Origin: a virus | Lineage: Duplodnaviria; Heunggongvirae; Uroviricota; Caudoviricetes | Strand: one strand, 5' to 3' | IMG/VR virus record: IMGVR_UViG_3300037312_000757 | Length of the DNA stretch: 64,000 bases | Shown: piece by piece, positions 1 to 64,000 of the stretch | Layout: each line of letters starts with the position of its first letter | How positions within the stretch are numbered: the stretch's first letter is position 1 | The notes under the pieces: generated by a model | Told to the model about the DNA's origin: nothing | The model's database searches: none | What the model saw: only the letters and a program-made list of their open reading frames with translations | Translations under genes and position numbers: made by a program

Positions 1-135
1 TGTTTCTTTTACTGTTGGATGATTGCGTTCAAGCCAGACTGCTAGTTCTGACTTGGGCTTCTCTTCAGCCACCAATAGCTTTGCGTACTTGCTCATCTTG
101 GGAGGGGGCGGAGTGGCTACCACCCCAATTACTTT

Positions 136-735
136 TCAGTCAGCTACTTGCAGACCGAACATCTTAACGAAGTCTTCCAGGCCCTTCTCAAAGCCTTCAC
201 CGACCGTCTTGAACGTCCAGTGACCATCGTTGTTACGCTTGATCTCGGCGAATGCGACCGCCGTTGCACGACCACCGTCTTCTTCGAGGTCAAAGCGGGC
301 GAGCTCTTCGCCACCCTTGTCCATGTCCATCAAGCGAATATAAGCGCCATCAACTTGACCGAACGTTTGCTTGCGTGCCACTGCGTCATAGATCGTGACG
401 ACGAAAGCAATTTCCTTAGCATTCTCAGGCAGTGCCGACAGACTCGGAATAACGATTGTTTCGAGGTCAGTTGCAACAGCACCACCAATCTTCTGGTCGC
501 CGCTATGCTTGATGACACCACCCGGGCAGCTTTGCTGGTGATAGAAGGCAACCCATTCTTCGCCAATCGACATTTCATCCGCGCCCAGCACGAATGCCGT
601 CAAGTCCAGGTCGAAGTCGGCTTGTGTGTCGTACTTCTTACCCTTCCAGCCAATAGCCACTGCAATATTGTTAAGCAGAGAGCCGTCCTCTTTGCGAAGC
701 TTGAGGCCTTCGCCCTTCTTGAGATTCAATGCCAT
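136..735 (-). CDS. terD: TerD-domain stress / tellurite-resistance family protein
   Basis: 199-aa ORF with near full-length TerD / general-stress-protein-16U pattern (MA.SL.KG...GW......D.DLD.S.F..G.......F..Q..FG.V.GAYIRL). ATG at 733-735. Confidence 0.85.
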   Translation of the reverse strand: MALNLKKGEGLKLRKEDGSLLNNIAVAIGWKGKKYDTQADFDLDLTAFVLGADEMSIGEEWVAFYHQQSCPGGVIKHSGDQKIGGAVATDLETIVIPSLSALPENAKEIAFVVTIYDAVARKQTFGQVDGAYIRLMDMDKGGEELARFDLEEDGGRATAVAFAEIKRNNDGHWTFKTVGEGFEKGLEDFVKMFGLQVAD

Positions 736-813
736 TTTATTCTTCTTTTGTTTTTGTTAGGCGGGGAATTACACCCCGCCGTTATTCTACAACTCTACTT
801 GCCAGTTGCAACC

Positions 814-1878
814 TTAGTTGGCAACTTGCTCCGTCTTGGCTTCAGCAATAGCATCAGCCTTGTTCGCACGAATTGAATGATAACCAGCAGCAACGATCAG
901 CACCGCACCGATCAGACCAGTGAACCATTCCGGCACTTCGTACGCAGTATTCACGAACATAATCGCAGCCAGGACACCAATAGCCCAGAACGCACCGTGT
1001 TCGAGATAACGCAACGTGTTCAGCACGCCACCTTCCGTCAAGTAGATTGTGAGGCTTCGTACAAACAGCGCACCAATACCCAGACCAGCAGCGATCACGA
1101 TAAAGTTATTCGACAGTGCAAACGCACCAATCACACCGTCAAAGCTGAACGACGCGTCGACAACTTCAATGTGAACTAGTGCCGCAATACCAGCCGATGC
1201 AGCAACACCAGTCGCAACGCCGCTTGCCATAGCCGCTTCATTTTGACCTTCCATCAGCTTCTTGATACCACCAACGAGTACGTTAGCAATGATACCAACC
1301 ATCGAAGCAATCACGAATTCGAATTTGTGATCGGCCGGAACGATCAGCGAGAACAGAGCAACCACGATCAGCGTAAATGCAACTTGCGCCATTTCGATCT
1401 TGCCGAGTGCAGCCAGCTTCGTTTCGATAAAGCCGACCCAGTGTTCGTCCTTTTCTTCGTCGATGAATTGCTCAGCGAACAGCATCATCAGGAACGCACC
1501 ACCAAATCCTGCGATTGTGATGTGTGCCGATTGTACGTGCGCAGCATATTCAGCTGGCTTTGCGATTGCGAGATGCAATGCTTCCAGCGGCGAGATCCAC
1601 GCAGTGACGCTGACGATCAAGATCGGGAACAGCAAACGCATAAACGCGACAGCGATCACCATACCCCAGACGAGGAACCACTTGCGTTGTTTCTCGTTCA
1701 TGTTTTCCAGCAGCGTTGCGTTGACTACCGCATTGTCAAACGACACACTGATTTCCAGGATGGCAAGAACGGTTGTTGCGACGAGACCACCTTCGATGCC
1801 GTAGAAAAACGCCATCAACGCGATGATGATCGGGGCGAGAAAAAGTTCCGCCTTAAAATACTTCCAAATCGTATTCAT
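814..1878 (-). CDS. TerC-family / DUF475-type integral membrane protein
   Basis: 354 aa with multiple TM helices and paired motifs (EISVSFDNAVVNA ; VDASFSFDGVIGAFAL) typical of TerC/DUF475 proteins. Adjacent to terD. Confidence 0.7.
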   Translation of the reverse strand: MNTIWKYFKAELFLAPIIIALMAFFYGIEGGLVATTVLAILEISVSFDNAVVNATLLENMNEKQRKWFLVWGMVIAVAFMRLLFPILIVSVTAWISPLEALHLAIAKPAEYAAHVQSAHITIAGFGGAFLMMLFAEQFIDEEKDEHWVGFIETKLAALGKIEMAQVAFTLIVVALFSLIVPADHKFEFVIASMVGIIANVLVGGIKKLMEGQNEAAMASGVATGVAASAGIAALVHIEVVDASFSFDGVIGAFALSNNFIVIAAGLGIGALFVRSLTIYLTEGGVLNTLRYLEHGAFWAIGVLAAIMFVNTAYEVPEWFTGLIGAVLIVAAGYHSIRANKADAIAEAKTEQVAN

Positions 1879-1896
1879 GATTTTTGATTTTTGAGA

Positions 1897-2619
1897 TTAG
1901 GCCGAAGCCGGGGCGAACTGCTTGATCCACGTGCAGAACTCTTCGTTCAGCAGCAATGCATAAAGCTGGTCGTCAGTCATGTTGTGAATGTCGGACAAAG
2001 CCGCAAACCCAACATTTGGTTCCGACTCTGCGAGATTCTGCAGGGTTTGGAAACGTTCACTACCAATGCCAAGGAACATCCAGTAAATGTTCTTGTCACG
2101 GGTGCTTGCGATCAGTTGCGCAGTGCGCTCAACGTCGCTATAGTCGTTTTCGCCGTCAGTGTTGAACATGACGAACATAGGCAGATTCGGATCAGTTGCG
2201 GCAACTTCTTTCTTGCCAAACAGTCGGCCAAGCAAACCTGGCTTGCTGCCACCATCCGGGTGATCGTATGCGTTGATCACGGCTTCGATCGCGCGTGAGT
2301 AAACAGTACCGCCACCGTGGAAGTGCGGAATGAGTTCCTTCTGAACATACGTGCCAAATGTGTCTGGCGTTGCATCAGCGAGCTTCTTAGCTGATGTGTT
2401 GAAGATGAACTGCTCGAGGCTTTGGTTGTCGTCGAAACGCACGGCAACAGCCAACGAACGGTCGACGGTTTCTTGCATCACACCGCTTTGATAAAGACCG
2501 CTCATGGAACCTGAGCCATCATTTACCATCACTACGCGTGCGATGAGGTTTTCTGGGACGTTGAACTTCTTGAGGCGGAGACCTACCAGTTCGGTCTTCT
2601 TCTGTAATGAAAGAGCCAC
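1897..2619 (-). CDS. von Willebrand factor A (vWA) domain protein, TerY-like
   Basis: 240 aa with MIDAS motif DGSGSM and later TDGE. GTG start preceded by AAGGA. Third gene of the ter-like cluster. Confidence 0.65.
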   Translation of the reverse strand: MALSLQKKTELVGLRLKKFNVPENLIARVVMVNDGSGSMSGLYQSGVMQETVDRSLAVAVRFDDNQSLEQFIFNTSAKKLADATPDTFGTYVQKELIPHFHGGGTVYSRAIEAVINAYDHPDGGSKPGLLGRLFGKKEVAATDPNLPMFVMFNTDGENDYSDVERTAQLIASTRDKNIYWMFLGIGSERFQTLQNLAESEPNVGFAALSDIHNMTDDQLYALLLNEEFCTWIKQFAPASA

Positions 2620-2695
2620 TTTTGTTTTTCCTTATTGTAGCAGCATGCTACGAGTTAATGCCAAACCGTAGTGTACAACAGTTTGGCAACCTTGC

Positions 2696-2878
2696 TTACG
2701 AAGCTGGTTTGAACTTGATACGAACTGGCTCTTCGTCTACGGAGAGACGATAGATGCGGGGCTCATGCCCTTGATTGACTAGATGATTAGCATATGACTG
2801 CGCATCTTCTTCATTTGCTCGATAACGCATGTTACCGATATTGAGGGCACCGCGATAGATTGACGTAACGAAATACAT
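2696..2878 (-). CDS. hypothetical small protein
   Basis: 60-aa ORF with no clear RBS. Upstream perfect palindrome GCCATATGTTatgAACATATGGC. Confidence 0.35.
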   Translation of the reverse strand: MYFVTSIYRGALNIGNMRYRANEEDAQSYANHLVNQGHEPRIYRLSVDEEPVRIKFKPAS

Positions 2879-2946
2879 TTGAATTGCCAGTTACGAAGAA
2901 AGCCATATGTTATGAACATATGGCAATCTTGTAAATGCAGAACTGG

Positions 2947-3264
2947 CTAAGCTGGTGGAAGCAGATGCTTGAAGTGAACGTAGTTGTCGATCACCCAATC
3001 ACGAGGCGAAACAAATTTGCCGCCTGTTGCGCTGCCGTTACGAACTTGATTGCTGTACGGCGGGATCTTCAGCAACAGATACATGGCCGCACCGTGGACG
3101 TATGGTACACCTGCATCTTCCCAAGCGTCCTTGTACTGTTCGACCTTGTCGCCATCGCAGGAGATTGCGCCCTGCACAGAATACAGATGTGTGGGGATCT
3201 CGAGGTTAGAGAAGAACGTGCCAAGATGTTCGTCCAGCCACTTGTAATGGTTGATATAAGCCAT
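2947..3264 (-). CDS. hypothetical protein
   Basis: 105 aa. RBS GGAAGTGGTG. TAATG overlap with the upstream gene. The plus-strand ORF 2935..3291 is an antisense shadow. Confidence 0.55.
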   Translation of the reverse strand: MAYINHYKWLDEHLGTFFSNLEIPTHLYSVQGAISCDGDKVEQYKDAWEDAGVPYVHGAAMYLLLKIPPYSNQVRNGSATGGKFVSPRDWVIDNYVHFKHLLPPA

Positions 3265-3551
3265 TACACCACTTCCAGTTCGTATGCTTGACCAAACGAG
3301 TGGTGATCATCGAACAGCTCTTCTTCGCAGCTCACGTGCGGACTGTTGAACTCCACGCTCAGCGATTCCCAGTCACGAGCACGCAAACCAACGGAACGCG
3401 TCCAGTTGACCTTGATTGTGGTTGATGTCGCCGGGTTATTGAACCGCATCGTCAGCTCGTCCACCTGCATGTCGTTGACAATCATGCGGATCATGTTGTA
3501 GAACTTCTGCGCTTCTTGCTTGGACAGGATGCGACCAACTTTCGTGTACAT
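3264..3551 (-). CDS. hypothetical protein
   Basis: Track ORF 3264..3593 trimmed to Met15 (MYTKVG) just downstream of AGGAGG. The first 14 codons are the translated promoter/leader repeat. Confidence 0.55.
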   Translation of the reverse strand: MYTKVGRILSKQEAQKFYNMIRMIVNDMQVDELTMRFNNPATSTTIKVNWTRSVGLRARDWESLSVEFNSPHVSCEEELFDDHHSFGQAYELEVV

Positions 3552-3605
3552 ACGCCCTCCTATTTGTTCACCATATAAACATGGTACGTTCATATGGTGA
3601 ACGAG

Positions 3606-4514
3606 TCAAGCGAGGCTGTCTTTATCAAGACAACCGAACATGCGGAGTGAAGCTTGGCGCATACGCTCACCCAGTACACGGTCATTGAACTTGTAAACGT
3701 TTATACGCATACGGCCGTAGGCGAACGGACCATCATCACCCACCAACAAGTCGACTTCACCTGTCTCTAGAGCTGCTACAGCGTCGTCAACGTCCCAGGA
3801 ATACGTGACCGATCGTTCTTGCTGGAACGGTATACTCTGTAGATGGCCGAGGTCAATGAAGAATTGTGCTTCATCCTTCAAACTCAGAAAGAACGTGGGT
3901 TCACCGTTGAAGTATCGATATACGTTGCCACGTTCGACGACTTCGAGCATGTTTTCACGCACGTATGTTGTACCACCTTCAACTTGGCGGTACTTGTTCA
4001 CACATTGTACACGATACGTGGTGATACGGTCGGAGCTGACATCGTCGTATTCAATGCTTTGCACAATGCCATATTCAAATTCACTGCGTCCACGGAAAGT
4101 GAACTTGATGAAGTCTCGTTCCCAAGCACGCGTAACAGGGAGATCAGCGATGAACGTTCGATTCTCGAGACGGTCGTCTACCACGTCGTGCCCTTCCGTG
4201 TTGCGTTCAGCGCGTGCATCGGAGAGTCGCCGATTGTATTCAGCCTTGTCAGTCATCGAGACTTTCCACATGTTGGGACTCGATGTGGTGCCGTCTTCCC
4301 ATTCGACGATAGCACCTCGGTCGATCTCGTAGATCCCAGGCTTTCGGGCCGAATAGCTGCCAATACGTGGTGAATAATGCAGAACGCGGTTCTTGCCGAC
4401 AATCACACCCTTCGTTCGATCCTTTACGGGGTCGCCTTTTTGCGCGTAATAGTCTTCACCACGATTGAAGATGACTTCGTCACCAACACGCATCACATTT
4501 TCAGTAAACGACAT
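3606..4514 (-). CDS. hypothetical protein (302 aa)
   Basis: Long ORF. RBS GGAGGTG before ATG. No recognised domain. Confidence 0.65.
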   Translation of the reverse strand: MSFTENVMRVGDEVIFNRGEDYYAQKGDPVKDRTKGVIVGKNRVLHYSPRIGSYSARKPGIYEIDRGAIVEWEDGTTSSPNMWKVSMTDKAEYNRRLSDARAERNTEGHDVVDDRLENRTFIADLPVTRAWERDFIKFTFRGRSEFEYGIVQSIEYDDVSSDRITTYRVQCVNKYRQVEGGTTYVRENMLEVVERGNVYRYFNGEPTFFLSLKDEAQFFIDLGHLQSIPFQQERSVTYSWDVDDAVAALETGEVDLLVGDDGPFAYGRMRINVYKFNDRVLGERMRQASLRMFGCLDKDSLA

Positions 4515-4515
4515 T

Positions 4516-4707
4516 TCACCTCCTGAAAGATTGACCGGCTTCGCGCAGCTTGACTTGATCGATGATAGCCGAAAGCTTGAAACCTTCTTCCATCACACGT
4601 CGTGTTTGCTCGTCGTCACGCATCAACCAGATTATGGTTGCGAAAGCCCCTCCTATCTCGATGATGCTGGCACCACCGAGAATGACGGGGAAGAGTAGGC
4701 TATTCAT
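4516..4707 (-). CDS. small membrane protein
   Basis: Start moved to MNSLLFPVILGG (hydrophobic helix) to avoid an ~70-nt overlap with the upstream gene. Weak RBS. Confidence 0.4.
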   Translation of the reverse strand: MNSLLFPVILGGASIIEIGGAFATIIWLMRDDEQTRRVMEEGFKLSAIIDQVKLREAGQSFRR

Positions 4708-4987
4708 AGCTGTATTCGGCCGGATCGACGAAACCAGCTGCGGCAACGAATAGATCATCAGCTTTGGCAAGGCTTTCGATGTGATCTTCCATTTCCAACC
4801 ATTCGAGCATACTCACGCCATCATGCTTGTCCATGGCGTCAATAGCGTGGCCACCGTTGAGGCGGGCGTCGATCTCTGCGCACACAACTTCATACATCGG
4901 ATGCATTTCGTTGGCCTCGATCTTGGCCAGCTCCAGGTCAGTCATCTTCTTGACCGACGTCAGTTGCTGGTAATCGAAATCGACCAT
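4700..4987 (-). CDS. hypothetical acidic protein
   Basis: Trimmed to Met17 (MVDFDYQQ) after GGAGAG. Promoter repeat upstream. Confidence 0.55.
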   Translation of the reverse strand: MVDFDYQQLTSVKKMTDLELAKIEANEMHPMYEVVCAEIDARLNGGHAIDAMDKHDGVSMLEWLEMEDHIESLAKADDLFVAAAGFVDPAEYSYE

Positions 4988-5055
4988 TTCTACTCTCCTT
5001 GAATGTTGTTCGCCACACGCAAATGGTAAGTTCATATGAGGGTGGCGTCAAGCGC

Positions 5056-5364
5056 TCACAGTTGAGTCTTCATCTTTCGCATCATCTGCGCAACGGAAAT
5101 GCATCCAGCTTCGCGCCCGCGTTGATCCACAATTGACATTCTGGCACGATCACCGCGCATTCCCGTACCGAATTCACGACCTCGTTCGGTTGCTTGCTTT
5201 GCAAGTTCCTCCAGAAGAAAGCCGGTAAACTTGCGCAGTTCATCCGTAACCATGATACGTTCACGGACACCCTGCGCCTCACCGTTTGCGTCGATGATGC
5301 CATCGGAGACATCGAAACCTGCTTGGCGGGCCAGTGCGAAAATGTCGATCTTCGTTGCCATCAT
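5056..5364 (-). CDS. hypothetical protein
   Basis: 102 aa. RBS GGAGAAC. Promoter repeat at 5370-5415. Confidence 0.55.
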   Translation of the reverse strand: MMATKIDIFALARQAGFDVSDGIIDANGEAQGVRERIMVTDELRKFTGFLLEELAKQATERGREFGTGMRGDRARMSIVDQRGREAGCISVAQMMRKMKTQL

Positions 5365-5415
5365 GTTCTCCTGTTCATTACCATATTCAAATAGTAAGTT
5401 CAGGTGAACATAACG

Positions 5416-6282
5416 TCAAGTGCCTGAAACAGCAGCGTAGAGGATTTCGATGCAGACGTCTTCAGTTTCGAAGTCAACGTCACGCTCTGGGTTGTATTCA
5501 ACCAACTCAAAACCGACTAACTTGGTTTTGTCCATGACTTCGAATGCCGTAACAACTTCCCACGCATCAAGCCCATTTTCTTCTGGAGAACCAACGCCAG
5601 GAGCTTGCTTCGGGTCAATCGAATCAACATCAAACGTGATACCAAATCCGATTGTGTTCTTTGTAACGATTTCTATTGCCTCGCCCAAGCAATAGAGAAA
5701 ACCTTTCTGTTGTACTTCTTCGATACGCATGACGCGAACACCCATGCTGGCAAGCAATTGTTCCTCGCCTGCTTCGCTGCTACGGGCGCCGATCACCACA
5801 ACGTTTTCTGGCTTGAACTTGGGCAGCGCATCAGCAATGCTAGTCAACTTATCATTGCCCTTACCTAGCAAGTGAGCCAAGGGCATACCATGAGGCGCAC
5901 CACTTTCTGATGTTTCAGGTGTATGGCTGTCCAAGTGTGCATCGATCCAAATCAGGCCGATGTCACCACGATCACGGTAGGTTTTCGCTATCGCACTCCA
6001 GGTACCAATAGCACAAGAATGATCGCCGCCGATCACGACAGGGAATACTTCCCGCTTCATCACTGCATCAACTGCTGATGCCAAGCGTGGCATGTAATCT
6101 TCGACAATAGCCATCTTGGATCCGAGCGACGCATCTGACGTGACCGTTTGGCCTAAGGCGATTGTAAGTTTGTGGGATTGAAGATCTTGAAGACGTTGCT
6201 GCAATGCAGCCGGGCCAGCTTTGCACTGGACAATTCGGGCACCTTCGCCAATCTCGGCGAAGACTACTTCGATATGAGACAT
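5416..6282 (-). CDS. arginase/agmatinase/formiminoglutamase-family ureohydrolase
   Basis: Ureohydrolase signature motifs GGDHS, DAHLD and FDVDSIDP present. Start set at MSHIEVV (GGGAG 5 nt upstream). Confidence 0.8.
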   Translation of the reverse strand: MSHIEVVFAEIGEGARIVQCKAGPAALQQRLQDLQSHKLTIALGQTVTSDASLGSKMAIVEDYMPRLASAVDAVMKREVFPVVIGGDHSCAIGTWSAIAKTYRDRGDIGLIWIDAHLDSHTPETSESGAPHGMPLAHLLGKGNDKLTSIADALPKFKPENVVVIGARSSEAGEEQLLASMGVRVMRIEEVQQKGFLYCLGEAIEIVTKNTIGFGITFDVDSIDPKQAPGVGSPEENGLDAWEVVTAFEVMDKTKLVGFELVEYNPERDVDFETEDVCIEILYAAVSGT

Positions 6283-6308
6283 TAGAACTCCCAGACGATG
6301 TATGGCAA

Positions 6309-6350
6309 TTGGCACGGACTCAAGTATAACAGTCCGTGCCAATTTTTTGT
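6309..6350 (+). terminator. hairpin plus T-run oriented on the plus strand in a minus-strand block
   Basis: TTGGCACGGACTcaagtataacAGTCCGTGCCAA plus TTTTTTG. No plus-strand gene upstream. May block antisense read-through or act bidirectionally. Confidence 0.4.
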
Positions 6351-6359
6351 TTGCCTTAT

Positions 6360-6818
6360 TTAGTTCACCTGGGGTTCATGCCCAACATGAAGGAATGTGA
6401 ACGGGACGATAATACTACGCATGCGCTTGTGTCCCCAGTACATGAACAGCATCTTCTTGCCGACTTCGTCAACAACAAAGTCGAACAGTTCGCGTTTGTT
6501 GATCTCGCGCATGTTTTGCGTCGACTCGACGGTGAACAACATGCGTTGATAACCAACTTCGTGGGTGTCTTCGTAGCGGAATGCGTTTACGCGGAACTGA
6601 ATAAAGTATTCGTTGATCAGCTTGCGTGACGACAGGTCGAAGACACGACTGTCATGTAGGCTGAACTCCGTGCCACCCAGCACGTTTTCAGTGTAATGTC
6701 GTAGGCTGGCGGTAGCAGCCCAGAACGCTTTGTATTCAGCGTTGACGTCCCCGGTATACTTCGGATCATTGAGCTTACGGTGAAGCTCTGCCGACGTCCG
6801 GGCGTATTGTTCGAGCAT
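6360..6818 (-). CDS. hypothetical protein
   Basis: 152-aa ORF. No recognised motif (not ThyX: no RHRxxS). Confidence 0.6.
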   Translation of the reverse strand: MLEQYARTSAELHRKLNDPKYTGDVNAEYKAFWAATASLRHYTENVLGGTEFSLHDSRVFDLSSRKLINEYFIQFRVNAFRYEDTHEVGYQRMLFTVESTQNMREINKRELFDFVVDEVGKKMLFMYWGHKRMRSIIVPFTFLHVGHEPQVN

Positions 6819-6827
6819 GCTTTCCCC

Positions 6828-7064
6828 TTACAGTGAAGAGATCACCATCAAAATGTCGTAGCCTGCATCACGACGACCTTGTTTCATAGCACCTTTCTGG
6901 CCCCACGGATCTTGACCCTGGTACCTTGGGTCGCTGTCATCGCGGGTGATGTCGAATGCTTTGCCCAGAAGCAATGTTGAGAAAAGTTTCAATTGTGCTT
7001 CGGCAAGCTCACTGTCTATCACCAAGTTTGCTTGGGCGGCAAGGGCCTTGAGGTCGATTTTCAT
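6828..7064 (-). CDS. hypothetical protein
   Basis: 78 aa. RBS GGAGAA. ATGA overlap with the upstream gene. Confidence 0.55.
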   Translation of the reverse strand: MKIDLKALAAQANLVIDSELAEAQLKLFSTLLLGKAFDITRDDSDPRYQGQDPWGQKGAMKQGRRDAGYDILMVISSL

Positions 7065-7258
7065 CAGTTCTCCTTGACTTTGCGGGTCCGAACTACTGCG
7101 CAGTGAAAGCCGGCCGTTTTTCTGTAACCATGTTGCTGGTTATAGCAATCAGCAAAGGCTTCGGCTTTTGCTTTGTCGTCAAACGTATCGAGAAGGGCAT
7201 AGTCAGGGCCGCCGATACGGTCGCCTTTCACTTTGTGATACACGTAGAACGTGGCCAT
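7064..7258 (-). CDS. hypothetical protein
   Basis: Trimmed to Met10 (MATFYVYH) after CAGGAGAAAG. Promoter repeat upstream. Confidence 0.55.
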   Translation of the reverse strand: MATFYVYHKVKGDRIGGPDYALLDTFDDKAKAEAFADCYNQQHGYRKTAGFHCAVVRTRKVKEN

Positions 7259-7332
7259 TTTTGCTTTCTCCTGTTCATCTACCATGCAAGCATGGTACTT
7301 TCATATGGCAACGAGTCAAGTACCAAATGATG

Positions 7333-7354
7333 AAAAGTCCCAAAGGAGACTTTT
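7333..7354 (-). terminator. intrinsic terminator
   Basis: Minus strand: AAAAGTCtcctttggGACTTTT plus TCATCATTT, after the stop at 7380. Confidence 0.55.
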
Positions 7355-7379
7355 CAATTGTAACGCCTGCTTCGTCAGA

Positions 7380-7733
7380 TTACTTTAAGAGAGCAGCCAC
7401 GATCGAACGAACTGTTGCACTGCTGACGCCATTTGCTTGCGCGATCTCGTAAGCAGTCTTATCGTCTATGGCTAGAACTGCTCGACCCGCTGCAAATGCA
7501 CGCTGAAGGCCAGCGAGGTCGAATGATGCACCGTGAGCCTGTTTCACATTGAGACCATACTCGTCAACTAACCAGCCCTCGAACGTAACCGCATTGGCGC
7601 ATTGAGCTTCTTGTTTGATGCGTCCCGTACCTTCGCAAACGAAACACTCTTGATCGGTACCAATATCAGGATCACGAACCATTCGTCCCGTACCGTTACA
7701 AGCAGAGCACACTTCACCAGTGTTTGCAGTCAT
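7380..7733 (-). CDS. DnaJ-type zinc-finger (2x CxxCxGxG) plus C-terminal HTH protein, putative regulator
   Basis: CSACNGTG and CFVCEGTG repeats. C-terminal helix-turn-helix-like TAYEIAQANGVSSATVRSIV. Start at MTANTG after CAGGAGAAC. Confidence 0.55.
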   Translation of the reverse strand: MTANTGEVCSACNGTGRMVRDPDIGTDQECFVCEGTGRIKQEAQCANAVTFEGWLVDEYGLNVKQAHGASFDLAGLQRAFAAGRAVLAIDDKTAYEIAQANGVSSATVRSIVAALLK

Positions 7734-7814
7734 ATTGTTCTCCTGAATGATTACCATGCCTCGCATTGTATATTCATTTGGCTAGACGTCAAGCTTTTTC
7801 ATGAATGAAAAAGC

Positions 7815-7839
7815 AAGAGCGGCCAAAACGGCCGCTCTT
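7815..7839 (-). terminator. intrinsic terminator
   Basis: GC-rich stem AAGAGCGGCC/GGCCGCTCTT followed by T5 on the minus strand, after the SBP gene. Confidence 0.6.
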
Positions 7840-7861
7840 GGATCACTACGTTCTAAAGGTC

Positions 7862-8791
7862 TTACTTCAGGTCATAGTAGGACCAAAGACCTTTGTTTCC
7901 AGCCTGCACAACTTGCCATTTCGGGTGCGTGCCGGTCGTGTCCTTCAGGTCCGGGAGTGCTTGCGCTTCGCATGCACGCAGACGTTTCAGTTGATCGATC
8001 TTCTGTGCGCTGTTGTACACACGCGACACGAGCAGAGCTTCAGTTGCGACCGTTTCGACACCGCGTTGGCCGAGGTTGCCATAGCTGACACGCGCGGGCT
8101 TGTACACTTTCGACAATGCTGCCGCTTGTTGCGGCGTCACCGTGAGCAGCTTGAAACGATTGTCGAGGCTTGCGACCGTCGAGAGCGGGGCGCCGCCGAC
8201 TGCTACGAACGCGTCGATCTTGCCGGCTTGCAGCGCTTGCGAAGCTTCGTCGTTGCTGTTGAACGTGATGATGTTGTAGTTGATCTTGGCGAGTGCCTTG
8301 ACCACTTCGGCAGTCAGCGCTGAGCCGCCCACCGCGCCAATGTTGCGGCCGTTCAGATCACCGATGTTGTTGAACACGACTTGCTTGCCGCCGATCGAGA
8401 AGCCACCGAGGCTCATGCCGCCTTCATGCACGCCGTCAGCTCGAGCGACGAAGTGAACTTCTTCGGGGAAAAGTGCCACGACAGTTCGCACGTTGTTCAG
8501 GTCGTCTTCGCTGCGTGCGCGCCAGAACAGTGCGTCGGTCTGCACGATGGCAGCGTTCACCTTGTTCTGCTCCAGCATGTCGAGGTTCGCGTTTGAGCCG
8601 TTCGACGGCACTTCTTGCAGTTGCACGCTACCGCAGCGCGATTGCAGTTCCTTGAACATGCGGCTGTAGGTCAGCTTCTGGTCACCCGTTGCAACCACCA
8701 GCGACTGTGCTTGAGCCACACCCGAGATCGCGACGATCATTGCCAGGCCCACCGATACACGCGTGATGAAACGTTTCATATTCATGTTCAC
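7862..8791 (-). CDS. periplasmic solute-binding protein, TAXI-family TRAP receptor-like
   Basis: Signal peptide (MKRFITRVSVGLAMIVAISGVAQA). ATGD..LTY...VQ.DAL pattern like TAXI/NMT1-type solute-binding proteins. GC-rich relative to neighbours. Confidence 0.6.
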   Translation of the reverse strand: MNMNMKRFITRVSVGLAMIVAISGVAQAQSLVVATGDQKLTYSRMFKELQSRCGSVQLQEVPSNGSNANLDMLEQNKVNAAIVQTDALFWRARSEDDLNNVRTVVALFPEEVHFVARADGVHEGGMSLGGFSIGGKQVVFNNIGDLNGRNIGAVGGSALTAEVVKALAKINYNIITFNSNDEASQALQAGKIDAFVAVGGAPLSTVASLDNRFKLLTVTPQQAAALSKVYKPARVSYGNLGQRGVETVATEALLVSRVYNSAQKIDQLKRLRACEAQALPDLKDTTGTHPKWQVVQAGNKGLWSYYDLK

Positions 8792-8811
8792 TACCTCCTG
8801 TAGTTGTTGAA

Positions 8812-9012
8812 TCAGTTGCGATTGTTGATCGAGAACCCGCTCATGCCGTTGTCATTCGACGGTTGCGGCGCAGGAGCCGACTGTTGCGTTGCTTGCGGTT
8901 GCGACTGCTGAACGGCCTCGCTGCTGCCGCTTTCCGTGTTGCCTTTCAGCATGTACGCGCCAATTGCCACGATAATGGCGAGCGCTGAGAAAATCAAACG
9001 AAATTTCATCAT
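8812..9012 (-). CDS. small secreted/membrane protein, Gln/Pro-rich
   Basis: 66 aa with N-terminal hydrophobic segment. RBS GGAGG. Co-oriented immediately upstream of the SBP gene. Confidence 0.5.
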   Translation of the reverse strand: MMKFRLIFSALAIIVAIGAYMLKGNTESGSSEAVQQSQPQATQQSAPAPQPSNDNGMSGFSINNRN

Positions 9013-9018
9013 GCCTCC

Positions 9019-9807
9019 TTATCGTTTCACCGCAACGGGGTCGGTGACATTCAGCAGACCTTCCAGTACGTCGCCGGTGTTGTTTTCGATTGCCGCTTGC
9101 GGCTGCACTTGCTTCATCTCGACGTCGATCACATCGTCGCCGACAGTGCTGTAGTCCAGTGCGATTGCGTTGTCGAGATCGGAGATCACGTCGTTCATCG
9201 CACTACGCACAGCATTGAGCGCTGTCTGTTGCTTGATGAACTCGATCGGGTCAGGCTGCTCGAACTTCTGCATGGCACTGTTAGCTGCTGCTGCCGCAAG
9301 GGCCATGTTCCATTCGGCTTCCGTTTCCTCGATCTTGTCGGAAAACTCGTCGAGCTTCTTCTTGCCCTTCTGCAGTCCGCTCAACTGCTTTTGCAAGACG
9401 TAGCGCATCTTCGCCAGCTGCTTCTGATACTGCGGCGCTTTCGCCGGATACTTGGTTGAGAATTCTTCGACCTTGTCGGCATAGTTCTGCGTTTCCGTGT
9501 TGAACGCTTTCACTGCAATCGCACGTTCTTCCAGCGCCTTCTTCTGCGCGATCCACTGATTTTGTAGTGTCTCGATAGGATTCTTGGCCGCTTCATGCTT
9601 GACTGCCTTTAGCCCCAAGTTCTTGAACTTCATCTCCACCCAAGGAGCGAAATTCACGATGGCCAAGCCGCCCACGATTGCAACACCAAGAGCAACCACG
9701 CCCTGAGCGGCGAGGACGATCACCGGCTCCAGAACTGCAATGGCACCGATCGCAAGGCCAAACTTGAGGGCAGTAGCAAGCTTAGTAGGTTTCGGATCTG
9801 CCACCAT
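9019..9807 (-). CDS. membrane-anchored coiled-coil protein
   Basis: Two N-terminal TM helices then a long heptad-like region. RBS GAGGAGG. Confidence 0.6.
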   Translation of the reverse strand: MVADPKPTKLATALKFGLAIGAIAVLEPVIVLAAQGVVALGVAIVGGLAIVNFAPWVEMKFKNLGLKAVKHEAAKNPIETLQNQWIAQKKALEERAIAVKAFNTETQNYADKVEEFSTKYPAKAPQYQKQLAKMRYVLQKQLSGLQKGKKKLDEFSDKIEETEAEWNMALAAAAANSAMQKFEQPDPIEFIKQQTALNAVRSAMNDVISDLDNAIALDYSTVGDDVIDVEMKQVQPQAAIENNTGDVLEGLLNVTDPVAVKR

Positions 9808-9929
9808 TGCCTCCTCTAAAATTGGTTAAACATTCAACAAGCCGCATTGTACACCTAAGTAGCCACTTGCAAAGACTGGCTGTTCATTTGTTGTTGCCAC
9901 GCTACAAATGAATCTTCACTTGACTTATG

Positions 9930-10571
9930 TTATGCCAACAGTGGCAACATTTCCTTGAACGTAGCTTTCACTCGGGAAAGGCTGCCGCTCTTCAGCGCTA
10001 TTGTAAAGCCAAGCTCAGTTTTGGCGTTCGACACCAAGCCATGTTCGCTGAACAGCTCTGCTTTCAGTTTCGCATTCTTTGCATCAAGAGCAGCTTGACG
10101 AACAGCCTTCGCTTGAGCTGCCCGTTCTTCCTTCAAAATAGTCTGTTCGAGATTATGAATAACGCTCTTCTCAAACTTCTCAAACGCATATGTGATGTCG
10201 CCATCGACAGTTGCCTTTGTAACCATAGTATGTGTGTTATAGTGATTGAACGAATAATTGTAGCGTTCGTAATGCTTCTCACCACGATAGCCAACACGCG
10301 TCGATTGCAGCATGATTTGATTGTTATTTGATTCCGTAATCTCCATCACCACATTGATCGTCTTGTCGTTGTGCTTAATGATGAATCGGAACGAACATTC
10401 CGCATGATTAGCCCATTTAGAATCTGGTTGAGAAAGTCTGAATGAACCATTAGGACGGATCACCGCTAACTTGCTGGCAAACGTCTTCTGATTGTCGCTG
10501 AGCGGTTTTTCTGTATTAGCCAGAATAGCCTGAAGCAGGCTCTGTTCTGCTGAGGTCGAGTTTGTTGTCAT
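9930..10571 (-). CDS. hypothetical protein, paralog family D
   Basis: 213 aa. N-terminus (MTTNSTSAEQSLLQAILAN) and C-terminus (..MLPLLA) resemble genes at 11343 and 12070. AT-rich module. Confidence 0.6.
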   Translation of the reverse strand: MTTNSTSAEQSLLQAILANTEKPLSDNQKTFASKLAVIRPNGSFRLSQPDSKWANHAECSFRFIIKHNDKTINVVMEITESNNNQIMLQSTRVGYRGEKHYERYNYSFNHYNTHTMVTKATVDGDITYAFEKFEKSVIHNLEQTILKEERAAQAKAVRQAALDAKNAKLKAELFSEHGLVSNAKTELGFTIALKSGSLSRVKATFKEMLPLLA

Positions 10572-11329
10572 TGTTGTTCTCGTTTTGCGTATGGATCACC
10601 TTTCAGGAACACTGCCAACTTTGCAAAGTCTCGTTCGATTTCACGACGTGACTTATTGTTCCAGTAGCTATCCGACTCCTTGGCCATCTCGTATGCTTTT
10701 TCTGTCACATCATTGATTTCAAAACCATGATTGTTAATGATTTCCTGCATTGTTTTGATCTCACGCAGCTTTTTTCGTTCTTCGCTCTTGCGCTCTGATT
10801 CTTCTAGGCGCTCAGTGCGAATGATTTCTGCGGCCGTCTGCTGAGCACATTGCTTTAGCATCACTTCGGGGTTAAGATCAGAGGCATTGTCATATCGCAC
10901 AGCCACCATGGCGTTACCGTGATAGAAATGATCAGATGTGGAATTGAAGTGAATCTTACCACCCTTGAACCCCGCACGAATACAGCTAATGTTGAGCTCC
11001 TTAACGATCGTTATCACTGAACCACGTCCCCAATTTTCGTCATCTTCGTCATCATCCCAGTAATCGTCATACAGACATGTTTTGATGTCGATCAGAACGG
11101 TCGCGTTGATGATTTTGGTTTCTTTGGTTTTCTTGTCGTAGTATTCAAGCTTGGTAATGAATTCCGCCTGCATGAGTTCATCAGTATCGTAATCAGGCAC
11201 ATCATTGATACGAATTGTACCTTCTCGTTTCTCTGCGATTTGCTGCAGAACACGCTTCAGGTCGCCATTAACCGGGTGTTGAGCCGTTAGAACAGCGGTG
11301 AGCAACTCACCTTCAAGTTTCTTTCCCAT
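10568..11329 (-). CDS. hypothetical protein (acidic DDYWDDDEDDE tract)
   Basis: 253-aa ORF overlapping its neighbours by 4 nt. AT-rich module. Confidence 0.6.
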   Translation of the reverse strand: MGKKLEGELLTAVLTAQHPVNGDLKRVLQQIAEKREGTIRINDVPDYDTDELMQAEFITKLEYYDKKTKETKIINATVLIDIKTCLYDDYWDDDEDDENWGRGSVITIVKELNISCIRAGFKGGKIHFNSTSDHFYHGNAMVAVRYDNASDLNPEVMLKQCAQQTAAEIIRTERLEESERKSEERKKLREIKTMQEIINNHGFEINDVTEKAYEMAKESDSYWNNKSRREIERDFAKLAVFLKGDPYAKREQQ

Positions 11330-11342
11330 TTTCTTCTTGTTA

Positions 11343-12002
11343 TTATTTGATTAAGTCAATCAACCTGCAGAACAGTTCGCGTTGATCATCAACGGTACCG
11401 TCATGTTCGTAATCCGAAACTATTTGGAGAATGTTTCGCGTCTTCTCGGTGTCTTCGAGATTGAAATGCTTCAACCACGCTTTGTAGCGACGTTGCATGA
11501 TCTTCAAATACTCAATCTCACGTTCAGCTGCTTGATGTTCTTGGAACTTGATTTTGTTGTATAGATCGAAGACTTCTTTCTCGAACATCTCAAACATTTC
11601 TTGGATATCAGCTTTATCAAGGTGATCAATACAATCAATATAACTGGAGATTTCTTCGTGAATATATCGCCCGTTACTTTTTGGATTGTACTTCTTCGAA
11701 CCAATTTTGATATAGTCGAGTTCTATGCCTATATCAGCTTCGACAGTTCCGTCGCTGTTGGGATATTGCCACACATTAAGAACCGCATGAATAGCCATGC
11801 TAATTCCGTTGTGCTTGGCGAGATATCTCACATTGACGTTTTCGTATGAACCGTCCCAGTCAGGGTCGTCGATTGAAATAAGCTCAAACGTCGCATTGCG
11901 AAGTTTTATGACTCGATTGAGTGTGGGGTAAAGGTAAACGTTGCCTGGCTCTGGATTCGACAGAATCAGAGCCAGCAGAGCTGTTTCATACTTGGTTGCC
12001 AT
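11343..12002 (-). CDS. hypothetical protein, paralog family D
   Basis: 219 aa. MATKYETALLALILSNPEPGN N-terminus is family-like. Confidence 0.6.
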   Translation of the reverse strand: MATKYETALLALILSNPEPGNVYLYPTLNRVIKLRNATFELISIDDPDWDGSYENVNVRYLAKHNGISMAIHAVLNVWQYPNSDGTVEADIGIELDYIKIGSKKYNPKSNGRYIHEEISSYIDCIDHLDKADIQEMFEMFEKEVFDLYNKIKFQEHQAAEREIEYLKIMQRRYKAWLKHFNLEDTEKTRNILQIVSDYEHDGTVDDQRELFCRLIDLIK

Positions 12003-12069
12003 TTCTAGTTGTTATTAATAGGCGTTGTGACTAAAATTCTAGCACAACGGTGGCAACTAAGTGTGAACG

Positions 12070-12738
12070 TTACTTCAGAAGTGGTAAGAGCTTTTGAATT
12101 GCGGTGCTGATACGCGCCAACGTACCGAGTGGGGCCACTGCTTCGTATAATGCATCAAACGTTGTATTGGGTGCCGTGATGTTGAAAAGCTGGTAGACCT
12201 CGGATTTTACATCGTCGCGCTTTTCTTGCAATTCCGCACGTCGTTCAGCGGTCAGCTTTTCCCGCTCTTCCCTGCGAGTACGCTCTTCTTCTATACGGCT
12301 TGCGACAACCCGCAGTTCGTAGTCACGCAGTTCGACCATCAACAACCTGAGGGCTTCGTCGAATGTTCGTTCACCGTTGACGAAGTAATATTGTGCAAGT
12401 GTACGCCGATCATATGGCGCATAGATCTTCTCAGACACATATCCGTATTTGATGAGTCTGATTTCGAGCCGATCGCCATTTACATATGGAAGGACTTCCA
12501 TTTTAACACGTCGGCCAGCTTCGGTTTCTGCAAAATATGAAAAATGAACGATCGGATACTTGTCATTGTCCGAATCTTTGCCATTGACAATTGGGATGAA
12601 TCGACCGTTTGGATATTCTTCTGCAAACTTGCGATAGACCGCTTTCACGTCACCCCGAGTTCCAACATTCATGGTGTTGAAGAGATCAGGATAAGTGAGA
12701 ATCAGCTTGACGAATGATTGTTCGGCCTTGCTCGTCAT
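12070..12738 (-). CDS. hypothetical protein, paralog family D (coiled-coil C-terminus)
   Basis: 222 aa. MTSKAEQSFVKLILTYPDLFN ... IQKLLPLLK. Confidence 0.6.
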   Translation of the reverse strand: MTSKAEQSFVKLILTYPDLFNTMNVGTRGDVKAVYRKFAEEYPNGRFIPIVNGKDSDNDKYPIVHFSYFAETEAGRRVKMEVLPYVNGDRLEIRLIKYGYVSEKIYAPYDRRTLAQYYFVNGERTFDEALRLLMVELRDYELRVVASRIEEERTRREEREKLTAERRAELQEKRDDVKSEVYQLFNITAPNTTFDALYEAVAPLGTLARISTAIQKLLPLLK

Positions 12739-13406
12739 GCCGCAATTCCTTGTGCGTTGATACTGCGGTAAATTCGCATCTGAGTCGTCAACATGAATTT
12801 GATGTTCTCGTAGACTGGTTCTTGCTCAGGAAAGTTGCGCCGTGCAAGCTTCAGGAATGTGAAGAAGTGTTCTTCCGTTTCGTCGCAGTATTTCACCTGT
12901 TTCTCTAGCGTGAACACACCAGCCATGGTTCGCATGTTGTGGACACGATCACTGCCCTTCACCACAGACACGCGGTAATTATCGGACAGTGGGCCAAAAT
13001 ACGCGTCAGGTGTTTTCTTCTCACCACGGTATTCTTTAGCCAGCAGTCTACAGTCAGTAGCAACGATTTCATCAGTCACTTCACCAATTTCTTCGAAGCT
13101 GATCTGATCGCCGTAGTCTTCACCCAGGTCGTGCAGTAGGGCATCAGCAATGGTGCGAGGAGCGTCTGTCAGCAGCTTCTCCATGGTCAGGAGATACAAC
13201 GCGATTTCAATCTGGTGTTGGAACTCGGGCGTCTTGCCGTCCTTGCGGAAACCTGTGTGATACTTCAGACCGAGATCAAGAGCACGAACAGCAATGAACC
13301 AAGCAGGATCGAGTGATGCACGCCCCATCAGCTGATAACGAAGAGCCATCTTGAGCTTTTCGTAGTGCAGGATTTCGGGGGTTACGATCTTCTGCTCGCT
13401 TGCCAT
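12735..13406 (-). CDS. HD-domain phosphohydrolase, RelA/SpoT-like (p)ppGpp-hydrolase-like
   Basis: HQIEIALYLL ... ALLHDLGEDY matches the H..HD..ED signature of SpoT/Mesh1 hydrolase domains. Start at MASEQK (GGAG 9 nt upstream). Confidence 0.6.
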   Translation of the reverse strand: MASEQKIVTPEILHYEKLKMALRYQLMGRASLDPAWFIAVRALDLGLKYHTGFRKDGKTPEFQHQIEIALYLLTMEKLLTDAPRTIADALLHDLGEDYGDQISFEEIGEVTDEIVATDCRLLAKEYRGEKKTPDAYFGPLSDNYRVSVVKGSDRVHNMRTMAGVFTLEKQVKYCDETEEHFFTFLKLARRNFPEQEPVYENIKFMLTTQMRIYRSINAQGIAA

Positions 13407-13452
13407 AGCAGGCTCCAAGGTTAGATTAGGTATGGCTGATGATAGCTTCGCG

Positions 13453-13481
13453 GTTGCCAGTTTGCAAGCACATCTGGCAAC
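13453..13481. promoter_or_regulatory. GTTGCCAG-N13-CTGGCAAC palindromic operator in divergent promoter region
   Basis: Inverted 8-mers between the minus-strand HD-hydrolase gene and the plus-strand gene at 13509. Confidence 0.45.
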
Positions 13482-13508
13482 GTAAATATTGAACTAAAAG
13501 GAGATAAC

Positions 13509-14030
13509 ATGAAAGACCCGTTGCTTGGCTACCTAGAATATGAAGCCAAAATCAAGCCTGAGATTGCTGCGCTCGTCGCTCGAGTTGATGACATGACAGA
13601 TGAAGAGATTGATGCGGCGCAAACACCACTGCCGTGGTTCAAGATCGCGTTAAAACGTTTGCGCGATACTCGCCGTTACGAGAAGATGCGTGGTGAGATA
13701 CTTGATGGCATGCAAGATGGGTTTTCACCCGACCCGATGGGTTATGCCGCTGAATGGAATGGTGGTGAAGTGTTCGTTAAAACGTCAGCGAACATGCTTA
13801 TAGAAGTCACGGATCGCACCTTGCTGTGGTTCCCTGACGCTGGTGGTATGTGGGTCGAAAGTACATACTGCTCGACCGTGGATGCTCGTATGGCCAGTCT
13901 AAAGTCGATTGGTCGTATGACTAAGAGTGAATATATGGTGAAGTACAAAGAACAGTTGCAGAAGCGACACGGTGTTTACCAATCACCCGAATCACAATCG
14001 TCTTCACCCTTTAGAGTATACCGCCACTAA
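13509..14030 (+). CDS. hypothetical protein (plus-strand insert)
   Basis: 173 aa with strong RBS AAAGGAGATAAC. One of very few plus-strand genes in the minus block. Next to the GIY-YIG gene. Confidence 0.6.
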   Translation: MKDPLLGYLEYEAKIKPEIAALVARVDDMTDEEIDAAQTPLPWFKIALKRLRDTRRYEKMRGEILDGMQDGFSPDPMGYAAEWNGGEVFVKTSANMLIEVTDRTLLWFPDAGGMWVESTYCSTVDARMASLKSIGRMTKSEYMVKYKEQLQKRHGVYQSPESQSSSPFRVYRH

Positions 14031-14186
14031 TTCAGATAAAACCTTACGGTATTGGTTAATGCGTATTTGAACCACTTCAATACTCAGTATTTGTTCTGAT
14101 GTGAGCTGAGGAAATGCTGCTTTAGCATGGCTGATAATGTGTTTAATACGCATGCCGTTAATTTCTAAACGTTCTTCTGGTGTCAT
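14004..14186 (-). CDS. small ORF, possible detached C-terminal fragment of the GIY-YIG endonuclease
   Basis: 60 aa directly downstream of the GIY-YIG ORF. No RBS. Confidence 0.3.
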   Translation of the reverse strand: MTPEERLEINGMRIKHIISHAKAAFPQLTSEQILSIEVVQIRINQYRKVLSELVAVYSKG

Positions 14187-14191
14187 AGTTG

Positions 14192-14545
14192 TTATACTTT
14201 TAATGCATTCTTTTCGTTAAGAAATCGGCTTGACACTACTGCGTTAAACTTGGTAATCCAAAACTGTTCCCGGCGCTTTAGGTCTTCAGCATTAGCAACA
14301 TATTCGAGCACCACACGTTCAAACTGCGTGATACCATAATGTTCAAAGATGCGCTTGAAGAACTTGCCAGAACCTCGGTAATCGTCTGTGGCTTTACCCT
14401 TGTGTGAGCCAATGTAGAACTTGTCTTCTGGAATGCATCGCCACATGTAAACGAAGCCCGCATACTCTGCGGGCGCCGTTACATTCAACGCTTGGATGTC
14501 TTGCAGCAACGGATTTTTATGGGTGGTGGAAACAATGGTCTTCAT
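14192..14545 (-). CDS. GIY-YIG nuclease domain protein (homing-endonuclease-like)
   Basis: GFVYMW...FYIGSHKG...YRGSG...E matches the GIY-YIG catalytic core. Only 117 aa, with no DNA-binding domain in frame. Confidence 0.7.
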   Translation of the reverse strand: MKTIVSTTHKNPLLQDIQALNVTAPAEYAGFVYMWRCIPEDKFYIGSHKGKATDDYRGSGKFFKRIFEHYGITQFERVVLEYVANAEDLKRREQFWITKFNAVVSSRFLNEKNALKV

Positions 14546-14582
14546 TCAACCATGTTATAGTCACCACCTTTGGTCTGTCAAA

Positions 14583-14801
14583 TTACTCCGTTGACGCAAT
14601 ACCGTACACTACTGCCCCAGCGACGTACATCAAAGGCCCTAGCAGAATGCCATAAAAGCACCAGCGTATGTATGTCCACGGTTTACCACGTAATGTGATA
14701 GAGATCGTCATCGGCAACAGGTTGAGCCGAAAGTTGTAATACAGAAAGCTTGTGAGGCCAATCAAGCCCCACACAAGCAGAAAAACAGCAAGAGGATGCA
14801 T
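14583..14801 (-). CDS. small membrane protein
   Basis: 72 aa with two predicted TM helices. Confidence 0.5.
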   Translation of the reverse strand: MHPLAVFLLVWGLIGLTSFLYYNFRLNLLPMTISITLRGKPWTYIRWCFYGILLGPLMYVAGAVVYGIASTE

Positions 14802-14904
14802 CAGAAATTACTCGAATCAGTTTCTTTGTAACCACGGAACCATACCCAGCCACCTAATGCTCCCAATACAATCACAGCTAGGAGCATATAGTCGTTTGTG
14901 GTCA

Positions 14905-15132
14905 TCACTTCCAGCCCCTGAAAAAGGACATCAACATCGCAAAAAATACACCGTAAGCGAATGTCATTGGACCGAACGCAAGCATGAGAATCACCGAGTC
15001 CAAAAACTTGAAAGGGTGTTCTGTAACCATTTGGCCTGTTCCCTTCCAGTTAATACTGGAAATGAAAAGCATGCCAATTGCACCGAGAGCGAGCCAGCAG
15101 ACAACAACCGTAGAGAGAATAGTATGCAGCAC
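14905..15132 (-). CDS. small membrane protein
   Basis: Track ORF trimmed to a GTG (VLHTIL...) 6 nt after GGAG, directly downstream of an intrinsic terminator. Confidence 0.45.
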   Translation of the reverse strand: MLHTILSTVVVCWLALGAIGMLFISSINWKGTGQMVTEHPFKFLDSVILMLAFGPMTFAYGVFFAMLMSFFRGWK

Positions 15133-15153
15133 AATAGGCTCCAATGAAAAATG

Positions 15154-15170
15154 CCAGTCTAACAGACTGG
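15154..15170 (-). terminator. intrinsic terminator
   Basis: CCAGTCTgttAGACTGG plus CATTTTTC on the minus strand. Confidence 0.5.
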
Positions 15171-15197
15171 CAACCTTCTGCAACCTAATGTGGCAAC

Positions 15198-15557
15198 TTA
15201 CTGCCGACCGCTGAGGGGAACAGTTTCCTTGCCCATACGCGCACGGAGTGCATTCTTCTCTTCTGCAATCTCGATCAGCTGGCGCCAGTAATGCATGATT
15301 TTGGAGCGCACTTTCTGCATATGAAAGTCGTCGAGTGTGCCATTGCGCAGGGCCCACTGTGCAGCCATCGTCATGTACTTCGCATCGTTTGCACGGAAAC
15401 CGATCGTGTTGTGATGCTTGGTTTCCCGATTGCGCTGTTCATCTTCCGTTTGGCGCTGGTAAATGCAGATCAAAGCACGCACAACGGCCTTGTCGTTGTT
15501 CAGCAGCAGCGAGTGAATTTCAGCTTTCTTCGCGTTCAGTGCTTGCGTCTTGTTCAT
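15198..15557 (-). CDS. hypothetical protein
   Basis: Trimmed to Met11 (MNKTQAL) after CAGGAGAGC. Promoter repeat upstream. Confidence 0.6.
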   Translation of the reverse strand: MNKTQALNAKKAEIHSLLLNNDKAVVRALICIYQRQTEDEQRNRETKHHNTIGFRANDAKYMTMAAQWALRNGTLDDFHMQKVRSKIMHYWRQLIEIAEEKNALRARMGKETVPLSGRQ

Positions 15558-15633
15558 TGTGCTCTCCTGTGTGTCTACCATGTTCACAGTATGTGTTCAT
15601 TTGAACGCACAGTCAAGCACTAAATGAACATGG

Positions 15634-15906
15634 TTACTTCAACGGAGTGCCGTCACGCATTTTGACGGGTTCATACAGGTCCCAGCCCACGATGTAGATC
15701 GGAACGATGATAGTTTCGCACAGCAGAATACCGACGATAACACTGCCTGCCGACAGTTCGTAGATCACATTGGGGTCGCGTTTTGCTTCTTGGTTGGCAA
15801 GACCAAATGCTTCGTAGGTCGTACCGTTGATGCGTGTGTCCCGCGCACAGCCGCTGAGGAAAGCGGCCATAACTAGGACCATAAAGGCTGCAAGGATCTT
15901 TTTCAT
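15634..15906 (-). CDS. putative lipoprotein
   Basis: Signal peptide with lipobox (AAFLSGC) plus a C-terminal TM helix. No clear RBS. Confidence 0.55.
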   Translation of the reverse strand: MKKILAAFMVLVMAAFLSGCARDTRINGTTYEAFGLANQEAKRDPNVIYELSAGSVIVGILLCETIIVPIYIVGWDLYEPVKMRDGTPLK

Positions 15907-15972
15907 GTTTTGTTCTTATAGTGAATGGCAAGTTGCCAAACACTAAGATACGCCTTGCTGCCTACAAGTCAA

Positions 15973-16485
15973 TTATTTGAGACGAGAGATGGCTGCCCAT
16001 TCTGAGTTGCTGAACTCCACACGAGCGCCGTTGGCGAACTCGATCACGATGTCTTCTGCGTCGCAGCTGATTTGCAGCGAGTCATTGGCATCGTAGACTG
16101 TCAAAGCGCGACGCACAGTGTTGTCATGATCCAACTCTTCCTGATACACGGCAACAGCAATGTCGCCAAACACTTGCTGAACTGCTGGCAAAGAGTCATC
16201 GCGCTTGATAAATGCTTTCTTGAGCTGGCCGTGACGGAAGCCACCAACTTCAGCGATCTTCTTGCTCAGGCGTTCCCGACGAAGGTTGAGATAATATTCG
16301 CGACGCTTGCTGATTTCACCCCAGAGTTCATCATACACTGAGCTGCTGAGACCTTGATAGACAGTTAGTTCGAACAGCCGCTCACTGAGCTCCTGCACTT
16401 GCTTCTCGTTCATGAATTGAATATCGTGCATGACTTCGTCCATGCGCTTACCTTGAAACAGTTGCTGAGCGTAATGCAATTCCAT
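15973..16485 (-). CDS. hypothetical protein
   Basis: Trimmed to Met15 (MELHYAQ) after ATAGGAGAAG. Confidence 0.6.
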   Translation of the reverse strand: MELHYAQQLFQGKRMDEVMHDIQFMNEKQVQELSERLFELTVYQGLSSSVYDELWGEISKRREYYLNLRRERLSKKIAEVGGFRHGQLKKAFIKRDDSLPAVQQVFGDIAVAVYQEELDHDNTVRRALTVYDANDSLQISCDAEDIVIEFANGARVEFSNSEWAAISRLK

Positions 16486-16555
16486 GTGGCTTCTCCTATG
16501 AATTTGCCACATGATATGCTGGTTCAACTATTGAATCAAGCGCCAAATGGCAAAA

Positions 16556-16574
16556 GGCTCCCTTTTCGGGAGCC
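16556..16574 (-). terminator. intrinsic terminator
   Basis: GGCTCCCgaaaaGGGAGCC plus TTTTGCC on the minus strand. Confidence 0.55.
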
Positions 16575-16593
16575 AGACCACTGCAATAATCAA

Positions 16594-17178
16594 TTACTTG
16601 AAAACTGCTACTGATGCCTTTGTGTTCAGACCGACATTATTTTCAGAATGAACCATTTCGTTATCCTTGAACTGCGCAATGTTCAGAACAGTGTACATAC
16701 CTTTTGATGCATGAGTTTGGTCGTGGAATGCTTCATATGTTTCGCCAACTTTAGCACCAACACCACCACCCGCTGACACTACAAAGAGAATGCGATTGCG
16801 ACCATTCTCTTCTTTACCGCAAATATAAACAGTGCCGCTACCCCACTCTGAAATAGCTTCAGGCAACGTTACCACACGCTTGCCATACAGTTCCATAGTA
16901 GCTGGTAGAATGATCCAACCACGTGACATACGGTCCCAGCTTGCTTCATCAAGCTCGTCCATGTCGTCGTCAACTAGATCACTACGTGTGAGGTCAGCTA
17001 CGCTGAAGCTATGATCGCCATCAAACATACGCACGACTGCGAAATACTTCTTTGAGTCGAAACCAACGATCTCACCAACTTCACCTTGGCCAAAGACATT
17101 ACCAGTTACCTTGACTTCGTCACCAATGTTCAACTCGTCTGGGTTGTATGATTCAGAAATGATTTCAAAATATCGCAT
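16594..17178 (-). CDS. hypothetical protein
   Basis: 194 aa. RBS GGAGAT. Terminator hairpin downstream. Confidence 0.6.
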   Translation of the reverse strand: MRYFEIISESYNPDELNIGDEVKVTGNVFGQGEVGEIVGFDSKKYFAVVRMFDGDHSFSVADLTRSDLVDDDMDELDEASWDRMSRGWIILPATMELYGKRVVTLPEAISEWGSGTVYICGKEENGRNRILFVVSAGGGVGAKVGETYEAFHDQTHASKGMYTVLNIAQFKDNEMVHSENNVGLNTKASVAVFK

Positions 17179-17264
17179 AAAGATATCTCCTTGTGCGATT
17201 ATTTATGTTGGGATATAAAGATGGCTCCTACAGGAGCCAATGCGGAATTACTTCGGGAAGAGCA

Positions 17265-17888
17265 CTATTTCGACGTGACGTTGCGCTCTTCGTCACGTGC
17301 TACCATGTCCCACTTATAGTCAAACAGGTAGTTGTGGGCGTTGCCCTTGAGGTTGTAGATCTGATCTGATACGGATATCTTAACAAACGTGCGATACCCC
17401 GCCACAGCTCTTGTGGACGTGCGGTGAACTATTTGGTTATCAAGCCGCAGCAATGACTTAGGCGAATATGTGACGACGTTGCCTTCATCAGCTTGCGCAG
17501 ACATATCAAGCATCGACTGATGCTCGTCTTCGCTTATGTCAAACGTCTGGTTGCAAAACTCGGTGCTATTTTCCGGTGCGCCGTCATACCATATGTAATT
17601 CAGGTCATCAGTACCGAATCCATCGATATGCCATCCCGGACGATTACCCAGGTTTTCAGGAGTGACATAAAGGTGCTTGGCGGTGATGTAGATGTATGGA
17701 TCGAAGATGAACCTGGTCTCCGCAGCATCACACATCGCTCTGTTGATCAAGGGCTTGAAACACAACAGATTGTCTGGTATGCGAATACCCTTACCAGGGA
17801 TCTGAATAGGCAGATACTGCACAAACATCATCTCGGCTTCGTCGCACTCAATAATGCCCATATCCCGAGGAAGTCCACCAACAATCAT
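17265..17888 (-). CDS. hypothetical protein, possible 2OG-Fe(II)-oxygenase-like (HxD...H)
   Basis: 207 aa. WHIDGFGTDD ... IVHRTS could be an HxD/H facial triad. Weak call. Confidence 0.45.
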   Translation of the reverse strand: MIVGGLPRDMGIIECDEAEMMFVQYLPIQIPGKGIRIPDNLLCFKPLINRAMCDAAETRFIFDPYIYITAKHLYVTPENLGNRPGWHIDGFGTDDLNYIWYDGAPENSTEFCNQTFDISEDEHQSMLDMSAQADEGNVVTYSPKSLLRLDNQIVHRTSTRAVAGYRTFVKISVSDQIYNLKGNAHNYLFDYKWDMVARDEERNVTSK

Positions 17889-17952
17889 TTGTTCACCCCT
17901 TATTAGTTGCCATGTTCAAATGGTACAACCACCTGAACATGGTAGCAAGACC

Positions 17953-18159
17953 TCACTGAGGATTTACCTCCTTGCCAACTTCACGGTAAAACTTCTTCAT
18001 GACCTGCTCGACCGTCAGGTGCGAGAAATCCGGATACTCGAACCCAGGAAACATGGCGTTGAGCGCTGATGCAAACTCCGGGTCCTCGTCGTAAATCTCC
18101 GCCACAGTGAGGAACGGCAAGTAATCATCCACCACCTTCCAAGCTTCATGCAGTGTCAT
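17953..18159 (-). CDS. hypothetical protein
   Basis: Start at MTLHEAW after GGGGGAG. Degenerate promoter repeat upstream. Confidence 0.5.
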   Translation of the reverse strand: MTLHEAWKVVDDYLPFLTVAEIYDEDPEFASALNAMFPGFEYPDFSHLTVEQVMKKFYREVGKEVNPQ

Positions 18160-18171
18160 GATCACTCCCCC

Positions 18172-18426
18172 TTAATAAAGATGAACGTTGGAACACAAAA
18201 ATTCATCAACCGCTTCAAAACCATTGTCCTTCTCCGCCTGAGCAATCAACTCCTCAACTTCCTTACCAGGAGCACCCAGAAACATGGACAACCGGTTAGC
18301 ATCCAATACCATCTCGATGGCTTCATCGTTACCATCACACTCGTCTACGTCCGGAGCAATGGCCTGCCATACTTGCTGCATAGGACCACGTACCTTCTTG
18401 AGAAACTCCCCATCAAGCTTGATCAT
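18172..18426 (-). CDS. small acidic protein
   Basis: Trimmed to MIKLDGEF after GGAGAGG. Confidence 0.5.
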   Translation of the reverse strand: MIKLDGEFLKKVRGPMQQVWQAIAPDVDECDGNDEAIEMVLDANRLSMFLGAPGKEVEELIAQAEKDNGFEAVDEFLCSNVHLY

Positions 18427-18632
18427 CTCGTCCTCTCCTATGTCGTCTACCATATCATTATGGTACGTTCATATGAACCATCTATCAAGGCATTCTTCAG
18501 GAATAATTCATGGAGGTTATTAACTTTATCTAAGGAACACCATGATCCTATAGGCAAAGTATATGGAACCCAGGCAGAACTCTGAAAACATGATGGCACC
18601 CAATGGGTGCCATCATGTCATGTTGATACTGC

Positions 18633-18824
18633 TTAGAGATCGCCGCGGAGCCAGCCCTTGAGACGTAGTTCTTCTTCCTGCTCTTCGTTTATCTTCAGGG
18701 CGATATTCGTGTAGTTACCGACCGGGTTTGCTATTGACACGACGGCGTCAGCCAGGTTATGTCCATTGACGAACGCTTGAACGTTGAACCAGTTGCCCGG
18801 TACTGTGATGACGACTAGCTTCAT
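18633..18824 (-). CDS. hypothetical small protein
   Basis: 63-aa ORF overlapping the next by 4 nt. Confidence 0.45.
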   Translation of the reverse strand: MKLVVITVPGNWFNVQAFVNGHNLADAVVSIANPVGNYTNIALKINEEQEEELRLKGWLRGDL

Positions 18825-19018
18825 GCCGGCACCAAATCAACAGCAGCGACTTCGATGATGTCGATGAACGGAACACGACCGATGCGAACTTGGTAAAACT
18901 CCATGCCCTGGCGTTTCATACAGCGCATCTTGATGGAGCCCGTTCGACCTAGCATATTGCCGTAATCCTTCACCGTGTCGGTGGCGATCTTGACGATTGC
19001 ATTTTCCTTGAAGGTCAT
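18821..19018 (-). CDS. hypothetical small protein
   Basis: 65-aa ORF. Confidence 0.45.
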   Translation of the reverse strand: MTFKENAIVKIATDTVKDYGNMLGRTGSIKMRCMKRQGMEFYQVRIGRVPFIDIIEVAAVDLVPA

Positions 19019-19030
19019 CTGTTCTCTCCT

Positions 19031-19213
19031 TTATTCGTCGTTGGGGTCGCGATAGTTCTTCATCGCGTTGTATGTTTCAGAACAGCAGAAAGAACAGCAT
19101 ACAGGAGCGCCGCAAAGCAAGCATCCCATCTCACGATACGAGTACACGGTGTTGTGCCCGCAGTGCTCACACTCTTCGCCCGTGCCCTTCTTCTCTTCCG
19201 TGATCGTTGCCAT
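19031..19213 (-). CDS. Cys-rich zinc-finger-like small protein
   Basis: CEHCGH ... CLLCGAPVCCSFCC. Confidence 0.5.
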   Translation of the reverse strand: MATITEEKKGTGEECEHCGHNTVYSYREMGCLLCGAPVCCSFCCSETYNAMKNYRDPNDE

Positions 19214-19222
19214 GTTTTCTCC

Positions 19223-19399
19223 TTATTGAGTGAACGTGTAGAAGATGCCGAACAAATTCAGCTCTTCAATGTAGGCGCGAGCGTCGAGTGTGAAGAACTT
19301 GCCCTTGCTCATCATGATGTTTTCATGCAGACGAACGTTGTCCGCACACACGTTGAACTTGGACATCTGGGACATATTAATCGACAGTGTACCAGCCAT
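19223..19399 (-). CDS. hypothetical small protein
   Basis: Trimmed to MAGTLSI 6 nt after GGAG. Promoter repeat upstream. Confidence 0.45.
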   Translation of the reverse strand: MAGTLSINMSQMSKFNVCADNVRLHENIMMSKGKFFTLDARAYIEELNLFGIFYTFTQ

Positions 19400-19487
19400 G
19401 TTCATCTCCTGTTCATCTACCATGTTTCATATGGTATGTTCAAATGAACAGAAGAGCAAGCGGTATTTTTGCCAGAATGAAAAAAAG

Positions 19488-19877
19488 AAGGATCATGTGC
19501 AGGAGGACATGATCCTTCAGAGGCCTTGCTGAAGTTACCAGACGGGCATGCCTGGTAGAAACACGATACAGTCACGCAATACGTGGCGCAAGCATAAAAA
19601 GAGGGCCATAGCGTTTATTCTATGGCCCTTGTACCTACGCGTGTGCGGGAGCTACTCCACACGTTACCAGCGTAACGCTATGAAAATGCGAAATCAATAC
19701 AAACCTGTCATAAAAAGGAGACCATGACTTTCATCATGGTCTACGCAAGGGATCTTCGCTGTACGTGTGGAACGTACAAGACAACAATAATATTTTTGCA
19801 ATCAATTGTCAAGGCGACATGAAAATGAACCGTCTAGCGCAAAAAAAGAGGGATCATGTTTACATGATCCCTTTTAG
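19488..19877 (-). ncRNA. array of four tandem intrinsic-terminator units, candidate sRNA genes
   Basis: Four related hairpins at 19488-19517, 19601-19630, 19717-19744 and 19848-19877. Each is preceded on the plus strand by an A-run plus GAGGG, so on the minus strand each reads stem-loop then T5-7. Spacing is 113-131 bp with structured unique segments between them. No ORF in the 480-bp region. Confidence 0.4.
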
Positions 19878-19936
19878 GTTCCGGTTGTTCAGAAACTATC
19901 ACGACTTGTCCCTGGCCGTGACAACTTACTGTACAG

Positions 19937-20416
19937 CTAGTCTTGCTCGAAATCAACGTTGTTTTCTTCAATCACGTCAATTACTTCACTAGTAAAATTC
20001 TCAATCCACAGCGCAATCATTTTGCAAGCTAAAACAATCGAATGCGGCATGTTCCAGCATTCCTTCTTCACTTCATCAAAGTCGCTGTTGAACATTTCAA
20101 TATGGTCGTCAAGCTCATTCTTCCATGATTCTGGTGTTGCCGCGATTGTATTGCCAGGGTAGTTCGCATTCCACTCATGACGCTTTGCTTCAGTGTAATT
20201 GTTCTCTATACGCTGTACAGTTACGTCATACCACGTGTCAAGAACACCATCGACTAGTGAGTGCTCAGATTCATCACCATCCATGTGGCCGTCACTATAT
20301 CGAAACCACACTTCTTGATTTTCAACATAGACAGAGATGCCAGTTGCGTGATATGAACCGCAGCATTCACAGTCTTGCAGAGGTCCTTCGTAGTTCACGA
20401 TTTTGATTGTTGTCAT
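19937..20416 (-). CDS. hypothetical protein (CxxC pair near N-terminus)
   Basis: 159-aa ORF with no SD. A TATAAT sits immediately upstream of the ATG. Confidence 0.55.
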   Translation of the reverse strand: MTTIKIVNYEGPLQDCECCGSYHATGISVYVENQEVWFRYSDGHMDGDESEHSLVDGVLDTWYDVTVQRIENNYTEAKRHEWNANYPGNTIAATPESWKNELDDHIEMFNSDFDEVKKECWNMPHSIVLACKMIALWIENFTSEVIDVIEENNVDFEQD

Positions 20417-20439
20417 TATTATAACCGTGCAAAGAAAAA

Positions 20440-20458
20440 GCCAGTCTACATGACTGGC
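20440..20458. terminator. bidirectional intrinsic terminator
   Basis: GCCAGTCtacatGACTGGC flanked by an A5 run and TTTTATTTTG. Confidence 0.6.
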
Positions 20459-20489
20459 TTTTATTTTGTGTAAATGTGATGCTTACTTA

Positions 20490-20741
20490 TTAGTTGTCTC
20501 CCTCGCCATCTTCATCATCTTCATCATCTTCATCTTCGTCGTTTTCATCGCGGATGAGAGCGTTGAGCACGAGGTCATCAAAAGCGTAACGAGGCTCTTC
20601 AACATCAAAGTCCAGGAGCTTGCCGAAAATACCCGAGTCATCACCAACACCAGATCGACCTAACACTTCTTTGTCGAGCGGATACTTCTTCAGAATTGCC
20701 AAGGCCGCTTCCATCTTTGCAATCAGTTCACCGTTCACCAT
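20490..20741 (-). CDS. small protein with poly-acidic C-terminal tail
   Basis: Start MVNGELIAK after AAGGAGA. DEDEDDEDDEDGE tail. Confidence 0.5.
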   Translation of the reverse strand: MVNGELIAKMEAALAILKKYPLDKEVLGRSGVGDDSGIFGKLLDFDVEEPRYAFDDLVLNALIRDENDEDEDDEDDEDGEGDN

Positions 20742-20802
20742 GTTCATTCTCCTTTGTTTACCGTGTTCTTATGGTAATTTCAAATGAACATGATTACAAG
20801 CG

Positions 20803-21417
20803 TTATTTGAACTTATCAGTTACTTCAACGCGACGACCATCTTCAACCGTGAAGACCTTCAGGTTGTCGAACACGCGAGCGAAGCCGTAATCATAGTCGA
20901 CGGGATACCCCAGAACATGCTTGATAAGCCGTTCGTAATAAGCGCGACCACGCGAGTCTTCGTCCGTGCTTTCGGCTGACGTGAGACCCCACACTTCCTT
21001 GGTATCAGTTGACAGCTTCTCCCAGTGGTCTACGAAAATGTCGTGCATGATTTCTGCGTAGACTTCGAAGTCATGTTCTTCGTTGCCCATGCCTGGGTCT
21101 TCCCGCGAGTTTGTGCTACTGAAGAGGTGGGCAAGTTCGATGTAGAAGTCGAGATCTTCTTCTGTGAGATTGGTGAGCACTTGCGTCTTGTAGTTGTCAG
21201 CATCGTTTTCCCACGTCTCGATACGCAGTTCGTACCCGCCTTTCGCAAGCAGATCGCTCACCGGCGGAACATCCCGGCAGAAGCTCGCATTGCCAGTCAG
21301 ATTGCGAACTTTCTCGATGATCTCTTCAGCGACTGCACCATCCGGATAACAGCTTTCACGACTGGCGACTTCATTCAGAACGGCTTGAATGATACGAAAT
21401 TGCTCTTTGACTTCCAT
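20803..21417 (-). CDS. hypothetical protein
   Basis: 204 aa. RBS GGGGG. Confidence 0.6.
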   Translation of the reverse strand: MEVKEQFRIIQAVLNEVASRESCYPDGAVAEEIIEKVRNLTGNASFCRDVPPVSDLLAKGGYELRIETWENDADNYKTQVLTNLTEEDLDFYIELAHLFSSTNSREDPGMGNEEHDFEVYAEIMHDIFVDHWEKLSTDTKEVWGLTSAESTDEDSRGRAYYERLIKHVLGYPVDYDYGFARVFDNLKVFTVEDGRRVEVTDKFK

Positions 21418-21495
21418 CGTGCCCCCGTAAAAGAAAAAGCCATTCTAACTGAATGGCTTTCATTCTGCGTGCAAAATTGGCTAAATTAGCTTCTT

Positions 21496-21636
21496 TATGC
21501 GCCTTCTCTTTGATCCTCAACCCCTGCGGCGATGAGGTTTAATGCTACTCGCTTGACTGCATCTTCGTATATACCAAGACCAGTTGTAGACCACAAACGA
21601 ATCAATTCAAAAATGTCTTCTGCTGCGTGTGACACT
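21496..21636 (-). CDS. small ORF (46 aa), GTG start
   Basis: Below the ORF-track cutoff. AGGAGA 7 nt upstream of GTG. Followed by a terminator hairpin at 21439-21458. Coordinates ±1. Confidence 0.35.
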
Positions 21637-21950
21637 ACGTTGTCTCCTAGTTACCAATCAACTTATGTATTATGGTATGGAGCTAGATATGCCAACGCAA
21701 GCGCATTCTACTTAGTGTTTTCGCTTACGTGCTAATAGCTACAGTAAGAATTACTTAGATGGCTATGCGATTTATGAGACGTTATGGGCCCGAAACGGTT
21801 GCAGTTGAAATAAACCAACTTAGGTTTCCCGTCGTACATGACTGATGTGCAATATTCTGCACCTTTGGTACTTGACGAATAAAAATCTGCACTCAGAAGC
21901 ACATTCACCATGTTCCCGAAAATTTTCGGTTAGTTCAACTCATCAACATT

Positions 21951-21981
21951 GGAAAAGCCATTCAAATTGAATGGCTTTTCC
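21951..21981 (-). terminator. intrinsic terminator
   Basis: GGAAAAGCCATTCaaattGAATGGCTTTTCC. Confidence 0.55.
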
Positions 21982-22001
21982 ACAACGAATACGATTGCAT
22001 G

Positions 22002-22244
22002 TTACTTACTGTACATGATTTCTGTTGTTCGTTTTCTAGACAGTTGATTGATAATTTGATCCAAGCGCTCTTTAGCTTCGCAGTATTCTTTCCAAGCGGG
22101 AATCAACGTGATGACGTCTGGATCTGGGTGATTGTTGAACATGGTCCAATCAGTGGGTGGTACATACAAAATTTGTACCTGAGCATGTAATTTGAGTAAT
22201 CGTGGGATCGATACCTTTGATGATTCTTTTACATTGATCGCCAT
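22002..22244 (-). CDS. hypothetical protein
   Basis: 80 aa. RBS AGGAGAA. Terminator hairpin downstream at 21951-21981. Confidence 0.55.
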   Translation of the reverse strand: MAINVKESSKVSIPRLLKLHAQVQILYVPPTDWTMFNNHPDPDVITLIPAWKEYCEAKERLDQIINQLSRKRTTEIMYSK

Positions 22245-22348
22245 TGTTGTTTCTCCTTAGACGTTCAAATTGTAAGGTTCACACTTACAGAACATATATG
22301 AATAGTATGTTCATATTACTATATAATGCAAGCGAAGAATCAAAAGAA

Positions 22349-22372
22349 AAGGCCTCAGCGAAAGCTGAGGCC
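22349..22372 (-). terminator. intrinsic terminator downstream of the tRNA cluster
   Basis: AGGCCTCAGCgaaaGCTGAGGCCT followed by TTTTCTTTTG on the minus strand. Confidence 0.6.
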
Positions 22373-22405
22373 TAAATTCATCATGGTAAACGATGAAGGA
22401 GAAAA

Positions 22406-22482
22406 CTGGTCTCGGGTGTGGGATTCGAACTCACGTCACCTGGTCCCAAACCAGGCACACTAACCAGGCTGTGCTAACCCGA
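22406..22482 (-). tRNA. tRNA-Pro (anticodon UGG)
   Basis: Hand-folded cloverleaf: acceptor CTCGGGT/ACCCGAG, D-arm GCAC/GTGT, anticodon stem CCTGG/CCAGG with loop TTTGGGA, T-loop TTCGAAT, encoded CCA. Confidence 0.8.
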
Positions 22483-22611
22483 GATATGTAGTTCCGTGTT
22501 CATGGTTGTATCACAATCGTCTACAGCATACATGAACAGAGTGTCGACCCTCTTGGAACTACGGGGGTGGAAGTTCCGCATCCGCGTAGACTTGGAACTT
22601 CCGATCACTGT

Positions 22612-22623
22612 GGGGGGGGGGGG
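22612..22623. repeat. G12/C12 homopolymer tract inside the tRNA cluster spacer
   Basis: 12 consecutive G on the plus strand between tRNA-Pro and tRNA-Ala, within a highly structured ~165-nt spacer. Confidence 0.7.
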
Positions 22624-22651
22624 CCAGCTTTCGCCAGCGCCCTTAAAATCT

Positions 22652-22727
22652 TGGTGGAGGTAGACGGGATCGAACCGACGACCTTTAGCTTGCAAAGCTA
22701 CTGCTCTCCCAGCTGAGCTATACCCCC
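22652..22727 (-). tRNA. tRNA-Ala (anticodon UGC)
   Basis: GGGGGTATAGCTCAGCTGGGAGAGC... with G3:U70 Ala identity pair, anticodon loop TTTGCAA, T-loop TTCGATC, CCA. Confidence 0.8.
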
Positions 22728-22728
22728 A

Positions 22729-22804
22729 TGGTACATCCTGACGGGATCGAACCGCCGACCTTCGCCTTGTAAGGGCGTTGCTCTACCAGCTGAGCTAAGG
22801 ATGC
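22729..22804 (-). tRNA. tRNA-Val (anticodon UAC)
   Basis: GCATCCTTAGCTCAGCTGGTAGAGC..., anticodon loop CTTACAA, T-loop TTCGATC, CCA. Only 1 nt from tRNA-Ala. Confidence 0.75.
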
Positions 22805-22857
22805 ATTTTCAGAGACGCAACAATGACTGCTTTGCTGCTGTTCCGTAAGTGTTTCAC

Positions 22858-22886
22858 ATTCTATTTAGTTCTGTGCCAGTAGTCAA
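22858..22886 (-). promoter_or_regulatory. sigma70-like promoter for the tRNA cluster (TTGACT-17-TAGAAT)
   Basis: On the minus strand, TTGACT (22881-22886), a 17-nt spacer, then TAGAAT (22858-22863), ~50 nt upstream of tRNA-Val. Confidence 0.55.
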
Positions 22887-22965
22887 CAACTATTTTCAAT
22901 CGTTTCAAAAATATTTACCAACTGGCTTGGTTCGCGCTGCTAACACGTCACATAGTACAGCGCAA

Positions 22966-23790
22966 TCAGAACGACAGCAATTTACCCACAGCGCTTTCCA
23001 GCATGCGATGCAGCTCGAAGCCAATACCACGTTCCAGCTTTGCAATCTCTTCGTTCAGCTTCTCGGGCGTGCAATGTTCTTGCGCCTTCATGAAGAAGTG
23101 TTCGACACAGCCGTACACTTCTTCACGCCACCAAATGCTGTGCTTGGCCTTTTCGCCCAAAGTCGAGTGTAGCATATCGATCCGTTGGCCCCAGTCTTCC
23201 ACACGAAGCAGCTTGATTTTACCGGTGATTACGTACTGTGCAAGCAATTCACCCAAGAAGTCCAGATCATTCTCCAGCATGCCCATCCGTGCAGAGCGCA
23301 TCGTGCAAAGCATTATCAACAAAGCGTTGGGATGCTTGCCGAATCCGTTGATGCGACCACGTTCAAGCTTAGGTTCTTCGCCCGTCATGTGCTTGTAGCC
23401 TTCGCCAATCTCAGAGATTAAGTTGTATTCAGACACTTGACCACCAGCTTGGATTGCATGCGCCATACGGTGAACCATTGTCCACGCATTCATCGGCATA
23501 GCATTAGGGCCAGTAACATTAGTCGTGTGGCACAAATTGACACAGTCGGGACGGATGAGCTCATCGGGGCGGATCACATCACCACGCAAGCGGTCACCTT
23601 CCGCATGCACAAGATACGTGCCCAAGTGAATGTTGATGTTGAACTTGAAGGGCGTTACGTCGAACTGCCGATGAATCTTGGCTAACCCGGCTTCTGAGTG
23701 CAACAGCGCAACATCGGCATTGGACCAGCCTGCGCCTTTGCTTACACAGTTGTTCTTGTCACCATGAACGCCGAGATGTACCAAACTCAT
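22966..23790 (-). CDS. hypothetical protein (274 aa)
   Basis: Long ORF with GGAGAA RBS. No confident domain. Possibly a hydrolase. Confidence 0.65.
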   Translation of the reverse strand: MSLVHLGVHGDKNNCVSKGAGWSNADVALLHSEAGLAKIHRQFDVTPFKFNINIHLGTYLVHAEGDRLRGDVIRPDELIRPDCVNLCHTTNVTGPNAMPMNAWTMVHRMAHAIQAGGQVSEYNLISEIGEGYKHMTGEEPKLERGRINGFGKHPNALLIMLCTMRSARMGMLENDLDFLGELLAQYVITGKIKLLRVEDWGQRIDMLHSTLGEKAKHSIWWREEVYGCVEHFFMKAQEHCTPEKLNEEIAKLERGIGFELHRMLESAVGKLLSF

Positions 23791-23856
23791 CTTGTTCTCC
23801 TGTTAATCACCACAAACCAAGTTTAAGTTCATTTGGCGCAGGAATCAACAGATGAA

Positions 23857-24012
23857 TCAGTCGTTGGAATAAAAGAAAATGCGGTCTTTGCCGACAAACA
23901 TGTGGAGATGGATACCATTACGGTACTTGATACGGTCGTGTGCAATCACACCTAGGATACCAACGATGAGAACAGTACCAACAGCAAGACCGCAGCCAAG
24001 AACGAGCTCCAT
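23857..24012 (-). CDS. small membrane protein (51 aa)
   Basis: MELVLGCGLAVGTVLIVGILGVIAH... GGAG 8 nt upstream. The plus-strand ORF 23879..24073 is its antisense shadow. Confidence 0.4.
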   Translation of the reverse strand: MELVLGCGLAVGTVLIVGILGVIAHDRIKYRNGIHLHMFVGKDRIFFYSND

Positions 24013-24074
24013 GACGTTGCTCCAAAGTTATGACATTCAGATGATACTACCAAGTTTGGCAAGTATCAAGTGAA

Positions 24075-24293
24075 TTACTTTGGCTGCACAGTCAGGGAAA
24101 ACTTGATCATGAGGGCTTGTTGACGAGCGTTTTCAAGCTCAAAGATGTCGGACTTGAAGCAGAAGTCTGGTGAATCTTCCTGCTCACGTGTGAGGAAGGC
24201 AATACATTCATCGACGAATTGGTCGATGTCTTCTATGGTCGCATTGGGATCATATCCCATGTCCTTGATGCGATCAACGATTTTGGTCTGCAT
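24075..24293 (-). CDS. hypothetical small protein
   Basis: 72-aa ORF with weak RBS. Confidence 0.4.
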   Translation of the reverse strand: MQTKIVDRIKDMGYDPNATIEDIDQFVDECIAFLTREQEDSPDFCFKSDIFELENARQQALMIKFSLTVQPK

Positions 24294-24771
24294 GGTTGGT
24301 GTAATTCTTCAGCTTGGTTGCCAGTTTAATTCGTTTGACTTTCAAGCCATAAGCCTGTGCGGACGACGAAAGTTCCCCATATTTATAGCCTGCAAAACGT
24401 GTCAGTAGGGTGAGCATAATGTGCATGAAAATGCCACCATGCTCTTCGCTATCCTTCTCATCAATCATGTTGCAGAGAGTATGGGCCAATTCGTGAAGAA
24501 CAATTATATTGTTGCGAGACCACTTTGGGAGGTGTATCTCAGTATGGAAATTGCGAGCGTAATTACTACCACGACCATCAACCACTTTAGGCGCGGTGCC
24601 CTTCATATTCAGGGCTTTCCAGCATTCTTTTACCAATTCACGGCATTGCTTTAGGGTGATGATTGCTTCATCGCGGAAGGTGAAACGGGACGATTCCCAT
24701 GAATAACAGAGTTGCGTTTGGCCCGCAAAGTCACCCGCGCTTGGGGAATTGGCAGCACGTAGGTTGCTCAT
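24274..24771 (-). CDS. putative zinc metallopeptidase (HExxH)
   Basis: IVLHELAHTL motif. Start at MSNLRAAN, with AGGAG 8 nt upstream. Confidence 0.55.
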   Translation of the reverse strand: MSNLRAANSPSAGDFAGQTQLCYSWESSRFTFRDEAIITLKQCRELVKECWKALNMKGTAPKVVDGRGSNYARNFHTEIHLPKWSRNNIIVLHELAHTLCNMIDEKDSEEHGGIFMHIMLTLLTRFAGYKYGELSSSAQAYGLKVKRIKLATKLKNYTNHADQNR

Positions 24772-24850
24772 AATGCGGGCTCCTGTTATAATTGGCATCG
24801 ACCACGCAAATATTTAGTGGTGAAAAACGCCAATTAACAGCGCACACAAG

Positions 24851-25039
24851 ATGAGCGACAATAAAGATAAAAAGGCTTCATTGTGGGAAGCCACGAACAT
24901 GGGCTTCAACGACCGAGACACCGCCAAGTCACCAGAAGACGTTCTGGCAGCCCTCCAGTTGATTCGAGAGGCCCGGAAGCAGCTTGATGCGGCAGAGGCC
25001 CTATTGCTCGGAATTCAAGCCAAACTACAGGTGAAGTGA
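24851..25039 (+). CDS. hypothetical small protein
   Basis: 62-aa plus-strand ORF overlapping the next by ATGA-type junction. Confidence 0.45.
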   Translation: MSDNKDKKASLWEATNMGFNDRDTAKSPEDVLAALQLIREARKQLDAAEALLLGIQAKLQVK

Positions 25040-25260
25040 TGGACTACAGAATTGAGATCAAGGTCTCAGGGCCAGGTATGACGATCAACACTGAAATGGC
25101 ATTGATCGAAAAAGCGCTGCGTGATGCAGGCATTCCTGTGGATGTGGTGAACGAACACCCGGACTCACCGACCAGCAATCAGCTGAGTGAGAGTCACATC
25201 GAGTATTGCAGGAAGCGAGGTGTGAAGCTGGTGGCTAATCACTGCCCTTGGGGTGGTTGA
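25036..25260 (+). CDS. hypothetical small protein
   Basis: 74 aa. RBS AGGTGA. Followed by a GC hairpin plus T-run at 25270-25299. Confidence 0.5.
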   Translation: MMDYRIEIKVSGPGMTINTEMALIEKALRDAGIPVDVVNEHPDSPTSNQLSESHIEYCRKRGVKLVANHCPWGG

Positions 25261-25269
25261 AACACTGAC

Positions 25270-25288
25270 GGCGTCCCCTGGGGACGCC
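25270..25288. terminator. terminator between convergent genes
   Basis: GGCGTCCCCtggGGACGCC, with T-rich sequence downstream on the plus strand. Confidence 0.5.
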
Positions 25289-25309
25289 GTACTTACTTTT
25301 GGAAAGGAA

Positions 25310-25609
25310 TTACTGGTGTCGGACCATCTCGGGAGCCGGCATCAAGCCGTTGGGAGCACCATCGTTTACAACCCCTCCCATGTACTCCGGGTACAAAACC
25401 TGAAACTCGAGCAGCTTGTCCTTCAACTCGTCGTTTGACATGCGGTCGAACCCCGCACTCTTCGGATCACTCTTGATCTGATCACCCAGCAGCTTCAGCG
25501 CAACCTCCCGCGCGAACACCCACTTGAAACCGGCCGGTACAGTCATCGGCACCAGGTCAGGATAAACGGGATCATTCAGGAACTCTGCTACTTGCTTCTC
25601 TGCATTCAT
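25310..25609 (-). CDS. hypothetical protein, paralog family E (GGVVND motif)
   Basis: 99 aa. RBS AGGTGAG. Shares a VYP..VP...F.FAR.VA...L...GGVVND..NG pattern with the next gene. Confidence 0.55.
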   Translation of the reverse strand: MNAEKQVAEFLNDPVYPDLVPMTVPAGFKWVFAREVALKLLGDQIKSDPKSAGFDRMSNDELKDKLLEFQVLYPEYMGGVVNDGAPNGLMPAPEMVRHQ

Positions 25610-25895
25610 AACTCACCTGTGGTGTTTGAAATGCGTTAATGAAACCGTTCGTAACATCGTCGTTGACAACTCCACCGTATAGGTGGTAAGGAACAGCGCC
25701 CTCAGCTAGAAGGCATTCACCCAATTCCGCGTTGTTCATCGTTGAATACGTGAGTCGCAGATCTTCAGGCATGTCATCTTGCAACATTTCTAATACGAAG
25801 ATAGCAACAGTGCGGGCGAAAACAAAACACCCTTGGTTTGCGTCGCGGATAGGGATGGAGGTCGGATACACTAGATCATGTTCTTCCAAACTCAT
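25572..25895 (-). CDS. hypothetical protein, paralog family E
   Basis: Tandem paralog of 25310..25609. Start uncertain (Met1 or Met6). Confidence 0.5.
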   Translation of the reverse strand: MSLEEHDLVYPTSIPIRDANQGCFVFARTVAIFVLEMLQDDMPEDLRLTYSTMNNAELGECLLAEGAVPYHLYGGVVNDDVTNGFINAFQTPQVSYECREASSRVPE

Positions 25896-25955
25896 CACCT
25901 CATACAACAAAGGCTGACCCGCCGTGGGTCAGCCTTGTGTCAGTAGCAGCATAGC

Positions 25956-26798
25956 TTACGCGCTCTGCGTGCCTTCGTCCTTCTGCTTCTTCGTGCTGGC
26001 CTTCTTGACAGCAGCAGTCGTGCTCTTCGCCGCCGCCTTGGCCGCAGGGGTGTTCGCAGCTTCCGCCGCGGTTTCAGCAGCTTGGGCTTCACCGTTTGCT
26101 TCACCAGCTGCCGTGATCGCTTGTTCTTCAGCGCTCAGACCGAAGTGCTTGGCGAGTTCGTCCGCGCTCGACTGTACCGTCGTGTCGCCTGCCGACGTTT
26201 CCGAGGTTTCGGTCACGTTCGTTTGCGGTTCAGCTTGCGTGTCAGTCGTGGGTGCTGCCGGCGCTTCAGGCTGCGTAGCAGCTTCCGTCTTCTTGCCCTT
26301 CGACTTACCGCCCGTCGCTTTCTTTGCGGCCGGCTTGGCTGCCTTTTCCGTCTTTTCCTTTGCAGCTTTCGCCGGTTTCTCGGCCTTTTCAGCCTTGGCG
26401 GGCTTTTCGGCCGGCTCTTCCTTCGCGTCCGCCTTCACCGCAGTTTTCATCAGCGCGGAGTCGGCGACGATCAGCGTGGGCGTTGCGTCAGTTGCATCGT
26501 CCGGCAGTTCGCGCAGCGTGAACCAGCCGTAGCCTTCGTCGTTGAACAGGAACGACGCGCCGAGATCGGGACGGGTGTACTTGAGCTCTTTCAGGTAGCC
26601 AGCGGGAATTTCGACCAATGTCGCGCCGCTTTCAGCTTTTGCAGTGCGTGCCTGCAGGTTCTTTCCCGACACGCGGTAGCTGGGCCGCAACGCCAGGTAT
26701 TCGACACCACCGCGCTTCTTGATGTTCACACGAAGACGCGTGATGCCTTGCAGCAGTTCAACTGCCGCGCCATTGAATTGCAAAACCAACGAGGTCAT
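25956..26798 (-). CDS. Lys/Ala-rich histone-H1-like (AKP-repeat) DNA-binding-type protein
   Basis: ~110-aa N-terminal domain followed by ~170 aa of KAEKPAKAAKEK.../AAKAAAKSTTAAVKK low-complexity tail. GGAGAA RBS. GC-rich. Confidence 0.65.
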   Translation of the reverse strand: MTSLVLQFNGAAVELLQGITRLRVNIKKRGGVEYLALRPSYRVSGKNLQARTAKAESGATLVEIPAGYLKELKYTRPDLGASFLFNDEGYGWFTLRELPDDATDATPTLIVADSALMKTAVKADAKEEPAEKPAKAEKAEKPAKAAKEKTEKAAKPAAKKATGGKSKGKKTEAATQPEAPAAPTTDTQAEPQTNVTETSETSAGDTTVQSSADELAKHFGLSAEEQAITAAGEANGEAQAAETAAEAANTPAAKAAAKSTTAAVKKASTKKQKDEGTQSA

Positions 26799-26957
26799 GT
26801 GTAATTCTCCTTAAATCTTCATCTGGTCCTGGGGCAAAAAGCTTGCACAAAAATATTTGTGTAAATGAACTTTAACATCATCTGCTCACCTACACAAGCG
26901 CTTTATGAACATTCTTTTAGCAAACGAACAACACTTTCATTTAAAACTGGTAAAAAC

Positions 26958-27635
26958 TTATACAACAGAAAAACGTGAAATTACTTCTTTAATCCCCAAA
27001 ACCTCAATACCAGAGCGGTCCTCCGGGAACACAATCATGCCAAGTACGGAGAACGGATCAGAAACATCTACTTCTGGTTTTAAGCCAGGTTCAAAAAGCA
27101 TTTGCATCGCATTTCGATATTTCGCACCACAAAATTGGTAATTCATTACCGAAATACTTGGATCATAACCAGCCCATACCAATTTGGCATACGTCTTCAT
27201 GTCGACTAAAGCAGCGCGCGTGATGGCTTCAAGCGGAACACTGTCCTGATAGCCACACGTTCCGAGCGCTTTTAAGCTTTGCCGCCAGTCATACATGTGA
27301 GCGCGTTCACGATAGTACATCGTTCGCTCTTCCATGGTTCCTGGCACATCATCTTTGCCGCGATTCGTCTGCTCCACAGCATCTTCATCTGCGCAGAGCA
27401 TGAATTCATTCAGCATGTCGGTGTCGATCTCTAGCACGACTAGACGATCATCATGTTCTTCCTCACAAGCTTGCGCCGAGAAATACAGCGCATATGAGTC
27501 AGTCAGGTAGACCGTTTCATGATTGCTAGGGATACTGTGATCCCAGTTGCTCACCTGTGTTTGGTTCCGCGGGGTGAGCCCGTTCTTCAGGATACTGGGA
27601 AGATGACGGCTTGCTGTGCCGTGATAGAGAATCAT
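26958..27635 (-). CDS. KptA/Tpt1-like NAD-binding (ADP-ribosyltransferase-fold) domain protein
   Basis: N-terminus MILYHGTASRHLPSILKNGL closely matches the conserved LYHGT...IL.EGL segment of Tpt1/KptA. Lacks the Tpt1 N-terminal domain. ATGA-coupled to the upstream Zn-ribbon gene. Confidence 0.5.
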   Translation of the reverse strand: MILYHGTASRHLPSILKNGLTPRNQTQVSNWDHSIPSNHETVYLTDSYALYFSAQACEEEHDDRLVVLEIDTDMLNEFMLCADEDAVEQTNRGKDDVPGTMEERTMYYRERAHMYDWRQSLKALGTCGYQDSVPLEAITRAALVDMKTYAKLVWAGYDPSISVMNYQFCGAKYRNAMQMLFEPGLKPEVDVSDPFSVLGMIVFPEDRSGIEVLGIKEVISRFSVV

Positions 27636-27952
27636 GCTTTCGTCGCGAGCAGTTCGAGAGCTTCGGGGTCGAGAACGCAGAGATCGCCGTCCGGGAAATC
27701 GCGGTTTGCGCGGTTCAGCATATGAGCACAGTCACCGCAGTAGAACGCATATGAACCACGGTTCCACCACACAGCGCCAGGTCTCTGGCACGCGGTACGG
27801 TTGCAGCTACCCGCCTTCTTGCCCTTGTCTGCTTTCTTTTCGGGCTCCGTGTGAGCGATCAGCCCACGTGGGCCTGCGTTGGTGAGGAACATACCACGCA
27901 GGCTGGAATTTCGTGCAGACGGGATACCTTGGCGACGCGCCATTGATTTCAT
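27632..27952 (-). CDS. zinc-ribbon protein
   Basis: CNRTAC...CGDCAH four-Cys ribbon. GGAG at the start. Promoter-repeat variant upstream. Confidence 0.5.
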   Translation of the reverse strand: MKSMARRQGIPSARNSSLRGMFLTNAGPRGLIAHTEPEKKADKGKKAGSCNRTACQRPGAVWWNRGSYAFYCGDCAHMLNRANRDFPDGDLCVLDPEALELLATKA

Positions 27953-28013
27953 CTCCTGTTCGTTTACCGTATTCAGATGATATGTTCGTATGAATATGGT
28001 GTAAAGCGAATTT

Positions 28014-28370
28014 TCAGCTGTTTTGAGCCAGAATGATCGCGTACAATTTATGGCTCACCATTCGCAATTTGTCGGCGTCGACCTTCAAGTGTGCAAGTGC
28101 CCGCGCGATTTCATCAACTTCGAGGGCACGACGAGCCATCCGAACGACCGTGTAATCTTGCAGATCATCACGTTCAACTTCATCAAGCAAGTCCTCATAT
28201 TGCTCGTAGGTGAGCTTGAAGCCTTGCTTCTGCTGGCGATACTGGCAGTAGAACGCATGCTTGTTGATGTCGCCATTGATCTGCGGATCGGAAAGCTTGC
28301 AGTAAACGCACCGATAATACGGATTGCCTCCACCAATCGGTTCGGTGGGATAGTTGTGATCGTATGCCAT
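28014..28370 (-). CDS. hypothetical protein (CxxC...C pair)
   Basis: 118 aa. RBS GGAGAAAAC. Confidence 0.55.
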   Translation of the reverse strand: MAYDHNYPTEPIGGGNPYYRCVYCKLSDPQINGDINKHAFYCQYRQQKQGFKLTYEQYEDLLDEVERDDLQDYTVVRMARRALEVDEIARALAHLKVDADKLRMVSHKLYAIILAQNS

Positions 28371-28418
28371 GTTTTCTCCAAATGGAGAGAGCCCCCTTGG
28401 GAGCCCTTCCGCGCCGAC

Positions 28419-28787
28419 TTACTTTGCCTTGTACGTCTTCACCTTTTTGCGGCGAGCAGCGATACGCGGACGCTTGACCTTCACATCGCGAACGTCGAAC
28501 GACAGCTTGATCTTCGCAGCGTCCGTCTCGTCGGACAAGTACACCTTGTCCACGTAGATGATCTTGTTTTCGAATTCCTTCGGGCGACCCTTGACGCGCG
28601 TCGAATCCTTGTGCGTATAGCACACCACCTTGTAGTAGCCCTTCGCGTTCTCGCGGAGCCATGTCAGCACGTCTTCCGGAGCAAGCTGGCTGTTACCAAA
28701 CCAGAAACGCACCGGGAATGCGTAGTAGTGGCTGATGTCGCCAAAGCGTTCACTGTGGCGGCCGAAGTCTTTGATCGTTGTGGACAT
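28419..28787 (-). CDS. hypothetical protein with basic C-terminal tail
   Basis: Trimmed to MSTTIKD after GAGGAGG. KRPRIAARRKKVKTYKAK tail. Confidence 0.55.
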   Translation of the reverse strand: MSTTIKDFGRHSERFGDISHYYAFPVRFWFGNSQLAPEDVLTWLRENAKGYYKVVCYTHKDSTRVKGRPKEFENKIIYVDKVYLSDETDAAKIKLSFDVRDVKVKRPRIAARRKKVKTYKAK

Positions 28788-28862
28788 TCTGTACCTCCTC
28801 ACGTTGTTTACCATAACCAGATGATAAGTTCACATGAATATGGCGTCAAGCGTTTTGTTCAC

Positions 28863-29099
28863 CTAACTTTGCGGCACCCCGTCTGTGTACCCGAAGGGAC
28901 CATATCCACGAATGCTCACCAGGTACGTATCCCAGCCGCAACGATCGTCGAAGCCCTGAGGCAAGAAGCCAACGTCGTCCGGGCCAAAATGCGTCGCCAT
29001 GCGTTCGTTGATCTCTTTCAGCAAGTCTTCCTTCGTCTCAAAGTTGAAGACCGTGGCCAGTGATTCCGCTAGGTTACCGCGATGTTCACGTGCTCTCAT
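28863..29099 (-). CDS. hypothetical small protein
   Basis: 78 aa. AAGGAAGGG upstream. TAAATG junction. Confidence 0.5.
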   Translation of the reverse strand: MRAREHRGNLAESLATVFNFETKEDLLKEINERMATHFGPDDVGFLPQGFDDRCGWDTYLVSIRGYGPFGYTDGVPQS

Positions 29100-29464
29100 T
29101 TACAAAACCCTTCCTTTTGCGCAATGCGGCGCGTCATCGTCAGCACCGTAGTATCGAGAATGTCTTCGTGGCGATGCATACCGCTGCCTGTATAGGCCAC
29201 CACCTCGAAGTACGTTTGGTCACGACCACCAGTGAAATTACCCTGCTTGTAGTGGTAGTTGATGATCAGTTGCCGTTCGCTGTCGAAGATGAACGCAACT
29301 TGTGCAGTTTGATTGCCTGCACGATGCTGGTCCACTCGATGTACCACCTTCGATGCGCCAATTTCGTTGGCCAAGCTTTTGATGCCTTTAACATCGATCA
29401 AAAAGCAGTCATAGCTGGTTTCTTTCACAGCTTTGCGAACTTCACGCTTGTATTCAACTGTCAT
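29096..29464 (-). CDS. hypothetical protein
   Basis: 122 aa. RBS GGAG. Promoter repeat upstream. Confidence 0.55.
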   Translation of the reverse strand: MTVEYKREVRKAVKETSYDCFLIDVKGIKSLANEIGASKVVHRVDQHRAGNQTAQVAFIFDSERQLIINYHYKQGNFTGGRDQTYFEVVAYTGSGMHRHEDILDTTVLTMTRRIAQKEGFCK

Positions 29465-29469
29465 TTTGA

Positions 29470-29520
29470 TCTCCGCTGTTTACCATGTTCAAATGATACG
29501 TTCAAATGAACACGGTAGCA
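29470..29520 (-). promoter_or_regulatory. conserved promoter/operator/leader repeat copy
   Basis: tttaccatgttcaaatgatacgttcaaatgaacacggtagcaagcg. Confidence 0.55.
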
Positions 29521-29527
29521 AGCGAAT

Positions 29528-29983
29528 TCATTCATCTTGTCCACGACTTTTCATCGCACGTTGCACTTCTCGCTTCACTTCGCGATCCTTGATCGCTTCG
29601 CGCTTGTCGTGCTGCTTCTTGCCCTTAGCAAGCCCGATTTCAACTTTGACCCGCCCACGATGATAGTGCAGGTTCAGTGGCACTACGGTGTAGCCAGCGG
29701 TTGCCACTTTGCCCGAGAGCTTGTCGATCTCGCTCTGATTCAGCAGAAGCTTCCTGGTGCGTACCGGATCAGGCTTGATGTGCGTGGAGGCTTCCGGCAA
29801 CGGGCTGATGTGAGAGCCCAACAGGTAGAACGCACCGTCACGGAAGAACACGTAGGCTTCCTGAAGCGAAGTACGCCCAGCGCGGATGGCTTTCACTTCC
29901 CAGCCCTCCAACACGAGACCAGCTTGAAACTTGGTCTCGATGAAGTAGTCGTGGAAAGCTTTTCGATTTTCAACGATCGACAT
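29528..29983 (-). CDS. smpB: SsrA-binding protein SmpB
   Basis: Full-length match to the SmpB pattern ([26 protein letters not shown]...L.EAY......LLG.HISP.......DP.RTRKLLL...EI.KL......GYT.VPL.L....R.KVE..LAKGKK.HDKRE) including the basic C-terminal tail. Confidence 0.85.
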
Positions 29984-29989
29984 TTACAG

Positions 29990-30205
29990 TCAGAGCCCCG
30001 TATCGAATAGAATGTCAGACCACTTGTGGCCGGTTTCATCATCTTCCCGCGCGTTGAGTGGGGAGACGCTTTTGACCTGGTTGCTGAAGCCGTTGTGCTC
30101 GACCCACACTTCAGTGGGATCACCAATGTTGTCGGTTTCCGGCCAGTCCTTTATGAGCTCCTTCAGCTCCTTGACAGTCAGCCCGTTGGGAAATTGAACG
30201 ATCAT
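29990..30205 (-). CDS. hypothetical small protein
   Basis: Track ORF trimmed to MIVQFPNGLTVKEL (AGGA upstream). The longer N-terminal extension is low-complexity overlap. Confidence 0.45.
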   Translation of the reverse strand: MIVQFPNGLTVKELKELIKDWPETDNIGDPTEVWVEHNGFSNQVKSVSPLNAREDDETGHKWSDILFDTGL

Positions 30206-30206
30206 G

Positions 30207-30455
30207 TTAGTCCTTGACGTTGCGGTTGCGGTAGGCATCGCCACGGTAAGCATTACGGCGACGGGCGGCGTAAGCACGTCCACGGTTGTTGACGACGGGC
30301 TCGATCTTACCGGTGACGCTGTTGATGATCGCGACCGGGATGTCACCGAACGTCTTGATGAATGAGAAACGACGGCGGGCCTTAGCGCCCTTGATAGCAC
30401 GAACATGCACCTGCTTCTCGATAATCGGCACTGCAATGTCTTGCCAGATAACCAT
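30207..30455 (-). CDS. small basic (Arg-rich tail) protein
   Basis: Trimmed to MVIWQDIAVP after AAAGGAGGAAAG. Promoter repeat upstream. Confidence 0.5.
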   Translation of the reverse strand: MVIWQDIAVPIIEKQVHVRAIKGAKARRRFSFIKTFGDIPVAIINSVTGKIEPVVNNRGRAYAARRRNAYRGDAYRNRNVKD

Positions 30456-30516
30456 CTTTCCTCCTTTGTTTACCATTGCCCAGATGATACGTTCACCTGA
30501 GCAAGGCTGCAACTGA

Positions 30517-30831
30517 TTACTGAGCGGCTTGCGCTTTTTTAGCTGCGTTGCGCTGACGGGTGTCGAACGCTTTGAAGCGACGCACAAGCTCCTTTTTGAC
30601 AGCTTGCGAGTTTTCCGAGCGATATGCGCCAGAATTGACTGCCATGTCGAGCGCTTGCATTGCACCCTTGTGTGTGCAGCGGAGTTTGGCGTCTTCCTGC
30701 TCTTCGGACGGTGTCTCGAGCAGAGCAGCGAGGTACTCTTCGCCATACTGGCCGACGTTTGCGCATTCCTTGCGGATGAGTTGGGCAAGTTCGTTCAGCG
30801 TCATCTTCTTCAGCTCGTCTTGCGTCAGCAT
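30517..30831 (-). CDS. hypothetical protein
   Basis: Trimmed to MLTQDELKK. The MVNNTEEQQ prefix is the translated leader. Confidence 0.55.
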   Translation of the reverse strand: MLTQDELKKMTLNELAQLIRKECANVGQYGEEYLAALLETPSEEQEDAKLRCTHKGAMQALDMAVNSGAYRSENSQAVKKELVRRFKAFDTRQRNAAKKAQAAQ

Positions 30832-30905
30832 CTGTTGCTCCTCTGTGTTGTTCACCATGTAAAGATGATAGTTTCATATGAACAAACAGTCAACGTTCAA
30901 ATGAA

Positions 30906-30931
30906 TTTAGGGGCGAAATATTTCGCCCCTA
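30906..30931 (-). terminator. intrinsic terminator
   Basis: TTAGGGGCGAAAtatTTCGCCCCTAA. Confidence 0.5.
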
Positions 30932-30954
30932 ATGTTTACTGCTGAAGCAGCAGC

Positions 30955-31350
30955 TTAGAAGCTGAAGTCGTGATACGTTTCGCGCGAGCCAATGCGAACA
31001 CCACCACACGTCGACTTCTTCCAGCGACCAGTTTCCGGGCTCTTGTACACTCGTTCCCACATTCCGTTTGTGGCAGTGCGGAACGTTTCCGTGCGGCCAT
31101 TCGCGTTCGGCGAGTATTCGTAGTCTTGACACTCGCTCATGCCGTTCTTGTCGATGCGCTTCGAGTGATCTTCTTGAACCGTGATGTACATCTTGCCGCG
31201 GATCGTTTCCACCTTCGTGATCGTACCAGCATGGCGATCCGTGTAGGACAGCAGAGTAGCGCCCATGCCAACTTCCGGGGTCGGTTGTCCCTTCACACCA
31301 CGTGCATAAAGGTGATTGACCAGGCTGCCAGTTTGTTGTGCGTAGCTCAT
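30955..31350 (-). CDS. hypothetical protein
   Basis: 131 aa. RBS AAAGGAGAAACG. Confidence 0.55.
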   Translation of the reverse strand: MSYAQQTGSLVNHLYARGVKGQPTPEVGMGATLLSYTDRHAGTITKVETIRGKMYITVQEDHSKRIDKNGMSECQDYEYSPNANGRTETFRTATNGMWERVYKSPETGRWKKSTCGGVRIGSRETYHDFSF

Positions 31351-31502
31351 TGCGTTTCTCCTTTGCTGTTTACCATGTTCCTATGGTATGTTCATTTGAA
31401 CATGATTACAAGCACCAAATGAATTATTTTTCTGCTTGATGAACATTCATCTGGTATGTTAACCTGAAAGTAGCCAGCTTTTCACCATGATGAGCTCAAA
31501 AG

Positions 31503-31529
31503 AAAACGGGAAGCAATGCTTCCCGTTTT
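31503..31529. terminator. bidirectional intrinsic terminator
   Basis: AAAACGGGAAGCaatGCTTCCCGTTTT. Confidence 0.6.
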
Positions 31530-31546
31530 CACAACGTTCGTTTGAT

Positions 31547-32371
31547 TTACTTCTTGGCTACATCAATTACCTTTGCCACCCCGCCAATGTTATCGGCTTG
31601 TGTTTGGGCCGCGTTGGCGTTGCGCCACGCGATCACTTGTTCGGGCGTGAGATGCGCAGCATCAGCAGCGGCTCGAAGTGCTTCTGCGTCAATTGACGCT
31701 TTCTGCCGAGCAAGTTCCTTGCGTTGTGCAATCAGCGCAAGTTCAGCAGCATTGCTCTCTCGCTCTGCGTTGAACGACGCAACCTTGTTCACCTGTTGCT
31801 GAATAGAATCTGGCAACTTAAAGTGTGTCGTCGTAACGTTCACTGACAAAAACGCATCAGGATAACGTTGATCCAGCAATCGTTTGAATTCAGCTGATGC
31901 TTTCTCGTCATACGCTTGTGTATTTTTGGCAATAGCAACCGGATTGTCAGTTTCAGTTACCGTTTGCATCACACCAGGTGCCCACTGTTTGATGGCCTCA
32001 AGCCCGATCGTTGTATATTCTCGATTGCTACCATCTTTGTATGTGTCAAGTTCATGTGTGGTAGAATAGAACTGTGATACATGCTGTGGATTGAGCGTAT
32101 AAGTGACAATGATATCAAGATCATCCACAGGCACGCCATCAGCATCTTTTGGTGTCAGGTTATTTACCACTACCCTTGTGGGTGTGGTGTCGACTTCGGC
32201 GAGGATCGAATCGAAGAACATCCAGTGAAATCCAGGTGTAGCGACCTCAGGGTCGATCTTGCCACCCCAATGCTTGACGATGCCAATATTACCTGATTCA
32301 ATCCGCGAGCATCCACTCATCGCAAGAATGATGGTTGCAAGCGCAGCAAAAAGTGCTAGAGTGCGTTTCAT
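31547..32371 (-). CDS. SPFH/band-7 (prohibitin/HflKC-like) lipoprotein
   Basis: Start at MKRTLALFAALATIILAMSGC (lipobox) after ACGGAGGT. GIVKHWGGKIDPEVATPGFHW... SPFH-type core plus an Ala/Glu coiled-coil tail. Confidence 0.55.
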   Translation of the reverse strand: MKRTLALFAALATIILAMSGCSRIESGNIGIVKHWGGKIDPEVATPGFHWMFFDSILAEVDTTPTRVVVNNLTPKDADGVPVDDLDIIVTYTLNPQHVSQFYSTTHELDTYKDGSNREYTTIGLEAIKQWAPGVMQTVTETDNPVAIAKNTQAYDEKASAEFKRLLDQRYPDAFLSVNVTTTHFKLPDSIQQQVNKVASFNAERESNAAELALIAQRKELARQKASIDAEALRAAADAAHLTPEQVIAWRNANAAQTQADNIGGVAKVIDVAKK

Positions 32372-32420
32372 TATACCTCCGTAGATTGTTTGGTGCGCCA
32401 TTATATATGAATGGCAAATG

Positions 32421-32447
32421 AAAAGCGGGAGTATTGCTCCCGCTTTT
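32421..32447. terminator. bidirectional intrinsic terminator
   Basis: AAAAGCGGGAGtattgCTCCCGCTTTT. Confidence 0.6.
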
Positions 32448-32459
32448 GCCACTTACCGC

Positions 32460-33116
32460 TTACCAGCCGAAACGATCGCGCAGCTCTTTGCGACGTGCGC
32501 GCGTATCAGCACGTTTCGCACCAGCGTCAGCAGCTTCCGCCTTGTGCGCGTTGTAGCACGCGTCCAGCTCGACGTTGAATCCCTGCTTCTGCTTCATCTT
32601 GATCGTCACACCAGCGTGCTCGTAGCGCACCCAGCCCATGCGCGAGCCGACGCGCGTGTACGACGTGGTAGTGCGGAAGCCCTTCAGCTTGCATTGCTTG
32701 TAGTCGACTTCACACACCTTGAAGTCGTATTCATCATCAGCAGTGATGACCGTTACAATGTCGCCAGGACGCACGTCGTTGCCGGCCAGGTTCTCCTGGT
32801 ACTTTGCTTCGCGCTTCTTGTAGTCAGCTTGCAGCTTGTCGATTACCTTCTTACGCGAGGCGGCCGTTGCCTGTTTCGCGATTTTCATGACCTTTGCCAG
32901 CTTGGCGGCAGTGTCGACACCGTATTCGATGCGCATCTTCCACCAGTACGAGGAGCCGGGATTCTTGCCGCCCAAGCTTTCGAAGTTATACGTGACAAAC
33001 GTGCGCGTGCGTTCGATCGACACGAGACGGGAGCGACCATACTTCACATCGTACTTCGTGTTCGCTTCGTATTCGACTTCAGCGCCAACGACGAACAGTT
33101 CCGAATTCTTGGTCAT
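32460..33116 (-). CDS. hypothetical protein
   Basis: Trimmed to MTKNSELF after the leader. Confidence 0.6.
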   Translation of the reverse strand: MTKNSELFVVGAEVEYEANTKYDVKYGRSRLVSIERTRTFVTYNFESLGGKNPGSSYWWKMRIEYGVDTAAKLAKVMKIAKQATAASRKKVIDKLQADYKKREAKYQENLAGNDVRPGDIVTVITADDEYDFKVCEVDYKQCKLKGFRTTTSYTRVGSRMGWVRYEHAGVTIKMKQKQGFNVELDACYNAHKAEAADAGAKRADTRARRKELRDRFGW

Positions 33117-33223
33117 TTGCTGCTCTCCTGTGTTGTTTACCATGTGTCACATTATGTGTTCATTTGGCTACGTTTGCAAGCACTTGTTGAATTAAATGAA
33201 CAATTATTTTTGTGCATATGAAA

Positions 33224-33248
33224 AAAGAGCCCACACAGTGGGCTCTTT
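33224..33248 (-). terminator. intrinsic terminator
   Basis: AAAGAGCCCACacaGTGGGCTCTTT plus T6 on the minus strand. Confidence 0.6.
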
Positions 33249-33249
33249 C

Positions 33250-33414
33250 TCAATCCTTATCTGGATCGAACCGCTCAGTCTTCTTGCGCGGTAGCTGCTT
33301 GAGATCGTACGTCTTAGAGCGGTCATACGACTCGCGCCAGCGTTTGTACACCCGCTTGATCTTAGCACTATTGCAGCCGCAACCACGCAGGCGTTTCAGT
33401 CCTCGACGTTTCAT
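33250..33414 (-). CDS. small highly basic protein (54 aa, GCGC motif)
   Basis: Below the track cutoff. GAGGAGG 6 nt upstream of ATG. Terminator 33224-33248 downstream. The track ORF 33204..33386 is a different frame. Confidence 0.45.
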   Translation of the reverse strand: MKRRGLKRLRGCGCNSAKIKRVYKRWRESYDRSKTYDLKQLPRKKTERFDPDKD

Positions 33415-33479
33415 GGTTCCTCCTCAGGTTAAATTCACCTAGGGGAAACCGTCCTCTGCTTGTTTCATGTTGCCTCCTT

Positions 33480-33824
33480 TTACGGCTTCAACAGATCGGC
33501 GAGATCGTCGAAGTAGTTGGCGACTTCCGAGTAACCTGAACTATGACCATGTTCCCATGCGATATCGAACGCGCGGTTCGCCTTCGGGTGGGCAGTCACA
33601 CCATGTTCATCGAACAAGTCAGCCTTGAATTCCCGTTCCAGCGCGTTCTGCAGATCGCGGTACTTGCGCGTTTCTGCGTAATAGGCATCCTTGTCGAAGT
33701 CTTCTTCGATGATGCAGCCAGCGTCTCGATATTCCTTCAGTGCATTGGCATCGATCTTGTTCTTTGCTACGCCATTCACGATCGTCTTGCCCTTGCTGTA
33801 GACGAACAGGCTTCGCAGCGTCAC
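33480..33824 (-). CDS. hypothetical protein (GTG start coupled to a 21-codon leader ORF)
   Basis: 114 aa. The only in-frame start is a GTG overlapping the TGA of an upstream 21-codon ORF that carries the promoter-repeat RBS. Confidence 0.5.
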   Translation of the reverse strand: MTLRSLFVYSKGKTIVNGVAKNKIDANALKEYRDAGCIIEEDFDKDAYYAETRKYRDLQNALEREFKADLFDEHGVTAHPKANRAFDIAWEHGHSSGYSEVANYFDDLADLLKP

Positions 33825-33894
33825 CGGTTCGGGTAAGCCATCGGAACAGCATTGTAGTAATCGAAATTCTTGAGACCCATCTTCATTTCTCCTT

Positions 33895-33945
33895 GAGTTT
33901 GTTTACCATGTTCAAATGGTAAATTCACCTGAAGAATGAATCAAG
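33895..33945 (-). promoter_or_regulatory. conserved early-promoter/operator/leader repeat (consensus copy)
   Basis: Plus-strand tgTTTACCATgttcaaATGGTAAAttcacctgaa...tcaagtg. On the coding strand this reads cTTGAyT-N17-TACCAT then TGAACATGGTAAACA, then GGAGA-N5-8-ATG. One of at least 40 copies (listed in the findings). Confidence 0.6.
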
Positions 33946-34204
33946 TGTTTTTCACTACGTTGTCAGAAAATGTCAGCTTGAACTGCATGGCGATCAACTC
34001 ATCGCGGAATGCATAGACGTTGATCAGATGCACAAAGTCATCACTTTGGCATTGTGCAGCCAGCCATGCCTGAGCCTCGTCCTTAACACGCGGCGCAATG
34101 AGTTGATACTGGAATGGATAATGGCGCCGCAGAAGCGTGGCGCTGTTTTCGTTGGGTTTGCGGGGTTGAGCTTTAACAAAGTCAACCCATTCTAATGGAG
34201 TCAT
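33941..34204 (-). CDS. paralog family A small protein (C-terminal F..LTF motif)
   Basis: 87 aa ending ...DELIAMQFKLTFSDNVVKNT. ATGA-coupled. Confidence 0.5.
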   Translation of the reverse strand: MTPLEWVDFVKAQPRKPNENSATLLRRHYPFQYQLIAPRVKDEAQAWLAAQCQSDDFVHLINVYAFRDELIAMQFKLTFSDNVVKNT

Positions 34205-34518
34205 GCGATACCGTAAGTTAATTTAAACATTGCTGCGTCACCAAGTTCCTCGAAACACCAAATAGCACTGATGCCTTTGGGCGTCGATACGATGGCACCG
34301 AATTCACCTGTCGTGTTGTTATCGAGAAATTCGTCCAGGTCAGCGGTCTTGCGACCAGCTTCACGGAAAGCTCGGCGGTGATCATCGGTCAGCACCACAT
34401 AGCCTTCAGGGACAAAACCGAGATCATCAACACCACGGATGATAGCTGGCCAGAAAACGTCACGAATGTTCGCGTCTGCGAGGACCTGTTCTAGCCTCTT
34501 CATCTGCGCTTGGTTCAT
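34201..34518 (-). CDS. paralog family A small protein
   Basis: 105 aa ending ...ELGDAAMFKLTYGIA. RBS GGAGAGAG. Promoter repeat upstream. Confidence 0.55.
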   Translation of the reverse strand: MNQAQMKRLEQVLADANIRDVFWPAIIRGVDDLGFVPEGYVVLTDDHRRAFREAGRKTADLDEFLDNNTTGEFGAIVSTPKGISAIWCFEELGDAAMFKLTYGIA

Positions 34519-34571
34519 ATCTCTCTCCGTGGTTTACCGTAGCCAGATGATACTTTCACTTGAACCAAGAA

Positions 34572-34880
34572 TCAACACCACGTCAGCTTGAATATAGCAG
34601 CTTCGGACAGGTCTTCAAACACCATCACCATAGCGATATCGGTGAATGCCGGTGAGGTTAGTCGGTGAAATTCACCTTTAACGTTATCAGCCATCCAATC
34701 AAAGAAATAGTCAACAGTTAGGTTCGGGAATGTTTCGTTGCTGATGACTACAAATCCCTGTGGTTTGAATGGCAACGCTTTCAAAATCTTCTCGAAGGTT
34801 TCAAGCTCCCAATCACGTTGGCTGAACATGGTGGGCTTGCAACCGTAAAACTCGTTGAGGGTCTCAGTCAGAGTTTTCAT
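34572..34880 (-). CDS. paralog family A small protein
   Basis: 102 aa ending ...DLSEAAIFKLTWC. TGAATGA junction. Confidence 0.55.
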   Translation of the reverse strand: MKTLTETLNEFYGCKPTMFSQRDWELETFEKILKALPFKPQGFVVISNETFPNLTVDYFFDWMADNVKGEFHRLTSPAFTDIAMVMVFEDLSEAAIFKLTWC

Positions 34881-35140
34881 TCAAATGCAAGCTTGCAAGC
34901 AATAGCATCGGCCATCGACTCAAAGTAGATGCCGTTGCAGAACTGGGGATTGAAATACCGACTCGCCAAGCTGTCGAACCATTCCTTGTTATCCCGCACT
35001 AACTTGACTGCGGCCGTATTGTAGCAGCGCAATACACAAGCAGGAGTCCAGCAAATCGTGGTAAGTTTGAGTCTGCGTACTTCTTTCACATTAGGACGTT
35101 CATCAATGAAATCCTCTACTGTCATTATTTTAAGCGCCAT
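34877..35140 (-). CDS. paralog family A small protein
   Basis: 87 aa ending ...MADAIACKLAFE. Confidence 0.5.
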   Translation of the reverse strand: MALKIMTVEDFIDERPNVKEVRRLKLTTICWTPACVLRCYNTAAVKLVRDNKEWFDSLASRYFNPQFCNGIYFESMADAIACKLAFE

Positions 35141-35417
35141 CGACTAGCCATGTAAGTTTGAACATCAGTGCAACATTTTCATCAGTGAAGAACCAATACT
35201 TGTCGCTTTTTCGTTGAGCGTTTCGCCCTGTTCTTTGCACCAGTTGCGCATATTCTTTAATGCCCCACGGGTCCAAATTCCTGACACGTAGAACAATCGT
35301 GACATTGTGTTCCAGCAAGCGTCTGGCGAGTTCTGGACGATGTGCTGGGTTTTGATAGCGCACGTAATCAAGAACAGGAATTACAGCGCTGCCATCGTCG
35401 TTTAATGTGATTGCCAT
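35130..35417 (-). CDS. paralog family A small protein
   Basis: 95 aa ending ...ENVALMFKLTWLVDGA. Begins 10 nt after an intrinsic terminator. Confidence 0.5.
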   Translation of the reverse strand: MAITLNDDGSAVIPVLDYVRYQNPAHRPELARRLLEHNVTIVLRVRNLDPWGIKEYAQLVQRTGRNAQRKSDKYWFFTDENVALMFKLTWLVDGA

Positions 35418-35427
35418 ATGGTGAAAA

Positions 35428-35445
35428 GGGGAACTTTTGTTCCCC
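35428..35445 (-). terminator. intrinsic terminator
   Basis: GGGGAACaaaaGTTCCCC plus TTTT on the minus strand. Immediately precedes the ATG of the gene at 35417. Confidence 0.55.
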
Positions 35446-35460
35446 TAGTGTAGCACAGCA

Positions 35461-35480
35461 CTGGCAACCTTAGTTGCCAG
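35461..35480. promoter_or_regulatory. CTGGCAAC-ctta-GTTGCCAG perfect palindrome
   Basis: Same 8-mer half-sites as at 13453. Near-copy at 802-828 and single half-sites at 9880-9950, 15170-15200, 15920-15940, 36550-36560, 58845-58915 and 59560-59600. Confidence 0.45.
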
Positions 35481-35487
35481 TTGTGGC

Positions 35488-35847
35488 TTAGTGACGCGTG
35501 TTCAGCTTACCCTTCGACATGTCGGAGTAGAAGTGCTTCGTCACGTCGGCCACGAGATTCGGGCACAGCGTCATTTGCATCGCCGGCGAAGCAACCGGGG
35601 TGTACACATCACCACCATCCGTGCGGCCACCGATCTTTTCTGCCCACTTTTCCATCACGGCGCCCAGCTCGCTCAGGAAGCGCGTCTTGAACTTCAGCTT
35701 GCCGTTACGCCGACCCCAGAAGTTGACCAGCTTGCCGTCGATCTTCGCGATGCCCCAGATTTTGTCATTAGAAGCAGCACCGCCTGCGTTGCCACGTGCG
35801 CCTTCGTTGTAGAAGTGACCAAACTTGAGGATTTCGACGTTTGCCAT
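35488..35847 (-). CDS. paralog family B protein (GRRxGKLxFKT core)
   Basis: Start MANVEIL. Shares M.VEI...GH...G.RG..GG.SKD.V.G.A......GRRGG.L.FKT with 39657 and 45470 genes. Conserved 5'-UTR hairpin upstream. Confidence 0.6.
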   Translation of the reverse strand: MANVEILKFGHFYNEGARGNAGGAASNDKIWGIAKIDGKLVNFWGRRNGKLKFKTRFLSELGAVMEKWAEKIGGRTDGGDVYTPVASPAMQMTLCPNLVADVTKHFYSDMSKGKLNTRH

Positions 35848-35880
35848 GTTCATTTCTCCTTAAAGTTGTTGCAGCGTTTT

Positions 35881-35899
35881 GTTTGCTGCGTTGCGTCTA
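35881..35899 (-). promoter_or_regulatory. conserved 5'-UTR hairpin of paralog family B mRNAs
   Basis: GCAGCgttttgtttGCTGC between the promoter repeat and the RBS. Equivalents at 40083-40097 and 46014-46034. Confidence 0.4.
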
Positions 35900-35958
35900 C
35901 CATGTATCACATTCTACATTCATTTGGTAGGCAGTCAACAACTAAATGAACATTTTTG

Positions 35959-36186
35959 TCATTCTTTTTGCGCCAGCTTTACTTGCTGTTTGTAGCGTTC
36001 CTCCCACGCTGCCATCGGCCATGCTACCGACAGCAAGCAAATCAAGCAGAAGCCCTGGAACACACGAACGCCGCTGTCGCCGACGTACCATGAGCCCCCA
36101 ACGCCCCAGATCATTTGGCTGACGCCACACAGCATCGCAATCCACGACGTTGCGATAACAACTCCCAGCAAGATTTTGAGCTTCAT
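35959..36186 (-). CDS. small membrane protein
   Basis: 75 aa with two TM helices. RBS GGGGAA. Confidence 0.5.
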   Translation of the reverse strand: MKLKILLGVVIATSWIAMLCGVSQMIWGVGGSWYVGDSGVRVFQGFCLICLLSVAWPMAAWEERYKQQVKLAQKE

Positions 36187-36214
36187 TCTATTCCCCTATA
36201 CAGTTGTTGTTCGA

Positions 36215-36553
36215 TCACTTTTCCCAAGACCAGTTCGCGTTATGCAAGCGGGCGGCCACAATGCTGGCATCGCTGTAACACACCAAATAATGATGTCCTT
36301 CTTCTTTGACGACTAGTTGAGGATTTGAAGAGCACTGCACGTTCACGGTCGTTGCGCGTTGAAAGTCTTCCAGCGTGCGATGGCGTCGCCGTATGTCAGG
36401 AATCTGCGCATACAACATTTCGGTCACAGTCGGGTAGTAGCGCTCAGCCGCATCAGCTTGGATGCTCTTGCAGGGGGATAGACCGTATGTCATCGAGACT
36501 GAATAGGGATACGTATCCCTATTCAGTGCCGTGGTGGCAATTACCGTAATCAT
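36215..36553 (-). CDS. hypothetical protein (contains 30-bp perfect palindrome)
   Basis: 112-aa ORF with weak RBS. GTTGCCAG motif 15 nt upstream of the ATG. Confidence 0.5.
   Translation of the reverse strand: MITVIATTALNRDTYPYSVSMTYGLSPCKSIQADAAERYYPTVTEMLYAQIPDIRRRHRTLEDFQRATTVNVQCSSNPQLVVKEEGHHYLVCYSDASIVAARLHNANWSWEK
36498..36527. repeat. perfect 30-bp palindrome ACTGAATAGGGATAC|GTATCCCTATTCAGT inside a CDS
   Basis: Read directly from the sequence. Lies within the coding region of the 36215..36553 gene. Confidence 0.7.
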
Positions 36554-36620
36554 GTTGTTTTAGTTGCCAGAGATTTACAAACTTCCGATGCTAACTTCAT
36601 CGCAAGCACGGCGTCAACGT

Positions 36621-36782
36621 TTAAACCCGCGTGGCTATGATGGGATTGCCATGTATGCCGAAGTCGCCTTCGATGCCAAGTGCCTTGAAACCGGCTTCGA
36701 TCAATGCCTCTTGCTCATCTCCTACTTCGACAGTCATCTTGAAACCATCGTCGAATTCGACTTCGTATTCTTGCAAGCTCAT
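36621..36782 (-). CDS. small acidic protein (53 aa)
   Basis: Below the track cutoff. GGAG 7 nt upstream, directly after a promoter repeat. The plus-strand ORFs 36564..36827 and 36631..36903 are shadows. Confidence 0.45.
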   Translation of the reverse strand: MSLQEYEVEFDDGFKMTVEVGDEQEALIEAGFKALGIEGDFGIHGNPIIATRV

Positions 36783-36842
36783 GTCATGCTCCGGTTGTTA
36801 CCATGTTCAAATGGTAACATCAAATGAAATGCCAATCAAGCA

Positions 36843-37049
36843 TCAAATGATTTCGATCTCGTCACGTTTGACAGTACAAGCCGTATTGTTGGCTTCAAAG
36901 TGATACTCGCCGTTGCCCTTATCGATCAGCAGATCGCTCACCGTACCCTTCTTCAGCACGTCGCCGTTATCCAGTTTGATACGCTTCTTGAGCTTGGCTT
37001 TGAGCTTCGTATTGCTGGTGTACGCACGGACCATGTCGCTCAGTTTCAT
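36843..37049 (-). CDS. hypothetical small basic protein
   Basis: 68 aa. RBS AAAGGAGAAC. Confidence 0.5.
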   Translation of the reverse strand: MKLSDMVRAYTSNTKLKAKLKKRIKLDNGDVLKKGTVSDLLIDKGNGEYHFEANNTACTVKRDEIEII

Positions 37050-37079
37050 GTTGTTCTCCTTTAACCAAGAATGCGCCGC

Positions 37080-37364
37080 TTAACGCAGGTGCTCGAGGCC
37101 AGGGTGCTCGAATGCGCGTTCGAAGATCCAGCATTCGCCGTCTTCACGACGGTAGGTGCCAACGTGCTCTTCCGTCGACCCATGCTTGTCTTTCACGTCG
37201 CCAACATAGTAATACAGGAACAAGCCGTGCGTAACCCCGGGTTCGTTGCCTTCCTCGTCGTAAGAGCGCTTGACGATGTTCACGCCAGGGAATGTGTCAG
37301 CAACCAGTTCATCGAATGCTTGCGCCGTCAGTTTACCGCTAAACAACATTCCAATACGGGGCAT
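37080..37364 (-). CDS. hypothetical protein
   Basis: 94 aa. RBS AAGGAGAAC. Promoter repeat upstream. Confidence 0.55.
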   Translation of the reverse strand: MPRIGMLFSGKLTAQAFDELVADTFPGVNIVKRSYDEEGNEPGVTHGLFLYYYVGDVKDKHGSTEEHVGTYRREDGECWIFERAFEHPGLEHLR

Positions 37365-37467
37365 GCTTGTTCTCCTTGTTGTTTATCATGTTCAAAGAAT
37401 ATAGCCAAATGAAACAACAATCAAGCGGAAAAGCCACCGAAGTGGCTTTCTTTGTTTGCGTTTTCGC

Positions 37468-38025
37468 TTATGCTTGCTGCACAACCTTGCGTGCGGCAAG
37501 ATGATATGCGTTGGCGGCGTTAATCATCACCAGCATCGTCAGGCCGCCGAAGCTCAGTGCTTCATGATGTGCAAACACCAACACACCTTCCAGCAGGATC
37601 GTGAAGCCCCAAGCTTTGTAAACGTTGCCACACCACTTTTCTGCCCAGCTTGCAACCGACGGAGCCGAGAACATCAGCGCCGCAGCAACCAGAATCCAGA
37701 GCAGCGGTTGTTGAGCTGCTTCGTGGTGTGCGATCACAAAACTTGCAATCGGGAGAAAACCACTTGCGATCGCAGCAACGAACTGGCCGATCGTGCGCTT
37801 TTGTGCAGCGTTGATCTTGATCGGGGCGGCCGTCGGTTGCTTGCGCGAACCAGTGCGCTTCGACGCTTGCGGTTGTGCAACCTTCGGCTTATCAACTGCC
37901 GGTTTTGCGTCCTTCAGCGCTTGTGCAGCAGCACGACGAGCACGGCTACGAACAGCGCTGGGCGACATCGACAATTGCTTGTCCGACTTTGCTGCCAGTT
38001 CCACCACGTTAGCTGCGTTTGCCAT
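37468..38025 (-). CDS. protein with basic Lys/Ala-rich N-terminal region and C-terminal membrane domain
   Basis: Trimmed to MANAANVV. The C-terminal ~100 aa are hydrophobic. Confidence 0.6.
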   Translation of the reverse strand: MANAANVVELAAKSDKQLSMSPSAVRSRARRAAAQALKDAKPAVDKPKVAQPQASKRTGSRKQPTAAPIKINAAQKRTIGQFVAAIASGFLPIASFVIAHHEAAQQPLLWILVAAALMFSAPSVASWAEKWCGNVYKAWGFTILLEGVLVFAHHEALSFGGLTMLVMINAANAYHLAARKVVQQA

Positions 38026-38093
38026 GTTTGCTTCTCCTTTGTTGTTTACCATGTATCAAATGATATGCTCAGGTGAATGTGGTTGCAAGCGCT

Positions 38094-38396
38094 TTATGGA
38101 ATAAATGTGGCGAGTGGTTTGAGAAAGAACGCGCCTAATACATCAAGCTGCGTGTTGGCGAAACCAACCTGGAACCAATGGTAGCCCAGATAACCATCAA
38201 CGAGAATGTCTACCTCCACGTTGTCGTTTTTGTAGCGGATATTCGTCTCAGTTTTCTCATACCAATCTCGGTCGAGATCAAGATCACAATAAGTCTTGAA
38301 GAACTCGTCTACTGCCACTTTTGTTTGTGGAAGATCGTAAGAAATCAGCATTCGGTTTTCTGGTATCGGTATGTTGGGTACCGGCCCAAAATTCAT
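38094..38396 (-). CDS. hypothetical protein
   Basis: 100 aa. ATGA-coupled to the upstream gene. Confidence 0.5.
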   Translation of the reverse strand: MNFGPVPNIPIPENRMLISYDLPQTKVAVDEFFKTYCDLDLDRDWYEKTETNIRYKNDNVEVDILVDGYLGYHWFQVGFANTQLDVLGAFFLKPLATFIP

Positions 38397-38674
38397 GTTT
38401 TAGTAACCGCGTTGAGGATCATGTCCAGCGCGTGCAGGAATTCATCACTCTGCATGCGTTCAGAACCGCGCAGGAGCCTCACCGTGATGATGGCGTTTTC
38501 AAGATCGCTGTTGGTATAGTCAACCCCATTCCACAGCGCGATGGCGCCGTCTTGCGTTTCGTGGGGTTTGCTTTGATGGCCGCAGAAATGGCATTTCAGA
38601 AAAAACTTGCCAATCTGGTGTACGTGAATGGTCTCTTGATTACCGCACTTGCAGGCTTTGAAGGATGAGGACAT
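38393..38674 (-). CDS. zinc-binding small protein
   Basis: CKCG...CHFCGH. RBS AGGAG. Confidence 0.5.
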   Translation of the reverse strand: MSSSFKACKCGNQETIHVHQIGKFFLKCHFCGHQSKPHETQDGAIALWNGVDYTNSDLENAIITVRLLRGSERMQSDEFLHALDMILNAVTKT

Positions 38675-38739
38675 AGCATACTCCTAAGACAGTTGCCATA
38701 TCCCCATACTATTGCAGAAAAATTATGGCATCAAGAATT

Positions 38740-39216
38740 TTACTTGATGTGTTGCTTGATTGCATTCACCAATGCGACACGCATGGCATTGCGATGCGCT
38801 TCAGCGGCTTCAGCGTCGGTGCGAGCGTCTTCGACCGTCGCATTCTCAAGTGCCGTGATCGCATTCATGATGTCTTCGGGAATGTCGAACTTCTTCGCCA
38901 TATCCACCTTTGCTTTGGTGATCTCGGCTGCGATCTGACGCAGTTCATCCGGCCCACCAACGGTGAAGTTAACAGTCACATCGCTTTCCAGCGAGCCATA
39001 TTGAATGAAGCAGTTAAACACACCTGCCTTGATGATTTGTGCGCCGTAACCACCGTCCGACATGACAGCTTTACATTCGCCCAACATATGCACACCTTCT
39101 GCACTCCAGATACCACCCATTTGTGGGTGGTCGGGTTTGATCAGTTCACCATGTTGCCGAATGTACTGATACAGGGCGTTGAAAACTTGCGCCAGTTGAA
39201 TGTTATGCACTTTCAT
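38740..39216 (-). CDS. hypothetical protein
   Basis: Trimmed to MKVHNIQ after CGAGGAGAAC. Confidence 0.55.
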   Translation of the reverse strand: MKVHNIQLAQVFNALYQYIRQHGELIKPDHPQMGGIWSAEGVHMLGECKAVMSDGGYGAQIIKAGVFNCFIQYGSLESDVTVNFTVGGPDELRQIAAEITKAKVDMAKKFDIPEDIMNAITALENATVEDARTDAEAAEAHRNAMRVALVNAIKQHIK

Positions 39217-39277
39217 CTTGTTCTCCTCGTCGGTTACCATGTTCTTATGGTAACTTCACCTGAACCTGGCTACAAGC

Positions 39278-39538
39278 CTAATGCACGACATAAAGATGGT
39301 TGAACATGCTGTCGTCAAACAGTTCGTCACGTTCTTGGCATTCACGTGCGAAATTGAACCGCACAAGCATACACAGATACAGCACATCATCTGCTGTTAG
39401 CTTGAAGTGAGAACCATCAAATGGCAAGCCAGAAATGCGAAGGAGTCGAAGAAGCTCGTCATCTGTGAGGCGATGATCCCGTTTCACGTTGCGTACTTCA
39501 ATCGACCCCACAAACCGTCCGTCTTCTCGTGTCAGCAT
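39278..39538 (-). CDS. hypothetical protein
   Basis: 86 aa. RBS AGGAAAC. Confidence 0.5.
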   Translation of the reverse strand: MLTREDGRFVGSIEVRNVKRDHRLTDDELLRLLRISGLPFDGSHFKLTADDVLYLCMLVRFNFARECQERDELFDDSMFNHLYVVH

Positions 39539-39611
39539 AACGTTTCCTGATCGTCTTAATGTTCACATTGTTGTTTCATATGAACATTAAGTCAAGCAGG
39601 AAGCCAGTTGG

Positions 39612-39642
39612 CAAAAGGGCCCGGGATTGCTCACGGGCCTTT
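39612..39642. terminator. bidirectional intrinsic terminator
   Basis: AAAAGGGCCCGggattgctcaCGGGCCTTTT. Confidence 0.6.
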
Positions 39643-39656
39643 TGCGCATCACGGAC

Positions 39657-40058
39657 TTATTCCGCTGCGGCAGCCTTCGCCGGCTTCGTCGAACGCGTGT
39701 TCACCTTGCCTTCCTTCTGCGCTGCGGCGAAGCCCTTCGCGACGTCTTCCATGATCGTCGGGCAGGTCTGCTTGATCGCCTTCGCCGACGTGATGTCCAC
39801 GTACTGGATGCCCTTCACGTCCTTGCCTTCGAGCTTCAGCGCGAACAGTTCGAGAGCTGCGTCGAGCTCCGTGCGCTTCTCGGTCTTGAAGCGCAGCTTG
39901 CCACCACGGCGACCGTAGAACTTGACGAGGCGCTGTCCCTTGCCTGCGCCGATGTAAGCCAGACCCCAGACGCTGTCCTTCGACGGCTTGCCGCCCTTCT
40001 CGCCGCGTTCGCCATCGACCAGTGCGTGTCCCAGACGGATGATTTCGACTTGTGCCAT
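39657..40058 (-). CDS. paralog family B protein
   Basis: MAQVEIIRLGHALVDGERG...GRRGGKLRFKT. RBS GGAGAAG. 5'-UTR hairpin GCTGCgttttGCAGC. Confidence 0.6.
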   Translation of the reverse strand: MAQVEIIRLGHALVDGERGEKGGKPSKDSVWGLAYIGAGKGQRLVKFYGRRGGKLRFKTEKRTELDAALELFALKLEGKDVKGIQYVDITSAKAIKQTCPTIMEDVAKGFAAAQKEGKVNTRSTKPAKAAAAE

Positions 40059-40183
40059 TGTTCACTTCTCCTTTAAAAGTTAGCTGCGTTTTGCAGCAGT
40101 ACCTACCATGTGTCAAATGATAGGATCACCTAATTACCACGTCAACACCTTTTTCAGAAAATTTTTGACTTTTTGAACGAGGT

Positions 40184-40240
40184 TACTGGTTTACTAACAA
40201 GGTTCAGAACTGGTAAGGCTTTCCCTGAAATTACTGGTTA
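40184..40240. repeat. three direct (T)TACTGGT(T/A)A iteron-like repeats
   Basis: ttactggttt / aactggtaag / ttactggtta spaced ~23 bp apart in a noncoding gap next to an AT-rich TTTTCAGAAAATTTTTGACTTTTTGAA tract. Confidence 0.4.
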
Positions 40241-40533
40241 CCAAAGGTCAAATAAGCATTCAACGCATCGTTGTATTTTCCATACACTGTTGCAAGAATT
40301 CCACCAAATACAGTCTTGGTTGCCTTGATCTTATTGACGGCCTGCCAATTGTGAAACGCCTTGGTATCAATGGCGGAGCGGTCGAACAACACTATGTACC
40401 TCGAAGCGTCAAATTTCTTATTGGCGTTCGCCATTCTCGAATAAAACTGCCGCACAGCAAGCTCAGCTTTGCTGTGAAGCTGGTCCTCAGGCATCAGGAA
40501 CCAAGTTTCAAACTGACGTATGATTGCAGTCAT
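40231..40533 (-). CDS. small protein, family A-like
   Basis: Trimmed to MTAIIRQ. Ends ...ALNAYLTFGNQ. Confidence 0.45.
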   Translation of the reverse strand: MTAIIRQFETWFLMPEDQLHSKAELAVRQFYSRMANANKKFDASRYIVLFDRSAIDTKAFHNWQAVNKIKATKTVFGGILATVYGKYNDALNAYLTFGNQ

Positions 40534-40534
40534 G

Positions 40535-40864
40535 TCAGCACCAAGTAAAGTGGAACGCGAGTGCGTCGTTGAAGTTCTCGAACAGTGCAACACGATTGAT
40601 AAACCGTAGCGACCATCCGCCAGTGCAGTTCTCTTTCGCCCATCGATAGATGGGACTTGTTCTAGCTTTGTCTGTCTCCAAACGCAACGGTTTTGCCTTG
40701 GTTGCCAAGTCGAACATAACTAGATCACCAACAGCATATGCCGGTGCGAAGTCATGCTGTTTTTGCACCAACTCGAAGAGCTCCTGGCGCATTCTCGAAC
40801 TACCACATTGGATGAGATCTGGGTACGCAATCCAGTCATCTATTTTGAAAAGGCGTGCGGACAT
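40535..40864 (-). CDS. paralog family A small protein
   Basis: 109 aa ending ...FNDALAFHFTWC. Confidence 0.5.
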   Translation of the reverse strand: MSARLFKIDDWIAYPDLIQCGSSRMRQELFELVQKQHDFAPAYAVGDLVMFDLATKAKPLRLETDKARTSPIYRWAKENCTGGWSLRFINRVALFENFNDALAFHFTWC

Positions 40865-40865
40865 A

Positions 40866-41156
40866 TTAGAACCAGGTCATGTAGACAAGCAGAGCGTCAG
40901 TGTACTCTGCAAAGAACATGGCTTCATTGGAAATGTTCAGGAAATGACGACCTGTCATGTTCCCTTCAAACCATTGACGCAATGTTGACCACTGCTCGTA
41001 GATTGGGTCTGGCTCAAAGCCGTATATCATGTACACCGGTACGAAATGTGCGACCTTCCACACGTGGTCGATCACATAATGTCTACCACGAGACCCAACC
41101 ATTTCTGAGTGTGGCTCGGCTACCCAGTCTTCAACCTTGAGTAGCCGTACCGTCAC
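40866..41156 (-). CDS. paralog family A small protein
   Basis: 96 aa ending ...YTDALLVYMTWF. GTGA junction. Confidence 0.5.
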   Translation of the reverse strand: MTVRLLKVEDWVAEPHSEMVGSRGRHYVIDHVWKVAHFVPVYMIYGFEPDPIYEQWSTLRQWFEGNMTGRHFLNISNEAMFFAEYTDALLVYMTWF

Positions 41157-41476
41157 AGTTTGTCACCGTGTGTCATGTAAAACTTGATCGCGTCGATCTC
41201 ACGTTCGAAGAACACTACGAACACGCCCGTACCGTTGCGTGAGCGGGCGATCATCTCCTGACGACCTTCGCACTGGCCATCCAACCATTCAACCAGTTCC
41301 GTCATCGCCCACTTGCGTTTGTGGTTGAATGCGATAACGAGAGCGCAAGCGATCGGGAACGTCATCGACTCAACACCGTTCAGGAACCAGCTGCCAGCAT
41401 GTTCGACATCACCGTACAGGTGATCGAGTTTGCCAAGCTCGTTGAAGACGTGGGGTTTGAAGATTTGTACGTTCAT
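41153..41476 (-). CDS. paralog family A small protein
   Basis: Trimmed to MNVQIF (ATGA junction). Ends ...EIDAIKFYMTHGDKL. Confidence 0.5.
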   Translation of the reverse strand: MNVQIFKPHVFNELGKLDHLYGDVEHAGSWFLNGVESMTFPIACALVIAFNHKRKWAMTELVEWLDGQCEGRQEMIARSRNGTGVFVVFFEREIDAIKFYMTHGDKL

Positions 41477-41673
41477 TCGGCAAGGTATGGACTGAACCAC
41501 AACCCCTCGTGTTGAGCGTTGAACTTACCTGCCTTGTACATTGCACCAGCTTCGTTGTACCCGACGAACGCGTCAGCCGGGTTAGGGCTTAGCCATTGCT
41601 CACCAGCCTTGCCGGTGTAGTACAGTTTTTCGCCAGTTTGCTTGTTTTCTGCCACTACACCATGCGTACTCAT
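41473..41673 (-). CDS. hypothetical small protein
   Basis: Trimmed to MSTHGVV after GGGAGAA. Confidence 0.45.
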   Translation of the reverse strand: MSTHGVVAENKQTGEKLYYTGKAGEQWLSPNPADAFVGYNEAGAMYKAGKFNAQHEGLWFSPYLAE

Positions 41674-41733
41674 TATTATTCTCCCGCACAAAGGTTATTG
41701 GACTTCAGATGATACGTTCATATGAACATACAG

Positions 41734-42006
41734 TCAACCCCAAGTCAGCAACCACAACATTGCTTCATTTTCGTCTTCGAAGTAGATAGCAGGTGGGATA
41801 AAGTCAACACCAGGGTTTGTGCCTACCTGCTTCTTTATTTGTTCGTGCCGCCAATCAGGACATACTGCGTAAAAGTGAAGATGATGGTCGGTCAACAATA
41901 CTGATGATGGCTTGAACAGGACATTGCCCATGTTGCGCGACATCCAATTCTGCACTCGGTTTTCACCATACATCTCGATGAAGTCAGGGAACGAAACCAG
42001 CTTCAT
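41734..42006 (-). CDS. paralog family A small protein
   Basis: 90 aa ending ...ENEAMLWLLTWG. Confidence 0.5.
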   Translation of the reverse strand: MKLVSFPDFIEMYGENRVQNWMSRNMGNVLFKPSSVLLTDHHLHFYAVCPDWRHEQIKKQVGTNPGVDFIPPAIYFEDENEAMLWLLTWG

Positions 42007-42007
42007 G

Positions 42008-42253
42008 TTACTGACCCTTCTTACCCAAGCGAATGGTCATCGTCTCCCGTAATTTTTCAACTTCGAAGGTTTCGCCCTCGAAATAGCTGATGAAATCCTC
42101 CGGAAGCTGTTGCAAGACGAGGTCTGTTTCGTAGACCGAAGTGTACGGCATGAAACCACCACGACCACCCTCTTCGGTGGTGATGACCTGGATGACTGCG
42201 TCTTCAGGAAATTGATCGAGCCACTTTTGCAATTCGAGTCGCGTCACACTCAT
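42008..42253 (-). CDS. hypothetical small protein
   Basis: 81 aa. RBS CAGGAGAAC. Promoter repeat upstream. Confidence 0.5.
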   Translation of the reverse strand: MSVTRLELQKWLDQFPEDAVIQVITTEEGGRGGFMPYTSVYETDLVLQQLPEDFISYFEGETFEVEKLRETMTIRLGKKGQ

Positions 42254-42259
42254 CTCGTT

Positions 42260-42305
42260 CTCCTGTCGTTACCATGTTCATATGGTAAGTTCAAATGAAC
42301 AATCA
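42260..42305 (-). promoter_or_regulatory. conserved promoter/operator/leader repeat copy
   Basis: ttaccatgttcatatggtaagttcaaatgaacaatcagtcaagcgc. Confidence 0.55.
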
Positions 42306-42602
42306 GTCAAGCGCAAGATAGAATTGCATAGCATCAGAATGATTCTGGAAATACGCAAAACCAAGTCCGTCCAATGCATACTGCTGAATGCCTTGGTTCT
42401 TCAGAATTTTTTCGTAAACACTGGGCGCTTCAATAGCAGACGCGACAACGAATTCAATCGTTATCTTGTTTTGGCGCTCCAATCGTCCTATGTCAATGCG
42501 GCGTTTTTTGCGCGTCTCGCGTGATGCACGCTGCTTCAGAAAATTGCCCTTGAAGTCGTACTCGACGCCGACAAAATCTTCAACGGTAAAGAGCTCAGCC
42601 AT
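42303..42602 (-). CDS. paralog family A-like small protein
   Basis: 99 aa ending ...HSDAMQFYLALD. Confidence 0.5.
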   Translation of the reverse strand: MAELFTVEDFVGVEYDFKGNFLKQRASRETRKKRRIDIGRLERQNKITIEFVVASAIEAPSVYEKILKNQGIQQYALDGLGFAYFQNHSDAMQFYLALD

Positions 42603-42662
42603 GACGATCCCCTAGCATAATATCTAGGGGAAGTGTAACTGTAACAGGCAAGCTCGTAAAGC

Positions 42663-43169
42663 TTACGCCTTCTGCTGTAGTGCTTCGAGGACCAGCGGGT
42701 GAATGTACTTTGCGACTTTCACTTCCCAGTTGTCGAAGCCGACAAACCCGCGCACCGCTGATGAACTGATACGAGTTTTGTCTTCGGGCGGGATAACGAA
42801 AACATGGTCGATTTCGCTTTCGATATCCATGTTGAACCCTTGAATGTCTTTCTCGTAATCGAAATCGACACCGTTCCGAATACCGCGCATGATTGTGGTA
42901 ACGCCCAAGCGCTTCGCCACGCTGACGGTGAATTCATTTTCGACAACTACAAACTTCAGCTTTGCGAACAGTTCAGGTGTCAGAGAATCAGCTAGTACAC
43001 GACGAGCCAGGTCTTCACGCTCAACAGCATTGAACATGCCCTTCTTTGCTGGATTGTAGGCGATTGCAAAGTAGACTTCATCGAATGTCTTGCAAGCTCG
43101 TTCGACCATCCACTCATGGCCACGGGTGATGGGGTCGAATGACCCCGTTGTCATACCAATCGTGTACAT
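42663..43169 (-). CDS. coaD: phosphopantetheine adenylyltransferase (CoaD/PPAT)
   Basis: TGSFDPITRGHEWMVERA ... RGIRNGVDFDYE ... ISSSAVRGF aligns along the full length of CoaD (T/HxGH motif and ISSS motif). TAATG-coupled to coaE. Confidence 0.8.
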   Translation of the reverse strand: MYTIGMTTGSFDPITRGHEWMVERACKTFDEVYFAIAYNPAKKGMFNAVEREDLARRVLADSLTPELFAKLKFVVVENEFTVSVAKRLGVTTIMRGIRNGVDFDYEKDIQGFNMDIESEIDHVFVIPPEDKTRISSSAVRGFVGFDNWEVKVAKYIHPLVLEALQQKA

Positions 43170-44404
43170 TAGATCCAACGCCCCCATTTCTTGATGATGT
43201 TGTTTACGTTGCGCTTCGCGTTGTCCTCGAATTGCGAGAAGTGCGGCGAATGGAAAATCCGTTCACGATCAGCAAACGTCTTCATTGCCACGACTCGACC
43301 ACGAGCAAATGTGATGACGTCGTATTGGTCTTTGAATTCTTGATACACCGCTTCGTCGAACGCATTAGCTTCTGCTTCAGTTCCGCCGAGCATCATCAAG
43401 TCCACGTCCAAGAACAGTTCGCAATCAGCTTTCAGTTCAGGATTCGAAAGCAAGTATGGAGACGTGATCGCATGGCCTTTAGTCGCCATGATGAATTCGG
43501 CAACCGTGGCCAGTGTCGGTATACCAGCTTCAATCTCGAAGCCCAGTGCTTCTGGCAGATGCTCCCTGAACTGTTCCATCATGAACTTGACACTCCACGC
43601 TTCGTTGAAGGCGTACAGGTCCTTGTAAGCGCTGTAGACAGCGTCGTGATAGATGATTGCCAGTCCCGCAATGCCCGGATAGTTAAACTTTTCGACGTTG
43701 TTCATGAACCAGCGGTACATCTGGCGTGGATGATCAGCGTTATGCCAGTGCCGACTCGTATCGAAATACTGCTTCATTGCATTGTCGAACAGAACACCAG
43801 CTTCCTTTTCGTGACCGTAGAATGCACCCTGGAAAAACAAACGCAGATCTTGCAGCGAGATACGATCAGCAATGCGCTTCGCCTCGTCCTCCAGATCCTC
43901 GAGAGAAATGTTGGTATCAACCGTGTCGTCGGCCATTGCGATCTTGACACGCGTGCTCAGTTGCGCTGCGCGGATGCGTTCGATCTTCTCCTGCGTGAAG
44001 CCATCTCGCGCCATCACACGCTGCATCTGCACGTCATCTGCGCAGTGACACGTGATGACAAAGTCATACTTGCCGCTCTTGCCCATTTCGTACAGAAGCG
44101 GGAACTCCATCACCAGATGTTTCTTGTAGTCGTAGTTCGCCAGCTTCCAACGCATTGTGTCCTTGGTCAGGTCTTCCAACCACAGACGATCGGCCGAGTT
44201 GTTGAACACGATGTCCGACACCTTCTTGCGGTCGGACGTGCCGAAGCGATTCTCGAGATCAAGCTTGAACGCTTTGTCGTTGTAGAGGTCGCGAACCATG
44301 TCGTCGATGCTTGCGTGCTCGTAGTTTGCCGCCAAGTGTTTCAGCAGCAACTTCGTGAATGTTGTCTTGCCACAGCCGATGTTGCCAGTGATGGCTACTC
44401 GCAT
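43169..44404 (-). CDS. coaE: dephospho-CoA kinase (CoaE) fused to a C-terminal HD-domain phosphohydrolase
   Basis: N-terminal MRVAITGNIGCGKTT P-loop and CoaE-like blocks (IDDMVRDL, FPLLYE, DDTVDTN). C-terminal HWHNADHP...IIYHDAVY HD motif. RBS GGGAGA. Confidence 0.8.
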   Translation of the reverse strand: MRVAITGNIGCGKTTFTKLLLKHLAANYEHASIDDMVRDLYNDKAFKLDLENRFGTSDRKKVSDIVFNNSADRLWLEDLTKDTMRWKLANYDYKKHLVMEFPLLYEMGKSGKYDFVITCHCADDVQMQRVMARDGFTQEKIERIRAAQLSTRVKIAMADDTVDTNISLEDLEDEAKRIADRISLQDLRLFFQGAFYGHEKEAGVLFDNAMKQYFDTSRHWHNADHPRQMYRWFMNNVEKFNYPGIAGLAIIYHDAVYSAYKDLYAFNEAWSVKFMMEQFREHLPEALGFEIEAGIPTLATVAEFIMATKGHAITSPYLLSNPELKADCELFLDVDLMMLGGTEAEANAFDEAVYQEFKDQYDVITFARGRVVAMKTFADRERIFHSPHFSQFEDNAKRNVNNIIKKWGRWI

Positions 44405-44473
44405 GAATGGTCTCCCGTAAATGAGGCCATTCTATATTCGTTTGTGACTACCGTAAAGTCTATCAACAAATTG

Positions 44474-44499
44474 AAAAGGCTCCCAGTTGGGAGCCTTTT
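44474..44499. terminator. bidirectional intrinsic terminator
   Basis: AAAAGGCTCCCagttGGGAGCCTTTT. Confidence 0.6.
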
Positions 44500-44501
44500 C
44501 A

Positions 44502-45071
44502 TTACCACGGAAAATCAGCCTTCTTGATCTTGACTAACCGACCATCAGGGTGCCACCAAACGACACCTTCAATCGGCTTATCACGCAGATATTCCATGAT
44601 GCCATCAAACGTGCGTGGGCAGTCTTCCAAGATATCCTTGCCGTGCGGGACAAGAATGTGCTCGGTCAAGCCTTCCGGATTAGCACCGTGCCGCGTCCCA
44701 ATCTTGGGGCCACAAGCCTCGTAAGTGCCATCAGGAATGCCATCAGCATACTTACCCTTCAAAGCCCATTCAACAGCTTCGCGAATCCACTTCGAATCCG
44801 GACCATCAGTAGGTACCCAGCCTGGCCAGTGACCAGACTTGGGATCCGGGTTAGGTTGGGCAGGGATGAAGTCCACGGGAGGGGTTCTCCCAGCCTTAGC
44901 GTCGTAACGCTTAAAGACTCGACCATCCTTTACCAACACGGCCACGCCATCCCACTTACGAGTGGCGTAACCTTCCCCAGAAACAACCCATTCAGTTCCG
45001 GGCGTAACTTCGTCACGAACCTTACGGTCACCATCGTAGTTACGAACAAACAACGAAACGGTCTTCTTCAT
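44502..45071 (-). CDS. minimal nucleotidyltransferase of the ligase superfamily (KxDG), RNA/DNA-ligase-like
   Basis: Start MKKTVSLF after AAGGAG. Motif I RKWDG, motif IV EGVVWW, motif V LVKIKK. Confidence 0.5.
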   Translation of the reverse strand: MKKTVSLFVRNYDGDRKVRDEVTPGTEWVVSGEGYATRKWDGVAVLVKDGRVFKRYDAKAGRTPPVDFIPAQPNPDPKSGHWPGWVPTDGPDSKWIREAVEWALKGKYADGIPDGTYEACGPKIGTRHGANPEGLTEHILVPHGKDILEDCPRTFDGIMEYLRDKPIEGVVWWHPDGRLVKIKKADFPW

Positions 45072-45193
45072 GTACTGCTCCTTAAAAGTGATGAGATAGT
45101 TTTCGAGTCCCATCAACGCCACCTTTAAGGCTTACTGCAACTTCCTTTACTGCTAAGCCATATTGTATATATGGCTCATACTACAGTCAAGCA

Positions 45194-45409
45194 CTACTCG
45201 CTAGGGCAATCGGCATAAGGTGCCAAATCAATTCGAATCTTGCCGTTTGTTGCCACTACATGTTCGTAGACCTCTCCACTTTGCGTGAATTTCCGCAAGC
45301 GTTCAGGATAGAACTCGGGTATTCTTGCGCATAGCCATTCGGTAGCCGCCACGCAACCCATCCTACGTCTTTTCGACCCCCATTCTTCAATGGCTGCATC
45401 TAAAGTCAT
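45194..45409 (-). CDS. hypothetical small protein
   Basis: 71 aa. RBS GGAG. Confidence 0.45.
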   Translation of the reverse strand: MTLDAAIEEWGSKRRRMGCVAATEWLCARIPEFYPERLRKFTQSGEVYEHVVATNGKIRIDLAPYADCPSE

Positions 45410-45469
45410 GATTACTCCGGAAATGACGATGGCTAGGTTTTACCCTAGCCATCTTGCTATGCCATCAGC

Positions 45470-45976
45470 TTACGCTGCCAGCTTTGCTGCTTGCGCTGCC
45501 GCGATCGAAGCTTGCGTCGGGAACGCGAACACCTTCTTCGGGTCCGGAGCCTTGTACTTCGGAGCCTTCGGGGCCTTTGCTGCCTTTGCTTCGGCGCCCT
45601 TCGCCGTTTCACGCGTGTTCAGCTTCTTGTTCGTCGATGCCTTGTGGAACATCTTGCCAAGCGTGTCTGCGAAGTCTGCACCCAGCACTTCGTCGCGTGC
45701 TGCTGCGTCGAGATCCTTGTACGCGAAGCCCTTGTCCTTGCCCGTCAGCTTCACGTCCGTGTAGAACGCGAGGACCTTGTCCATGTCTGCCTTCTTGTAC
45801 GTCTTGAAGCGCAGCATGCCACCGCGACGACCACCGAACGTTGCCAGCGTCGTCACCACGCCGAAGTTGATCAGCGCAATACCAAACACGCTGTCCTTCG
45901 ACGGTGCGCCACCGTTGTCACCACGCTTGCCAGCAACCAGTGCGTGACCAACACGAACGATTTCGATCTTTGCCAT
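45470..45976 (-). CDS. paralog family B protein with AKAPKAPKYKAPDPKK histone-like tail
   Basis: MAKIEIVRVGHALVAGKRG...GRRGGMLRFKT. 5'-UTR hairpin GCAGCGctttgtcttCGCTGC. Confidence 0.6.
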   Translation of the reverse strand: MAKIEIVRVGHALVAGKRGDNGGAPSKDSVFGIALINFGVVTTLATFGGRRGGMLRFKTYKKADMDKVLAFYTDVKLTGKDKGFAYKDLDAAARDEVLGADFADTLGKMFHKASTNKKLNTRETAKGAEAKAAKAPKAPKYKAPDPKKVFAFPTQASIAAAQAAKLAA

Positions 45977-46142
45977 GTTCATTTCTCCTTAAAGTTGTTT
46001 ACCAGTTTTGTTTGCAGCGCTTTGTCTTCGCTGCGTCGTCTACCATGTCGCTATATTATGTTCATCTGAAACTTGAATCAACAGCTAAATGAACAAATTT
46101 TCAACTTTTTTCATCTGTTGTGGCAACACAACATGGTTCAAA

Positions 46143-46595
46143 TTATCTGCAACCGTAGTCGTATGCTACCAAACGTCCATGACGATTGAATCCTACTTGA
46201 CCTCCGTCAACACTCCAAGTCCAGTCAGACTCGCCAGGAGGCGTACCCAAGTGCTCTTCTACTTCTCGTACTGAAGCATGGCGAACGCATTCCATAAAGA
46301 CTATGGCAATGTCACCAACATAGACAAGACGTGTTCGCGCGTATTGCACATACTGGGGATCACCATAATTCTCACCGTTGGAAACGGATCCTTCCCAGTC
46401 ATTATCAGCAACACCATCCCAGTTCATGGGAATCTTCACGACATAGTTGGTGAAAACGAATACCATACGGTTGCGGCCGCACAAAACATCCGGAGTTCTG
46501 GTTGCATAACGCAACGCCAAGTTTTTCACTGTTTCATTGACTTCCGAATCATGAAATTGAATCCAGTCGTCAAGATTTGAAATATCAGCAGTCAT
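46143..46595 (-). CDS. hypothetical protein
   Basis: 150 aa. RBS GGTGGTGA. Confidence 0.55.
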   Translation of the reverse strand: MTADISNLDDWIQFHDSEVNETVKNLALRYATRTPDVLCGRNRMVFVFTNYVVKIPMNWDGVADNDWEGSVSNGENYGDPQYVQYARTRLVYVGDIAIVFMECVRHASVREVEEHLGTPPGESDWTWSVDGGQVGFNRHGRLVAYDYGCR

Positions 46596-46906
46596 ACATA
46601 TTCACCACCAAAGCGGAAGTAGAACGCAAGTGCATCAGCGTGTTTCAAGAACATGTAGATGCCAATACGGGTGATTGCAGCGTATTCCGTGCGCACCCCG
46701 GGCACGTCAGACACATTGTCCATGCACCAGTCAATCATGTCACACCAGCCGTTAAGCGACGTGGCTTCTTTGCCGGTGATATGCACGACATAGATGGTGT
46801 CAGGACTACGCATGCCACGTATGGCCTTTCGGATCTGTGTCCAATACTCCTTCTCGAAGCCATGCACGAAGGCGTCGATATCCTTGATCTCGGTTACGCT
46901 AGACAA
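46592..46906 (-). CDS. paralog family A small protein (start uncertain, possibly TTG)
   Basis: Ends ...HADALAFYFRFGGEYV. The track N-terminus overlaps the upstream gene. TTG preceded by GGGGGA. Confidence 0.4.
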   Translation of the reverse strand: MSSVTEIKDIDAFVHGFEKEYWTQIRKAIRGMRSPDTIYVVHITGKEATSLNGWCDMIDWCMDNVSDVPGVRTEYAAITRIGIYMFLKHADALAFYFRFGGEYV

Positions 46907-47195
46907 ATCGAGTCCCCCAAGTAAGATAAAAGTGCAAAGCGTCAGTGTATTCTTTGAAAAAGAAGAAACCAAGGTCATCGTCAGTCAAGTATCGGCCATC
47001 CATGTACTCGATAAGCCAATCGGTGATCTCTTCCCTGTTAGATACAACAATGACTGTGTCGACATCGACCAGATACACGGTTGATGGGAAATCACGCAAA
47101 GACTGTTTCATCTTTGCGTAATCTTCCATGAAATAAAACGTGTTGAGCAGCTTGTTCAACTCATACTGGTCAAGCTGCCTTATCTGCGTGCTCAC
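46899..47195 (-). CDS. paralog family A small protein
   Basis: 98 aa ending ...YTDALHFYLTWGTRFV. GTG start, GTGA junction. Confidence 0.5.
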   Translation of the reverse strand: MSTQIRQLDQYELNKLLNTFYFMEDYAKMKQSLRDFPSTVYLVDVDTVIVVSNREEITDWLIEYMDGRYLTDDDLGFFFFKEYTDALHFYLTWGTRFV

Positions 47196-47413
47196 TTGAT
47201 TGCCTTTTGCAGTGCAGCGATCATCATCTGGAGTCGATCTTTCGACTGGTGACGCGCCAGAAGTTGAGCAGCTTGTTCCATGTGAACCTTCGCAGTTTCT
47301 TCGGAGCTGCCGAAGATCTCGAAACCATATTCTTGGAATTCGAGCAAGGCGCGTTGCGTTTCCGTGCGACGTTCTTCTTGAGCTGCTTGATAACGTTGTG
47401 CGCTGTTCATCAT
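47192..47413 (-). CDS. hypothetical small protein
   Basis: Trimmed to MMNSAQRY after GGAGAAC. Confidence 0.5.
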   Translation of the reverse strand: MMNSAQRYQAAQEERRTETQRALLEFQEYGFEIFGSSEETAKVHMEQAAQLLARHQSKDRLQMMIAALQKAIK

Positions 47414-47483
47414 GTTCTCCTGTTCATCTACCATGTTCCTATAGTAGTTTCATATGAAACACGAATCAAGCACAGAATGAACG

Positions 47484-47504
47484 AAGGCCCCATAAAGGGG
47501 CCTT
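47484..47504 (-). terminator. intrinsic terminator
   Basis: AAGGCCCCataaaGGGGCCTT. Confidence 0.5.
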
Positions 47505-47523
47505 GCTATGCTGTTGCTGATGT

Positions 47524-47697
47524 TTACAGCAAACCGCGTTCTCGAATATTCACCACTTCTACAAAGGTCCATTCAGACTTAATGGCTTCGGCGGCGGTCT
47601 GAGCCTGTTCTTCAGTCTCGTGTGTGGATTTGACGTCGCTCAATCCACCCCAAGGGTAATATTGATTCACCCCAATAACCCACCAAATCTTGTCCAT
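47524..47697 (-). CDS. hypothetical small protein
   Basis: Start MDKIWWV 8 nt after AAGGAG. Confidence 0.4.
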   Translation of the reverse strand: MDKIWWVIGVNQYYPWGGLSDVKSTHETEEQAQTAAEAIKSEWTFVEVVNIRERGLL

Positions 47698-47729
47698 TAT
47701 TTGATCTCCTTTCTTGGAACCAAAGTCCA

Positions 47730-48044
47730 CTAACTCATGCGATCCAGGTGGGTTAGATAAAACTGAATCGCGTCGACGTGGTCAGTAAAGAAATAAAGAC
47801 CAACATCAGATTGTGCGAAATACAATTGCGCGGGAACGTTTGATGCTAACCAAGTCAGCATTGATTCTTGCGCATCAGCAATCCAAGCACGCTCATTGCA
47901 ATCGACCACGAACACTTTGTCACCACAGATATCACGCACCGCTTGCAGTACCATAGCGATGTCTTCATCACCAACATTGAACTTCAGAAATAGCCTGAAG
48001 TCCTGGCTGTCGATAACGTATTCCCTGACTTGGTTACTCGCCAT
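47730..48044 (-). CDS. paralog family A small protein
   Basis: Ends ...HVDAIQFYLTHLDRMS. Start set at MASNQV. Confidence 0.5.
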   Translation of the reverse strand: MASNQVREYVIDSQDFRLFLKFNVGDEDIAMVLQAVRDICGDKVFVVDCNERAWIADAQESMLTWLASNVPAQLYFAQSDVGLYFFTDHVDAIQFYLTHLDRMS

Positions 48045-48264
48045 CGCAGGAGCACTCAACATCAGACTTCTTGAAGCCCAATGCCTTGCGGACTTCCTTC
48101 TCCGTTACTTCATCGACCTTGATCGAGAAGCCATATCCGCAGTGCCGACCGTTTTCACCTTCATACACGCGAGCTTGCTTGATCAGTTGCATGAGGTTGT
48201 GAAACTCCCGGGAGTCTTCACACCACACTTCCATCTCCAGCTTGATGCCCTTCACTTGTGCCAT
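48034..48264 (-). CDS. hypothetical small protein (CxC motifs)
   Basis: 76 aa. RBS AAAGGAGCG. Promoter repeat upstream. Confidence 0.5.
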   Translation of the reverse strand: MAQVKGIKLEMEVWCEDSREFHNLMQLIKQARVYEGENGRHCGYGFSIKVDEVTEKEVRKALGFKKSDVECSCDGE

Positions 48265-48327
48265 CTTGCGCTCCTTTGTTTACCGTATTCATATGGTACA
48301 TTCACATGAAGCATGAATCAAGTGTGC

Positions 48328-48693
48328 TTACTTGTCAGCGTGGCGAGTGATGAAATTCACTCGCATGTGCTCAGGTGCAAAATACTTGTTCACCATGTCA
48401 ATCACAGTTTGCGTGTTGTATGACTTGCACGAAAAAACGTCGAAGTAACTTGTTCCGTCAAGTTCCATGAAGTGGCCACAGATGTTTGATGTTGTGATGA
48501 GCTGCATCAAGCTATAACCCTGCTTTGGATCGCCTGGGAGTAGATACTCGATGATAGGCTCGCCGTGCGCTTCCATATCGATAGCGACGACCAACTCTTT
48601 GATGAAGTTGTAGATTGCTTCCTTGCTGGCAATGCCGTTTTCGACCTTGCAACCAGCACAGTCGAGCATAAGGTGGTAACCGAAATATTTCAT
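48328..48693 (-). CDS. S-adenosylmethionine decarboxylase-like (SpeH/pyruvoyl-enzyme fold) protein
   Basis: Start MKYFGYH. G.HL..D..GC ... GYSLMQLITTSNICGHF ... DVFSC parallels the bacterial SpeH layout. Confidence 0.55.
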   Translation of the reverse strand: MKYFGYHLMLDCAGCKVENGIASKEAIYNFIKELVVAIDMEAHGEPIIEYLLPGDPKQGYSLMQLITTSNICGHFMELDGTSYFDVFSCKSYNTQTVIDMVNKYFAPEHMRVNFITRHADK

Positions 48694-48740
48694 AATAACC
48701 CCGTTCAAATTAAGGAACGTTTTAATTCGTTCGGGGTTAT
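48694..48740 (-). promoter_or_regulatory. stem-loop sequestering the RBS of the AdoMetDC-like gene
   Basis: ATAACCCCG...(28-nt loop with inner GAACG/CGTTC stem)...CGGGGTTAT. The 3' arm is the GGGG Shine-Dalgarno located 6 nt before the ATG. Confidence 0.4.
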
Positions 48741-48772
48741 TTATGACTACTCTATGGCTGTTACTTTTTCTT

Positions 48773-49213
48773 CTATTTTGCCATGCATTCGAGGTCTTTC
48801 TGCGTGACCGTCAGCGCAAGCGCTATCTTGAAGTGATCGACTGCACCAGCTAGGAATGCAGTCAGCTTCATCTTTTCGCCAGCAATGTACACATGATTCT
48901 GGCCGCCGCCTGCCGTTCCGCCTTCATACTTCTCCCAGCGGAACAGCGGCTTGCCATTCGGCGCAAGTTCAGCCGTTGTTGCGTTGAACGTGGTAAGACG
49001 AACATGATGATCCGACCAGGAATTGTAAGCAGGCGAACCTTCATACGTGCTACCAACCACACGCGCCAGCTTCAGATCGAATTGCGCGAGAATCGCCTTG
49101 ATCCTCTGATAGTTGTCGGTTTGCTTGTGAAAGTTGTGCGTTTCGGGATCACAATCGAACGAACCGAGCGGAATACCATTATCACGGCTGGGTTTCAGAT
49201 TGAAGCGCGACAT
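48773..49213 (-). CDS. hypothetical protein, paralog family C
   Basis: Start MSRFNLK. ...FRWEKYEGG...HVYIAGEKM...KIALALT shared with 49625..50065. Confidence 0.55.
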   Translation of the reverse strand: MSRFNLKPSRDNGIPLGSFDCDPETHNFHKQTDNYQRIKAILAQFDLKLARVVGSTYEGSPAYNSWSDHHVRLTTFNATTAELAPNGKPLFRWEKYEGGTAGGGQNHVYIAGEKMKLTAFLAGAVDHFKIALALTVTQKDLECMAK

Positions 49214-49286
49214 CGCTTTCTCCTTCAAGTTGTTTACCATGTTCAAATGATAAGGTCAAATGAACATGGTGTCAACTCCTTTTTAC

Positions 49287-49535
49287 CTACAGTGAATGTG
49301 CGAGGCGCATCAGCTTTTTCTTCACGTCGATGCGAACTTCCTTTTGAATCACGGGCACCGTTGTCACTGCCAGAGAGTCGGCAATAGCCTGGAAGTCACT
49401 CACTCGCACCAATTTGGTACGCTTCACGATATCACGCATGATCGTTTCCAAATGTGCTTCACACGTGAAGTGAATGCCCTTGAAATCATCCGAGCGATCA
49501 TTCGGAAAAAGATAAATTTTTACTCGTGTTTTCAT
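49287..49535 (-). CDS. hypothetical small protein
   Basis: Start MKTRVKIY after AGGAGAA. Confidence 0.5.
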   Translation of the reverse strand: MKTRVKIYLFPNDRSDDFKGIHFTCEAHLETIMRDIVKRTKLVRVSDFQAIADSLAVTTVPVIQKEVRIDVKKKLMRLAHSL

Positions 49536-49624
49536 ATTTCTCCTAGCCAATAATGGTGGCATTATTTTTGGCTTCAGCATATTGACCATAATTTTTCATA
49601 TGGTATGTTAGCCTGGCTGGCGAA

Positions 49625-50065
49625 TCAAGATACTTTCTTCTTGCGTTGCTGCCGTTCTTTTTCCGTATCAGTCAGCAGTATTGCCAGCTTGAACGGATCA
49701 CGTTCGGCCAAAGCAATGAATTCCGAAGTACGCAACATCTGGCCCGACACATACACGCGGTTTTGTGCGCCGCGTGGGTTGTTGCCTTCGTATTTCTCCC
49801 AGATGAACTGAGGGTAGTTGACATCCCCTGCGATGACAACAAACCGCATTTGACGCAGTTGTTGATCGTCAGGTTGACGCGGGCACGCGCTCATGAGCGT
49901 GAGCTCGATGCCGTGAAGCCCTAGCACCTCTTTGAGCTTTTGGTAGTTGTTGAGTTGCTGCTTGAAGTTGAAGCGTTCCGGGTGGCCGAAGAAATGGCCC
50001 TTCGGAACCATGATTGAGCGGCGTCCGCCGATAGGCAAACGGTCGGGGAACGTGTTCTCACGCAT
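49625..50065 (-). CDS. hypothetical protein, paralog family C
   Basis: Start MRENTFPD after AAGGAG. ...FIWEKYEGNN...RVYVSGQML...KLAILLT. Confidence 0.55.
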   Translation of the reverse strand: MRENTFPDRLPIGGRRSIMVPKGHFFGHPERFNFKQQLNNYQKLKEVLGLHGIELTLMSACPRQPDDQQLRQMRFVVIAGDVNYPQFIWEKYEGNNPRGAQNRVYVSGQMLRTSEFIALAERDPFKLAILLTDTEKERQQRKKKVS

Positions 50066-50119
50066 GCAAGCTCCTTGTGAAATTATCGCCTTAGATGATA
50101 ATTTCACATGGTGTACAAA

Positions 50120-50899
50120 TCAACTCTTGTACGTGAGGTTTGTGTAGATGTCAGCGTCGCACAGTTCTTGCCCAACGCTTTTGAATACATGCACCATACG
50201 ACCAGCAGCACGAAGTTGATCTGCGATTTCATCAACTCTTTCGTGTACGATAGCACCGTTAGAAGTGAGTAGAGGGTTGAGTGTGATGGACCACTTACGA
50301 TCGCCCCATGCAGCTAAACCTGCTATGTCATCTTCACTGTCGTTCAGACCAGCTTGAAGCACATAGTTGATACGGATATTGCAGAATTTTTCTTCACACA
50401 GTGAAACATAGGTCGCCAAGTATAATGCATGCGGTGTATCACACATGATGTTTGCACGCTTCTCTAAGTCGGCCGCGTGTAGAGATATCTGCAATTCTGT
50501 GAGGTACTGATGTGTCGGAAGCTCTTTGATACGCCAGGGTGCAAGCCCGCTAGTTGAGAAGCGTAGGCCCCCTATAGGCAAGCCAGAACGCGATAATTGT
50601 TCAACTACCTTAGTCACATTGGGAATGTTTGCCGTGACTTCACCTTCACCCGTGAACGAAAGCAGAAACGGTTCACCAGGAGCGTGGGCCGTTACAAGAC
50701 GAACCATTTCATCAGCCGTCAAGTTACGTCCAAATGGTTGCTCTGATGAAACGCAAAACTTACATTTCACCGGGCAACCGATCTGGGTGGGAATACTAAG
50801 AATCCGCTGTCCCGTCGTATTGATCGACAATACCGGCACTTCATATGCTTTCTTGTCTATCAATCGCTTGACTGGGATATGGCGAAGGTCAACATTCAC
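50120..50899 (-). CDS. radical SAM methyltransferase of the RlmN/Cfr family (RNA adenine C-methyltransferase-like)
   Basis: CPVKCKFC (CX3CX2C) and successive RlmN/Cfr blocks: FTGEGE (cf. MGMGEP), FSTSG, ELQISLHAADLEKR (cf. ALAISLHAPNDEIR), INYVLQAGLNDSEDDIAGLA. Lacks the RlmN N-terminal extension. GTG start. Confidence 0.75.
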   Translation of the reverse strand: MNVDLRHIPVKRLIDKKAYEVPVLSINTTGQRILSIPTQIGCPVKCKFCVSSEQPFGRNLTADEMVRLVTAHAPGEPFLLSFTGEGEVTANIPNVTKVVEQLSRSGLPIGGLRFSTSGLAPWRIKELPTHQYLTELQISLHAADLEKRANIMCDTPHALYLATYVSLCEEKFCNIRINYVLQAGLNDSEDDIAGLAAWGDRKWSITLNPLLTSNGAIVHERVDEIADQLRAAGRMVHVFKSVGQELCDADIYTNLTYKS

Positions 50900-51078
50900 T
50901 TGGCTGGCCCTGACGAACAGAACAAGGTTACAATGCCGTCCTTTTCACGTGTGACGATCGACTGTGCTGACTTCACCGCCTGCATGCAAACTTCCATGCT
51001 GGGCTCGGGATAGGTACGATCATACGTGCCATAGCCAGGGGAGGTGATCACGTACACCAAGTATGCGGCGGCCAGCAT
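50896..51078 (-). CDS. hypothetical small protein
   Basis: Start MLAAAYL (GGGAAG upstream). TAATG-coupled. Confidence 0.4.
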   Translation of the reverse strand: MLAAAYLVYVITSPGYGTYDRTYPEPSMEVCMQAVKSAQSIVTREKDGIVTLFCSSGPAK

Positions 51079-51251
51079 TACAGCTTCCCGTCGATCTTTG
51101 CGATCGCGTCGTCTTGCGTATGAACGCCGAGATGCTTGTAGATCGCATGCAGGTTGCGATGATTCTTCCCGAACCATTTGTCGCACTTCATGCCAACGAA
51201 AAAACCGACAGCCAGGATTGCGAGCTCACTGAGACCCAGAAACAAAAACAT
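51078..51251 (-). CDS. small membrane protein (57 aa)
   Basis: MFLFLGLSELAILAVGFFVG... with AGAGGAAAT RBS. Replaces the out-of-frame track ORF 50896..51186. Confidence 0.4.
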   Translation of the reverse strand: MFLFLGLSELAILAVGFFVGMKCDKWFGKNHRNLHAIYKHLGVHTQDDAIAKIDGKL

Positions 51252-51272
51252 GATTTCCTCTTGTAGTTGAGA

Positions 51273-51665
51273 TTACTTCTTCTTGTTATTCAGGTCACGA
51301 GCAAGCTCGTCCAACGCTTCAATCTCGAGTCGCGCATTGCGCTCATCTAGATCGAGGTCAAGCATCCGATCAAGCTCCAGCGCTGTTGTGATCGCACCCG
51401 GACCGTAGAACGCATTGATCGCAAGACCACCGTGATCGTTCTCGAGGTAATAACGTACAAGCTGATAACGCTGTGAGTTCTCGAGATGTGGAGTCGTTGC
51501 AGAAATCATCGTTTCAATGTGTTGGTTGTTTTCCAACACCGCTTGTTCAAGTTCAGTAAGCTCACCATCGATTTCTTCTTCTGCTTCGATTCGTCCGTTC
51601 AACTTGCCCCACACATAGCCAAATACGATCCCCGCAATCACAGCCATCAGAATAGCGGCGCACAT
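51273..51665 (-). CDS. membrane-anchored acidic coiled-coil protein
   Basis: Start set at MCAAILMAV (TM helix) downstream of the terminator at 51705-51729. Confidence 0.5.
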   Translation of the reverse strand: MCAAILMAVIAGIVFGYVWGKLNGRIEAEEEIDGELTELEQAVLENNQHIETMISATTPHLENSQRYQLVRYYLENDHGGLAINAFYGPGAITTALELDRMLDLDLDERNARLEIEALDELARDLNNKKK

Positions 51666-51704
51666 CAATGATACATCGTTCACTTTGTTCTTCTTATAAA
51701 ATGA

Positions 51705-51729
51705 AAAGGTGCCATATTGTGGCACCTTT
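51705..51729. terminator. bidirectional intrinsic terminator
   Basis: AAAGGTGCCAtattgTGGCACCTTT. Confidence 0.55.
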
Positions 51730-51759
51730 CCAGTATGGCAACAAGCGCGATTTGCCAGC

Positions 51760-51912
51760 TTATTGCTCAGCCGTTTCCTTTGATTCTGCCTGAAGCTGCT
51801 TTAGCGCGATTTTGCGGAAGAAACCCTCGAGGTCTTGCCGGCGCATTGCTTCGTAATATTGATTGCGCAGCTCTCGGATTCGTTCGTTCACTTCGGTGTA
51901 ATGCAGTGCCAT
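51760..51912 (-). CDS. hypothetical small protein (50 aa)
   Basis: Start MALHYTEV after CAGGAGAAC. Confidence 0.45.
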   Translation of the reverse strand: MALHYTEVNERIRELRNQYYEAMRRQDLEGFFRKIALKQLQAESKETAEQ

Positions 51913-52030
51913 GCCAGTTCTCCTGTAGTGTACCCGGCATGATTCTACACTCATATGAAAGCCTCCTGTGGGGCTGTTGCCATTACGCAACAAACAGGAG
52001 GCTGGCTGCTAACGAGACGTGAAAAACCTG

Positions 52031-52231
52031 TTACACGAGTGACTCGCGGGGCTTGTAATCATCCAGCTTGCAGATCTTGTACTGCTGTTGTTCAGGCAAA
52101 CCCTGTGTTATCTGACGCACCCTGCACTTCACATACATCATGCAAGTAGTCCAACCAGCTTGACCGATTTCATCTACTGCTATGCGATACGCGTTAAGTT
52201 CTAAACGCTCATCATCACTCAGATGTGTCAT
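52031..52231 (-). CDS. hypothetical small protein
   Basis: 66 aa. RBS GAGGGGG. Confidence 0.5.
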   Translation of the reverse strand: MTHLSDDERLELNAYRIAVDEIGQAGWTTCMMYVKCRVRQITQGLPEQQQYKICKLDDYKPRESLV

Positions 52232-52548
52232 TTGTCCCCCTCATTGTTGACCGCTCTCACGGTGTATCAATTGTAAGCAAACAAAATTGCTTTTGTGTTG
52301 CGAGCGCGAAAATATTTTGCGAAATCTAAAGCAATAAGGCATTGACTTTTCCTTCAAGAGTTGGTGCCTAGTATCCACCGCACTGTTAAAGTGTGGTGGG
52401 CCCATATACCCCGACGGGTATTCATTTACTGTTAAACGGTGAAAGTAATACTGATACTACTAGTTGGAAAAATGATGACTTCTGCCTGGGTTTCGAACTA
52501 TCAGGGTGGTAGTAGATAACCTCCATGAATTATTCGTTGAATACTGGC

Positions 52549-52800
52549 TCAGACTTTGGTTACGGGGATAAACAGTTTATCAACGAGTTCTTTCACATAT
52601 GGTGTAAAGGAGGACTCGATTAATACGAGTGGTTTGAACTCAGTACCGTACTCAAGTGTTTTAAGTTGGTGTGTAGACGTGTCTATGGTAAGAAAGTTGC
52701 ATGAATCCCACAGAGCTATAGCCACGTATTCGCCTTCACCGAAGTACCATCCGTTATGGTGCAGTTTTTCTTTCTTGATTGGTTTGCTTTGCGATTTCAT
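52549..52800 (-). CDS. hypothetical small protein (AT-rich module)
   Basis: 83-aa ORF in a low-GC block. Confidence 0.45.
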   Translation of the reverse strand: MKSQSKPIKKEKLHHNGWYFGEGEYVAIALWDSCNFLTIDTSTHQLKTLEYGTEFKPLVLIESSFTPYVKELVDKLFIPVTKV

Positions 52801-53230
52801 TGTCGATCCACAATTTGAATTTCACGATATCCATTTGTGGGTGATCGCCGAATTCGACTCTAAGTGCAGCCAGAACTTGGAGATCGATATAACCGCCGTT
52901 TCGTTTCAGGAAGTGGTTGAGGAGGAATGATAATCGTTCGTGATCTTTTACGCATTCAATTGCAAACCGTTCTTGAGCTGCTTTGGTAGCTTCGTTCAAT
53001 TGAATTCGTTCATTCACTATTGTTTGTTCTTCATTTGCTTTATCCCAGCCGCTATACCACAGTTCCTTAGCTTCTTTTTCGAAGGTTTGTTTAGCTAGTC
53101 TAGTGTAAAACAGGCGTTGTGAAAGTGTGAAGGAGAAGCCTGTTTTGTAGGGATTTTGTTCACGAAGTTGGTTATTTTCACGTGCTTGATGCCCTTGGTT
53201 GAAGAATGTTGCTCGTTGTTCTTGTTTCAT
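52754..53230 (-). CDS. hypothetical protein (AT-rich module)
   Basis: 158 aa. RBS GAGGTGA. ATGA-coupled. Confidence 0.55.
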   Translation of the reverse strand: MKQEQRATFFNQGHQARENNQLREQNPYKTGFSFTLSQRLFYTRLAKQTFEKEAKELWYSGWDKANEEQTIVNERIQLNEATKAAQERFAIECVKDHERLSFLLNHFLKRNGGYIDLQVLAALRVEFGDHPQMDIVKFKLWIDNEIAKQTNQERKTAP

Positions 53231-53541
53231 TCATCACCTCGTGTGTAGCCGCGCGAAATCAACCATTGTTGCACTTCATGTAGATGAAAGATGGGGCCTG
53301 AACGGAGGTCTGCTATGGGCTTGGGGAAGTTGATGTCACGTGCCCTCCAGTTGCTAACAGCTTGACGGGAGGTGTGACACAATTCGGAGATTTCCGCGAT
53401 GCCAACCAGGGTTTGTTCACCGATCTTTTGGTTGAATGCCTCCTCCAGGTCGCGGTAGTCCTGGAACTTTACATACTCACCAATTCTGCTTTCATCCATC
53501 TCATAAGCGCGATACATGGATGGATTGTATCTTTTAACCAT
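53227..53541 (-). CDS. AlpA/excisionase-like (MerR-superfamily) HTH DNA-binding protein
   Basis: VGIAEISELCHTSRQAVSNWRARDINFPKPIADL...VQQWL resembles AlpA-type phage regulators. Start MVKRYNP after AAAGG. Confidence 0.5.
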   Translation of the reverse strand: MVKRYNPSMYRAYEMDESRIGEYVKFQDYRDLEEAFNQKIGEQTLVGIAEISELCHTSRQAVSNWRARDINFPKPIADLRSGPIFHLHEVQQWLISRGYTRGDE

Positions 53542-53869
53542 ATTTGCCTTTGGCGTCATTATAAGACGGCGTGGCGCTTACCATGAGCGACCATACGTTC
53601 CGCGTATATGCCGTGATATGAGACGCTTGAGCGGCCATCTGGCCAGTGGCAACAACAGGCATGAGTTTATAGCCGTTGAAGATTGAACCGTTCATCAAGT
53701 CACGAGCGAAGCTGAGCGACAATGTTGCTTCGAGGTACTTGCATCGTTCCTCTAGTGCTTTATAGTCGCTCAGCTTCACAAATTTGCCGTCACTATCATT
53801 TATCATGACGGCATACGTCATCTTGAATGTGGTTTCGACCCGCAGTGCAGGCGAGTAACGGTGAACCAT
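53534..53869 (-). CDS. hypothetical protein
   Basis: Trimmed to MVHRYSP after GAGGG. Confidence 0.45.
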   Translation of the reverse strand: MVHRYSPALRVETTFKMTYAVMINDSDGKFVKLSDYKALEERCKYLEATLSLSFARDLMNGSIFNGYKLMPVVATGQMAAQASHITAYTRNVWSLMVSATPSYNDAKGKYG

Positions 53870-53880
53870 GCAACCCTCGG

Positions 53881-54519
53881 TTAGATTTTCCGAGCAGCCG
53901 CTCCTATCGTAAGGGCACGCATAACCAAATCGACGACACACTGTTTGTCGCTTTCGTACATGCTGACATTGCCACAGACTGCCCCAACAACGAACGGCGC
54001 TTTGACGATTACCTGCTCACGAGGAACTTTGTCCCCACAGCCTTCTATGGTAATACCGTTGATGCGGCATACGTTGTCGAGATAGTCGTCATCGACAAAA
54101 AGACGTTCCGGTTCTTCAAGCACGAACGACAGCGGGTCCTTCTTGTCACGCGGCTGCTTCAGCTTTTCCATCCTCAGCTTGAGGCCTGCTTGCACGTTTG
54201 CCTTCAGCTCAGCCAGCCGGCGAGCCCGTTCTTCCGCGGCGAGCTGTGCCTTCATTGCTTCAGCTTGTGCCATCCGTTCCTCGAACGAAAGCTTTGGACC
54301 GGGACGGTTCGCAATCACGTAACGTTTCAGCTCCAGGTAGCCACGGATGAACTTTTCCTTCCACACTTGCGAACTGGCCCAGTGCGGTTTACCTGCCCCA
54401 CGTTTGCTGCTGGTGAGTACTGCCGTACGATACGTCTTCATCGTGCGCTCGGCGAACGAGAATGCGGCTTCTTCGCCTTGCGTTTCCTTCACCGAGTTGA
54501 TGCGGTCGATTTCTGCCAT
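53881..54519 (-). CDS. hypothetical protein (Ala/Glu/Arg coiled-coil centre)
   Basis: 212 aa. RBS GGGGG. Confidence 0.55.
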   Translation of the reverse strand: MAEIDRINSVKETQGEEAAFSFAERTMKTYRTAVLTSSKRGAGKPHWASSQVWKEKFIRGYLELKRYVIANRPGPKLSFEERMAQAEAMKAQLAAEERARRLAELKANVQAGLKLRMEKLKQPRDKKDPLSFVLEEPERLFVDDDYLDNVCRINGITIEGCGDKVPREQVIVKAPFVVGAVCGNVSMYESDKQCVVDLVMRALTIGAAARKI

Positions 54520-54768
54520 TTAACCCCCTGAAACGATTGTGCTGTCGCTGCCTTCGAGGACCGTGCTTTCTTCCCCATAGCCGAACATTCGTTGTTCGCG
54601 ATGAACGAGCTTCACGCTGACGCGGACTTCGTTATCACGTTGCTCAAACGGCGCCCCGTTATCTACCCTTACCTCCAGGCTCATATTGTCCCGGATGAAG
54701 CCGACGAGTCGGTTTTGGAAGCGCTCATCTTCGAAGAGTGCGTCGAGAAATTCGTTGTTGATATCCAC
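54520..54768 (-). CDS. hypothetical small protein (GTG start)
   Basis: GGAG plus 6 nt, then GTG. Confidence 0.45.
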   Translation of the reverse strand: MDINNEFLDALFEDERFQNRLVGFIRDNMSLEVRVDNGAPFEQRDNEVRVSVKLVHREQRMFGYGEESTVLEGSDSTIVSGG

Positions 54769-54818
54769 TTTCTGCTCCTGTTCTGTACCATTGCCGTTAT
54801 GGTACATTCATATGAATA

Positions 54819-55247
54819 TTAGAGCAAGCCGGTCAGCAGATTAAAACCTGTTGATTGACTGAAGGTGGCAGCTATGTACATAGCTGCGCCGCGAATTGGC
54901 TTAACAATGCGTTCTTCACAATGGCCATCCGAATACAGACGATCATCGCCATCTTTCTTGAACATCATCGAGCAGAACGGCAGATATTTCATACCCCATC
55001 CACCATACTTTTCTTTGTAGTCTTCCATGTCAAACACAACGGTCCATCGCGGACCAACTGGTTTGCCATATTTGTTCAACTCACGGAATTGATCACCCTT
55101 TTGCAGGTGCTTGAGCTGGACTCGTTCCGCTCGGTTGACATCTTTCCACCACATCATCTCGCGTGGTGTATAGCGCCAAGGAATGTTTAAGAGCTTGCGC
55201 TCTTTCGAGGACAAGCTCTTGGGTTTGCAACTTTGCTCGAGCAGCAA
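54819..55247 (-). CDS. hypothetical protein (start uncertain, TTG)
   Basis: 142-aa ORF with TAATTG junction to the small upstream ORF. Confidence 0.5.
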   Translation of the reverse strand: MLLEQSCKPKSLSSKERKLLNIPWRYTPREMMWWKDVNRAERVQLKHLQKGDQFRELNKYGKPVGPRWTVVFDMEDYKEKYGGWGMKYLPFCSMMFKKDGDDRLYSDGHCEERIVKPIRGAAMYIAATFSQSTGFNLLTGLL

Positions 55248-55358
55248 TTACAGACCACCTCCGAAGTTGCGGCGTGCCAGCGAGTTCACGTACAGGACGA
55301 TTACTGCTGCGCCGACGGTCGTTGCCATGATCATTGCTGCGTGTGCGATTGCGTGCAT
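55248..55358 (-). CDS. small membrane peptide (36 aa)
   Basis: MHAIAHAAMIMATTVGAAVIVLYVN... GGAG RBS directly after a promoter repeat. Coordinates ±1. Confidence 0.35.
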   Translation of the reverse strand: MHAIAHAAMIMATTVGAAVIVLYVNSLARRNFGGGL

Positions 55359-55374
55359 TTCTGTTACTCCGTTG

Positions 55375-55430
55375 TGTTGTTTACCATGTATCAAATGATA
55401 CGTTCACTTGAACATGGTTGCAAGCACTTT
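55375..55430 (-). promoter_or_regulatory. conserved promoter/operator/leader repeat copy
   Basis: tttaccatgtatcaaatgatacgttcacttgaacatggttgcaagcac. Confidence 0.55.
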
Positions 55431-55435
55431 TTGAT

Positions 55436-55648
55436 TTAATCGTTGGGTTCCATGCGACACAACCGACCAGCAGATTGCTCGCCGAATTCGATTGTCAGTT
55501 CGGCCGGTTTCGGTTCGACGATCGACGTGCTCTTGCACTTTTCGCACTCGACGATGAGTCGAAAGCCATATGGCTGATCTTGATGAAAGATCCTGAAGCT
55601 GCCACTTCCGCAGTTGCCGCATGCCATCGGCTCAACGTTTGTTAGCAC
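55436..55648 (-). CDS. zinc-ribbon small protein
   Basis: CGNCGS...CEKCKS. GTG start 4 nt after AAGGAGAG. Confidence 0.45.
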   Translation of the reverse strand: MLTNVEPMACGNCGSGSFRIFHQDQPYGFRLIVECEKCKSTSIVEPKPAELTIEFGEQSAGRLCRMEPND

Positions 55649-55658
55649 GGTGCTCTCC

Positions 55659-55865
55659 TTACTTGATAACTGCGTATTTCAGGAACAATGTCGAAAAGAC
55701 ACGTTTCTCGTTGCCGTTCTTGTCAAGCATGACAACGTGCGGTTCGTTGTGATCGTCGCCATTTTCCTTAACCATGGTTTCGCGCACGAACTGAACGTGG
55801 CCATAGGGGCCATACGACACTGCGGTGCCTTCCTTCATGTCGCACAGTTGTTCTTTGGTGATCAT
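55659..55865 (-). CDS. hypothetical small protein
   Basis: 68 aa. RBS CAGGAGATGG. Confidence 0.5.
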   Translation of the reverse strand: MITKEQLCDMKEGTAVSYGPYGHVQFVRETMVKENGDDHNEPHVVMLDKNGNEKRVFSTLFLKYAVIK

Positions 55866-55925
55866 GCCATCTCCTGTTGTTTACCATGCTCACATGATAC
55901 GCTCATATGAGCGCAGTATCAAGCA

Positions 55926-56198
55926 TCACTTGTAATGCTTCAGCTTTGCGGCCACAGTCAGCGCAACGACTTGAACTGGCTTCACGTGTCTGTGCTTTAC
56001 GTGCATGAGATCGACGATATTTCCGTTCGGATCGTATGCAGTGCAGACGCCAGGGTTAGTGTCAATGACTGTGTAACGGCCACCAGTAGCTTTGCCGTTG
56101 CGATCGAGCAAGCGGAACTGCTCCCCTTCCTCCATGCACGCCAGGGTGACGTTTTTGGGGATGGTGTTGTCGAGTGTGTGAATGAGACCTACGAACAT
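55926..56198 (-). CDS. hypothetical small protein
   Basis: 90 aa. RBS AAGGAGGATC. Confidence 0.5.
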   Translation of the reverse strand: MFVGLIHTLDNTIPKNVTLACMEEGEQFRLLDRNGKATGGRYTVIDTNPGVCTAYDPNGNIVDLMHVKHRHVKPVQVVALTVAAKLKHYK

Positions 56199-56210
56199 GA
56201 TTGATCCTCC

Positions 56211-56474
56211 TTACTTGAGAACAAGGTAGCGATTTTCATCGTCTTCAACGCCAACGAACTTCGAATCGCCAGTGGTGTCACCCGGGTGACCTACAAACAG
56301 CACAGGCTCGACGTTATCGGCCGGCTTGCCGAGCGCGTAGACCTTTTCAATTTCAATGTTAGGAGGTACATGGTAGGTGCCCCAGTAGGGGCCACCATCC
56401 TTCTCGATAACGACGAGCGGGTTACCTTCGATTGCCTGCAGCATTGCAATCAGATCGTTTTTGCGAATAAGCAT
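56211..56474 (-). CDS. hypothetical small protein
   Basis: 87 aa. RBS AAGGAGGTGG. Confidence 0.5.
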   Translation of the reverse strand: MLIRKNDLIAMLQAIEGNPLVVIEKDGGPYWGTYHVPPNIEIEKVYALGKPADNVEPVLFVGHPGDTTGDSKFVGVEDDENRYLVLK

Positions 56475-56483
56475 ACCACCTCC

Positions 56484-56804
56484 TTACACTTGTTCCTTCC
56501 AGTCGCCATCCAGGTATGCGGTGCGTTTGTTTACATCTGCGCGAACAAACTTACCATCCGGGTACAACCAACCAGCGCAGTCGCGCGTGCTGAGTGCAAC
56601 GGCGAGAACACGCTTACCATCTTTGGTCGCGTAGTAGATCTTACGTGCATGCCAGCCAAACTTGGCCATTTTTTCCAACGAAACCATCTGCGCTTCTGAT
56701 ACGTGGTCGGCGAAGTTGTAAACATAGTTGCTATTGCGCATTGTGTTTTGTACGTGCAACTTGGCGAGAACAGCTTCTACACGATCATACACATCCAGAT
56801 TCAT
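56484..56804 (-). CDS. hypothetical protein
   Basis: Trimmed to MNLDVYD after ACGGAGCG. Confidence 0.5.
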   Translation of the reverse strand: MNLDVYDRVEAVLAKLHVQNTMRNSNYVYNFADHVSEAQMVSLEKMAKFGWHARKIYYATKDGKRVLAVALSTRDCAGWLYPDGKFVRADVNKRTAYLDGDWKEQV

Positions 56805-56896
56805 TTTGCGCTCCGTAACGTTTACCATGTTCATATGGTAAATTCACCTAGTGCCTTTTGCAAGCGCTAGGTGAACATGGTTACAAACTTTGTTGC

Positions 56897-57466
56897 TTAG
56901 TCGGCGTCGAACGACGATACGAACACGCGTTGCCCGACCAAGCGCTCCAGCTCGTAGCTGGCCTTGATATTTTCCGGAAAGCGCTCGCGTCGGAAGCTGA
57001 TGGTGAAGTTGTAACCAGTGCCGAACCCCGACGGGAAGTAGCAGTACGTTTCACCGCGCTTGAGCTTGTCCACCATCGCTTGCTTTGCTTCGTCGGTCAT
57101 GAACAGCGCAACAGGTCCCAGGTCAACGCGTTGGCTCTTCACCAGCACCGCTTGACGTTCCTTCGCGCGTTCAACTTGCTCAGCAAACTGCTCGGGCAGC
57201 TTTGCAAGCGTTTCGTAATAGAAGCTGTCTTCGACGCCGAGACGATTGAACGTGAACGTGCGACCATGCGCCTTGTAGTTGGTTGTACACATGGGACTGG
57301 TGCTGTCTCCGAAGAACTCGAGCAGGATTTCGACACCGTCGTTCACCGGGAGCTCCATCTTCAGCGTGGTATTCTTGTTACCTTGCGTTCGCGTTACAGT
57401 GCCTTGCAGGATCTTTGCGAACGCTTCCATCTTCTTCTGGATGCTGTCGATGTTTGCCTTTGCCAT
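56897..57466 (-). CDS. hypothetical protein
   Basis: Trimmed to MAKANIDS after the leader. Confidence 0.6.
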   Translation of the reverse strand: MAKANIDSIQKKMEAFAKILQGTVTRTQGNKNTTLKMELPVNDGVEILLEFFGDSTSPMCTTNYKAHGRTFTFNRLGVEDSFYYETLAKLPEQFAEQVERAKERQAVLVKSQRVDLGPVALFMTDEAKQAMVDKLKRGETYCYFPSGFGTGYNFTISFRRERFPENIKASYELERLVGQRVFVSSFDAD

Positions 57467-57553
57467 CTCAACTTCTCCTGTGTTGTTCACCATGTCGTTA
57501 TTCTGCGTTCATATGAACAAACAGTCAAGCACCAAATGAACGAAAAGTTGAAG

Positions 57554-57580
57554 AAAAAGCCCGCATTGTGCGGGCTTTTT
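57554..57580. terminator. bidirectional intrinsic terminator
   Basis: AAAAAGCCCGCattgtGCGGGCTTTTT. Confidence 0.6.
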
Positions 57581-57598
57581 ACTGCGTTGCGTTGCTGC

Positions 57599-57928
57599 TT
57601 ACTTGAACACCCAGATCGGATGTGCCGTGTGCAGACCTTGGTTGTTCTCGTGCGACACGATCTTGCCACCCTGGATGTTGATGACGTTCACGATCTCGAC
57701 ACGCGACATCATTTTGCGCGTTTGGTCGTGAATCGCGTAATGCACTTTGCCGATCACGAAATCGTCGCCCAGAGGGCCACAGCTTGAGAGGAACACCAGC
57801 TTATCGTCGTTTTTGCGCGCGACGTAGACCGTGCAACGATCCCAAATTTCGCTGAAACGGTTAACGCGTACTGCACGCAAGTTGAACAGCGATTGCGTTG
57901 CGGGAAGCAGTGCGAGGTTTTGTCCCAT
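57599..57928 (-). CDS. hypothetical protein
   Basis: Trimmed to MGQNLALL after AAGGAGAG. Confidence 0.55.
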   Translation of the reverse strand: MGQNLALLPATQSLFNLRAVRVNRFSEIWDRCTVYVARKNDDKLVFLSSCGPLGDDFVIGKVHYAIHDQTRKMMSRVEIVNVINIQGGKIVSHENNQGLHTAHPIWVFK

Positions 57929-57993
57929 GTCTAACTCTCCTTGTTGTCTACCATGTTTCAAATGATACATTCATTTGGCAGAAAATCAAGCGA

Positions 57994-58182
57994 TTATTCG
58001 TCGCTCGGGAGAATCAAAGCATCCAGCACCATGCGGCGGCGCGACTGTTCGACCAACGTTTTGATGTCCACACGCGGAAGGCCCCTCACATCAGTCATCG
58101 GAAGAGATTCAGGCAGACGTACTTCAACAACTTCCCAGCCAGCTTGCTGTGCGATTTGCTTCATGATGGCCGACTTAGTCAT
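57994..58182 (-). CDS. hypothetical small protein
   Basis: Start MTKSAIMKQ after ACGGAG. Confidence 0.45.
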   Translation of the reverse strand: MTKSAIMKQIAQQAGWEVVEVRLPESLPMTDVRGLPRVDIKTLVEQSRRRMVLDALILPSDE

Positions 58183-58234
58183 GTTCATCTCCGTTGTTTA
58201 CCCAAGCCAGATGGTACATTCATCTGGCTAGGTA

Positions 58235-58789
58235 TCAAGCTTTTTTCGTTCGCGTTTTCGTGATGACAAACTGGAAGTAGCTTGATTGCTGATCAATCGA
58301 TTTGCCATTTACGATGGGATACTTCGTGTCCCATTCGTACTTCACCTTCTTGGGATTCCGCGCATATGGATCCTGGTACATGTCGAGTCGATGATAGTGA
58401 CCTAGACTGCGCCACGTGCGTACTGCCATTTCACCAATACAGGTGCTGCTGTGGATCTTTTTCAACACGTGAGCGGCGCCGAGATAGAGAACTGTTCCGA
58501 GCCCACGTCCACGGTAGCCGCGCTTCAGATAGACTGCGTACACCCCGTAACCGATCTTGCGCTCTTTTTTCTTGTTGAGCGATATGATACCGACGATCTG
58601 CTTGTCGCGATTACGCTGCAAATAAACGTATTGACTCCAGCGCGTACCTTTGTCCAGGTGAAAGAGCGTCAGTCCGTCTTTTGTGCCGAGATTAGTGGCT
58701 TCGTTGCCGTTTGCTACGGCTTCTTTAATTTCGTCCTTGAGATTGTTGAAGCCCCACAGGTCGTAATTTTCGCCTTTTGTAATGTACAT
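58235..58789 (-). CDS. GNAT-family N-acetyltransferase
   Basis: Motif A ...GVYAVYLKRGYRGRGLGTVL... Start set at MYITKG. The track N-terminus is low-complexity. Confidence 0.55.
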   Translation of the reverse strand: MYITKGENYDLWGFNNLKDEIKEAVANGNEATNLGTKDGLTLFHLDKGTRWSQYVYLQRNRDKQIVGIISLNKKKERKIGYGVYAVYLKRGYRGRGLGTVLYLGAAHVLKKIHSSTCIGEMAVRTWRSLGHYHRLDMYQDPYARNPKKVKYEWDTKYPIVNGKSIDQQSSYFQFVITKTRTKKA

Positions 58790-58943
58790 TGCCAAATCAA
58801 TATTGTTATTGTTATGGGAACTGCTGAGCGCATGATACATATGGCAACTGAAGCGTCAAGGTGCCAAATGACTATTTCACGTCTATTCTGGTTAACTGGC
58901 AACCTGTTGTAGAATGGCAACTATTCATTTACGAGTTAAAACA

Positions 58944-59348
58944 ATGAAAATCAAACTCCTTGCTGTTGTGCTCATCGGCGCAGTCGCCCTGACAGGTTGT
59001 GAAGAAAGTGAACATGCCAAAGCTCTCATGGCCAACCCTGAGATCACGGTTGTTGGCACGTTCGACGGTTGCACGACAAAATATGTCAACCGTGGCTACG
59101 ACAATCTCTCATTCTATCAATCGAAATGCGGTGACACTGTGGCTACGACGTCGAACTTCACCGTGTCACACGGCAAGTCGAGTTCGTTTGAACGTCGTGT
59201 GGCCATCACACAACAAATCGCCAAGCTTCAAGAAGAACAGAAAGCAATCGACGCTGACCTCGCTGTTCGTCATGAAGCGCTCAGCAAACTAAGCCCCGCA
59301 GAACGCTCCGCACTGGGTCTGGCAGCGAGCGACGCGCAAGGTCAATAA
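58944..59348 (+). CDS. lipoprotein
   Basis: MKIKLLAVVLIGAVALTGC lipobox. First gene of the plus-strand block. Confidence 0.55.
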   Translation: MKIKLLAVVLIGAVALTGCEESEHAKALMANPEITVVGTFDGCTTKYVNRGYDNLSFYQSKCGDTVATTSNFTVSHGKSSSFERRVAITQQIAKLQEEQKAIDADLAVRHEALSKLSPAERSALGLAASDAQGQ

Positions 59349-59536
59349 TGAAGAAGCTGCTCGGACTACCCGTTCTGGTATTTGGTTACCTTGGGTTCTG
59401 TTTGGCAACCCTGTTCGTGTTCATAGGGTCATTCTTCTATTGGCTCGGTTGCCCAGCCACCGCTCATGCGTTTGATAGCGTGTTTGACTGGTACCTGATT
59501 CGTTTTCTTCGCACTATGAAATGGTGTATGGAATGA
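59348..59536 (+). CDS. small membrane protein
   Basis: 62 aa with two TM helices. TAATGA junction. Confidence 0.45.
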   Translation: MKKLLGLPVLVFGYLGFCLATLFVFIGSFFYWLGCPATAHAFDSVFDWYLIRFLRTMKWCME

Positions 59537-59635
59537 ACGGATGGTTTGACGGTAACCCGTATGAAATTGCCGTGTTTGCTGTTATAATGGCAATCTATTG
59601 CTGGGCCAAATTCTCAAAACCAAAACAAAAACAAA

Positions 59636-60175
59636 ATGAAAAAACTGATCGCTCTTCTGGCAGCTAGTCTTGCCATTATCACTGCTCCTGCATACGCTGT
59701 TCAAATGGGTGTGCAATGTGCAGCTGACGTTGAATTCAGCCCGAATGGTGGCGGCGAGCAATTGGTCGTTCGTGCGATTCATTCGGCGAAGCACCAAATT
59801 CTCGTACAAGCATACAACTTCACCGACCCCGCAATCCTGCAGGCTTTGTATGATGCAAAGACAAAGGGTGGTGTTGATGTACGACTCATTCTCGACAAGA
59901 GCAATGAGCAAGCGCGTTACGCAAACCTGATCAAGCCGTTCCTGGCTGCCGGTGTTCCAGTGTCGACTGATTATTCAGTGGCAATTGCGCACAACAAAGT
60001 GATGGTGATTGACGGCACCGACGTCATCACCGGAAGCTTCAACTTCACGACAAGTGCGCAGAAGCGTAATGCTGAAAACGTAGTATGGTTCGCTCGTTGT
60101 CCTGCTATGGCGGGCCCGTACACGCAAAACTGGAACAATCGTCTTGCTGTATCTCGCCCGTACCAGGCACAATGA
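59636..60175 (+). CDS. secreted phospholipase-D-family (Nuc-like) endonuclease
   Basis: Signal peptide. HNKVMVIDG...GSFNFT HKD motif. Confidence 0.75.
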   Translation: MKKLIALLAASLAIITAPAYAVQMGVQCAADVEFSPNGGGEQLVVRAIHSAKHQILVQAYNFTDPAILQALYDAKTKGGVDVRLILDKSNEQARYANLIKPFLAAGVPVSTDYSVAIAHNKVMVIDGTDVITGSFNFTTSAQKRNAENVVWFARCPAMAGPYTQNWNNRLAVSRPYQAQ

Positions 60176-60300
60176 TTTCAATCTTTGCTTTCATCATTAT
60201 CGCTGCTGCGGTATATGGCGTAATTCAAGCCATTGCATCAGAGATGATTGATGGTCTTATGGAGTTGGTTAAAACAAAATGTCAACATTTCTCGAAATAA
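60172..60300 (+). CDS. small membrane peptide (42 aa)
   Basis: MISIFAFIIIAAAVYGVIQAIASE... ATGA-coupled to the nuclease gene. Confidence 0.35.
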   Translation: MISIFAFIIIAAAVYGVIQAIASEMIDGLMELVKTKCQHFSK

Positions 60301-60854
60301 TCGCCCCCAATATCAATTTGGAAAGCGACCATGATCACTTCTCAGCACTCGAAGTGAAGTACGATTTGGCCAAAAATGTCAAAGGATTGGAGATCATCCG
60401 ACACACGCCTGCTCTGATCTCAGATCATGGTAAGCACTCGCCGGAAGTCGTGACAGCTGAAGTTCTGAAGCTCATTCGTAGCTTGCCTGCCCGTGAAGCA
60501 ACATATAAGGGTGATGACGAGAACTTTGCTAATTACATGGCCCTGCAGGCGTGCCAGTCAGCTAACCATATCGGCGCAAAGAATCACCGTGGGGCTGGCA
60601 CGTGTGCAATTGTGTCAGTAAACATGTTCTACATGATTCAAACCCACAACGTGGCGATGGACGTCAATATCCGAGCAGATGAGAATCTGCGAGATGACGA
60701 GATGATCGTCACATATCATCGCGATGTAAATGAATCTGTGGTTGACGGTGGCTTGGCTGTTGTCAAGCTCCCCGACGGTGATGCGATGTTGTGTCAGTTA
60801 CCAAACTGGGAGAATTACTACGAATATGTCAATTTCAGCAGATCACGGATCTAA
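60279..60854 (+). CDS. hypothetical protein, paralog family F
   Basis: 191 aa. C-terminal ...LPDGDAMLCQLPNWENYYEYV shared with the next gene. Confidence 0.5.
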   Translation: MSTFLEIIAPNINLESDHDHFSALEVKYDLAKNVKGLEIIRHTPALISDHGKHSPEVVTAEVLKLIRSLPAREATYKGDDENFANYMALQACQSANHIGAKNHRGAGTCAIVSVNMFYMIQTHNVAMDVNIRADENLRDDEMIVTYHRDVNESVVDGGLAVVKLPDGDAMLCQLPNWENYYEYVNFSRSRI

Positions 60855-61464
60855 TCCGAATTACATGATCATTGATACTGAATGCCACTACATCAAGGGT
60901 CTTGCATCACCGTACCCACTTTCTGAAGATGTGGGGACCATCTATCACTTGGAGATGGCACAGCATGGTAGTGGTCGCGTTGGCTTGCAAATCACCAGTA
61001 CCGAGCTTGAATCGGCCGCAGCGTTCAGTGGTAGTGATTATAGCAAGATTGCTGATACTATCCTTTGCATCATCTTGACCAGTGCTAGGAAAGAGTCGAG
61101 GACATACGATGTGAAGCAAGCCATCACAATCGAACAGTTTTTGACTTGCAGTTCAAATTCAGCCCGAACTTTGACTGGACATTATTCGAAACGGTCAGCC
61201 GCAAATAACTTGGTGATGTCTAAGAACCTAGCAAAGTCATTCGCACAACTTGAGCTGTACAATGGTGTCACCATTTACGTCTGTGATCAGATGCCAGATA
61301 ATCAGTTCCTCGCGTGCTATAAGTCTGACAATCAGGTTATTGACAGCGGTATCAAGTTGGCTGAGACGCCTGACGGTATGTATCATGCGTGCTTCATGCC
61401 GGGCTGGGAGAATTACTACCTGCTGATGACGCTTGACTATGAGGGTGATCTTCGCCTAGAATGA
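60826..61464 (+). CDS. hypothetical protein, paralog family F
   Basis: Start MSISADHG. C-terminal ...TPDGMYHACFMPGWENYYLLM. Confidence 0.5.
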   Translation: MSISADHGSNPNYMIIDTECHYIKGLASPYPLSEDVGTIYHLEMAQHGSGRVGLQITSTELESAAAFSGSDYSKIADTILCIILTSARKESRTYDVKQAITIEQFLTCSSNSARTLTGHYSKRSAANNLVMSKNLAKSFAQLELYNGVTIYVCDQMPDNQFLACYKSDNQVIDSGIKLAETPDGMYHACFMPGWENYYLLMTLDYEGDLRLE

Positions 61465-61488
61465 AGTAACTCATTCTGGGAGAGTGCC

Positions 61489-61683
61489 GTGTACACGATG
61501 ATAATCATGGGTGCGGCTGCGTCTTCGCTGGTTGGCAATGGGGTGTCGTTTGAGAACCAATCGCTGTGTGACCGGGCGGCAGATGCAATACTGCACTCGA
61601 TTCCCGTTGAACAAGCCAAGCAAACACAAATCATCTGCGCTCCGCAAGGTAATGTCTATCAACCACCCGCACGTGGAAAGTGA
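61489..61683 (+). CDS. hypothetical small protein
   Basis: 64 aa. Followed by a bidirectional terminator. Confidence 0.4.
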   Translation: MYTMIIMGAAASSLVGNGVSFENQSLCDRAADAILHSIPVEQAKQTQIICAPQGNVYQPPARGK

Positions 61684-61684
61684 A

Positions 61685-61712
61685 AAAGAGGAACGCTAAT
61701 GCGTTCCTCTTT
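61685..61712. terminator. bidirectional intrinsic terminator ending the plus-strand block
   Basis: AAAGAGGAACGCtaatGCGTTCCTCTTT plus TATTTG. Confidence 0.6.
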
Positions 61713-61822
61713 TATTTGTGGACTACGGTAAGCAGAATGTAGCAGTTGATTGTCAGAGCTGCAATGGCTGCTGATGTACGAACCATTTCCATACCGATTC
61801 TGAATTTTGTCATCTTGTCCAT
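61712..61822 (-). CDS. small hydrophobic peptide (36 aa), isolated minus-strand gene
   Basis: MDKMTKFRIGMEMVRTSAAIAALTINCYILLTVVHK. GGAGA 5 nt upstream. Its 3' end abuts the bidirectional terminator. Confidence 0.3.
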   Translation of the reverse strand: MDKMTKFRIGMEMVRTSAAIAALTINCYILLTVVHK

Positions 61823-61896
61823 AACCATCTCCTTTTCTAATATTTATTGGCAAGATGCCATTCGTGTATAATTCCATAAAACTATAACAAGAAATC

Positions 61897-62190
61897 ATGG
61901 AAACGTGCGGTATTTGTGGTAGGGAATTGGGTGACATCAATGTTGATGAACACCACCTTGTCCCTAAAACATTCAAGGGCAGAGAAAAATTCAAAGTACA
62001 TAGAATCTGCCATACCAAAGTTCACAGCGTATTTTCTGAGCGTGAGCTTTTCAACTACTATCATACATTTGAACGCATTCGCGATCACAGTGAAATGCAG
62101 AAGTTCATCAAGTGGGTTGAAAAGAAAGATCCTGGTTTCTACGATAAAAACAAAGAAACGAACGAGAGAAATGGGAAACGTAGGCGTTAG
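61897..62190 (+). CDS. HNH endonuclease
   Basis: CGICG...DEHHLVPK...HRICHTKVH (Cys4 plus HNH). Promoter TTATTG-17-TATAAT upstream. Confidence 0.7.
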   Translation: METCGICGRELGDINVDEHHLVPKTFKGREKFKVHRICHTKVHSVFSERELFNYYHTFERIRDHSEMQKFIKWVEKKDPGFYDKNKETNERNGKRRR

Positions 62191-62413
62191 AGAAGCTGCA
62201 ACTTGGTTGCAAGATCATGCGATGCTCATAATCGTATGTGTTAGTTTTGTGACAGTGTTCACTATAGCATTTGCTGAATTGACTGGTATTGCCGACAAGT
62301 ATGCGTCAAAGACAGCAATTAGAAAAGCATACATTGATCCAACAAATGGCCAATGCTACATGTACCAAGGCACAAAGCTTATTCCTTGCCCTGTGCCAGC
62401 CACATCAAAGTAG
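62171..62413 (+). CDS. small membrane protein
   Basis: MGNVGVREAATWLQDHAMLIIVCVSFVTVF... Internal start within track ORF 61916..62413. Confidence 0.35.
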   Translation: MGNVGVREAATWLQDHAMLIIVCVSFVTVFTIAFAELTGIADKYASKTAIRKAYIDPTNGQCYMYQGTKLIPCPVPATSK

Positions 62414-62472
62414 CATTTGGAATTCAGTTCATTTGCTGTTATCATGCTGATGTTCAAAGTACAGGAGGGATT

Positions 62473-62715
62473 ATGGCAGCAAATGAATTGAAGATGCGGT
62501 GGGTGGCTAAAGACGGCTCCGTGTTTGTAGAAGATACCACGGCGGTAAAGCTGGAGGGCCAGAAAAAGACAATCATGGTGCAAAAAGCGATTGCCTTCAA
62601 CGTGGGTAAGGAAATGGCAGATTACATCGTGAATCTGCATAACGAAAGCCTGCTTCAAAACCATACGAACAGCGGGACGGCACATCAAAAGACAGTAGCG
62701 GCATTACGCCAATAA
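62473..62715 (+). CDS. hypothetical small protein
   Basis: Start MAANELKM after AGGAGGG. Confidence 0.5.
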   Translation: MAANELKMRWVAKDGSVFVEDTTAVKLEGQKKTIMVQKAIAFNVGKEMADYIVNLHNESLLQNHTNSGTAHQKTVAALRQ

Positions 62716-62746
62716 CCCTTTATTGCAGTAAACAAAGGAGAGTTTT

Positions 62747-63292
62747 ATGCTCTCCTTTTCGTACCAATATAAGAATAATAAAATGGATTGGGATCAGTAT
62801 TTTATCAGCATGTGCTACTTCGTAGCCATGAAAAGCAAAGACCCGTCAACAAAAGTTGGCTGCGTTATCGTGGGGGAAGATAACGAAGTAGTCTCAACAG
62901 GCTTCAACAGTTTCCCCCGCTTGCTCAACGACAATATCCCAGAACGCGCCCATAGACCCCTCAAGTACATGTTCATTGAGCATGCCGAGCGGAATGCGAT
63001 CGCAAACGCCGCGCGTATTGGAGCGTCAACCAAAGACTGCAAGATGTATATGCTCTGGTACCCTTGCGTTGAGTGTGCGCGAATGGTTATCCAGAGCGGT
63101 ATCAAGGAAGTGATCATTCACCAAGAGTTTCCCGGCAACGATCAGCATGTCGGCCACTGGCAAGAAAGCATGGTTGTAGGCCAGCAAATGCTGCAAGAAT
63201 GCGGAGTCACGATTCGTTGGTGGTCGGGCGAAGCAATCACGCCAGTCGCAACATATCAGGGAAATTCGTTCCCACTCAACTCCCTCAAGTAA
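62747..63292 (+). CDS. dCMP (deoxycytidylate) deaminase
   Basis: HAERNAI ... PCVECARMV zinc-binding CDA motifs with dCMP-deaminase-type spacing. RBS AAAGGAGAG. Confidence 0.85.
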   Translation: MLSFSYQYKNNKMDWDQYFISMCYFVAMKSKDPSTKVGCVIVGEDNEVVSTGFNSFPRLLNDNIPERAHRPLKYMFIEHAERNAIANAARIGASTKDCKMYMLWYPCVECARMVIQSGIKEVIIHQEFPGNDQHVGHWQESMVVGQQMLQECGVTIRWWSGEAITPVATYQGNSFPLNSLK

Positions 63293-63309
63293 TTAACATA
63301 GCAGTTAAT

Positions 63310-63350
63310 AGCCATTGGCGGACGCTAAATCCACCAATGGCTTTTTGTTT
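63310..63350 (+). terminator. intrinsic terminator after the dCMP deaminase gene
   Basis: AGCCATTGGcggacgctaaatCCACCAATGGCT plus TTTTTGTTT. Confidence 0.55.
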
Positions 63351-63400
63351 ATTGGAAGTGCTAAATAAACATATCATTTAACCCTTTTCCGAGGTATTTC

Positions 63401-64000
63401 ATGGCAAACCCAACAATGCGCAGCTATGTCAAGCTGCTCGAGTCCGCACTGCGCGGCGAAGAAGTTAACGAAGCTGGCGCATTCGGCGCCGAAACAGAAC
63501 GTGACGCAGATGGACGTCTCGTACACCCAGACGTTTCATACGACGTCAAGGGCGGTAAGTCACCAAAGATCACAGCTACTCTTGGTAGCCATACATCAGC
63601 GATGTTCACCAAGATGGCTCAAAACGTTCAGAAGGCCAAGATGATGGCTGAAGAACTGAAGTCATTGGAAGAAGACATCAAGGCAGAAGCACGTGACATG
63701 ATCGGTGATCTGTTTGCTCCTGCTGACGAAGCTATGATGCGCGTAGTTGAAACTGTTTCATTTGCGATCGAACTGAAGAAGGCCGCTAAGGACGTTCCAT
63801 CAACCAAGTATGCATCAGTACTGGAAGAATTTGCAACCCACCTGACACCAGAACTACTGAAGGTTCTTGAGTCACTGAAGGCAAAGTACACATCATACGC
63901 TGACAAGGCAGGCGCACTATCAATCTCAGCAAAGACAGAAAGCGTTGAACTGGACGAAGGTTTGACTGACAAGTTTGCAGCATTCTTCGCAAAGCTGGCA
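63401..64000 (+). CDS. hypothetical protein (3'-truncated by window end)
   Basis: ORF open to the end of the window. RBS GAGGTA. Promoter-like TTATTG-17-TATCAT upstream. Confidence 0.5.
   Translation, partial: MANPTMRSYVKLLESALRGEEVNEAGAFGAETERDADGRLVHPDVSYDVKGGKSPKITATLGSHTSAMFTKMAQNVQKAKMMAEELKSLEEDIKAEARDMIGDLFAPADEAMMRVVETVSFAIELKKAAKDVPSTKYASVLEEFATHLTPELLKVLESLKAKYTSYADKAGALSISAKTESVELDEGLTDKFAAFFAKLA

Follow-up and report, generated by a model that had tools for sequence, protein, structure and literature searches.

Organization of the locus

The window, by which we mean the whole stretch of 64,000 nucleotides (nt) analyzed here, comes from a megaphage whose metagenomic contig measures 523,837 bp, and a search for near-identical DNA among the GenBank phages found no close relative of it. 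The locus under study comprises three genes in the same orientation, together with a promoter-like site and a terminator-like hairpin (Table 1). The central gene encodes a 225-amino-acid (aa) protein that begins with MILYHGTASRHLPSILKNGL and is assigned below to the ADP-ribosyltransferase (ART) superfamily, and the product of the preceding 106-aa ORF contains the pairs C50-NRTA-C55 and C72-GD-C75. As reported in the initial annotation, both minus-strand ORFs exist, and the upstream four-Cys ORF overlaps the 225-aa ORF by ATGA; the plus strand reads tcat at positions 27632-27635, where the TGA of the zinc-finger gene overlaps the ATG of the ART gene.

Table 1. Features of the ART locus, in window coordinates
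Feature	Position	Strand	Remark
Promoter-like site, TTTACA-N17-TATCAT	27977..28005	-	
Small basic Cys-rich zinc-finger gene	27632..27952	-	106 aa as listed
225-aa ART-fold gene, Tpt1 NAD-lobe-like, of a family without a name	26958..27635	-	Stand-alone
HGT motif codons H5-G6-T7, strand β1	27615..27623	-	T7 97% conserved among 143 members
Codon Y43 (VYLT, β2), second triad position	27507..27509	-	Invariant, 143/143
Family-specific helical insert, aa 83-124, β4-β5	27264..27389	-	About 43 aa
D83-E84-D85, opening of the insert	27381-27389	-	Invariant
Codons G125-T126 (β5), third triad position	27258..27263	-	G125 invariant
280-aa gene with Ala/Lys/Glu-rich tail	25956..26798	-	Same orientation, downstream of the ART gene
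Terminator-like hairpin	25910..25936	-	11-bp stem, 7 G-C pairs

For the zinc-finger ORF, an AGGAG ribosome-binding site directly abuts the first ATG; its distance from the second ATG, at position 27943, is 9 nt. As the homologues of the protein start with MARRQGIPS, position 27943 is probably the true start, which would yield a product of 103 aa. No evident Shine-Dalgarno sequence was found at the start of the ART gene, either in the window or in the four relatives whose start junctions were read. Translational coupling would thus be a property of the ART gene itself, whose translation probably depends on that of the small ORF before it, whatever this ORF encodes. Four-nucleotide overlaps occur in 11 of the 74 same-strand gene pairs of the window.

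The promoter pattern has 19 matches in the window, compared with 1.96 expected, and the TTTACA-N17-TATCAT motif is also present in related megaphage loci. The probable transcription unit runs from the zinc-finger gene through the ART gene to the 280-aa gene and probably ends at the hairpin. The 280-aa gene is syntenic with the ART gene in eight related loci, and a Pfam scan of its product gave no match.

The 225-aa protein adopts an ART fold closest to that of Tpt1

When searched as a single sequence, the 225-aa protein yielded only subthreshold Pfam matches, all of them to ART families (PTS_2-RNA/Tpt1, PARP, and DarT), with the weak PARP match covering aa 1-99; the PDB matches were Tpt1 chains. 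The Tpt1 model PF01885 fell short at 16.1 bits (cut-off of 26), matching at profile positions 102-129 only, as did NF002014 at 21 bits (cut-off of 239). We then used two profiles, A1, comprising 23 homologues, and A2, comprising 143 diverse members with a mutual identity of about 35-45%. Against the PDB, the A1 profile matched Tpt1 (E value of 2.5e-4) and Escherichia coli DarT1 (E value of 4.9e-4, aligned at aa 3-78), and hhalign aligned A2 over aa 1-74 with the NAD+ lobe of a bona fide Tpt1 encoded by a related megaphage (L008:3109-3654) at a probability of 85.5% and an E value of 5.7e-6. The AlphaFold2 model of the protein is confident (pLDDT of 88, pTM of 0.87), except that the loop at aa 24-40, although conserved, is modeled with low confidence, and its split β-sheet NAD+-binding core superposes on solved ARTs. 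Collectively, these data show that the 225-aa protein has an ART fold and that Tpt1 is its nearest neighbor. The Tpt1/ART-type LYHGT...IL.EGL start recognized in the initial annotation is thus borne out by the profiles, by hhalign, and by the model alike, and the likeness is not confined to some 20 residues but extends over aa 1-74. A profile of aa 76-225 found no sequence relative in the PDB (best E value of 0.43); this region also contains strands β5 and β6 of the ART core, and we rejected its reading as a separate known domain.

Tpt1/KptA/TRPT1 (PF01885; PDB entries 9ld3, 7yw2, and 7kw9) is the best neighbor both in structure and in sequence. Common to Tpt1 and the 225-aa protein are the LYHGT strand, the IL..GL helix, the V-[HY]-L-[ST] strand, the VV-I/L-E-I/V-D strand, and a Gly-containing β5 with a nonacidic triad residue. 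The catalytic tetrad of Tpt1 is Arg-His-Arg-Arg, corresponding to R23, H24, and R71 in the RNA lobe and R138 in the NAD lobe of ScTpt1 (PMC10415124). The 225-aa protein indeed has no Tpt1 RNA-binding domain, as had been proposed from its sequence, and therefore three of the four catalytic residues of Tpt1 are gone: it starts four residues before HGT, nearly all of the 143 homologues share this start point (M1-I-L-Y-H5), and no ATG, GTG, or TTG start codon lies between the preceding in-frame stop and the ATG of the ART gene. Residue R23 of the family, conserved in 98% of the members, is offset by two residues from Tpt1 R138 in the hhalign alignment and may be its counterpart. Further differences from Tpt1 are an extra loop insert of 14-16 aa after the PR motif, an extra insert of about 43 aa that opens with DED, and a C-terminal extension of about 80 aa that follows the ART core.

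Conserved residues and anatomy of the active site

Eight residues (H5, G6, G19, Y43, D83, E84, D85, and G125) are invariant among the 143 diverse members. At least 90% conserved are R23, N30, W31, S37, T45, Y48, E69, and Q89, as well as T105, R109, S120, D158, N165, and Y173, and R92, R104, and R140 are conserved in at least 80%. The window protein keeps all of the invariant residues and all of those conserved at the 90% level.

Strands were placed by combining predicted secondary structure with the alignments to Tpt1. Strand β1 corresponds to aa 2-8 (LYHGT) and β2 to aa 42-45 (VYLT), which hhalign aligned with VHLT of Tpt1; the strand after β2 (aa 65-71, VVLEID) corresponds to VVIEVD of Tpt1. 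Strand β4 spans aa 80-82, β5 about aa 126-129 (G-T-C-G-Y, equivalent to N-G-V-W-L of Tpt1), and β6 aa 138-144. From these positions, the triad of the family consists of H5, Y43, and T/N126. The roles of the HGT and triad positions are taken from TRPT1-NAD+ structures (PMC10415124); for HGT, contacts with both the adenosine ribose and the nicotinamide of NAD+ are predicted. Tyr thus occupies the second triad position, where Tpt1, with the NAD-lobe triad H-H-V (PMC10415124), has His. Position 126 is T in 99 of the 143 members and N in 42, and no acidic residue was found at positions 126-128 in any of the 143 sequences, where the residues are T/N, C/V/A, and A/G/C, respectively. The conserved E69 is not the catalytic Glu, as hhalign aligned it to the preceding strand (IEVD of Tpt1).

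The helical insert at aa 83-124 harbors, behind its invariant DED opening, the conserved residues Q89, R92, R104, T105, R109, and S120. It is present neither in Tpt1 nor in the distant relative P0245, which passes straight from the β4 region to 'IGTVEVLGGEIVP'.

A large family nearly absent from cultured phages

An exhaustive profile search yielded 2,933 cluster representatives at an E value of ≤1e-3, of which 922 remained at ≤1e-30, the clusters (about 2,900) having been drawn at 50% identity. The best 150 of the 2,933 representatives were all single-domain proteins of 197-275 aa; two long members of 398 and 478 aa have longer inserts or tails only, and a search for informative domain fusions of the family found none. 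Among the representatives listed, none bore a Pfam domain or a name beyond "hypothetical protein," and scans of the 143 members with Pfam, NCBIfam, and PADLOC gave no model above threshold. The 225-aa protein is matched by PHROG 13493 (E value of 2.5e-8), a group of unknown function.

IMG/VR viral contigs of 10-607 kb contributed 119 relatives, and 185,579 species genomes contained only 10 ART loci, all in metagenome-assembled genomes from very different phyla, two of them binned as archaea. A tblastn search of 50,697 GenBank phage records with the window protein and two other members found essentially no family member; one match, at 28% identity, lay in an uncultured 484-kb phage, and weak N-terminal matches were obtained in Bacillus phages Goe26 and SBSphiC and in Caulobacter phage Cr30. 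A family consensus used as the query gave no match, for which low-complexity masking is the probable reason. Collectively, these results define a large ART family that is previously undescribed and unnamed and has neither a curated model nor a studied member.

The zinc-finger gene is a lineage-specific neighbor

The zinc-finger protein carries the two Cys knuckles of a C4(+1) zinc finger, since C50-x4-C55 and C72-x2-C75 are invariant in its nine homologues; C92 is invariant too, as are K40, D42-K43-G44, G48-S49-C50-N51, C55-Q56, N64-R65-G66, Y71-C72, C75, N80, and L91-C92. Disorder is predicted for roughly its first 30-35 residues; aa 1-48 have a strongly basic composition (pI of 11.5), and aa 40-106 are confidently modeled. 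In a search of 5.8 billion proteins, its homologues amounted to only nine clusters.

The zinc-finger gene lies directly upstream of the ART gene, with an overlap of 1-7 nt, in the window and at loci L008/9, L010, L011/12, and L103/4. It is present at 9 of 103 ART loci, and of the six closely related megaphage lineages in the sample, these represent five. A search of every ORF at the 103 loci with an HMM of the protein found no such gene within ±5 kb in about 90 others. In L005-7, it is cleanly missing, while the ART protein, 56% identical, keeps all invariant residues and its gene forms an ATGA overlap with a different ORF, whose homologue in L011 lies just before the zinc-finger gene. Conversely, L105 carries the zinc-finger gene without an ART gene, unrelated genes coming next, and the same apparently holds for L106, whose contig ends 26 codons into the next ORF. 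As judged from gene content at these loci, the pairing of zinc finger and ART is lineage-specific synteny and not a conserved two-component system. The zinc-finger protein is at most an accessory factor in its megaphage clade and not a conserved subunit.

Genomic context of the ART gene

All-against-all clustering of the neighbors at 67 non-redundant ART loci revealed no recurrent partner, and no Pfam family was found more than twice among 149 flanking proteins. The ART gene therefore stands alone, with neither a conserved neighbor nor an informative fusion. In the window, it is separated by 1.9 kb from an SmpB gene upstream (29528-29983) and by 4.2 kb from three tRNA genes downstream. A scan of 30 window ORFs (the 20 largest and the immediate neighbors) identified TerD, TerF-vWA, TerC/DUF475, an arginase-family protein, HD_4, Band 7, and a radical-SAM protein, and no recognizable ADP-ribose or RNA-repair partner among these 30. 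The RNA-modification/repair toolkit to which the gene had initially been ascribed is thus a matter of proximity in a very large genome, with no conserved linkage behind it.

Neither a true Tpt1 nor an ART paralogue was found when the window was searched for them. In the related megaphage L008/L009, a complete PF01885 Tpt1 of 182 aa is encoded 1.3 kb upstream of the phage's own ART copy. The presence of both genes in L008/L009 indicates that the two proteins are not interchangeable.

Relation to known ART systems

The His in β1 and the Tyr in β2 of the H-Y-[EDQ] clade, which includes PARP, diphtheria toxin, and DarT, are also found in the family (143/143), whereas the Glu, Asp, or Gln at the catalytic β5 position of that clade is missing. 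The third triad residue is Val in Tpt1, Glu in PARP1, and Thr or Asn in the 225-aa family. PARP10, PARP11, and PARP15, like TRPT1, are able to ADP-ribosylate phosphorylated RNA ends. These mono-ARTs likewise combine the β1 His and the β2 Tyr with a nonacidic residue that replaces the catalytic Glu, their triads being H-Y-[I/L] (PMC10415124).

The catalytic β5 Glu of the DarT/DarT1 toxins (PF14487; PDB entries 8baq and 7omv) is absent from the family as well, and the DarT models stayed below threshold (14.3 bits against a cut-off of 22.5 for PF14487; E value of 0.027 for PADLOC DarT). Moreover, DarT is part of a toxin-antitoxin defense module, whereas the 225-aa protein is phage borne, and a search for a DarG or macrodomain gene near the ART gene found none. 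With Alt, ModA, and ModB of phage T4, the protein shares the idea of a phage ART that modifies host components; however, Alt/Mod belong to the R-S-E clade, in contrast to the H-Y-T/N of the family, to which they are not specifically related, and nothing hints at packaging of the 225-aa protein in the virion. The ARTs of jumbo phages, such as Bacillus phage G, Vibrio phage nt-1, and Ralstonia phage phiRSL1, are similarly phage-encoded ART-fold proteins and mostly uncharacterized. Uncharacterized proteins of these three phages were also the best structural matches in BFVD, although remote ones (TM of 0.3-0.5). ARTs, mostly fast evolving and uncharacterized, have been noted in more than 40% of jumbo phages, and phage G alone has at least 10 ART paralogues (PMC9503650).

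Proposed function and alternative explanations

On balance, we think it probable that the 225-aa protein is a stand-alone, NAD+-utilizing phage enzyme of the ART superfamily, representing an undescribed family closest to the NAD+ lobe of Tpt1/KptA. Such an enzyme would bind NAD+ in the manner of Tpt1, as the conserved HGT and Tyr suggest, and its insert and C-terminal extension would stand in for the RNA lobe as the acceptor-binding site. The DED motif, which to judge from the topology may lie near the putative NAD+ site, might supply a catalytic acid, and a single ADP-ribose would be transferred to a host or phage acceptor during infection. Transferase chemistry is nevertheless not guaranteed, because the canonical β5 catalytic Glu is missing and position 126 carries T or N. 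As to the acceptor, the gene context gives no hint, nor does the spread of pI values in the family (4.3-9.7).

A narrower form of this proposal would have a re-engineered Tpt1 NAD+ lobe whose DED/Arg-rich insert forms a new site for a phosphate-bearing acceptor, that is, a nucleic-acid end or a nucleotide. It is attractive because of the Tpt1-like scaffold, the nonacidic triad, and the several conserved Arg residues, but the acidic pI of the window ART protein (4.8) does not favor direct binding of nucleic acid by this member, and we consider this form possible, though doubtful. Candidate acceptors of the kind are a 5′-, 3′-, or 2′-phosphorylated RNA or DNA end and a nucleotide second messenger, and in the megaphage clade that has the basic zinc-finger protein, this protein could then serve as an optional nucleic-acid adaptor.

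It is unlikely that the protein acts instead as an NAD+ glycohydrolase or phosphorylase, or as an enzyme producing or degrading a soluble ADP-ribose derivative, for example to manipulate NAD+-based host immunity or signaling. The missing catalytic Glu would fit such an activity, as would the association of the nearest clade, H-H-h/Tpt1, with small molecules and soluble ADP-ribose derivatives (PMC9503650) and the isolated position of the gene, in whose vicinity no hydrolase of the reversing kind (Macro, ARH, or NADAR) was found. However, NADase-type ARTs are significantly underrepresented in viruses (PMC9503650), destroying NAD+ would be costly for a phage, and insert and C-terminal extension together form a large conserved extra surface, as would be expected of an enzyme that recognizes a specific acceptor.

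Less likely again is the two-component effector proposed in the initial annotation, in which the zinc-finger protein would act in trans as a targeting or nucleic-acid-binding subunit replacing the RNA lobe and the ART would be the catalytic one. On this view, the ATGA overlap ensures stoichiometric co-production. The two genes do overlap and apparently share one promoter, the overlapping pair is retained in the five lineages named above, and the pI of 11.5 of the disordered N-terminal half of the zinc-finger protein is opposed to the acidic pI of the ART. The distribution of the genes nevertheless argues against the proposal: about 2,900 ART representatives stand against nine zinc-finger clusters, the zinc finger is missing from about 90 of the other ART loci, it was precisely deleted in L005-7, where the ART, with its invariants intact, overlaps a different ORF, and it occurs without the ART in L105 and apparently in L106. 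In addition, four-nucleotide overlaps are common in this genome, and a search for natural fusions of the two proteins found none.

A noncatalytic NAD+ or ADP-ribose binder, serving as a sponge, sensor, or pseudo-enzyme, is very improbable, as the invariant DED and the many polar and charged residues conserved outside the nucleotide pocket, among members only about 35% identical, are more typical of catalysis and substrate recognition. Finally, a genuine Tpt1/KptA RNA 2′-phosphotransferase of a phage tRNA-repair pathway, to which the LYHGT...IL..GL motif, the best structural match, and the tRNA and SmpB genes within 5 kb might point, is effectively refuted by the architecture without an RNA lobe, which removes the Arg-His-Arg of the tetrad (PMC10415124), and is further contradicted by Tyr instead of His in the triad, the subthreshold Pfam score, the additional complete Tpt1 of the relatives, and the fact that neither an RNA ligase nor a 2H gene is a conserved neighbor.

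The present result is thus a well-supported annotation and not a mechanistic discovery. ADP-ribosylation recurs as a weapon between phages and their hosts, as exemplified by Alt/Mod, DarT, CmdT, and AcrIF11; nucleic acids are the substrates of Tpt1 and of some PARPs. The family described here, nearly invisible in cultured phages, combines a Tpt1-like scaffold with an unusual active site, made up of H-Y-T/N and of the invariant DED that opens the family-specific insert. If its acceptor does bear a phosphate, the enzyme would perform a novel ADP-ribosylation of nucleic acids or nucleotides (capping or decapping), for host takeover or escape from defense. Once defined, the acceptor would add a branch to ART enzymology and could expose a new mechanism of host takeover or anti-defense in environmental megaphages.

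Promoter-like motif and gene content of the window

Inspection of the window revealed that a promoter-like motif, TTGACaCCATGTTCAnnTGAACnTATCAT, occurs repeatedly and consists of a −35 element (TTGACA), a 17-nt spacer containing the palindrome GTTCA..TGAAC, and a −10 element (TATCAT). The loose pattern TT-N21-TATCAT yielded 19 matches in the window versus 1.96 expected, 17 of them on the minus strand, and genes start directly downstream of the copies that we checked (e.g., 27977-28005, 28821-28849, and 29493-29521). The motif is kept in related megaphages, being also present in L005 and L008-L011. It resembles a promoter specific to the phage, with an operator built into it.

The window encodes a full-length SmpB, and this gene is syntenic in the related megaphages L005-L007 and L010-L012. 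ARAGORN predicted three tRNA genes and found no tmRNA within the 64-kb window. The phage also carries a tellurite-resistance-like cluster (136-2619, minus strand), as well as cellular-type auxiliary genes encoding arginase-family, HD_4, radical-SAM, SPFH/Band 7, and weakly SprT-like proteins.

Features in the window and in the related megaphage locus L008
Feature	Position	Strand	Evidence or sequence
Promoter-like motif, example copies	28005-27977, 28849-28821, 29521-29493, 30512-30484, 30893-30865, 41737-41709, 49275-49247, 55423-55395	minus	
SmpB, full-length	29528-29983	minus	PF01668, E 4e-57
tRNA-Pro, tRNA-Ala, tRNA-Val	22407-22804		ARAGORN
TerD	136-735	minus	
DUF475/TerC membrane protein	814-1878	minus	
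vWA-TerF-like	1897-2619	minus	
Arginase-family protein	5416-6342	minus	
HD_4 (RelA/SpoT-type HD) domain protein	12735-13418	minus	
SprT-like HExxH protein, weak	24274-24798	minus	
SPFH/Band 7 protein	31547-32452	minus	
Radical-SAM protein	50120-50899	minus	
Small conserved Cys/His-rich protein	28014-28370; L008, 4223-4597	minus (window)	NPYYRCVYCKLSDPQINGDINKHAFYC

Gene neighborhoods and relatives of the zinc-finger/ART pair

Directly upstream of the zinc-finger gene lies the gene for the small Cys/His-rich protein, which is probably a second metal-binding protein of that block. In L008 and L009, from a related 523,572-bp megaphage, the same gene block contains a complete Tpt1/KptA (PF01885, 182 aa; 3109-3657) with the R-H...R...R motifs, located 1.3 kb upstream of the zinc-finger/ART pair; no equivalent of this gene was found in the window. 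The phage fragment L105 (features at 302-646 and 2433-3263) encodes a zinc-finger homologue but lacks the ART; its other genes include one resembling PRPP synthetase (Pribosyltran_N), DUF4326, DUF6197, and an HNH/NUMOD4 endonuclease.

Four further loci (L001-L004) encode the ART family as two tandem paralogues (e.g., 5265-5960 and 6001-6702 in L002), adjoined by three tandem 414-aa paralogues, and Pfam matches are nearly absent among the neighboring genes. These contigs, of up to 2.2 Mb and approximately 31% GC, were recovered from many samples, and the replicon may be a giant virus or a low-GC cell.

The distant ART relative P0245, a metagenomic protein of 197 aa, has neither the 14-aa loop nor the helical DED insert; its beta5 strand reads GTVEVL and thereby includes a Glu. 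P0245 looks like an intermediate between a bare Tpt1 NAD lobe and the ART family, and it would be helpful for reconstructing the origin of the DED insert.

Follow-up and report, generated by a model that had tools for sequence, protein, structure and literature searches.

The smpB Locus and Its Predicted Transcription Unit

The window analysed here, i.e., the whole stretch of 64,000 nucleotides, is part of a 523,837-bp contig and carries on its minus strand a gene for SmpB, the protein partner of tmRNA. The gene is internal to the window, approximately 29 kb from the left end and approximately 34 kb from the right end, with ORFans on both sides, and it is the third and last gene of a predicted three-gene unit. 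The features of the locus are as follows.

30484..30512 (−): predicted promoter of the three-gene smpB unit; −35 TTGCAG at 30512-30507, 17-nt spacer, −10 TATCAT at 30489-30484; this copy serves as the reference for repeat family D6 (30466-30512)
30207..30455 (−): 82-aa ORF that opens the unit, rich in Arg at the C-terminus and without a family match; Shine-Dalgarno sequence AGGAGG at 30465-30460
29990..30205 (−): middle ORF of the unit, 71 aa, likewise without a family match; 6 nt separate its stop from the smpB ATG
29528..29983 (−): smpB, 151 aa, ATG start, stop codon within these coordinates
29493..29521 (−): promoter-motif copy that follows, TTGCTA, 17 nt, TATCAT; a few bases past the smpB stop and predicted to drive the gene at 29096-29464
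29463-29532, 30466-30512, 31356-31423, 33886-33955, 42249-42321 and 48260-48332: examples of copies of the repeated intergenic motif

The 82-aa first ORF is also called in an independent assembly of the same DNA, and a 67%-identical homologue is found in a related locus (L026), where it does not lie beside smpB. As the gap between the 71-aa ORF and smpB is 6 nt and there is no strong Shine-Dalgarno sequence, the two genes would be co-transcribed and translationally coupled. The 3′ end of the unit is marked by the next motif copy at 29493..29521.

The repeated intergenic motif is approximately 65 nt long and is present in at least 25 copies in the window, each upstream of a minus-strand gene; its core pattern has 15 matches on the minus strand and 0 on the plus strand. 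Read on the coding strand, it consists of cGCTTGAC, N6, TGTTCAtaTGAAC, N, TAyCAT, N and TGAACATGGTAAAC, followed by GGAGA and ATG, and it looks like a sigma-70-type promoter (−35 TTGAC, 17-nt spacer, −10 TAYCAT). Two palindromes are contained in it, GTTCAnnTGAAC in the spacer and TACCAT-N6-ATGGTA over the −10/+1 region, and the Shine-Dalgarno sequence comes next. This promoter motif also accounts for the “MVNN...” N-termini that appear spuriously where ORFs are called too long. The motif is common to the related loci L020 to L023 and L026, and it is absent from L006 and L027. With its position behind the repeated promoter motif of the element, smpB can be regarded as part of the phage’s own architecture.

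A perfect 11-bp hairpin, TTAGGGGCGAAATATTTCGCCCCTAA, is located at 30907-30932 and has a terminator-like score on both strands. Beside it, at 30934-30961, there is a sub-threshold Rfam match to CRISPR-DR4 (E=0.13), which was taken as chance.

Identity and Integrity of the SmpB Protein

A sequence-only reading of this DNA had recognized the ORF as an SmpB conserved from end to end and had named a profile search with PF01668 as a check. In the Pfam search, the match lies far above the cutoff (E=4.1e-57; 192.6 bits vs. a cutoff of 27) and spans positions 1-142 of the 143 in the profile. The NCBIfam equivalogs NF003843 (2.6e-61; 205.8 bits vs. a cutoff of 130) and TIGR00086 (1.2e-53; 181 bits vs. 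a cutoff of 119.1) agree with this assignment, as do the E. coli SmpB chains of ribosome-tmRNA cryo-EM entries (e.g., 7acj), which align gap-free over residues 3-146 at E=1e-48. The matching phage family in PHROGs is phrog_6791 (1.1e-58), which bears the label “unknown function”. The basic C-terminal tail, which in SmpB enters the empty A site and the mRNA channel and was noticed in the same reading as KGKKxHDKRE, was likewise found: the tail motif GKKQHDKR is present, and in an alignment of 18 sequences its residues G121, K122, K123, D126, K127 and R128 are invariant. In the same alignment, the central loop of the phage SmpB, the part in contact with the tmRNA TLD, shows zero deletion; the importance of this loop for SmpB has been described (PMC4131195). 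The SmpB of the window is full-length and intact, and on sequence comparison all features known as required for canonical function are still present.

E. coli SmpB (7ACJ, 6Q98) is 52% identical to the phage SmpB over the full length, and the alignment indicates that the two proteins have in common the beta-barrel core, the central loop and the GKKQHDKR tail. The 10-residue N-terminal extension of enterobacterial SmpBs is missing from the phage protein, as it is from betaproteobacterial SmpBs. At the position of E. coli W147 the phage SmpB has V, and several Betaproteobacteria have G or A there. In contrast to the E. coli gene, the phage gene is located in what is probably a huge-phage genome and behind a phage promoter motif.

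The protein has changed in two places within the phage clade. The first corresponds to E. coli E31, which we take, on the basis of mutagenesis, to be a position on the tmRNA-binding surface of SmpB. Q is found at this position in all seven phage clade SmpBs, whereas 110 of the 113 close homologues from bacteria have E; in the window SmpB the residue is Q20, the codon of which is at 29924-29926. This E31Q change might alter tmRNA binding. In those sequences seen of SmpBs from other phyla and of the huge-phage SmpBs in the Al-Shayeb data, S, V or T is found at the E31 position, suggesting that a carboxylate is not essential there. The second change is in the tail, where GKKQHDKR has become GKKLHDKR in one sub-branch of the phage clade (P0004 to P0006 and P0078; L026 10001-10447, L027 927-1376). 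Within this sub-branch, the tail of P0006, encoded at locus L027, is GKKLFDKR, with Phe for His.

Genome Context of a Probable Huge Phage

The identical SmpB protein is recorded on the 523,837-bp JGI contig and on one Logan contig. The 13.3-kb Logan sequence L001, an independent assembly, corresponds to window positions 22535-35869 at 99.97% identity and confirms both smpB junctions. From position 1 to approximately 58.8 kb, the plausible genes of the window are short and nearly all on the minus strand. Approximately 30 of the 113 scanned ORFs have any Pfam or PHROG match, and approximately 75% have none; the family matches are those of typical jumbo-phage accessory genes and, together with the tRNA genes, include the following.

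12735-13418: HD phosphohydrolase; best phage homologues in Rak2-like jumbo phages (340-470 kb), the top one in Ralstonia phage RsoM2USA (42%)
22407..22804 (−): cluster of tRNA-Val(UAC), tRNA-Ala(UGC) and tRNA-Pro(UGG) found by ARAGORN and Rfam, 6.7 kb downstream of smpB; relative position kept in related phages
Further family matches in the window: RNA ligase (phrog_14301, 1.9e-82), dCMP deaminase, CoaE-like kinase, radical SAM, GIY-YIG homing endonuclease, Lar

The host of RsoM2USA, the top match of the HD phosphohydrolase, is a betaproteobacterium. Next to the HD phosphohydrolase gene, at 9930-12738 (−), four genes in a row encode proteins of 213-253 aa with alike N-termini; they look like tandem paralogues and have no PHROG match. 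A tellurite-resistance-type cluster is located at 136-2619 (TerD, TerC/DUF475 and vWA-TerF) and runs on in L024 4311-6211, with TelA just past the left end of the window. Polyamine-pathway genes are also present, namely, an arginase/agmatinase-family enzyme at 5416-6342 (−) (2.6e-55) and an S-adenosylmethionine decarboxylase (4.4e-17), the latter probably the ORF at 48328-48708, as judged from its sequence. A PLD gene lies on the right side of the window.

Neither the window nor any of the other loci retrieved contains a capsid, portal or terminase gene, and the large ORFs of the related loci gave no virion hallmark; apart from a helicase and a methyltransferase, they matched only PHROG families of unknown function. 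With megablast, 6 kb of sequence matched nothing among GenBank phages, a tblastn search for known phage relatives with the conserved 225-aa and 174-aa ORFans gave nothing useful, and the conserved 174-aa protein has no relatives in IMG/VR. For the conserved 122-aa neighbour, which was folded together with database homologues, the predicted model gave only weak RRM-like matches. The phage identity of the DNA is drawn from its context and its relatives, and it is strongly supported by the context. The contigs of relatives are 307 kb and 296 kb long, the latter in IMG/VR. The earlier view that this SmpB is phage-encoded is in keeping with these data, the surroundings of the gene being phage-like and not those of a bacterial chromosome or a prophage edge.

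Inheritance, Selection and Origin of smpB

Five metagenome proteins, P0002 to P0006, are 76-87% identical to the window SmpB. One of them, P0003 (81%, locus L020), has entries in 160 blocks of the collection, from contigs of up to 307 kb. L020 and L026, the locus of P0005, are syntenic with the window at approximately 23-36 kb and are alike in gene order, in the downstream tRNA-Val/Ala(/Pro) cluster and in the promoter motif. The SmpB of L027 belongs to the clade and is similarly surrounded by ORFans, but this locus otherwise has little in common with the window. Neither IMG/VR nor the GenBank phage records contained the window SmpB clade at more than 70% identity.

In L020, no gene of the neighbourhood is more conserved than smpB (81%, with neighbours at 30-80%); in L026 it ranks second (77%). 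Among the clade SmpBs, dN is 0.15-0.18 and dS is saturated, with a ratio of approximately 0.09 where computable. smpB is under strong purifying selection along its full length. A pseudogene reading of smpB was ruled out by the intact ORF and a dN/dS below 0.1. The phage SmpBs cluster in a neighbour-joining tree, and 20 of the 30 bootstrap replicates keep the clade within two extra tips. The GC content of smpB tracks that of the respective phage genome (54 vs. 50%, 49 vs. 46%, 50 vs. 47% and 41 vs. 41%). The clade SmpB has probably been inherited vertically in phages. A further relative, L042 (Ga0209888_1000148, 9569-12400), is syntenic with the window at 24.3-33.8 kb and has a 212-aa ORF of unknown function at the smpB site, where no SmpB remnant was found. 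Since this syntenic relative is without smpB, the gene is accessory and dispensable for the clade. Taken together, smpB appears to have been acquired once, to have been kept under constraint where present, and to be missing from at least one lineage.

The best 80 matches among GTDB species genomes are all from Betaproteobacteria, at 65-72% identity. The matches are spread over Neisseriales, the Gallionellaceae/Thiobacillaceae/Sulfuricella group, Oxalobacteraceae, Burkholderiaceae and Rhodocyclaceae, and no family stands out. The donor class of smpB indicated by these matches is the Betaproteobacteria. In none of 34 betaproteobacterial genomes checked is ssrA located within 4 kb of smpB; within 4 kb on either side of smpB in 80 betaproteobacterial genomes, SmpB is the only one of 141 candidate window ORFs that finds a match. 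Given that smpB and ssrA are unlinked in Betaproteobacteria and that only SmpB of the window finds matches in those loci, the capture probably took in smpB and not ssrA. The capture is not recent. Recent transfer from the current host was ruled out by the identity of at most 72% to any genome and by a base composition adjusted to each phage. The phage host is probably a betaproteobacterium.

Comparison with Known Phage Systems

Al-Shayeb et al. (2020) reported that huge phages encode tmRNAs and SmpB (PMC7162821), and an SsrA-binding protein is among the annotations of at least eight genomes deposited with that study. In tblastn searches, Lak megaphages and the 735-kb LR756501 phage were found to encode SmpB, as were several IMG/VR contigs of 300-440 kb. 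Two broad jumbo-phage reviews mention neither SmpB nor tmRNA. The statement in the sequence-only reading that phage smpB is rarely reported is therefore a fair one, although such genes are on record in the Al-Shayeb study with its annotated genomes, in the Lak phages and in LR756501. These other huge-phage SmpBs are likewise full-length and encoded near tRNA genes in genomes larger than 200 kb. However, they are only 39-65% identical to the window SmpB and have Bacteroidota- or Firmicutes-like donors, whereas the window SmpB belongs to a separate clade of betaproteobacterial type.

Huge-phage smpB genes are found both with an adjacent tmRNA gene and without one. In LR756501.1 (735 kb; L219, 179506-219931), smpB lies by a tRNA array, with 27 tRNAs and no tmRNA within 20 kb, and the same holds for Lak-B5 (544 kb; L220, 92449-132880), with 18 tRNAs and no tmRNA within 20 kb. 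In L018 (IMG/VR 3300045971_000577, 369 kb), the huge-phage SmpB is encoded in a translation-gene region, as in the window phage. Unlike in the window, a permuted tmRNA follows directly downstream of smpB, at approximately 100 nt and within the tRNA array, and the central loop of the L018 SmpB is shortened.

Possession of half of a two-part system is known from mycobacteriophages such as Bxz1, Cali and Catera, from Bacillus phage G, and from the TLD-only RNA of DS6A, the host presumably giving the other half (PMC4131195). The tmRNA-carrying phages, such as Bxz1, hold the RNA half, whereas the window phage holds the protein half. An annotated SsrA-binding protein is also present in the records of Escherichia phage 500465-1, Klebsiella phage ST437-OXA245phi4.1 and Staphylococcus phage StauST398-5. 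In these three records the gene is the host’s own smpB, at the end of the record by the ssrA attachment site, in contrast to the window smpB, which is internal and syntenic and whose product is at most 72% identical to genome-derived bacterial SmpBs. Huge-phage SmpB is therefore already on record, the mechanism proposed below is conventional, and the present case constitutes no new category. What is new is a separate betaproteobacterial-type clade of phage SmpBs, with clear signs of vertical inheritance, selection and promoter integration, together with a natural relative lacking smpB.

Search for a tmRNA Partner

The 64-kb window was searched for tmRNA with ARAGORN and Rfam. ARAGORN found no tmRNA, only tRNA-Pro, tRNA-Ala and tRNA-Val at 22407-22804 (−), and Rfam returned only the same three tRNAs at gathering thresholds and no tmRNA family in the window even at E≤5. 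In its tmRNA-only mode, ARAGORN gave zero hits in the window at 90% of the thresholds and 25 scattered pseudo-hits at 80%. The lack of a tmRNA in the window, claimed before from inspection of the letters, is consistent with both programs, and so is the canonical tRNA-Ala(UGC), which is located at 22652-22727 (−). Beyond the window, no tmRNA was found in the 6.8 kb past its left end, or within 10 kb of smpB in L020 to L023, L026 to L028 and L006. Furthermore, 110 metagenome loci were selected by the promoter motif (773 kb in all, only some of it from relatives of the phage); ARAGORN was run on 80 of them, including approximately 120 kb of a related phage (sample Ga0209888), and found no tmRNA. 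The absence within the window refers to 64 kb of the 523,837-bp contig, with approximately 460 kb outside. The smpB gene is one without a tmRNA gene nearby.

These results bear on the view that the phage encodes a complete trans-translation module, in which its own tmRNA, one-piece or permuted, lies elsewhere in the 524-kb genome and is the main partner of SmpB. Such modules have counterparts in the huge phages reported with both tmRNAs and SmpB (PMC7162821) and in L018 with its permuted tmRNA, approximately 88% of the genome is outside the DNA scanned, and the clade-specific E31Q change could reflect co-adaptation to another RNA partner. On the other hand, the window, its left flank, the surroundings of the relatives’ smpB genes and the motif-selected loci scanned contain none, LR756501 and Lak-B5 lack a tmRNA around their smpB, and smpB and ssrA are unlinked in the donor class. 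A tmRNA of the phage’s own is on balance unlikely, although it is the main rival to the reading proposed below.

Proposed Function

Trans-translation is the main ribosome-rescue pathway of bacteria, and there are phages that rely on it strongly. We propose, with a probability of roughly 60%, that the gene encodes a functional canonical SmpB, an accessory gene of a huge-phage clade (contigs of 300-520 kb), and that its product would pair with host tmRNA for ribosome rescue during infection. This canonical reading is favoured because the required features are kept, purifying selection acts over the full length, and SmpB functions across wide phylogenetic distances. As for the last of these points, the H. 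pylori protein is a full substitute for E. coli SmpB, also in the plating of lambda-immP22, which falls approximately 10^5-fold without smpB (PMC2862035). This complementation of an E. coli smpB deletion makes it plausible that the phage SmpB works with a heterologous tmRNA.

In the proposed course of events, the ancestor of the clade would have taken smpB alone, without ssrA, from a betaproteobacterium, and the gene would then have been inherited vertically under strong purifying selection and have joined phage transcription units. During infection, host RNA polymerase would probably transcribe smpB from the sigma-70-like phage promoter. The phage SmpB would bind the tRNA-like domain of host tmRNA and bring it to ribosomes that have stalled with an empty A site, so that trans-translation might be kept going despite host shut-off or non-stop mRNAs arising from RNA damage, including that by RNA-cleaving defences. 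The timing of expression, the pairing with host tmRNA and the benefit to the phage are steps that we infer. As SmpB and tmRNA act 1:1, extra SmpB alone need not raise the rescue capacity.

Other Explanations

The E31Q and tail changes, taken together, may also point to an SmpB that was retuned and not simply borrowed. Such a protein could serve a non-host RNA partner, i.e., a phage tmRNA or TLD-like RNA elsewhere in the genome, or it could selectively modulate trans-translation in the host, for example by rescue without tagging or by blocking the rescue of host messages. We consider this reading of the two changes improbable.

The sequence-only reading had also raised the idea of a decoy or of sabotage, according to which the phage SmpB would sequester host tmRNA or sit on stalled ribosomes without tagging and thereby block a trans-translation-dependent host response. 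The fixation of E31Q among the clade SmpBs, at a site where conservation in the donor class reaches 97%, could be understood in this sense, and there is a published parallel in the TLD-only RNA of mycobacteriophage DS6A, which was proposed to titrate SmpB (PMC4131195). Nevertheless, the central loop and the whole A-site tail motif are kept, a dN/dS below 0.1 along the entire protein agrees with a canonical activity that has been conserved, and, among the sequences seen, the S, V or T of other SmpBs at the E31 position suggests that the carboxylate is not essential. The known cases, moreover, are phages that need trans-translation and are not harmed by it (PMC2862035). With all canonical features kept under strong purifying selection, the idea finds no support, and a decoy is very unlikely.

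A role independent of tmRNA, e.g., in RNase R stability or as a nucleic-acid-binding regulator, has several precedents: SmpB-tmRNA modulates RNase R turnover (PMC3968760), a transcription-factor-like role of SmpB is claimed for Aeromonas, and purifying selection on smpB is not relaxed in Carsonella ruddii PC, which has lost ssrA (PMC4131195). Nonetheless, the ribosome-specific C-terminal tail would be unnecessary for such roles and yet varies less than any other part of the protein, which makes a role of this kind very improbable indeed.

Finally, it is extremely improbable that smpB is not phage-encoded but is a bacterial or plasmid gene, a prophage-edge artefact or the product of a chimeric assembly: many of the 67 “phage” records with SmpB do have it at the record end or annotated as a host gene, large plasmids carry similar translation genes (Al-Shayeb et al., PMC7162821), and the window is without capsid, portal and terminase genes, but smpB is internal and ORFan-flanked with no bacterial neighbours brought along, two independent assemblies agree, the gene lies behind the element’s own repeated promoter motif, its synteny extends to relatives diverged past dS saturation, relatives lie on an IMG/VR viral contig (L006), and homologues are found in Rak2-like jumbo phages. 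The prophage-edge artefact in particular was ruled out, with no ssrA adjacent and with flanks consisting of phage ORFans conserved in related phages.

Implications for Huge Phages

The reading as a canonical SmpB working with host tmRNA bears on the biology of very large phages. A phage that keeps its own SmpB under strong selection in a fast-evolving neighbourhood would suggest that ribosome rescue limits the replication of such phages, for which host shut-off or RNA-targeting defences are possible reasons. Close syntenic relatives with and without smpB would provide a natural comparison for understanding what the gene contributes.

What the first reader, a model, noticed from the sequence alone, without database searches (positions are those of the whole stretch)
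33941..48044. Expanded family (≥13 members) of small tandem paralogs with a conserved C-terminal [FY]F..x.DA..F.LTW motif
Genes at 33941-34204, 34201-34518, 34572-34880, 34877-35140, 35130-35417, 40231-40533, 40535-40864, 40866-41156, 41153-41476, 41734-42006, 42303-42602, 46592-46906, 46899-47195 and 47730-48044 encode 87-128-aa proteins with divergent N-termini but a shared C-terminal block: ...MFKLTYGIA, ...IFKLTWC, ...MFKLTWLVDGA, ...AFHFTWC, ...LVYMTWF, ...KFYMTHG, ...LWLLTWG, ...QFYLALD, ...AFYFRFGG, ...HFYLTWG, ...QFYLTHL. They sit in three tandem arrays, mostly translationally coupled by ATGA/GTGA overlaps. Fast-evolving multi-copy arrays of small proteins in a phage early region are typical of anti-defence or host-takeover factors that diversify against variable host targets. 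I recognise no known domain, so this may be an undescribed family.
Basis: seen in the sequence. Interest (0 to 1): 0.75.

Follow-up and report, generated by a model that had tools for sequence, protein, structure and literature searches.

The report
Undescribed small-protein family expanded in huge phages
The window carries 15 diverged copies of a roughly 90-residue protein domain that is in no domain library searched, is found almost only in phages, and forms arrays of up to 24 genes in phages with 400-520 kb genomes; its function is unknown, and the best guess is a set of small proteins that each bind a different host target.

Summary
All 14 listed genes are homologous. Each left-out member ranks above all 543 non-family ORFs of the window and above 500 shuffles of itself. 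A 15th member lies at 28419-28787. Similarity covers the whole ~90-aa protein, not only the C-terminus.

The family is much wider than this window:
- 104 cluster representatives match among 1.84 billion proteins.
- 188 members occur in 360 kb of IMG/VR loci, mostly from 100-465 kb contigs, in arrays of up to 24 genes per 13 kb.
- At least 16 members occur in 80 kb of the cultured 469 kb Sinorhizobium phage Phosso.
- Only three true hits occur in 185,579 bacterial and archaeal genomes.

Paralogs are old (32% identity or less). Orthologues diverge faster than neighbouring genes (median 56% against 73%), and copy number changes between relatives.

Function was not tested. I favour early-expressed, target-diversified binding proteins for host takeover or anti-defence (about 0.4). 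Packaged internal proteins and nucleic-acid binders remain open.

The parts
33941..34204 (-). Family member, 87 aa, last gene of array A. Ends ...MQFKLTFSDNVVKNT.
   Evidence: Leave-one-out E 0.0017. 0 of 500 shuffles reach its score. External profile E 3.7e-9.
34201..34518 (-). Family member, 105 aa, array A. It has its own promoter of the conserved class.
   Evidence: Leave-one-out E 5e-6. External profile E 5e-11. Promoter sequence. Orthologue P0004 is 66% identical.
34572..34880 (-). Family member, 102 aa, array A.
   Evidence: Leave-one-out E 1e-7. External profile E 1e-12.
34877..35140 (-). Family member, 87 aa, array A. Its C-terminal block is degenerate (ADAIACKLAFE).
   Evidence: Leave-one-out E 0.005. 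External profile E 1.5e-6. Orthologue P0006 is 59% identical.
35130..35417 (-). Family member, 95 aa, first gene of array A.
   Evidence: Leave-one-out E 2e-5. External profile E 1.2e-7. No reciprocal orthologue in the relative.
40231..40533 (-). Probable family member, 100 aa, last gene of array B. This is the weakest member.
   Evidence: Leave-one-out E 0.018. 0 of 500 shuffles reach its score. The external profile fails (E 1.3). AlphaFold2 model has pLDDT 94.9 and the family topology.
40535..40864 (-). Family member, 109 aa, array B.
   Evidence: Leave-one-out E 5.5e-8. BLASTP against 40866-41156 gives E 3.5e-11.
40866..41156 (-). Family member, 96 aa, GTG start, array B.
   Evidence: Leave-one-out E 4e-7. 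The same GTG-start gene call is on record in the protein collection as P0010.
41153..41476 (-). Family member, 107 aa, array B.
   Evidence: Leave-one-out E 3e-8. Orthologue P0005 is 68% identical.
41734..42006 (-). Family member, 90 aa, array B. It is separated from its neighbours by unrelated small genes.
   Evidence: Leave-one-out E 6e-5. Its orthologue is 62% identical.
42303..42602 (-). Family member, 99 aa, first gene of array B, just downstream of the CoaD-like gene.
   Evidence: Leave-one-out E 3.6e-5. External profile E 1.6e-4.
46592..46906 (-). Family member, 104 aa if it starts at TTG 46906. The longest ORF starts at ATG 46978. Array C.
   Evidence: Leave-one-out E 1e-4. The 108-aa orthologue in the relative supports the short form. 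P0011 is on record with the same start.
46899..47195 (-). Family member, 98 aa, GTG start, array C. This is the protein that was modelled first.
   Evidence: Leave-one-out E 2e-9. AlphaFold2 model has pLDDT 90.3 and pTM 0.81.
47730..48044 (-). Family member, 104 aa, array C.
   Evidence: Leave-one-out E 2e-10. BLASTP against 46899-47195 gives E 6e-11.
28419..28787 (-). Additional, 15th member, 122 aa, outside the reported range. It has a Lys/Arg-rich C-terminal tail and its own consensus promoter.
   Evidence: It is the best non-family hit in 12 of 14 leave-one-out runs. External profile E 3.5e-4. Its orthologue is 96% identical, the most conserved of the family.
33898..49275 (-). Set of conserved sigma-70-like promoters that drive the short operons holding the family genes. 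Examples lie upstream of 34518, 35853, 42253, 41691, 47434, 48264 and 49246. Consensus: CTTGAC, spacer containing GTTCAnnTGAAC, TATCAT, then CATGGTAAACAAC.
   Evidence: The 13-mer occurs 21 times against 1.9 expected, 20 of them on the minus strand.

Best explanation
These genes encode a phage-restricted, single-domain α/β protein of about 90 residues that no domain library searched describes. I provisionally call it the 'DAxxFKLTW' domain.

The conserved residues are mainly large hydrophobics (W, F, A, F, L, W) and helix-capping residues (N, G, D). They look like a fold-determining core rather than a catalytic site. The remaining positions, and the net charge, differ freely between copies.

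The genes sit in short, translationally coupled operons behind strong sigma-70-like promoters, in variable regions between conserved genes of very large phages. There they have been duplicated, kept for a long time and diversified.

My preferred reading is a multigene family of small binding proteins made early in infection. Each paralog would use the common scaffold to bind, and block or redirect, a different host protein, whether a defence protein or a housekeeping hub. Copy number would track the range of hosts and defences the phage meets.

Shown here: homology, fold prediction, phage restriction, expansion, turnover, and faster divergence than neighbours.
Inferred only: early timing, the binding function, and host targets.
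For: - Homology of all members.
- Confident common fold: pLDDT 90.3 and 94.9, same order of elements.
- No enzyme-like or known-family match.
- The near-invariant columns are W, F, A, F and L.
- pI ranges from 4.3 to 9.9 within the window, so there is no common charge-based mode of action.
- Phage restriction: 44 IMG/VR loci against 3 true hits in 596 Gb of bacterial and archaeal genomes, using the same pattern.
- Expansion: 188 members in 360 kb of loci, with arrays of 24, 21 and 17 genes.
- Copy number at one syntenic site, between the two topoisomerase II subunit genes: 0, 2, 7, at least 10, and 11.
- The relative phage has 16 members in the syntenic 35 kb. Five window members have no orthologue there.
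- Orthologue identity has a median of 56% for the family and 73% for neighbours, one-sided Mann-Whitney p = 0.003.
- Paralogs are 32% identical or less, so copies have been kept for a long time.
- Sigma-70-like conserved promoters and tight coupling.
- A sub-threshold Lar-like restriction-alleviation gene lies between arrays A and B.
Against: - No member has any experimental or annotated function, and no target is known.
- No significant similarity to any known anti-defence protein was found. No anti-defence profile library was available to search.
- Between relatives about 99% identical to each other, the family genes are 98-100% identical. There is no sign of an ongoing arms race at that timescale.
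- dN/dS could not be estimated because synonymous sites are saturated between the available relatives.
- The one member with a basic tail (28419-28787) is 96% conserved, which looks more like a housekeeping role.
- Early expression is inferred from promoter sequence only.
Confidence: 0.4

Rival explanations
1. Packaged internal proteins. Like the T4 IPI/IPII/IPIII locus, the paralogs would be loaded into the very large capsid and ejected with the DNA, and would act in the first seconds of infection. This could still be an anti-defence role.
For: - Full-length members share an N-terminal 'M-x-x-h-x-h-[DE]-[FWY]-h..E' motif. From memory, this loosely recalls the T4 capsid-targeting sequence MKTYQEFIAE.
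- One IMG/VR member (L024 1292-1735) is an in-frame fusion with an N-terminal fragment of the major capsid protein Gp23 (PF07068, E 8.5e-10).
- One distant member lies beside PAAR and tail-fibre genes.
- From general knowledge: huge capsids carry many internal proteins, and paralogous virion-protein families are known in phiKZ-like phages.
Against: - In both models the N-terminal residues form strand β1 and helix α1 of the domain. Cleaving off a leader would remove part of the fold.
- Short members of 58-70 aa lack the N-terminal part altogether.
- In this window the genes lie among metabolic and early-type genes behind sigma-70-like promoters, not in a structural module.
- The Gp23 fusion is a single case among about 300 members.
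Confidence: 0.12
2. Nucleic-acid-binding or regulatory proteins. The domain would be a small RNA- or DNA-binding module, and the paralogs would act as gene-specific regulators or RNA chaperones for the huge genome. Iyer et al. proposed something similar for the roughly 35-copy zinc-ribbon expansion of Bacillus phage G.
For: - The most conserved member (28419-28787) has a Lys/Arg-rich tail and pI 9.9.
- A small-domain expansion in a jumbo phage has been read as transcription factors or DNA-binding proteins (PMC7824862).
Against: - Most window members are acidic or neutral: 9 of 15 have pI below 6.8, down to 4.3.
- The representatives found elsewhere have a median pI of 5.3, and only 8% are above pI 8.
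- No conserved basic or aromatic surface motif is evident. The conserved residues look like core residues.
Confidence: 0.15
3. Immunity-like or inter-phage competition factors. The arrays would be collections of antidotes to toxins or exclusion systems of competing phages or hosts, like orphan immunity-gene arrays of polymorphic toxin systems.
For: - Tandem arrays of small, highly diverged paralogs whose copy number varies between relatives resemble immunity-gene arrays.
- One distant member lies near a PAAR-domain gene.
Against: - No toxin gene is associated with the arrays in the window, in Phosso or in the IMG/VR loci examined.
- No Pfam immunity family matches.
- The family is nearly absent from bacterial genomes, where such systems live.
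Confidence: 0.08
4. Chance motif or non-coding ORFs. The C-terminal similarity would come from composition or from repeated DNA.
For: Pairwise BLAST E-values between many members are weak, from 0.01 to 1.
Against: - Leave-one-out ranking succeeds in 14 of 14 trials.
- 0 of 500 shuffles reach the real score for all 14.
- An independent external profile recovers 14 of the 15 members.
- Orthologues are conserved in relatives.
- AlphaFold2 gives confident folds.
- 104 homologous cluster representatives were found elsewhere.
Confidence: 0.01

Closest known systems
Hyperplastic regions of T4-type phages with PeSL (early promoter plus stem-loop) cassettes (Arbiol 2010, PMC2839356; Comeau 2014, PMC4122927)
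   Same: - Small ORFs of unknown function are grouped between conserved core genes. In Phosso-like phages they lie between the two topoisomerase II subunit genes.
- A highly conserved sigma-70-like promoter is repeated many times, in some cases preceded by a terminator hairpin (47504-47484).
- Gene content differs between relatives by insertions and deletions at these sites.
   Different: - Here one homologous family fills the regions in arrays of up to 24 genes, instead of unrelated ORFans.
- The phages have 420-524 kb genomes and are only distantly T4-like.
- Recombination at the promoter repeats was not demonstrated here.
T4 internal proteins IPI*, IPII and IPIII
   Same: - Small proteins encoded in tandem.
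- Polymorphic between relatives.
- At least IPI* counters a host restriction system (from general knowledge).
   Different: - No sequence match was found to any solved structure in the PDB sequence profile search.
- The capsid-targeting leader and protease site are not established here.
- Copy number is an order of magnitude higher.
- Packaging is untested.
Lineage-specific expansion of a zinc ribbon (about 35 copies) in Bacillus phage G (Iyer et al. 2021, PMC7824862)
   Same: A small domain greatly expanded in one jumbo-phage lineage, with unknown function.
   Different: - A different fold, with no metal-binding cysteines conserved across the family.
- The present family is spread over many phage lineages of 30-524 kb, not one genome.
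Multigene families of large eukaryotic DNA viruses, such as ASFV MGF110/360/505 and poxvirus ankyrin/PRANC (from general knowledge)
   Same: - Tandem arrays of diverged paralogs.
- Copy-number variation between strains.
- In those viruses the roles are host range and immune evasion.
   Different: - Unrelated proteins and hosts. This is an analogy of genome behaviour only.
- A function in host range is not shown here.
[not shown]
   Same: A small two-layer α/β arrangement. 57-77 residues can be superposed at 1.9-3.0 Å.
   Different: - The order of elements is β-α-α-β-α-β-β-α, not β-α-β-β-α-β.
- Foldseek finds nothing below E = 1 in the PDB.
- There is no sign of common ancestry.

Membership tests
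Any curated protein family (Pfam-A 2025, NCBIfam 20.0, PHROGs v4, PADLOC 2.0) | A profile HMM match at or near the family threshold. | tested here: not met
   96 members were scanned against Pfam, NCBIfam and PADLOC. 86 were scanned against PHROGs. No family was hit by more than one member, and no hit lay in the domain itself.
Any protein with a solved structure | Significant sequence-profile or fold similarity. | tested here: not met
   [not shown]
Barrier-to-autointegration factor (BAF), the best PDB sequence hit | An all-α helix-hairpin-helix fold of about 89 aa, with significant sequence similarity. | tested here: not met
   E 0.04 only. The aligned 'AYVVL' segment is a β-strand in both models, whereas BAF is all-helical (the BAF fold is from general knowledge).
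DNA-mimic anti-restriction proteins (Ocr/ArdA type) | A uniformly strong negative charge that mimics the DNA backbone. | tested here: not met
   pI ranges from 4.3 to 9.9. Net charge ranges from -9 to +13 among the 15 window members.
T4-type internal proteins | An N-terminal capsid-targeting sequence ending in a prohead-protease site (L/I-x-E). | tested here: inconclusive
   A loosely similar N-terminal motif is present in many full-length members. It is predicted to be strand β1 and helix α1 of the fold, and it is absent from short members.
T4-type internal proteins | Presence in the virion and ejection with the DNA. | not testable with these tools
   This needs virion mass spectrometry. A single Gp23-fragment fusion (L024) is the only hint.
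Lineage-specifically expanded viral multigene family | Several homologous genes in tandem in one genome. | tested here: met
   15 members in 20 kb of the window, in runs of 5, 4 and 2 contiguous genes. Up to 24 members in 13 kb elsewhere.
Lineage-specifically expanded viral multigene family | Copy-number turnover between related genomes. | tested here: met
   The syntenic 35 kb holds 15 members in the window and 16 in the relative. Five window members lack a reciprocal-best orthologue in the relative, and six of the relative's members have no such partner in the window. At the topoisomerase II site the counts are 0, 2, 7, at least 10, and 11.
Lineage-specifically expanded viral multigene family | Faster divergence than flanking genes. 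| tested here: met
   Median orthologue identity is 56% for the family against 73% for neighbours, p = 0.003. Against small neighbours only, p = 0.002.
PeSL-type hyperplastic region | A repeated, conserved early-type promoter, with or without a stem-loop, flanking the variable ORFs. | tested here: met
   21 copies of CATGGTAAACAAC, at up to 2 mismatches, against 1.9 expected, most with conserved -35 and -10 hexamers and some with an upstream hairpin. A role in recombination was not tested.
Anti-defence proteins in general | Demonstrated inhibition of a defence system, or homology to a protein with that activity. | not testable with these tools
   No anti-defence profile library was available. 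No homologue carries a name.

The most novel reading that the evidence does not exclude
This could be the first large multigene family of bacteriophages comparable to those of ASFV or poxviruses. It would be a new fold used as an evolvable scaffold, with each paralog neutralising a different host defence or host factor, and with array size setting the host range of the largest known phages. A bolder variant: the conserved C-terminal helix docks on one common machine and the variable surface selects the victim, making the family a set of adaptors. A candidate machine is the Clp-type unfoldase that Phosso-like phages encode beside some arrays.
Probability: 0.25. Interest if true: 0.85.

Novelty: new member of a known kind. 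Interest (0 to 1): 0.62.

Why it matters
Huge phages of 200 kb and more are mostly made of genes with no assigned function. This single domain accounts for 15 genes in 20 kb of this window and for up to 24 genes per 13 kb in other huge phages, yet it is absent from Pfam, NCBIfam and PHROGs. BLAST cannot even connect the paralogs within one genome.

Defining the family does three things:
- It gives a name to a visible fraction of huge-phage dark matter.
- It provides a ready-made natural series of variants on one scaffold for finding host targets.
- It points to a cultured carrier, Sinorhizobium phage Phosso (469 kb, at least 16 members in the 80 kb scanned). Deletion of arrays, virion proteomics and pull-downs are feasible there.

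If the paralogs turn out to be defence inhibitors, the family would be a large new source of anti-defence proteins. It could also partly explain why these genomes grow so large.

Tried and rejected
- **Megablast of the region against 50,697 phage records:** no match.
- **tblastn into the phage records:** P0020 and a consensus sequence found nothing. A Phosso member found only itself. BLAST is too insensitive for this family.
- **Word-indexed protein search with alignments:** only 8-9 hits, mostly the window's own proteins and close relatives. The exhaustive HMM search was needed.
- **The search for related loci with the family alignment:** It was replaced by a degenerate DNA pattern for D-A-M-x-F-K-L-T-W.
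- **BAF similarity (E 0.04):** rejected on predicted secondary structure.
- **AFDB50 fold search:** library not available.
- **Functional link to the three 'GRRGGKLRFKT' paralogs that flank the arrays:** rejected. Only 1 of 44 IMG/VR loci carries such a gene. My recollection that they are WGR domains was not confirmed by Pfam or the PDB profile.
- **Strain-level hypervariability of the arrays:** rejected. The divergent patch between the 99%-identical relatives lies in the Band_7 region, not in the arrays.
- **Domain fusions as functional clues:** the longer members are tandem duplications of the same domain. There is one aconitase-like N-terminus (P0061) and one Gp23 fragment (L024), and nothing recurrent.
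- **dN/dS:** not attempted. Window and relative are too diverged, and the closer relatives are too similar.
- **Literature searches for the motif and for paralog arrays in huge or jumbo phages:** no description found.

Full report
**1. What is there**

The region is gene-dense and entirely on the minus strand.

Pairwise BLASTP links only some of them strongly:
- 40535-40864 against 40866-41156, E 3.5e-11
- 46899-47195 against 47730-48044, E 6e-11
- 34201-34518 against 34572-34880, E 1.6e-7

The others connect only through the C-terminal block. I therefore tested the family with profiles.

| Test | Result |
|---|---|
| Leave-one-out: HMM of 13 members, scored against all 557 ORFs of at least 40 aa in the window | The omitted member ranked 14th in all 14 trials, above every non-family ORF (E 2e-10 to 0.018) |
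| Shuffle control with leave-one-out profiles | None of 500 shuffles of any of the 14 reached the real score |
| HMM built only from 63 metagenomic proteins from elsewhere | 14 window ORFs at E <= 3.5e-4, then nothing better than E 0.065 |

The one that fails is 40231-40533 (E 1.3). It remains a probable member for two reasons. It passes the in-window tests. Its AlphaFold2 model, built with the family alignment, has pLDDT 94.9 and the family's order of elements. That model is not independent of the alignment, so it is supporting evidence only.

The gene at 28419-28787 carries the W..EN..G and DAAKIKLSF blocks and a Lys/Arg-rich tail.

**2. Anatomy of the domain**

The shared sequence is not just a C-terminal motif. 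The alignments show four blocks:
- an N-terminal 'h-x-h-x-[DE]-[FW]-h'
- 'F-x-P-x-h-V-V'
- 'W-(L/C)-x-E-N-(C)-x-G-x-(W/Y)'
- 'h-h-F-(F/E)-x-x-x-D-A-h-x-F-K-L-T-W', with the protein ending within 0-10 residues of the final W in the window members, and usually within 1-3

AlphaFold2 on 46899-47195 with a 96-sequence alignment gave pLDDT 90.3 and pTM 0.81. The elements are β1(5-8) α1(10-20) α2(23-32) β2(40-44) α3(51-64) β3(69-72) β4(77-80) α4(83-93). The weakest member gave the same order.

The near-invariant columns are W, F, A, F and L, with N, G and D at helix ends. This is what a folding core looks like, not a catalytic site. That reading is an inference from the sequence pattern, because I had no coordinates.

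pI runs from 4.3 to 9.9 among the window members.

**3. Comparison with what is known**

| Library or search | Result |
|---|---|
| Pfam-A | nothing |
| NCBIfam | nothing |
| PHROGs | nothing |
| PADLOC | nothing |
| Family profile against all PDB sequences | best E 0.039, to BAF |
| Foldseek against the PDB | nothing below E 1 |
| Foldseek against BFVD | only 'uncharacterized protein [uncultured Caudovirales phage]' entries; the best covers the 54-residue core at rmsd 1.3 Å |

I reject the BAF hit. BAF is all-helical, and the aligned segment is a strand in both models.

Literature searches for the motif, and for paralog arrays in huge or jumbo phages, found no description. The nearest published parallel is the roughly 35-copy zinc-ribbon expansion in phage G (PMC7824862).

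**4. Distribution**

*Source of the window.* The window's proteins are on record from a JGI contig of 523,837 bp. Orthologues at 35-96% identity come from a 523,572 bp contig and its fragments.

*Wider family.* An exhaustive HMM search of 1.84 billion cluster representatives found 104 proteins at E <= 1e-3. They have a cleaner consensus, 'EWCxENCxGxW ... F-FEDExDAMxFKLTWG'. Thirteen carry two tandem copies of the domain.

*Viral contigs.* A degenerate DNA pattern for D-A-M-x-F-K-L-T-W hit 44 loci on 30 IMG/VR contigs. Of these, 25 loci lie on contigs above 100 kb, including seven contigs of 277-465 kb. Scanning those 360 kb with the family HMM found 188 members. The largest arrays are:
- 24 genes in 13 kb (L051)
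- 21 genes in 7 kb (L047)
- 17 genes in 7 kb (L040)

*Bacterial and archaeal genomes.* The same pattern in 596 Gb gave six hits, of which three are true members. All three are in Alphaproteobacteria: Allosphingosinicella, Rhizobium and Novosphingobium.

*Ordinary phages.* Distant members also occur in normal-sized phages, for example a 42.5 kb contig with terminase, portal and a VapE-like primase.

*A cultured carrier.* Sinorhizobium phage Phosso (PV764938.1, 469,473 bp) has at least 16 members in the 80 kb I scanned. All are annotated as hypothetical proteins.

*One site, many copy numbers.* Several arrays lie between the genes for the large and medium subunits of topoisomerase II:

| Genome or locus | Members at that site |
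|---|---|
| Agrobacterium phage Atu_ph07 | 0 (the two genes are adjacent) |
| Sinorhizobium phage Phosso | 2 |
| L049 | 7 |
| L029 | at least 10 |
| L048 | 11 |

**5. Evolutionary behaviour**

Within the window the closest paralogs are 28-32% identical over most of their length. The copies are therefore old and have been retained, not recently amplified.

I compared the window with the syntenic 35 kb of the 523.6 kb relative, which has 16 members:
- Ten window members have reciprocal-best orthologues, at 35-68% identity. The basic-tailed gene is the exception, at 96%.
- Five window members have no orthologue.
- Six of the relative's members have no partner in the window.
- Flanking genes are mostly 65-88% identical. 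The family median is 56% against 73% for neighbours, one-sided Mann-Whitney p = 0.003. Against small neighbours only, p = 0.002.

Between relatives that are about 99% identical to each other, the family genes are 98-100% identical. The only diverged patch (76-88%) lies in the Band_7 region. So the family evolves fast on the long scale and is subject to gain and loss, but it is not a hypermutating locus.

A third relative is IMGVR_UViG_3300017565_000001 (424.5 kb). It shares the promoter motif, and its stretch L069 is syntenic with the window around array A and carries seven family members.

**6. Expression signals**

The 13-mer CATGGTAAACAAC occurs 21 times at up to 2 mismatches, against 1.9 expected. 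Twenty copies are on the minus strand.

Aligning the upstream sequences shows a full promoter: gCTTGAC, then a spacer containing the palindrome GTTCAnnTGAAC, then TATCAT, then six bases, then the 13-mer. A GGAG and an ATG follow.

Promoters of this class lie upstream of 34518, 35853, 42253, 41691, 47434, 48264 and 28787. The family genes are therefore transcribed in short operons.

Inside the operons, successive genes overlap by 4-11 nt or are 1 nt apart, mostly without their own Shine-Dalgarno sequence. This fits translational coupling.

The near-consensus -35 and -10 hexamers suggest transcription by unmodified host RNA polymerase, and hence early transcription. This is an inference.

The arrangement resembles the promoter and stem-loop cassettes (PeSLs) that flank variable ORFs in the hyperplastic regions of T4-type phages (PMC4122927).

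**7. Interpretation**

What is shown:
- a bona fide, undescribed, phage-restricted domain
- a compact fold predicted with high confidence
- conserved residues that look structural
- heterogeneous surface charge
- large lineage-specific tandem expansions in the largest phages
- copy-number turnover and accelerated divergence

This profile is typical of viral multigene families whose members each bind a different host component. I therefore favour early-expressed, target-diversified binders for host takeover or anti-defence, at about 0.4.

Nothing here demonstrates binding or a target. The only contextual hint of anti-defence is a sub-threshold Lar-like zinc ribbon at 38393-38674 (24 bits against a cut-off of 28.6).

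Rivals that remain open:
- Packaged internal proteins (about 0.12). In favour: an N-terminal motif that, from memory, loosely recalls the T4 capsid-targeting sequence, and one fusion to a Gp23 fragment. Against: the N-terminus is part of the predicted fold.
- Nucleic-acid-binding regulators (about 0.15). In favour: RRM- and ACT-like structural neighbours and the basic-tailed conserved member. Against: most members are acidic.
- Immunity-like antidotes (about 0.08). Against: no toxins nearby, and near absence from bacterial genomes.

Chance is excluded.

**8. Verdict**

The statement that no known domain matches is upheld by every library available. The functional guess is reasonable but untested.

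The family is new as a family. As a phenomenon, an expanded family of small accessory proteins in variable regions of large viruses is a known kind.

Interest is moderately high for three reasons. The family is large, it has been invisible to BLAST-based clustering, and it is now testable in a cultured phage.

Noticed in passing
window 20753-57955, minus strand (for example 28803-28815, 33132-33144, 38041-38053, 49229-49241, 55376-55388): A conserved promoter class: gCTTGAC, a spacer containing the palindrome GTTCAnnTGAAC, TATCAT, six bases, then CATGGTAAACAAC, followed by GGAG and ATG. There are 21 copies of the 13-mer against 1.9 expected. The palindrome between the -35 and -10 hexamers looks like an operator for a phage regulator. 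The same motif occurs four times in IMGVR_UViG_3300017565_000001 (424.5 kb).
   Followed up: partly
window 35488-35853, 39657-40058, 45470-45982 (minus): Three paralogs of 121-170 aa sharing 'GHxxxxGxRGxxGG...F(W/Y/G)GRRGGKL(R/K)FKT'. Each lies behind the conserved promoter and has a conserved 5'-UTR hairpin (GCAGC...GCTGC). The copy at 45470-45982 has an Ala/Lys/Pro-rich tail. I recalled the motif as WGR-like, but Pfam and a PDB profile gave no support. They flank the three arrays here, but only 1 of 44 IMG/VR loci has such a gene.
   Followed up: partly
window 35418-35460 and 42603-42640 (minus strand, just upstream of the first genes of arrays A and B): G+C-rich hairpins containing CTAGGGG end 7-11 nt before the start codons: GGGGAAC-AAAA-GTTCCCC-TTTT before 35417, and CCCCTAG-ATATTATG-CTAGGGG before 42602. 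No Shine-Dalgarno sequence is present. They could be terminators or attenuators, or translational control elements.
   Followed up: no
window 42663-45122 and 48328-48708, 50120-50899 (minus): A cluster of metabolic genes among the arrays: a CoaD-like cytidylyltransferase (PF01467), a dephospho-CoA kinase CoaE with a C-terminal extension of about 240 aa, an RNA-ligase-like protein (PF17720), and S-adenosylmethionine decarboxylase (PF02675). The relative's orthologue of 50120-50899 carries a radical SAM domain.
   Followed up: partly
window 38393-38674 (minus): A zinc-ribbon protein with a sub-threshold match to the Lar restriction-alleviation family (PF14354, E 4.6e-5, 24 bits against a cut-off of 28.6). 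The relative's orthologue carries the same weak hit.
   Followed up: partly
window 22407-22804 (minus): Three tRNA genes: Pro-TGG, Ala-TGC and Val-TAC.
   Followed up: no
relative contigs L001/L003 against L002, positions 26700-29400 of the merged relative; corresponds to window about 31500-33800: Between relatives that are otherwise 99-100% identical, a 2.7 kb patch is only 76-88% identical. It covers a 132-aa gene, a 224-aa gene (orthologue of 32460-33143) and the Band_7/SPFH gene (orthologue of 31547-32452). This looks like a recent recombinational replacement.
   Followed up: partly
L024 1292-1735 (minus), IMGVR_UViG_3300032284_002783: An in-frame fusion of an N-terminal fragment of the T4-type major capsid protein (PF07068 Gp23, E 8.5e-10, profile positions 4-48) with a complete family domain. 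The stored stretch ends just upstream, so the context is unknown.
   Followed up: no
L048 54-7656, L049 1514-8199, L029 6182-10686, L066 15690-19976, L059 2699-5885: The site between the genes for the large and medium subunits of topoisomerase II is an insertion hot spot for the family in Phosso/Atu_ph07-like huge phages. Counts are 0 (Atu_ph07), 2 (Phosso), 7, at least 10, and 11 members.
   Followed up: yes
P0061 (metagenomic protein, 123 aa): One family member has an N-terminal segment of about 70 residues matching the aconitase / isopropylmalate dehydratase large subunit (NCBIfam E 4e-18). It is either a gene fusion or an assembly chimera.
   Followed up: no
window 814-1878, 1897-2619, 7862-8791 (minus): Larger proteins at the window's left end match PHROGs families of the 'moron / auxiliary metabolic / host takeover' category (membrane protein phrog_30252, E 8e-89) or of unknown function. 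From memory, the neighbouring 136-735 ORF looks TerD-like. This was not tested.
   Followed up: partly
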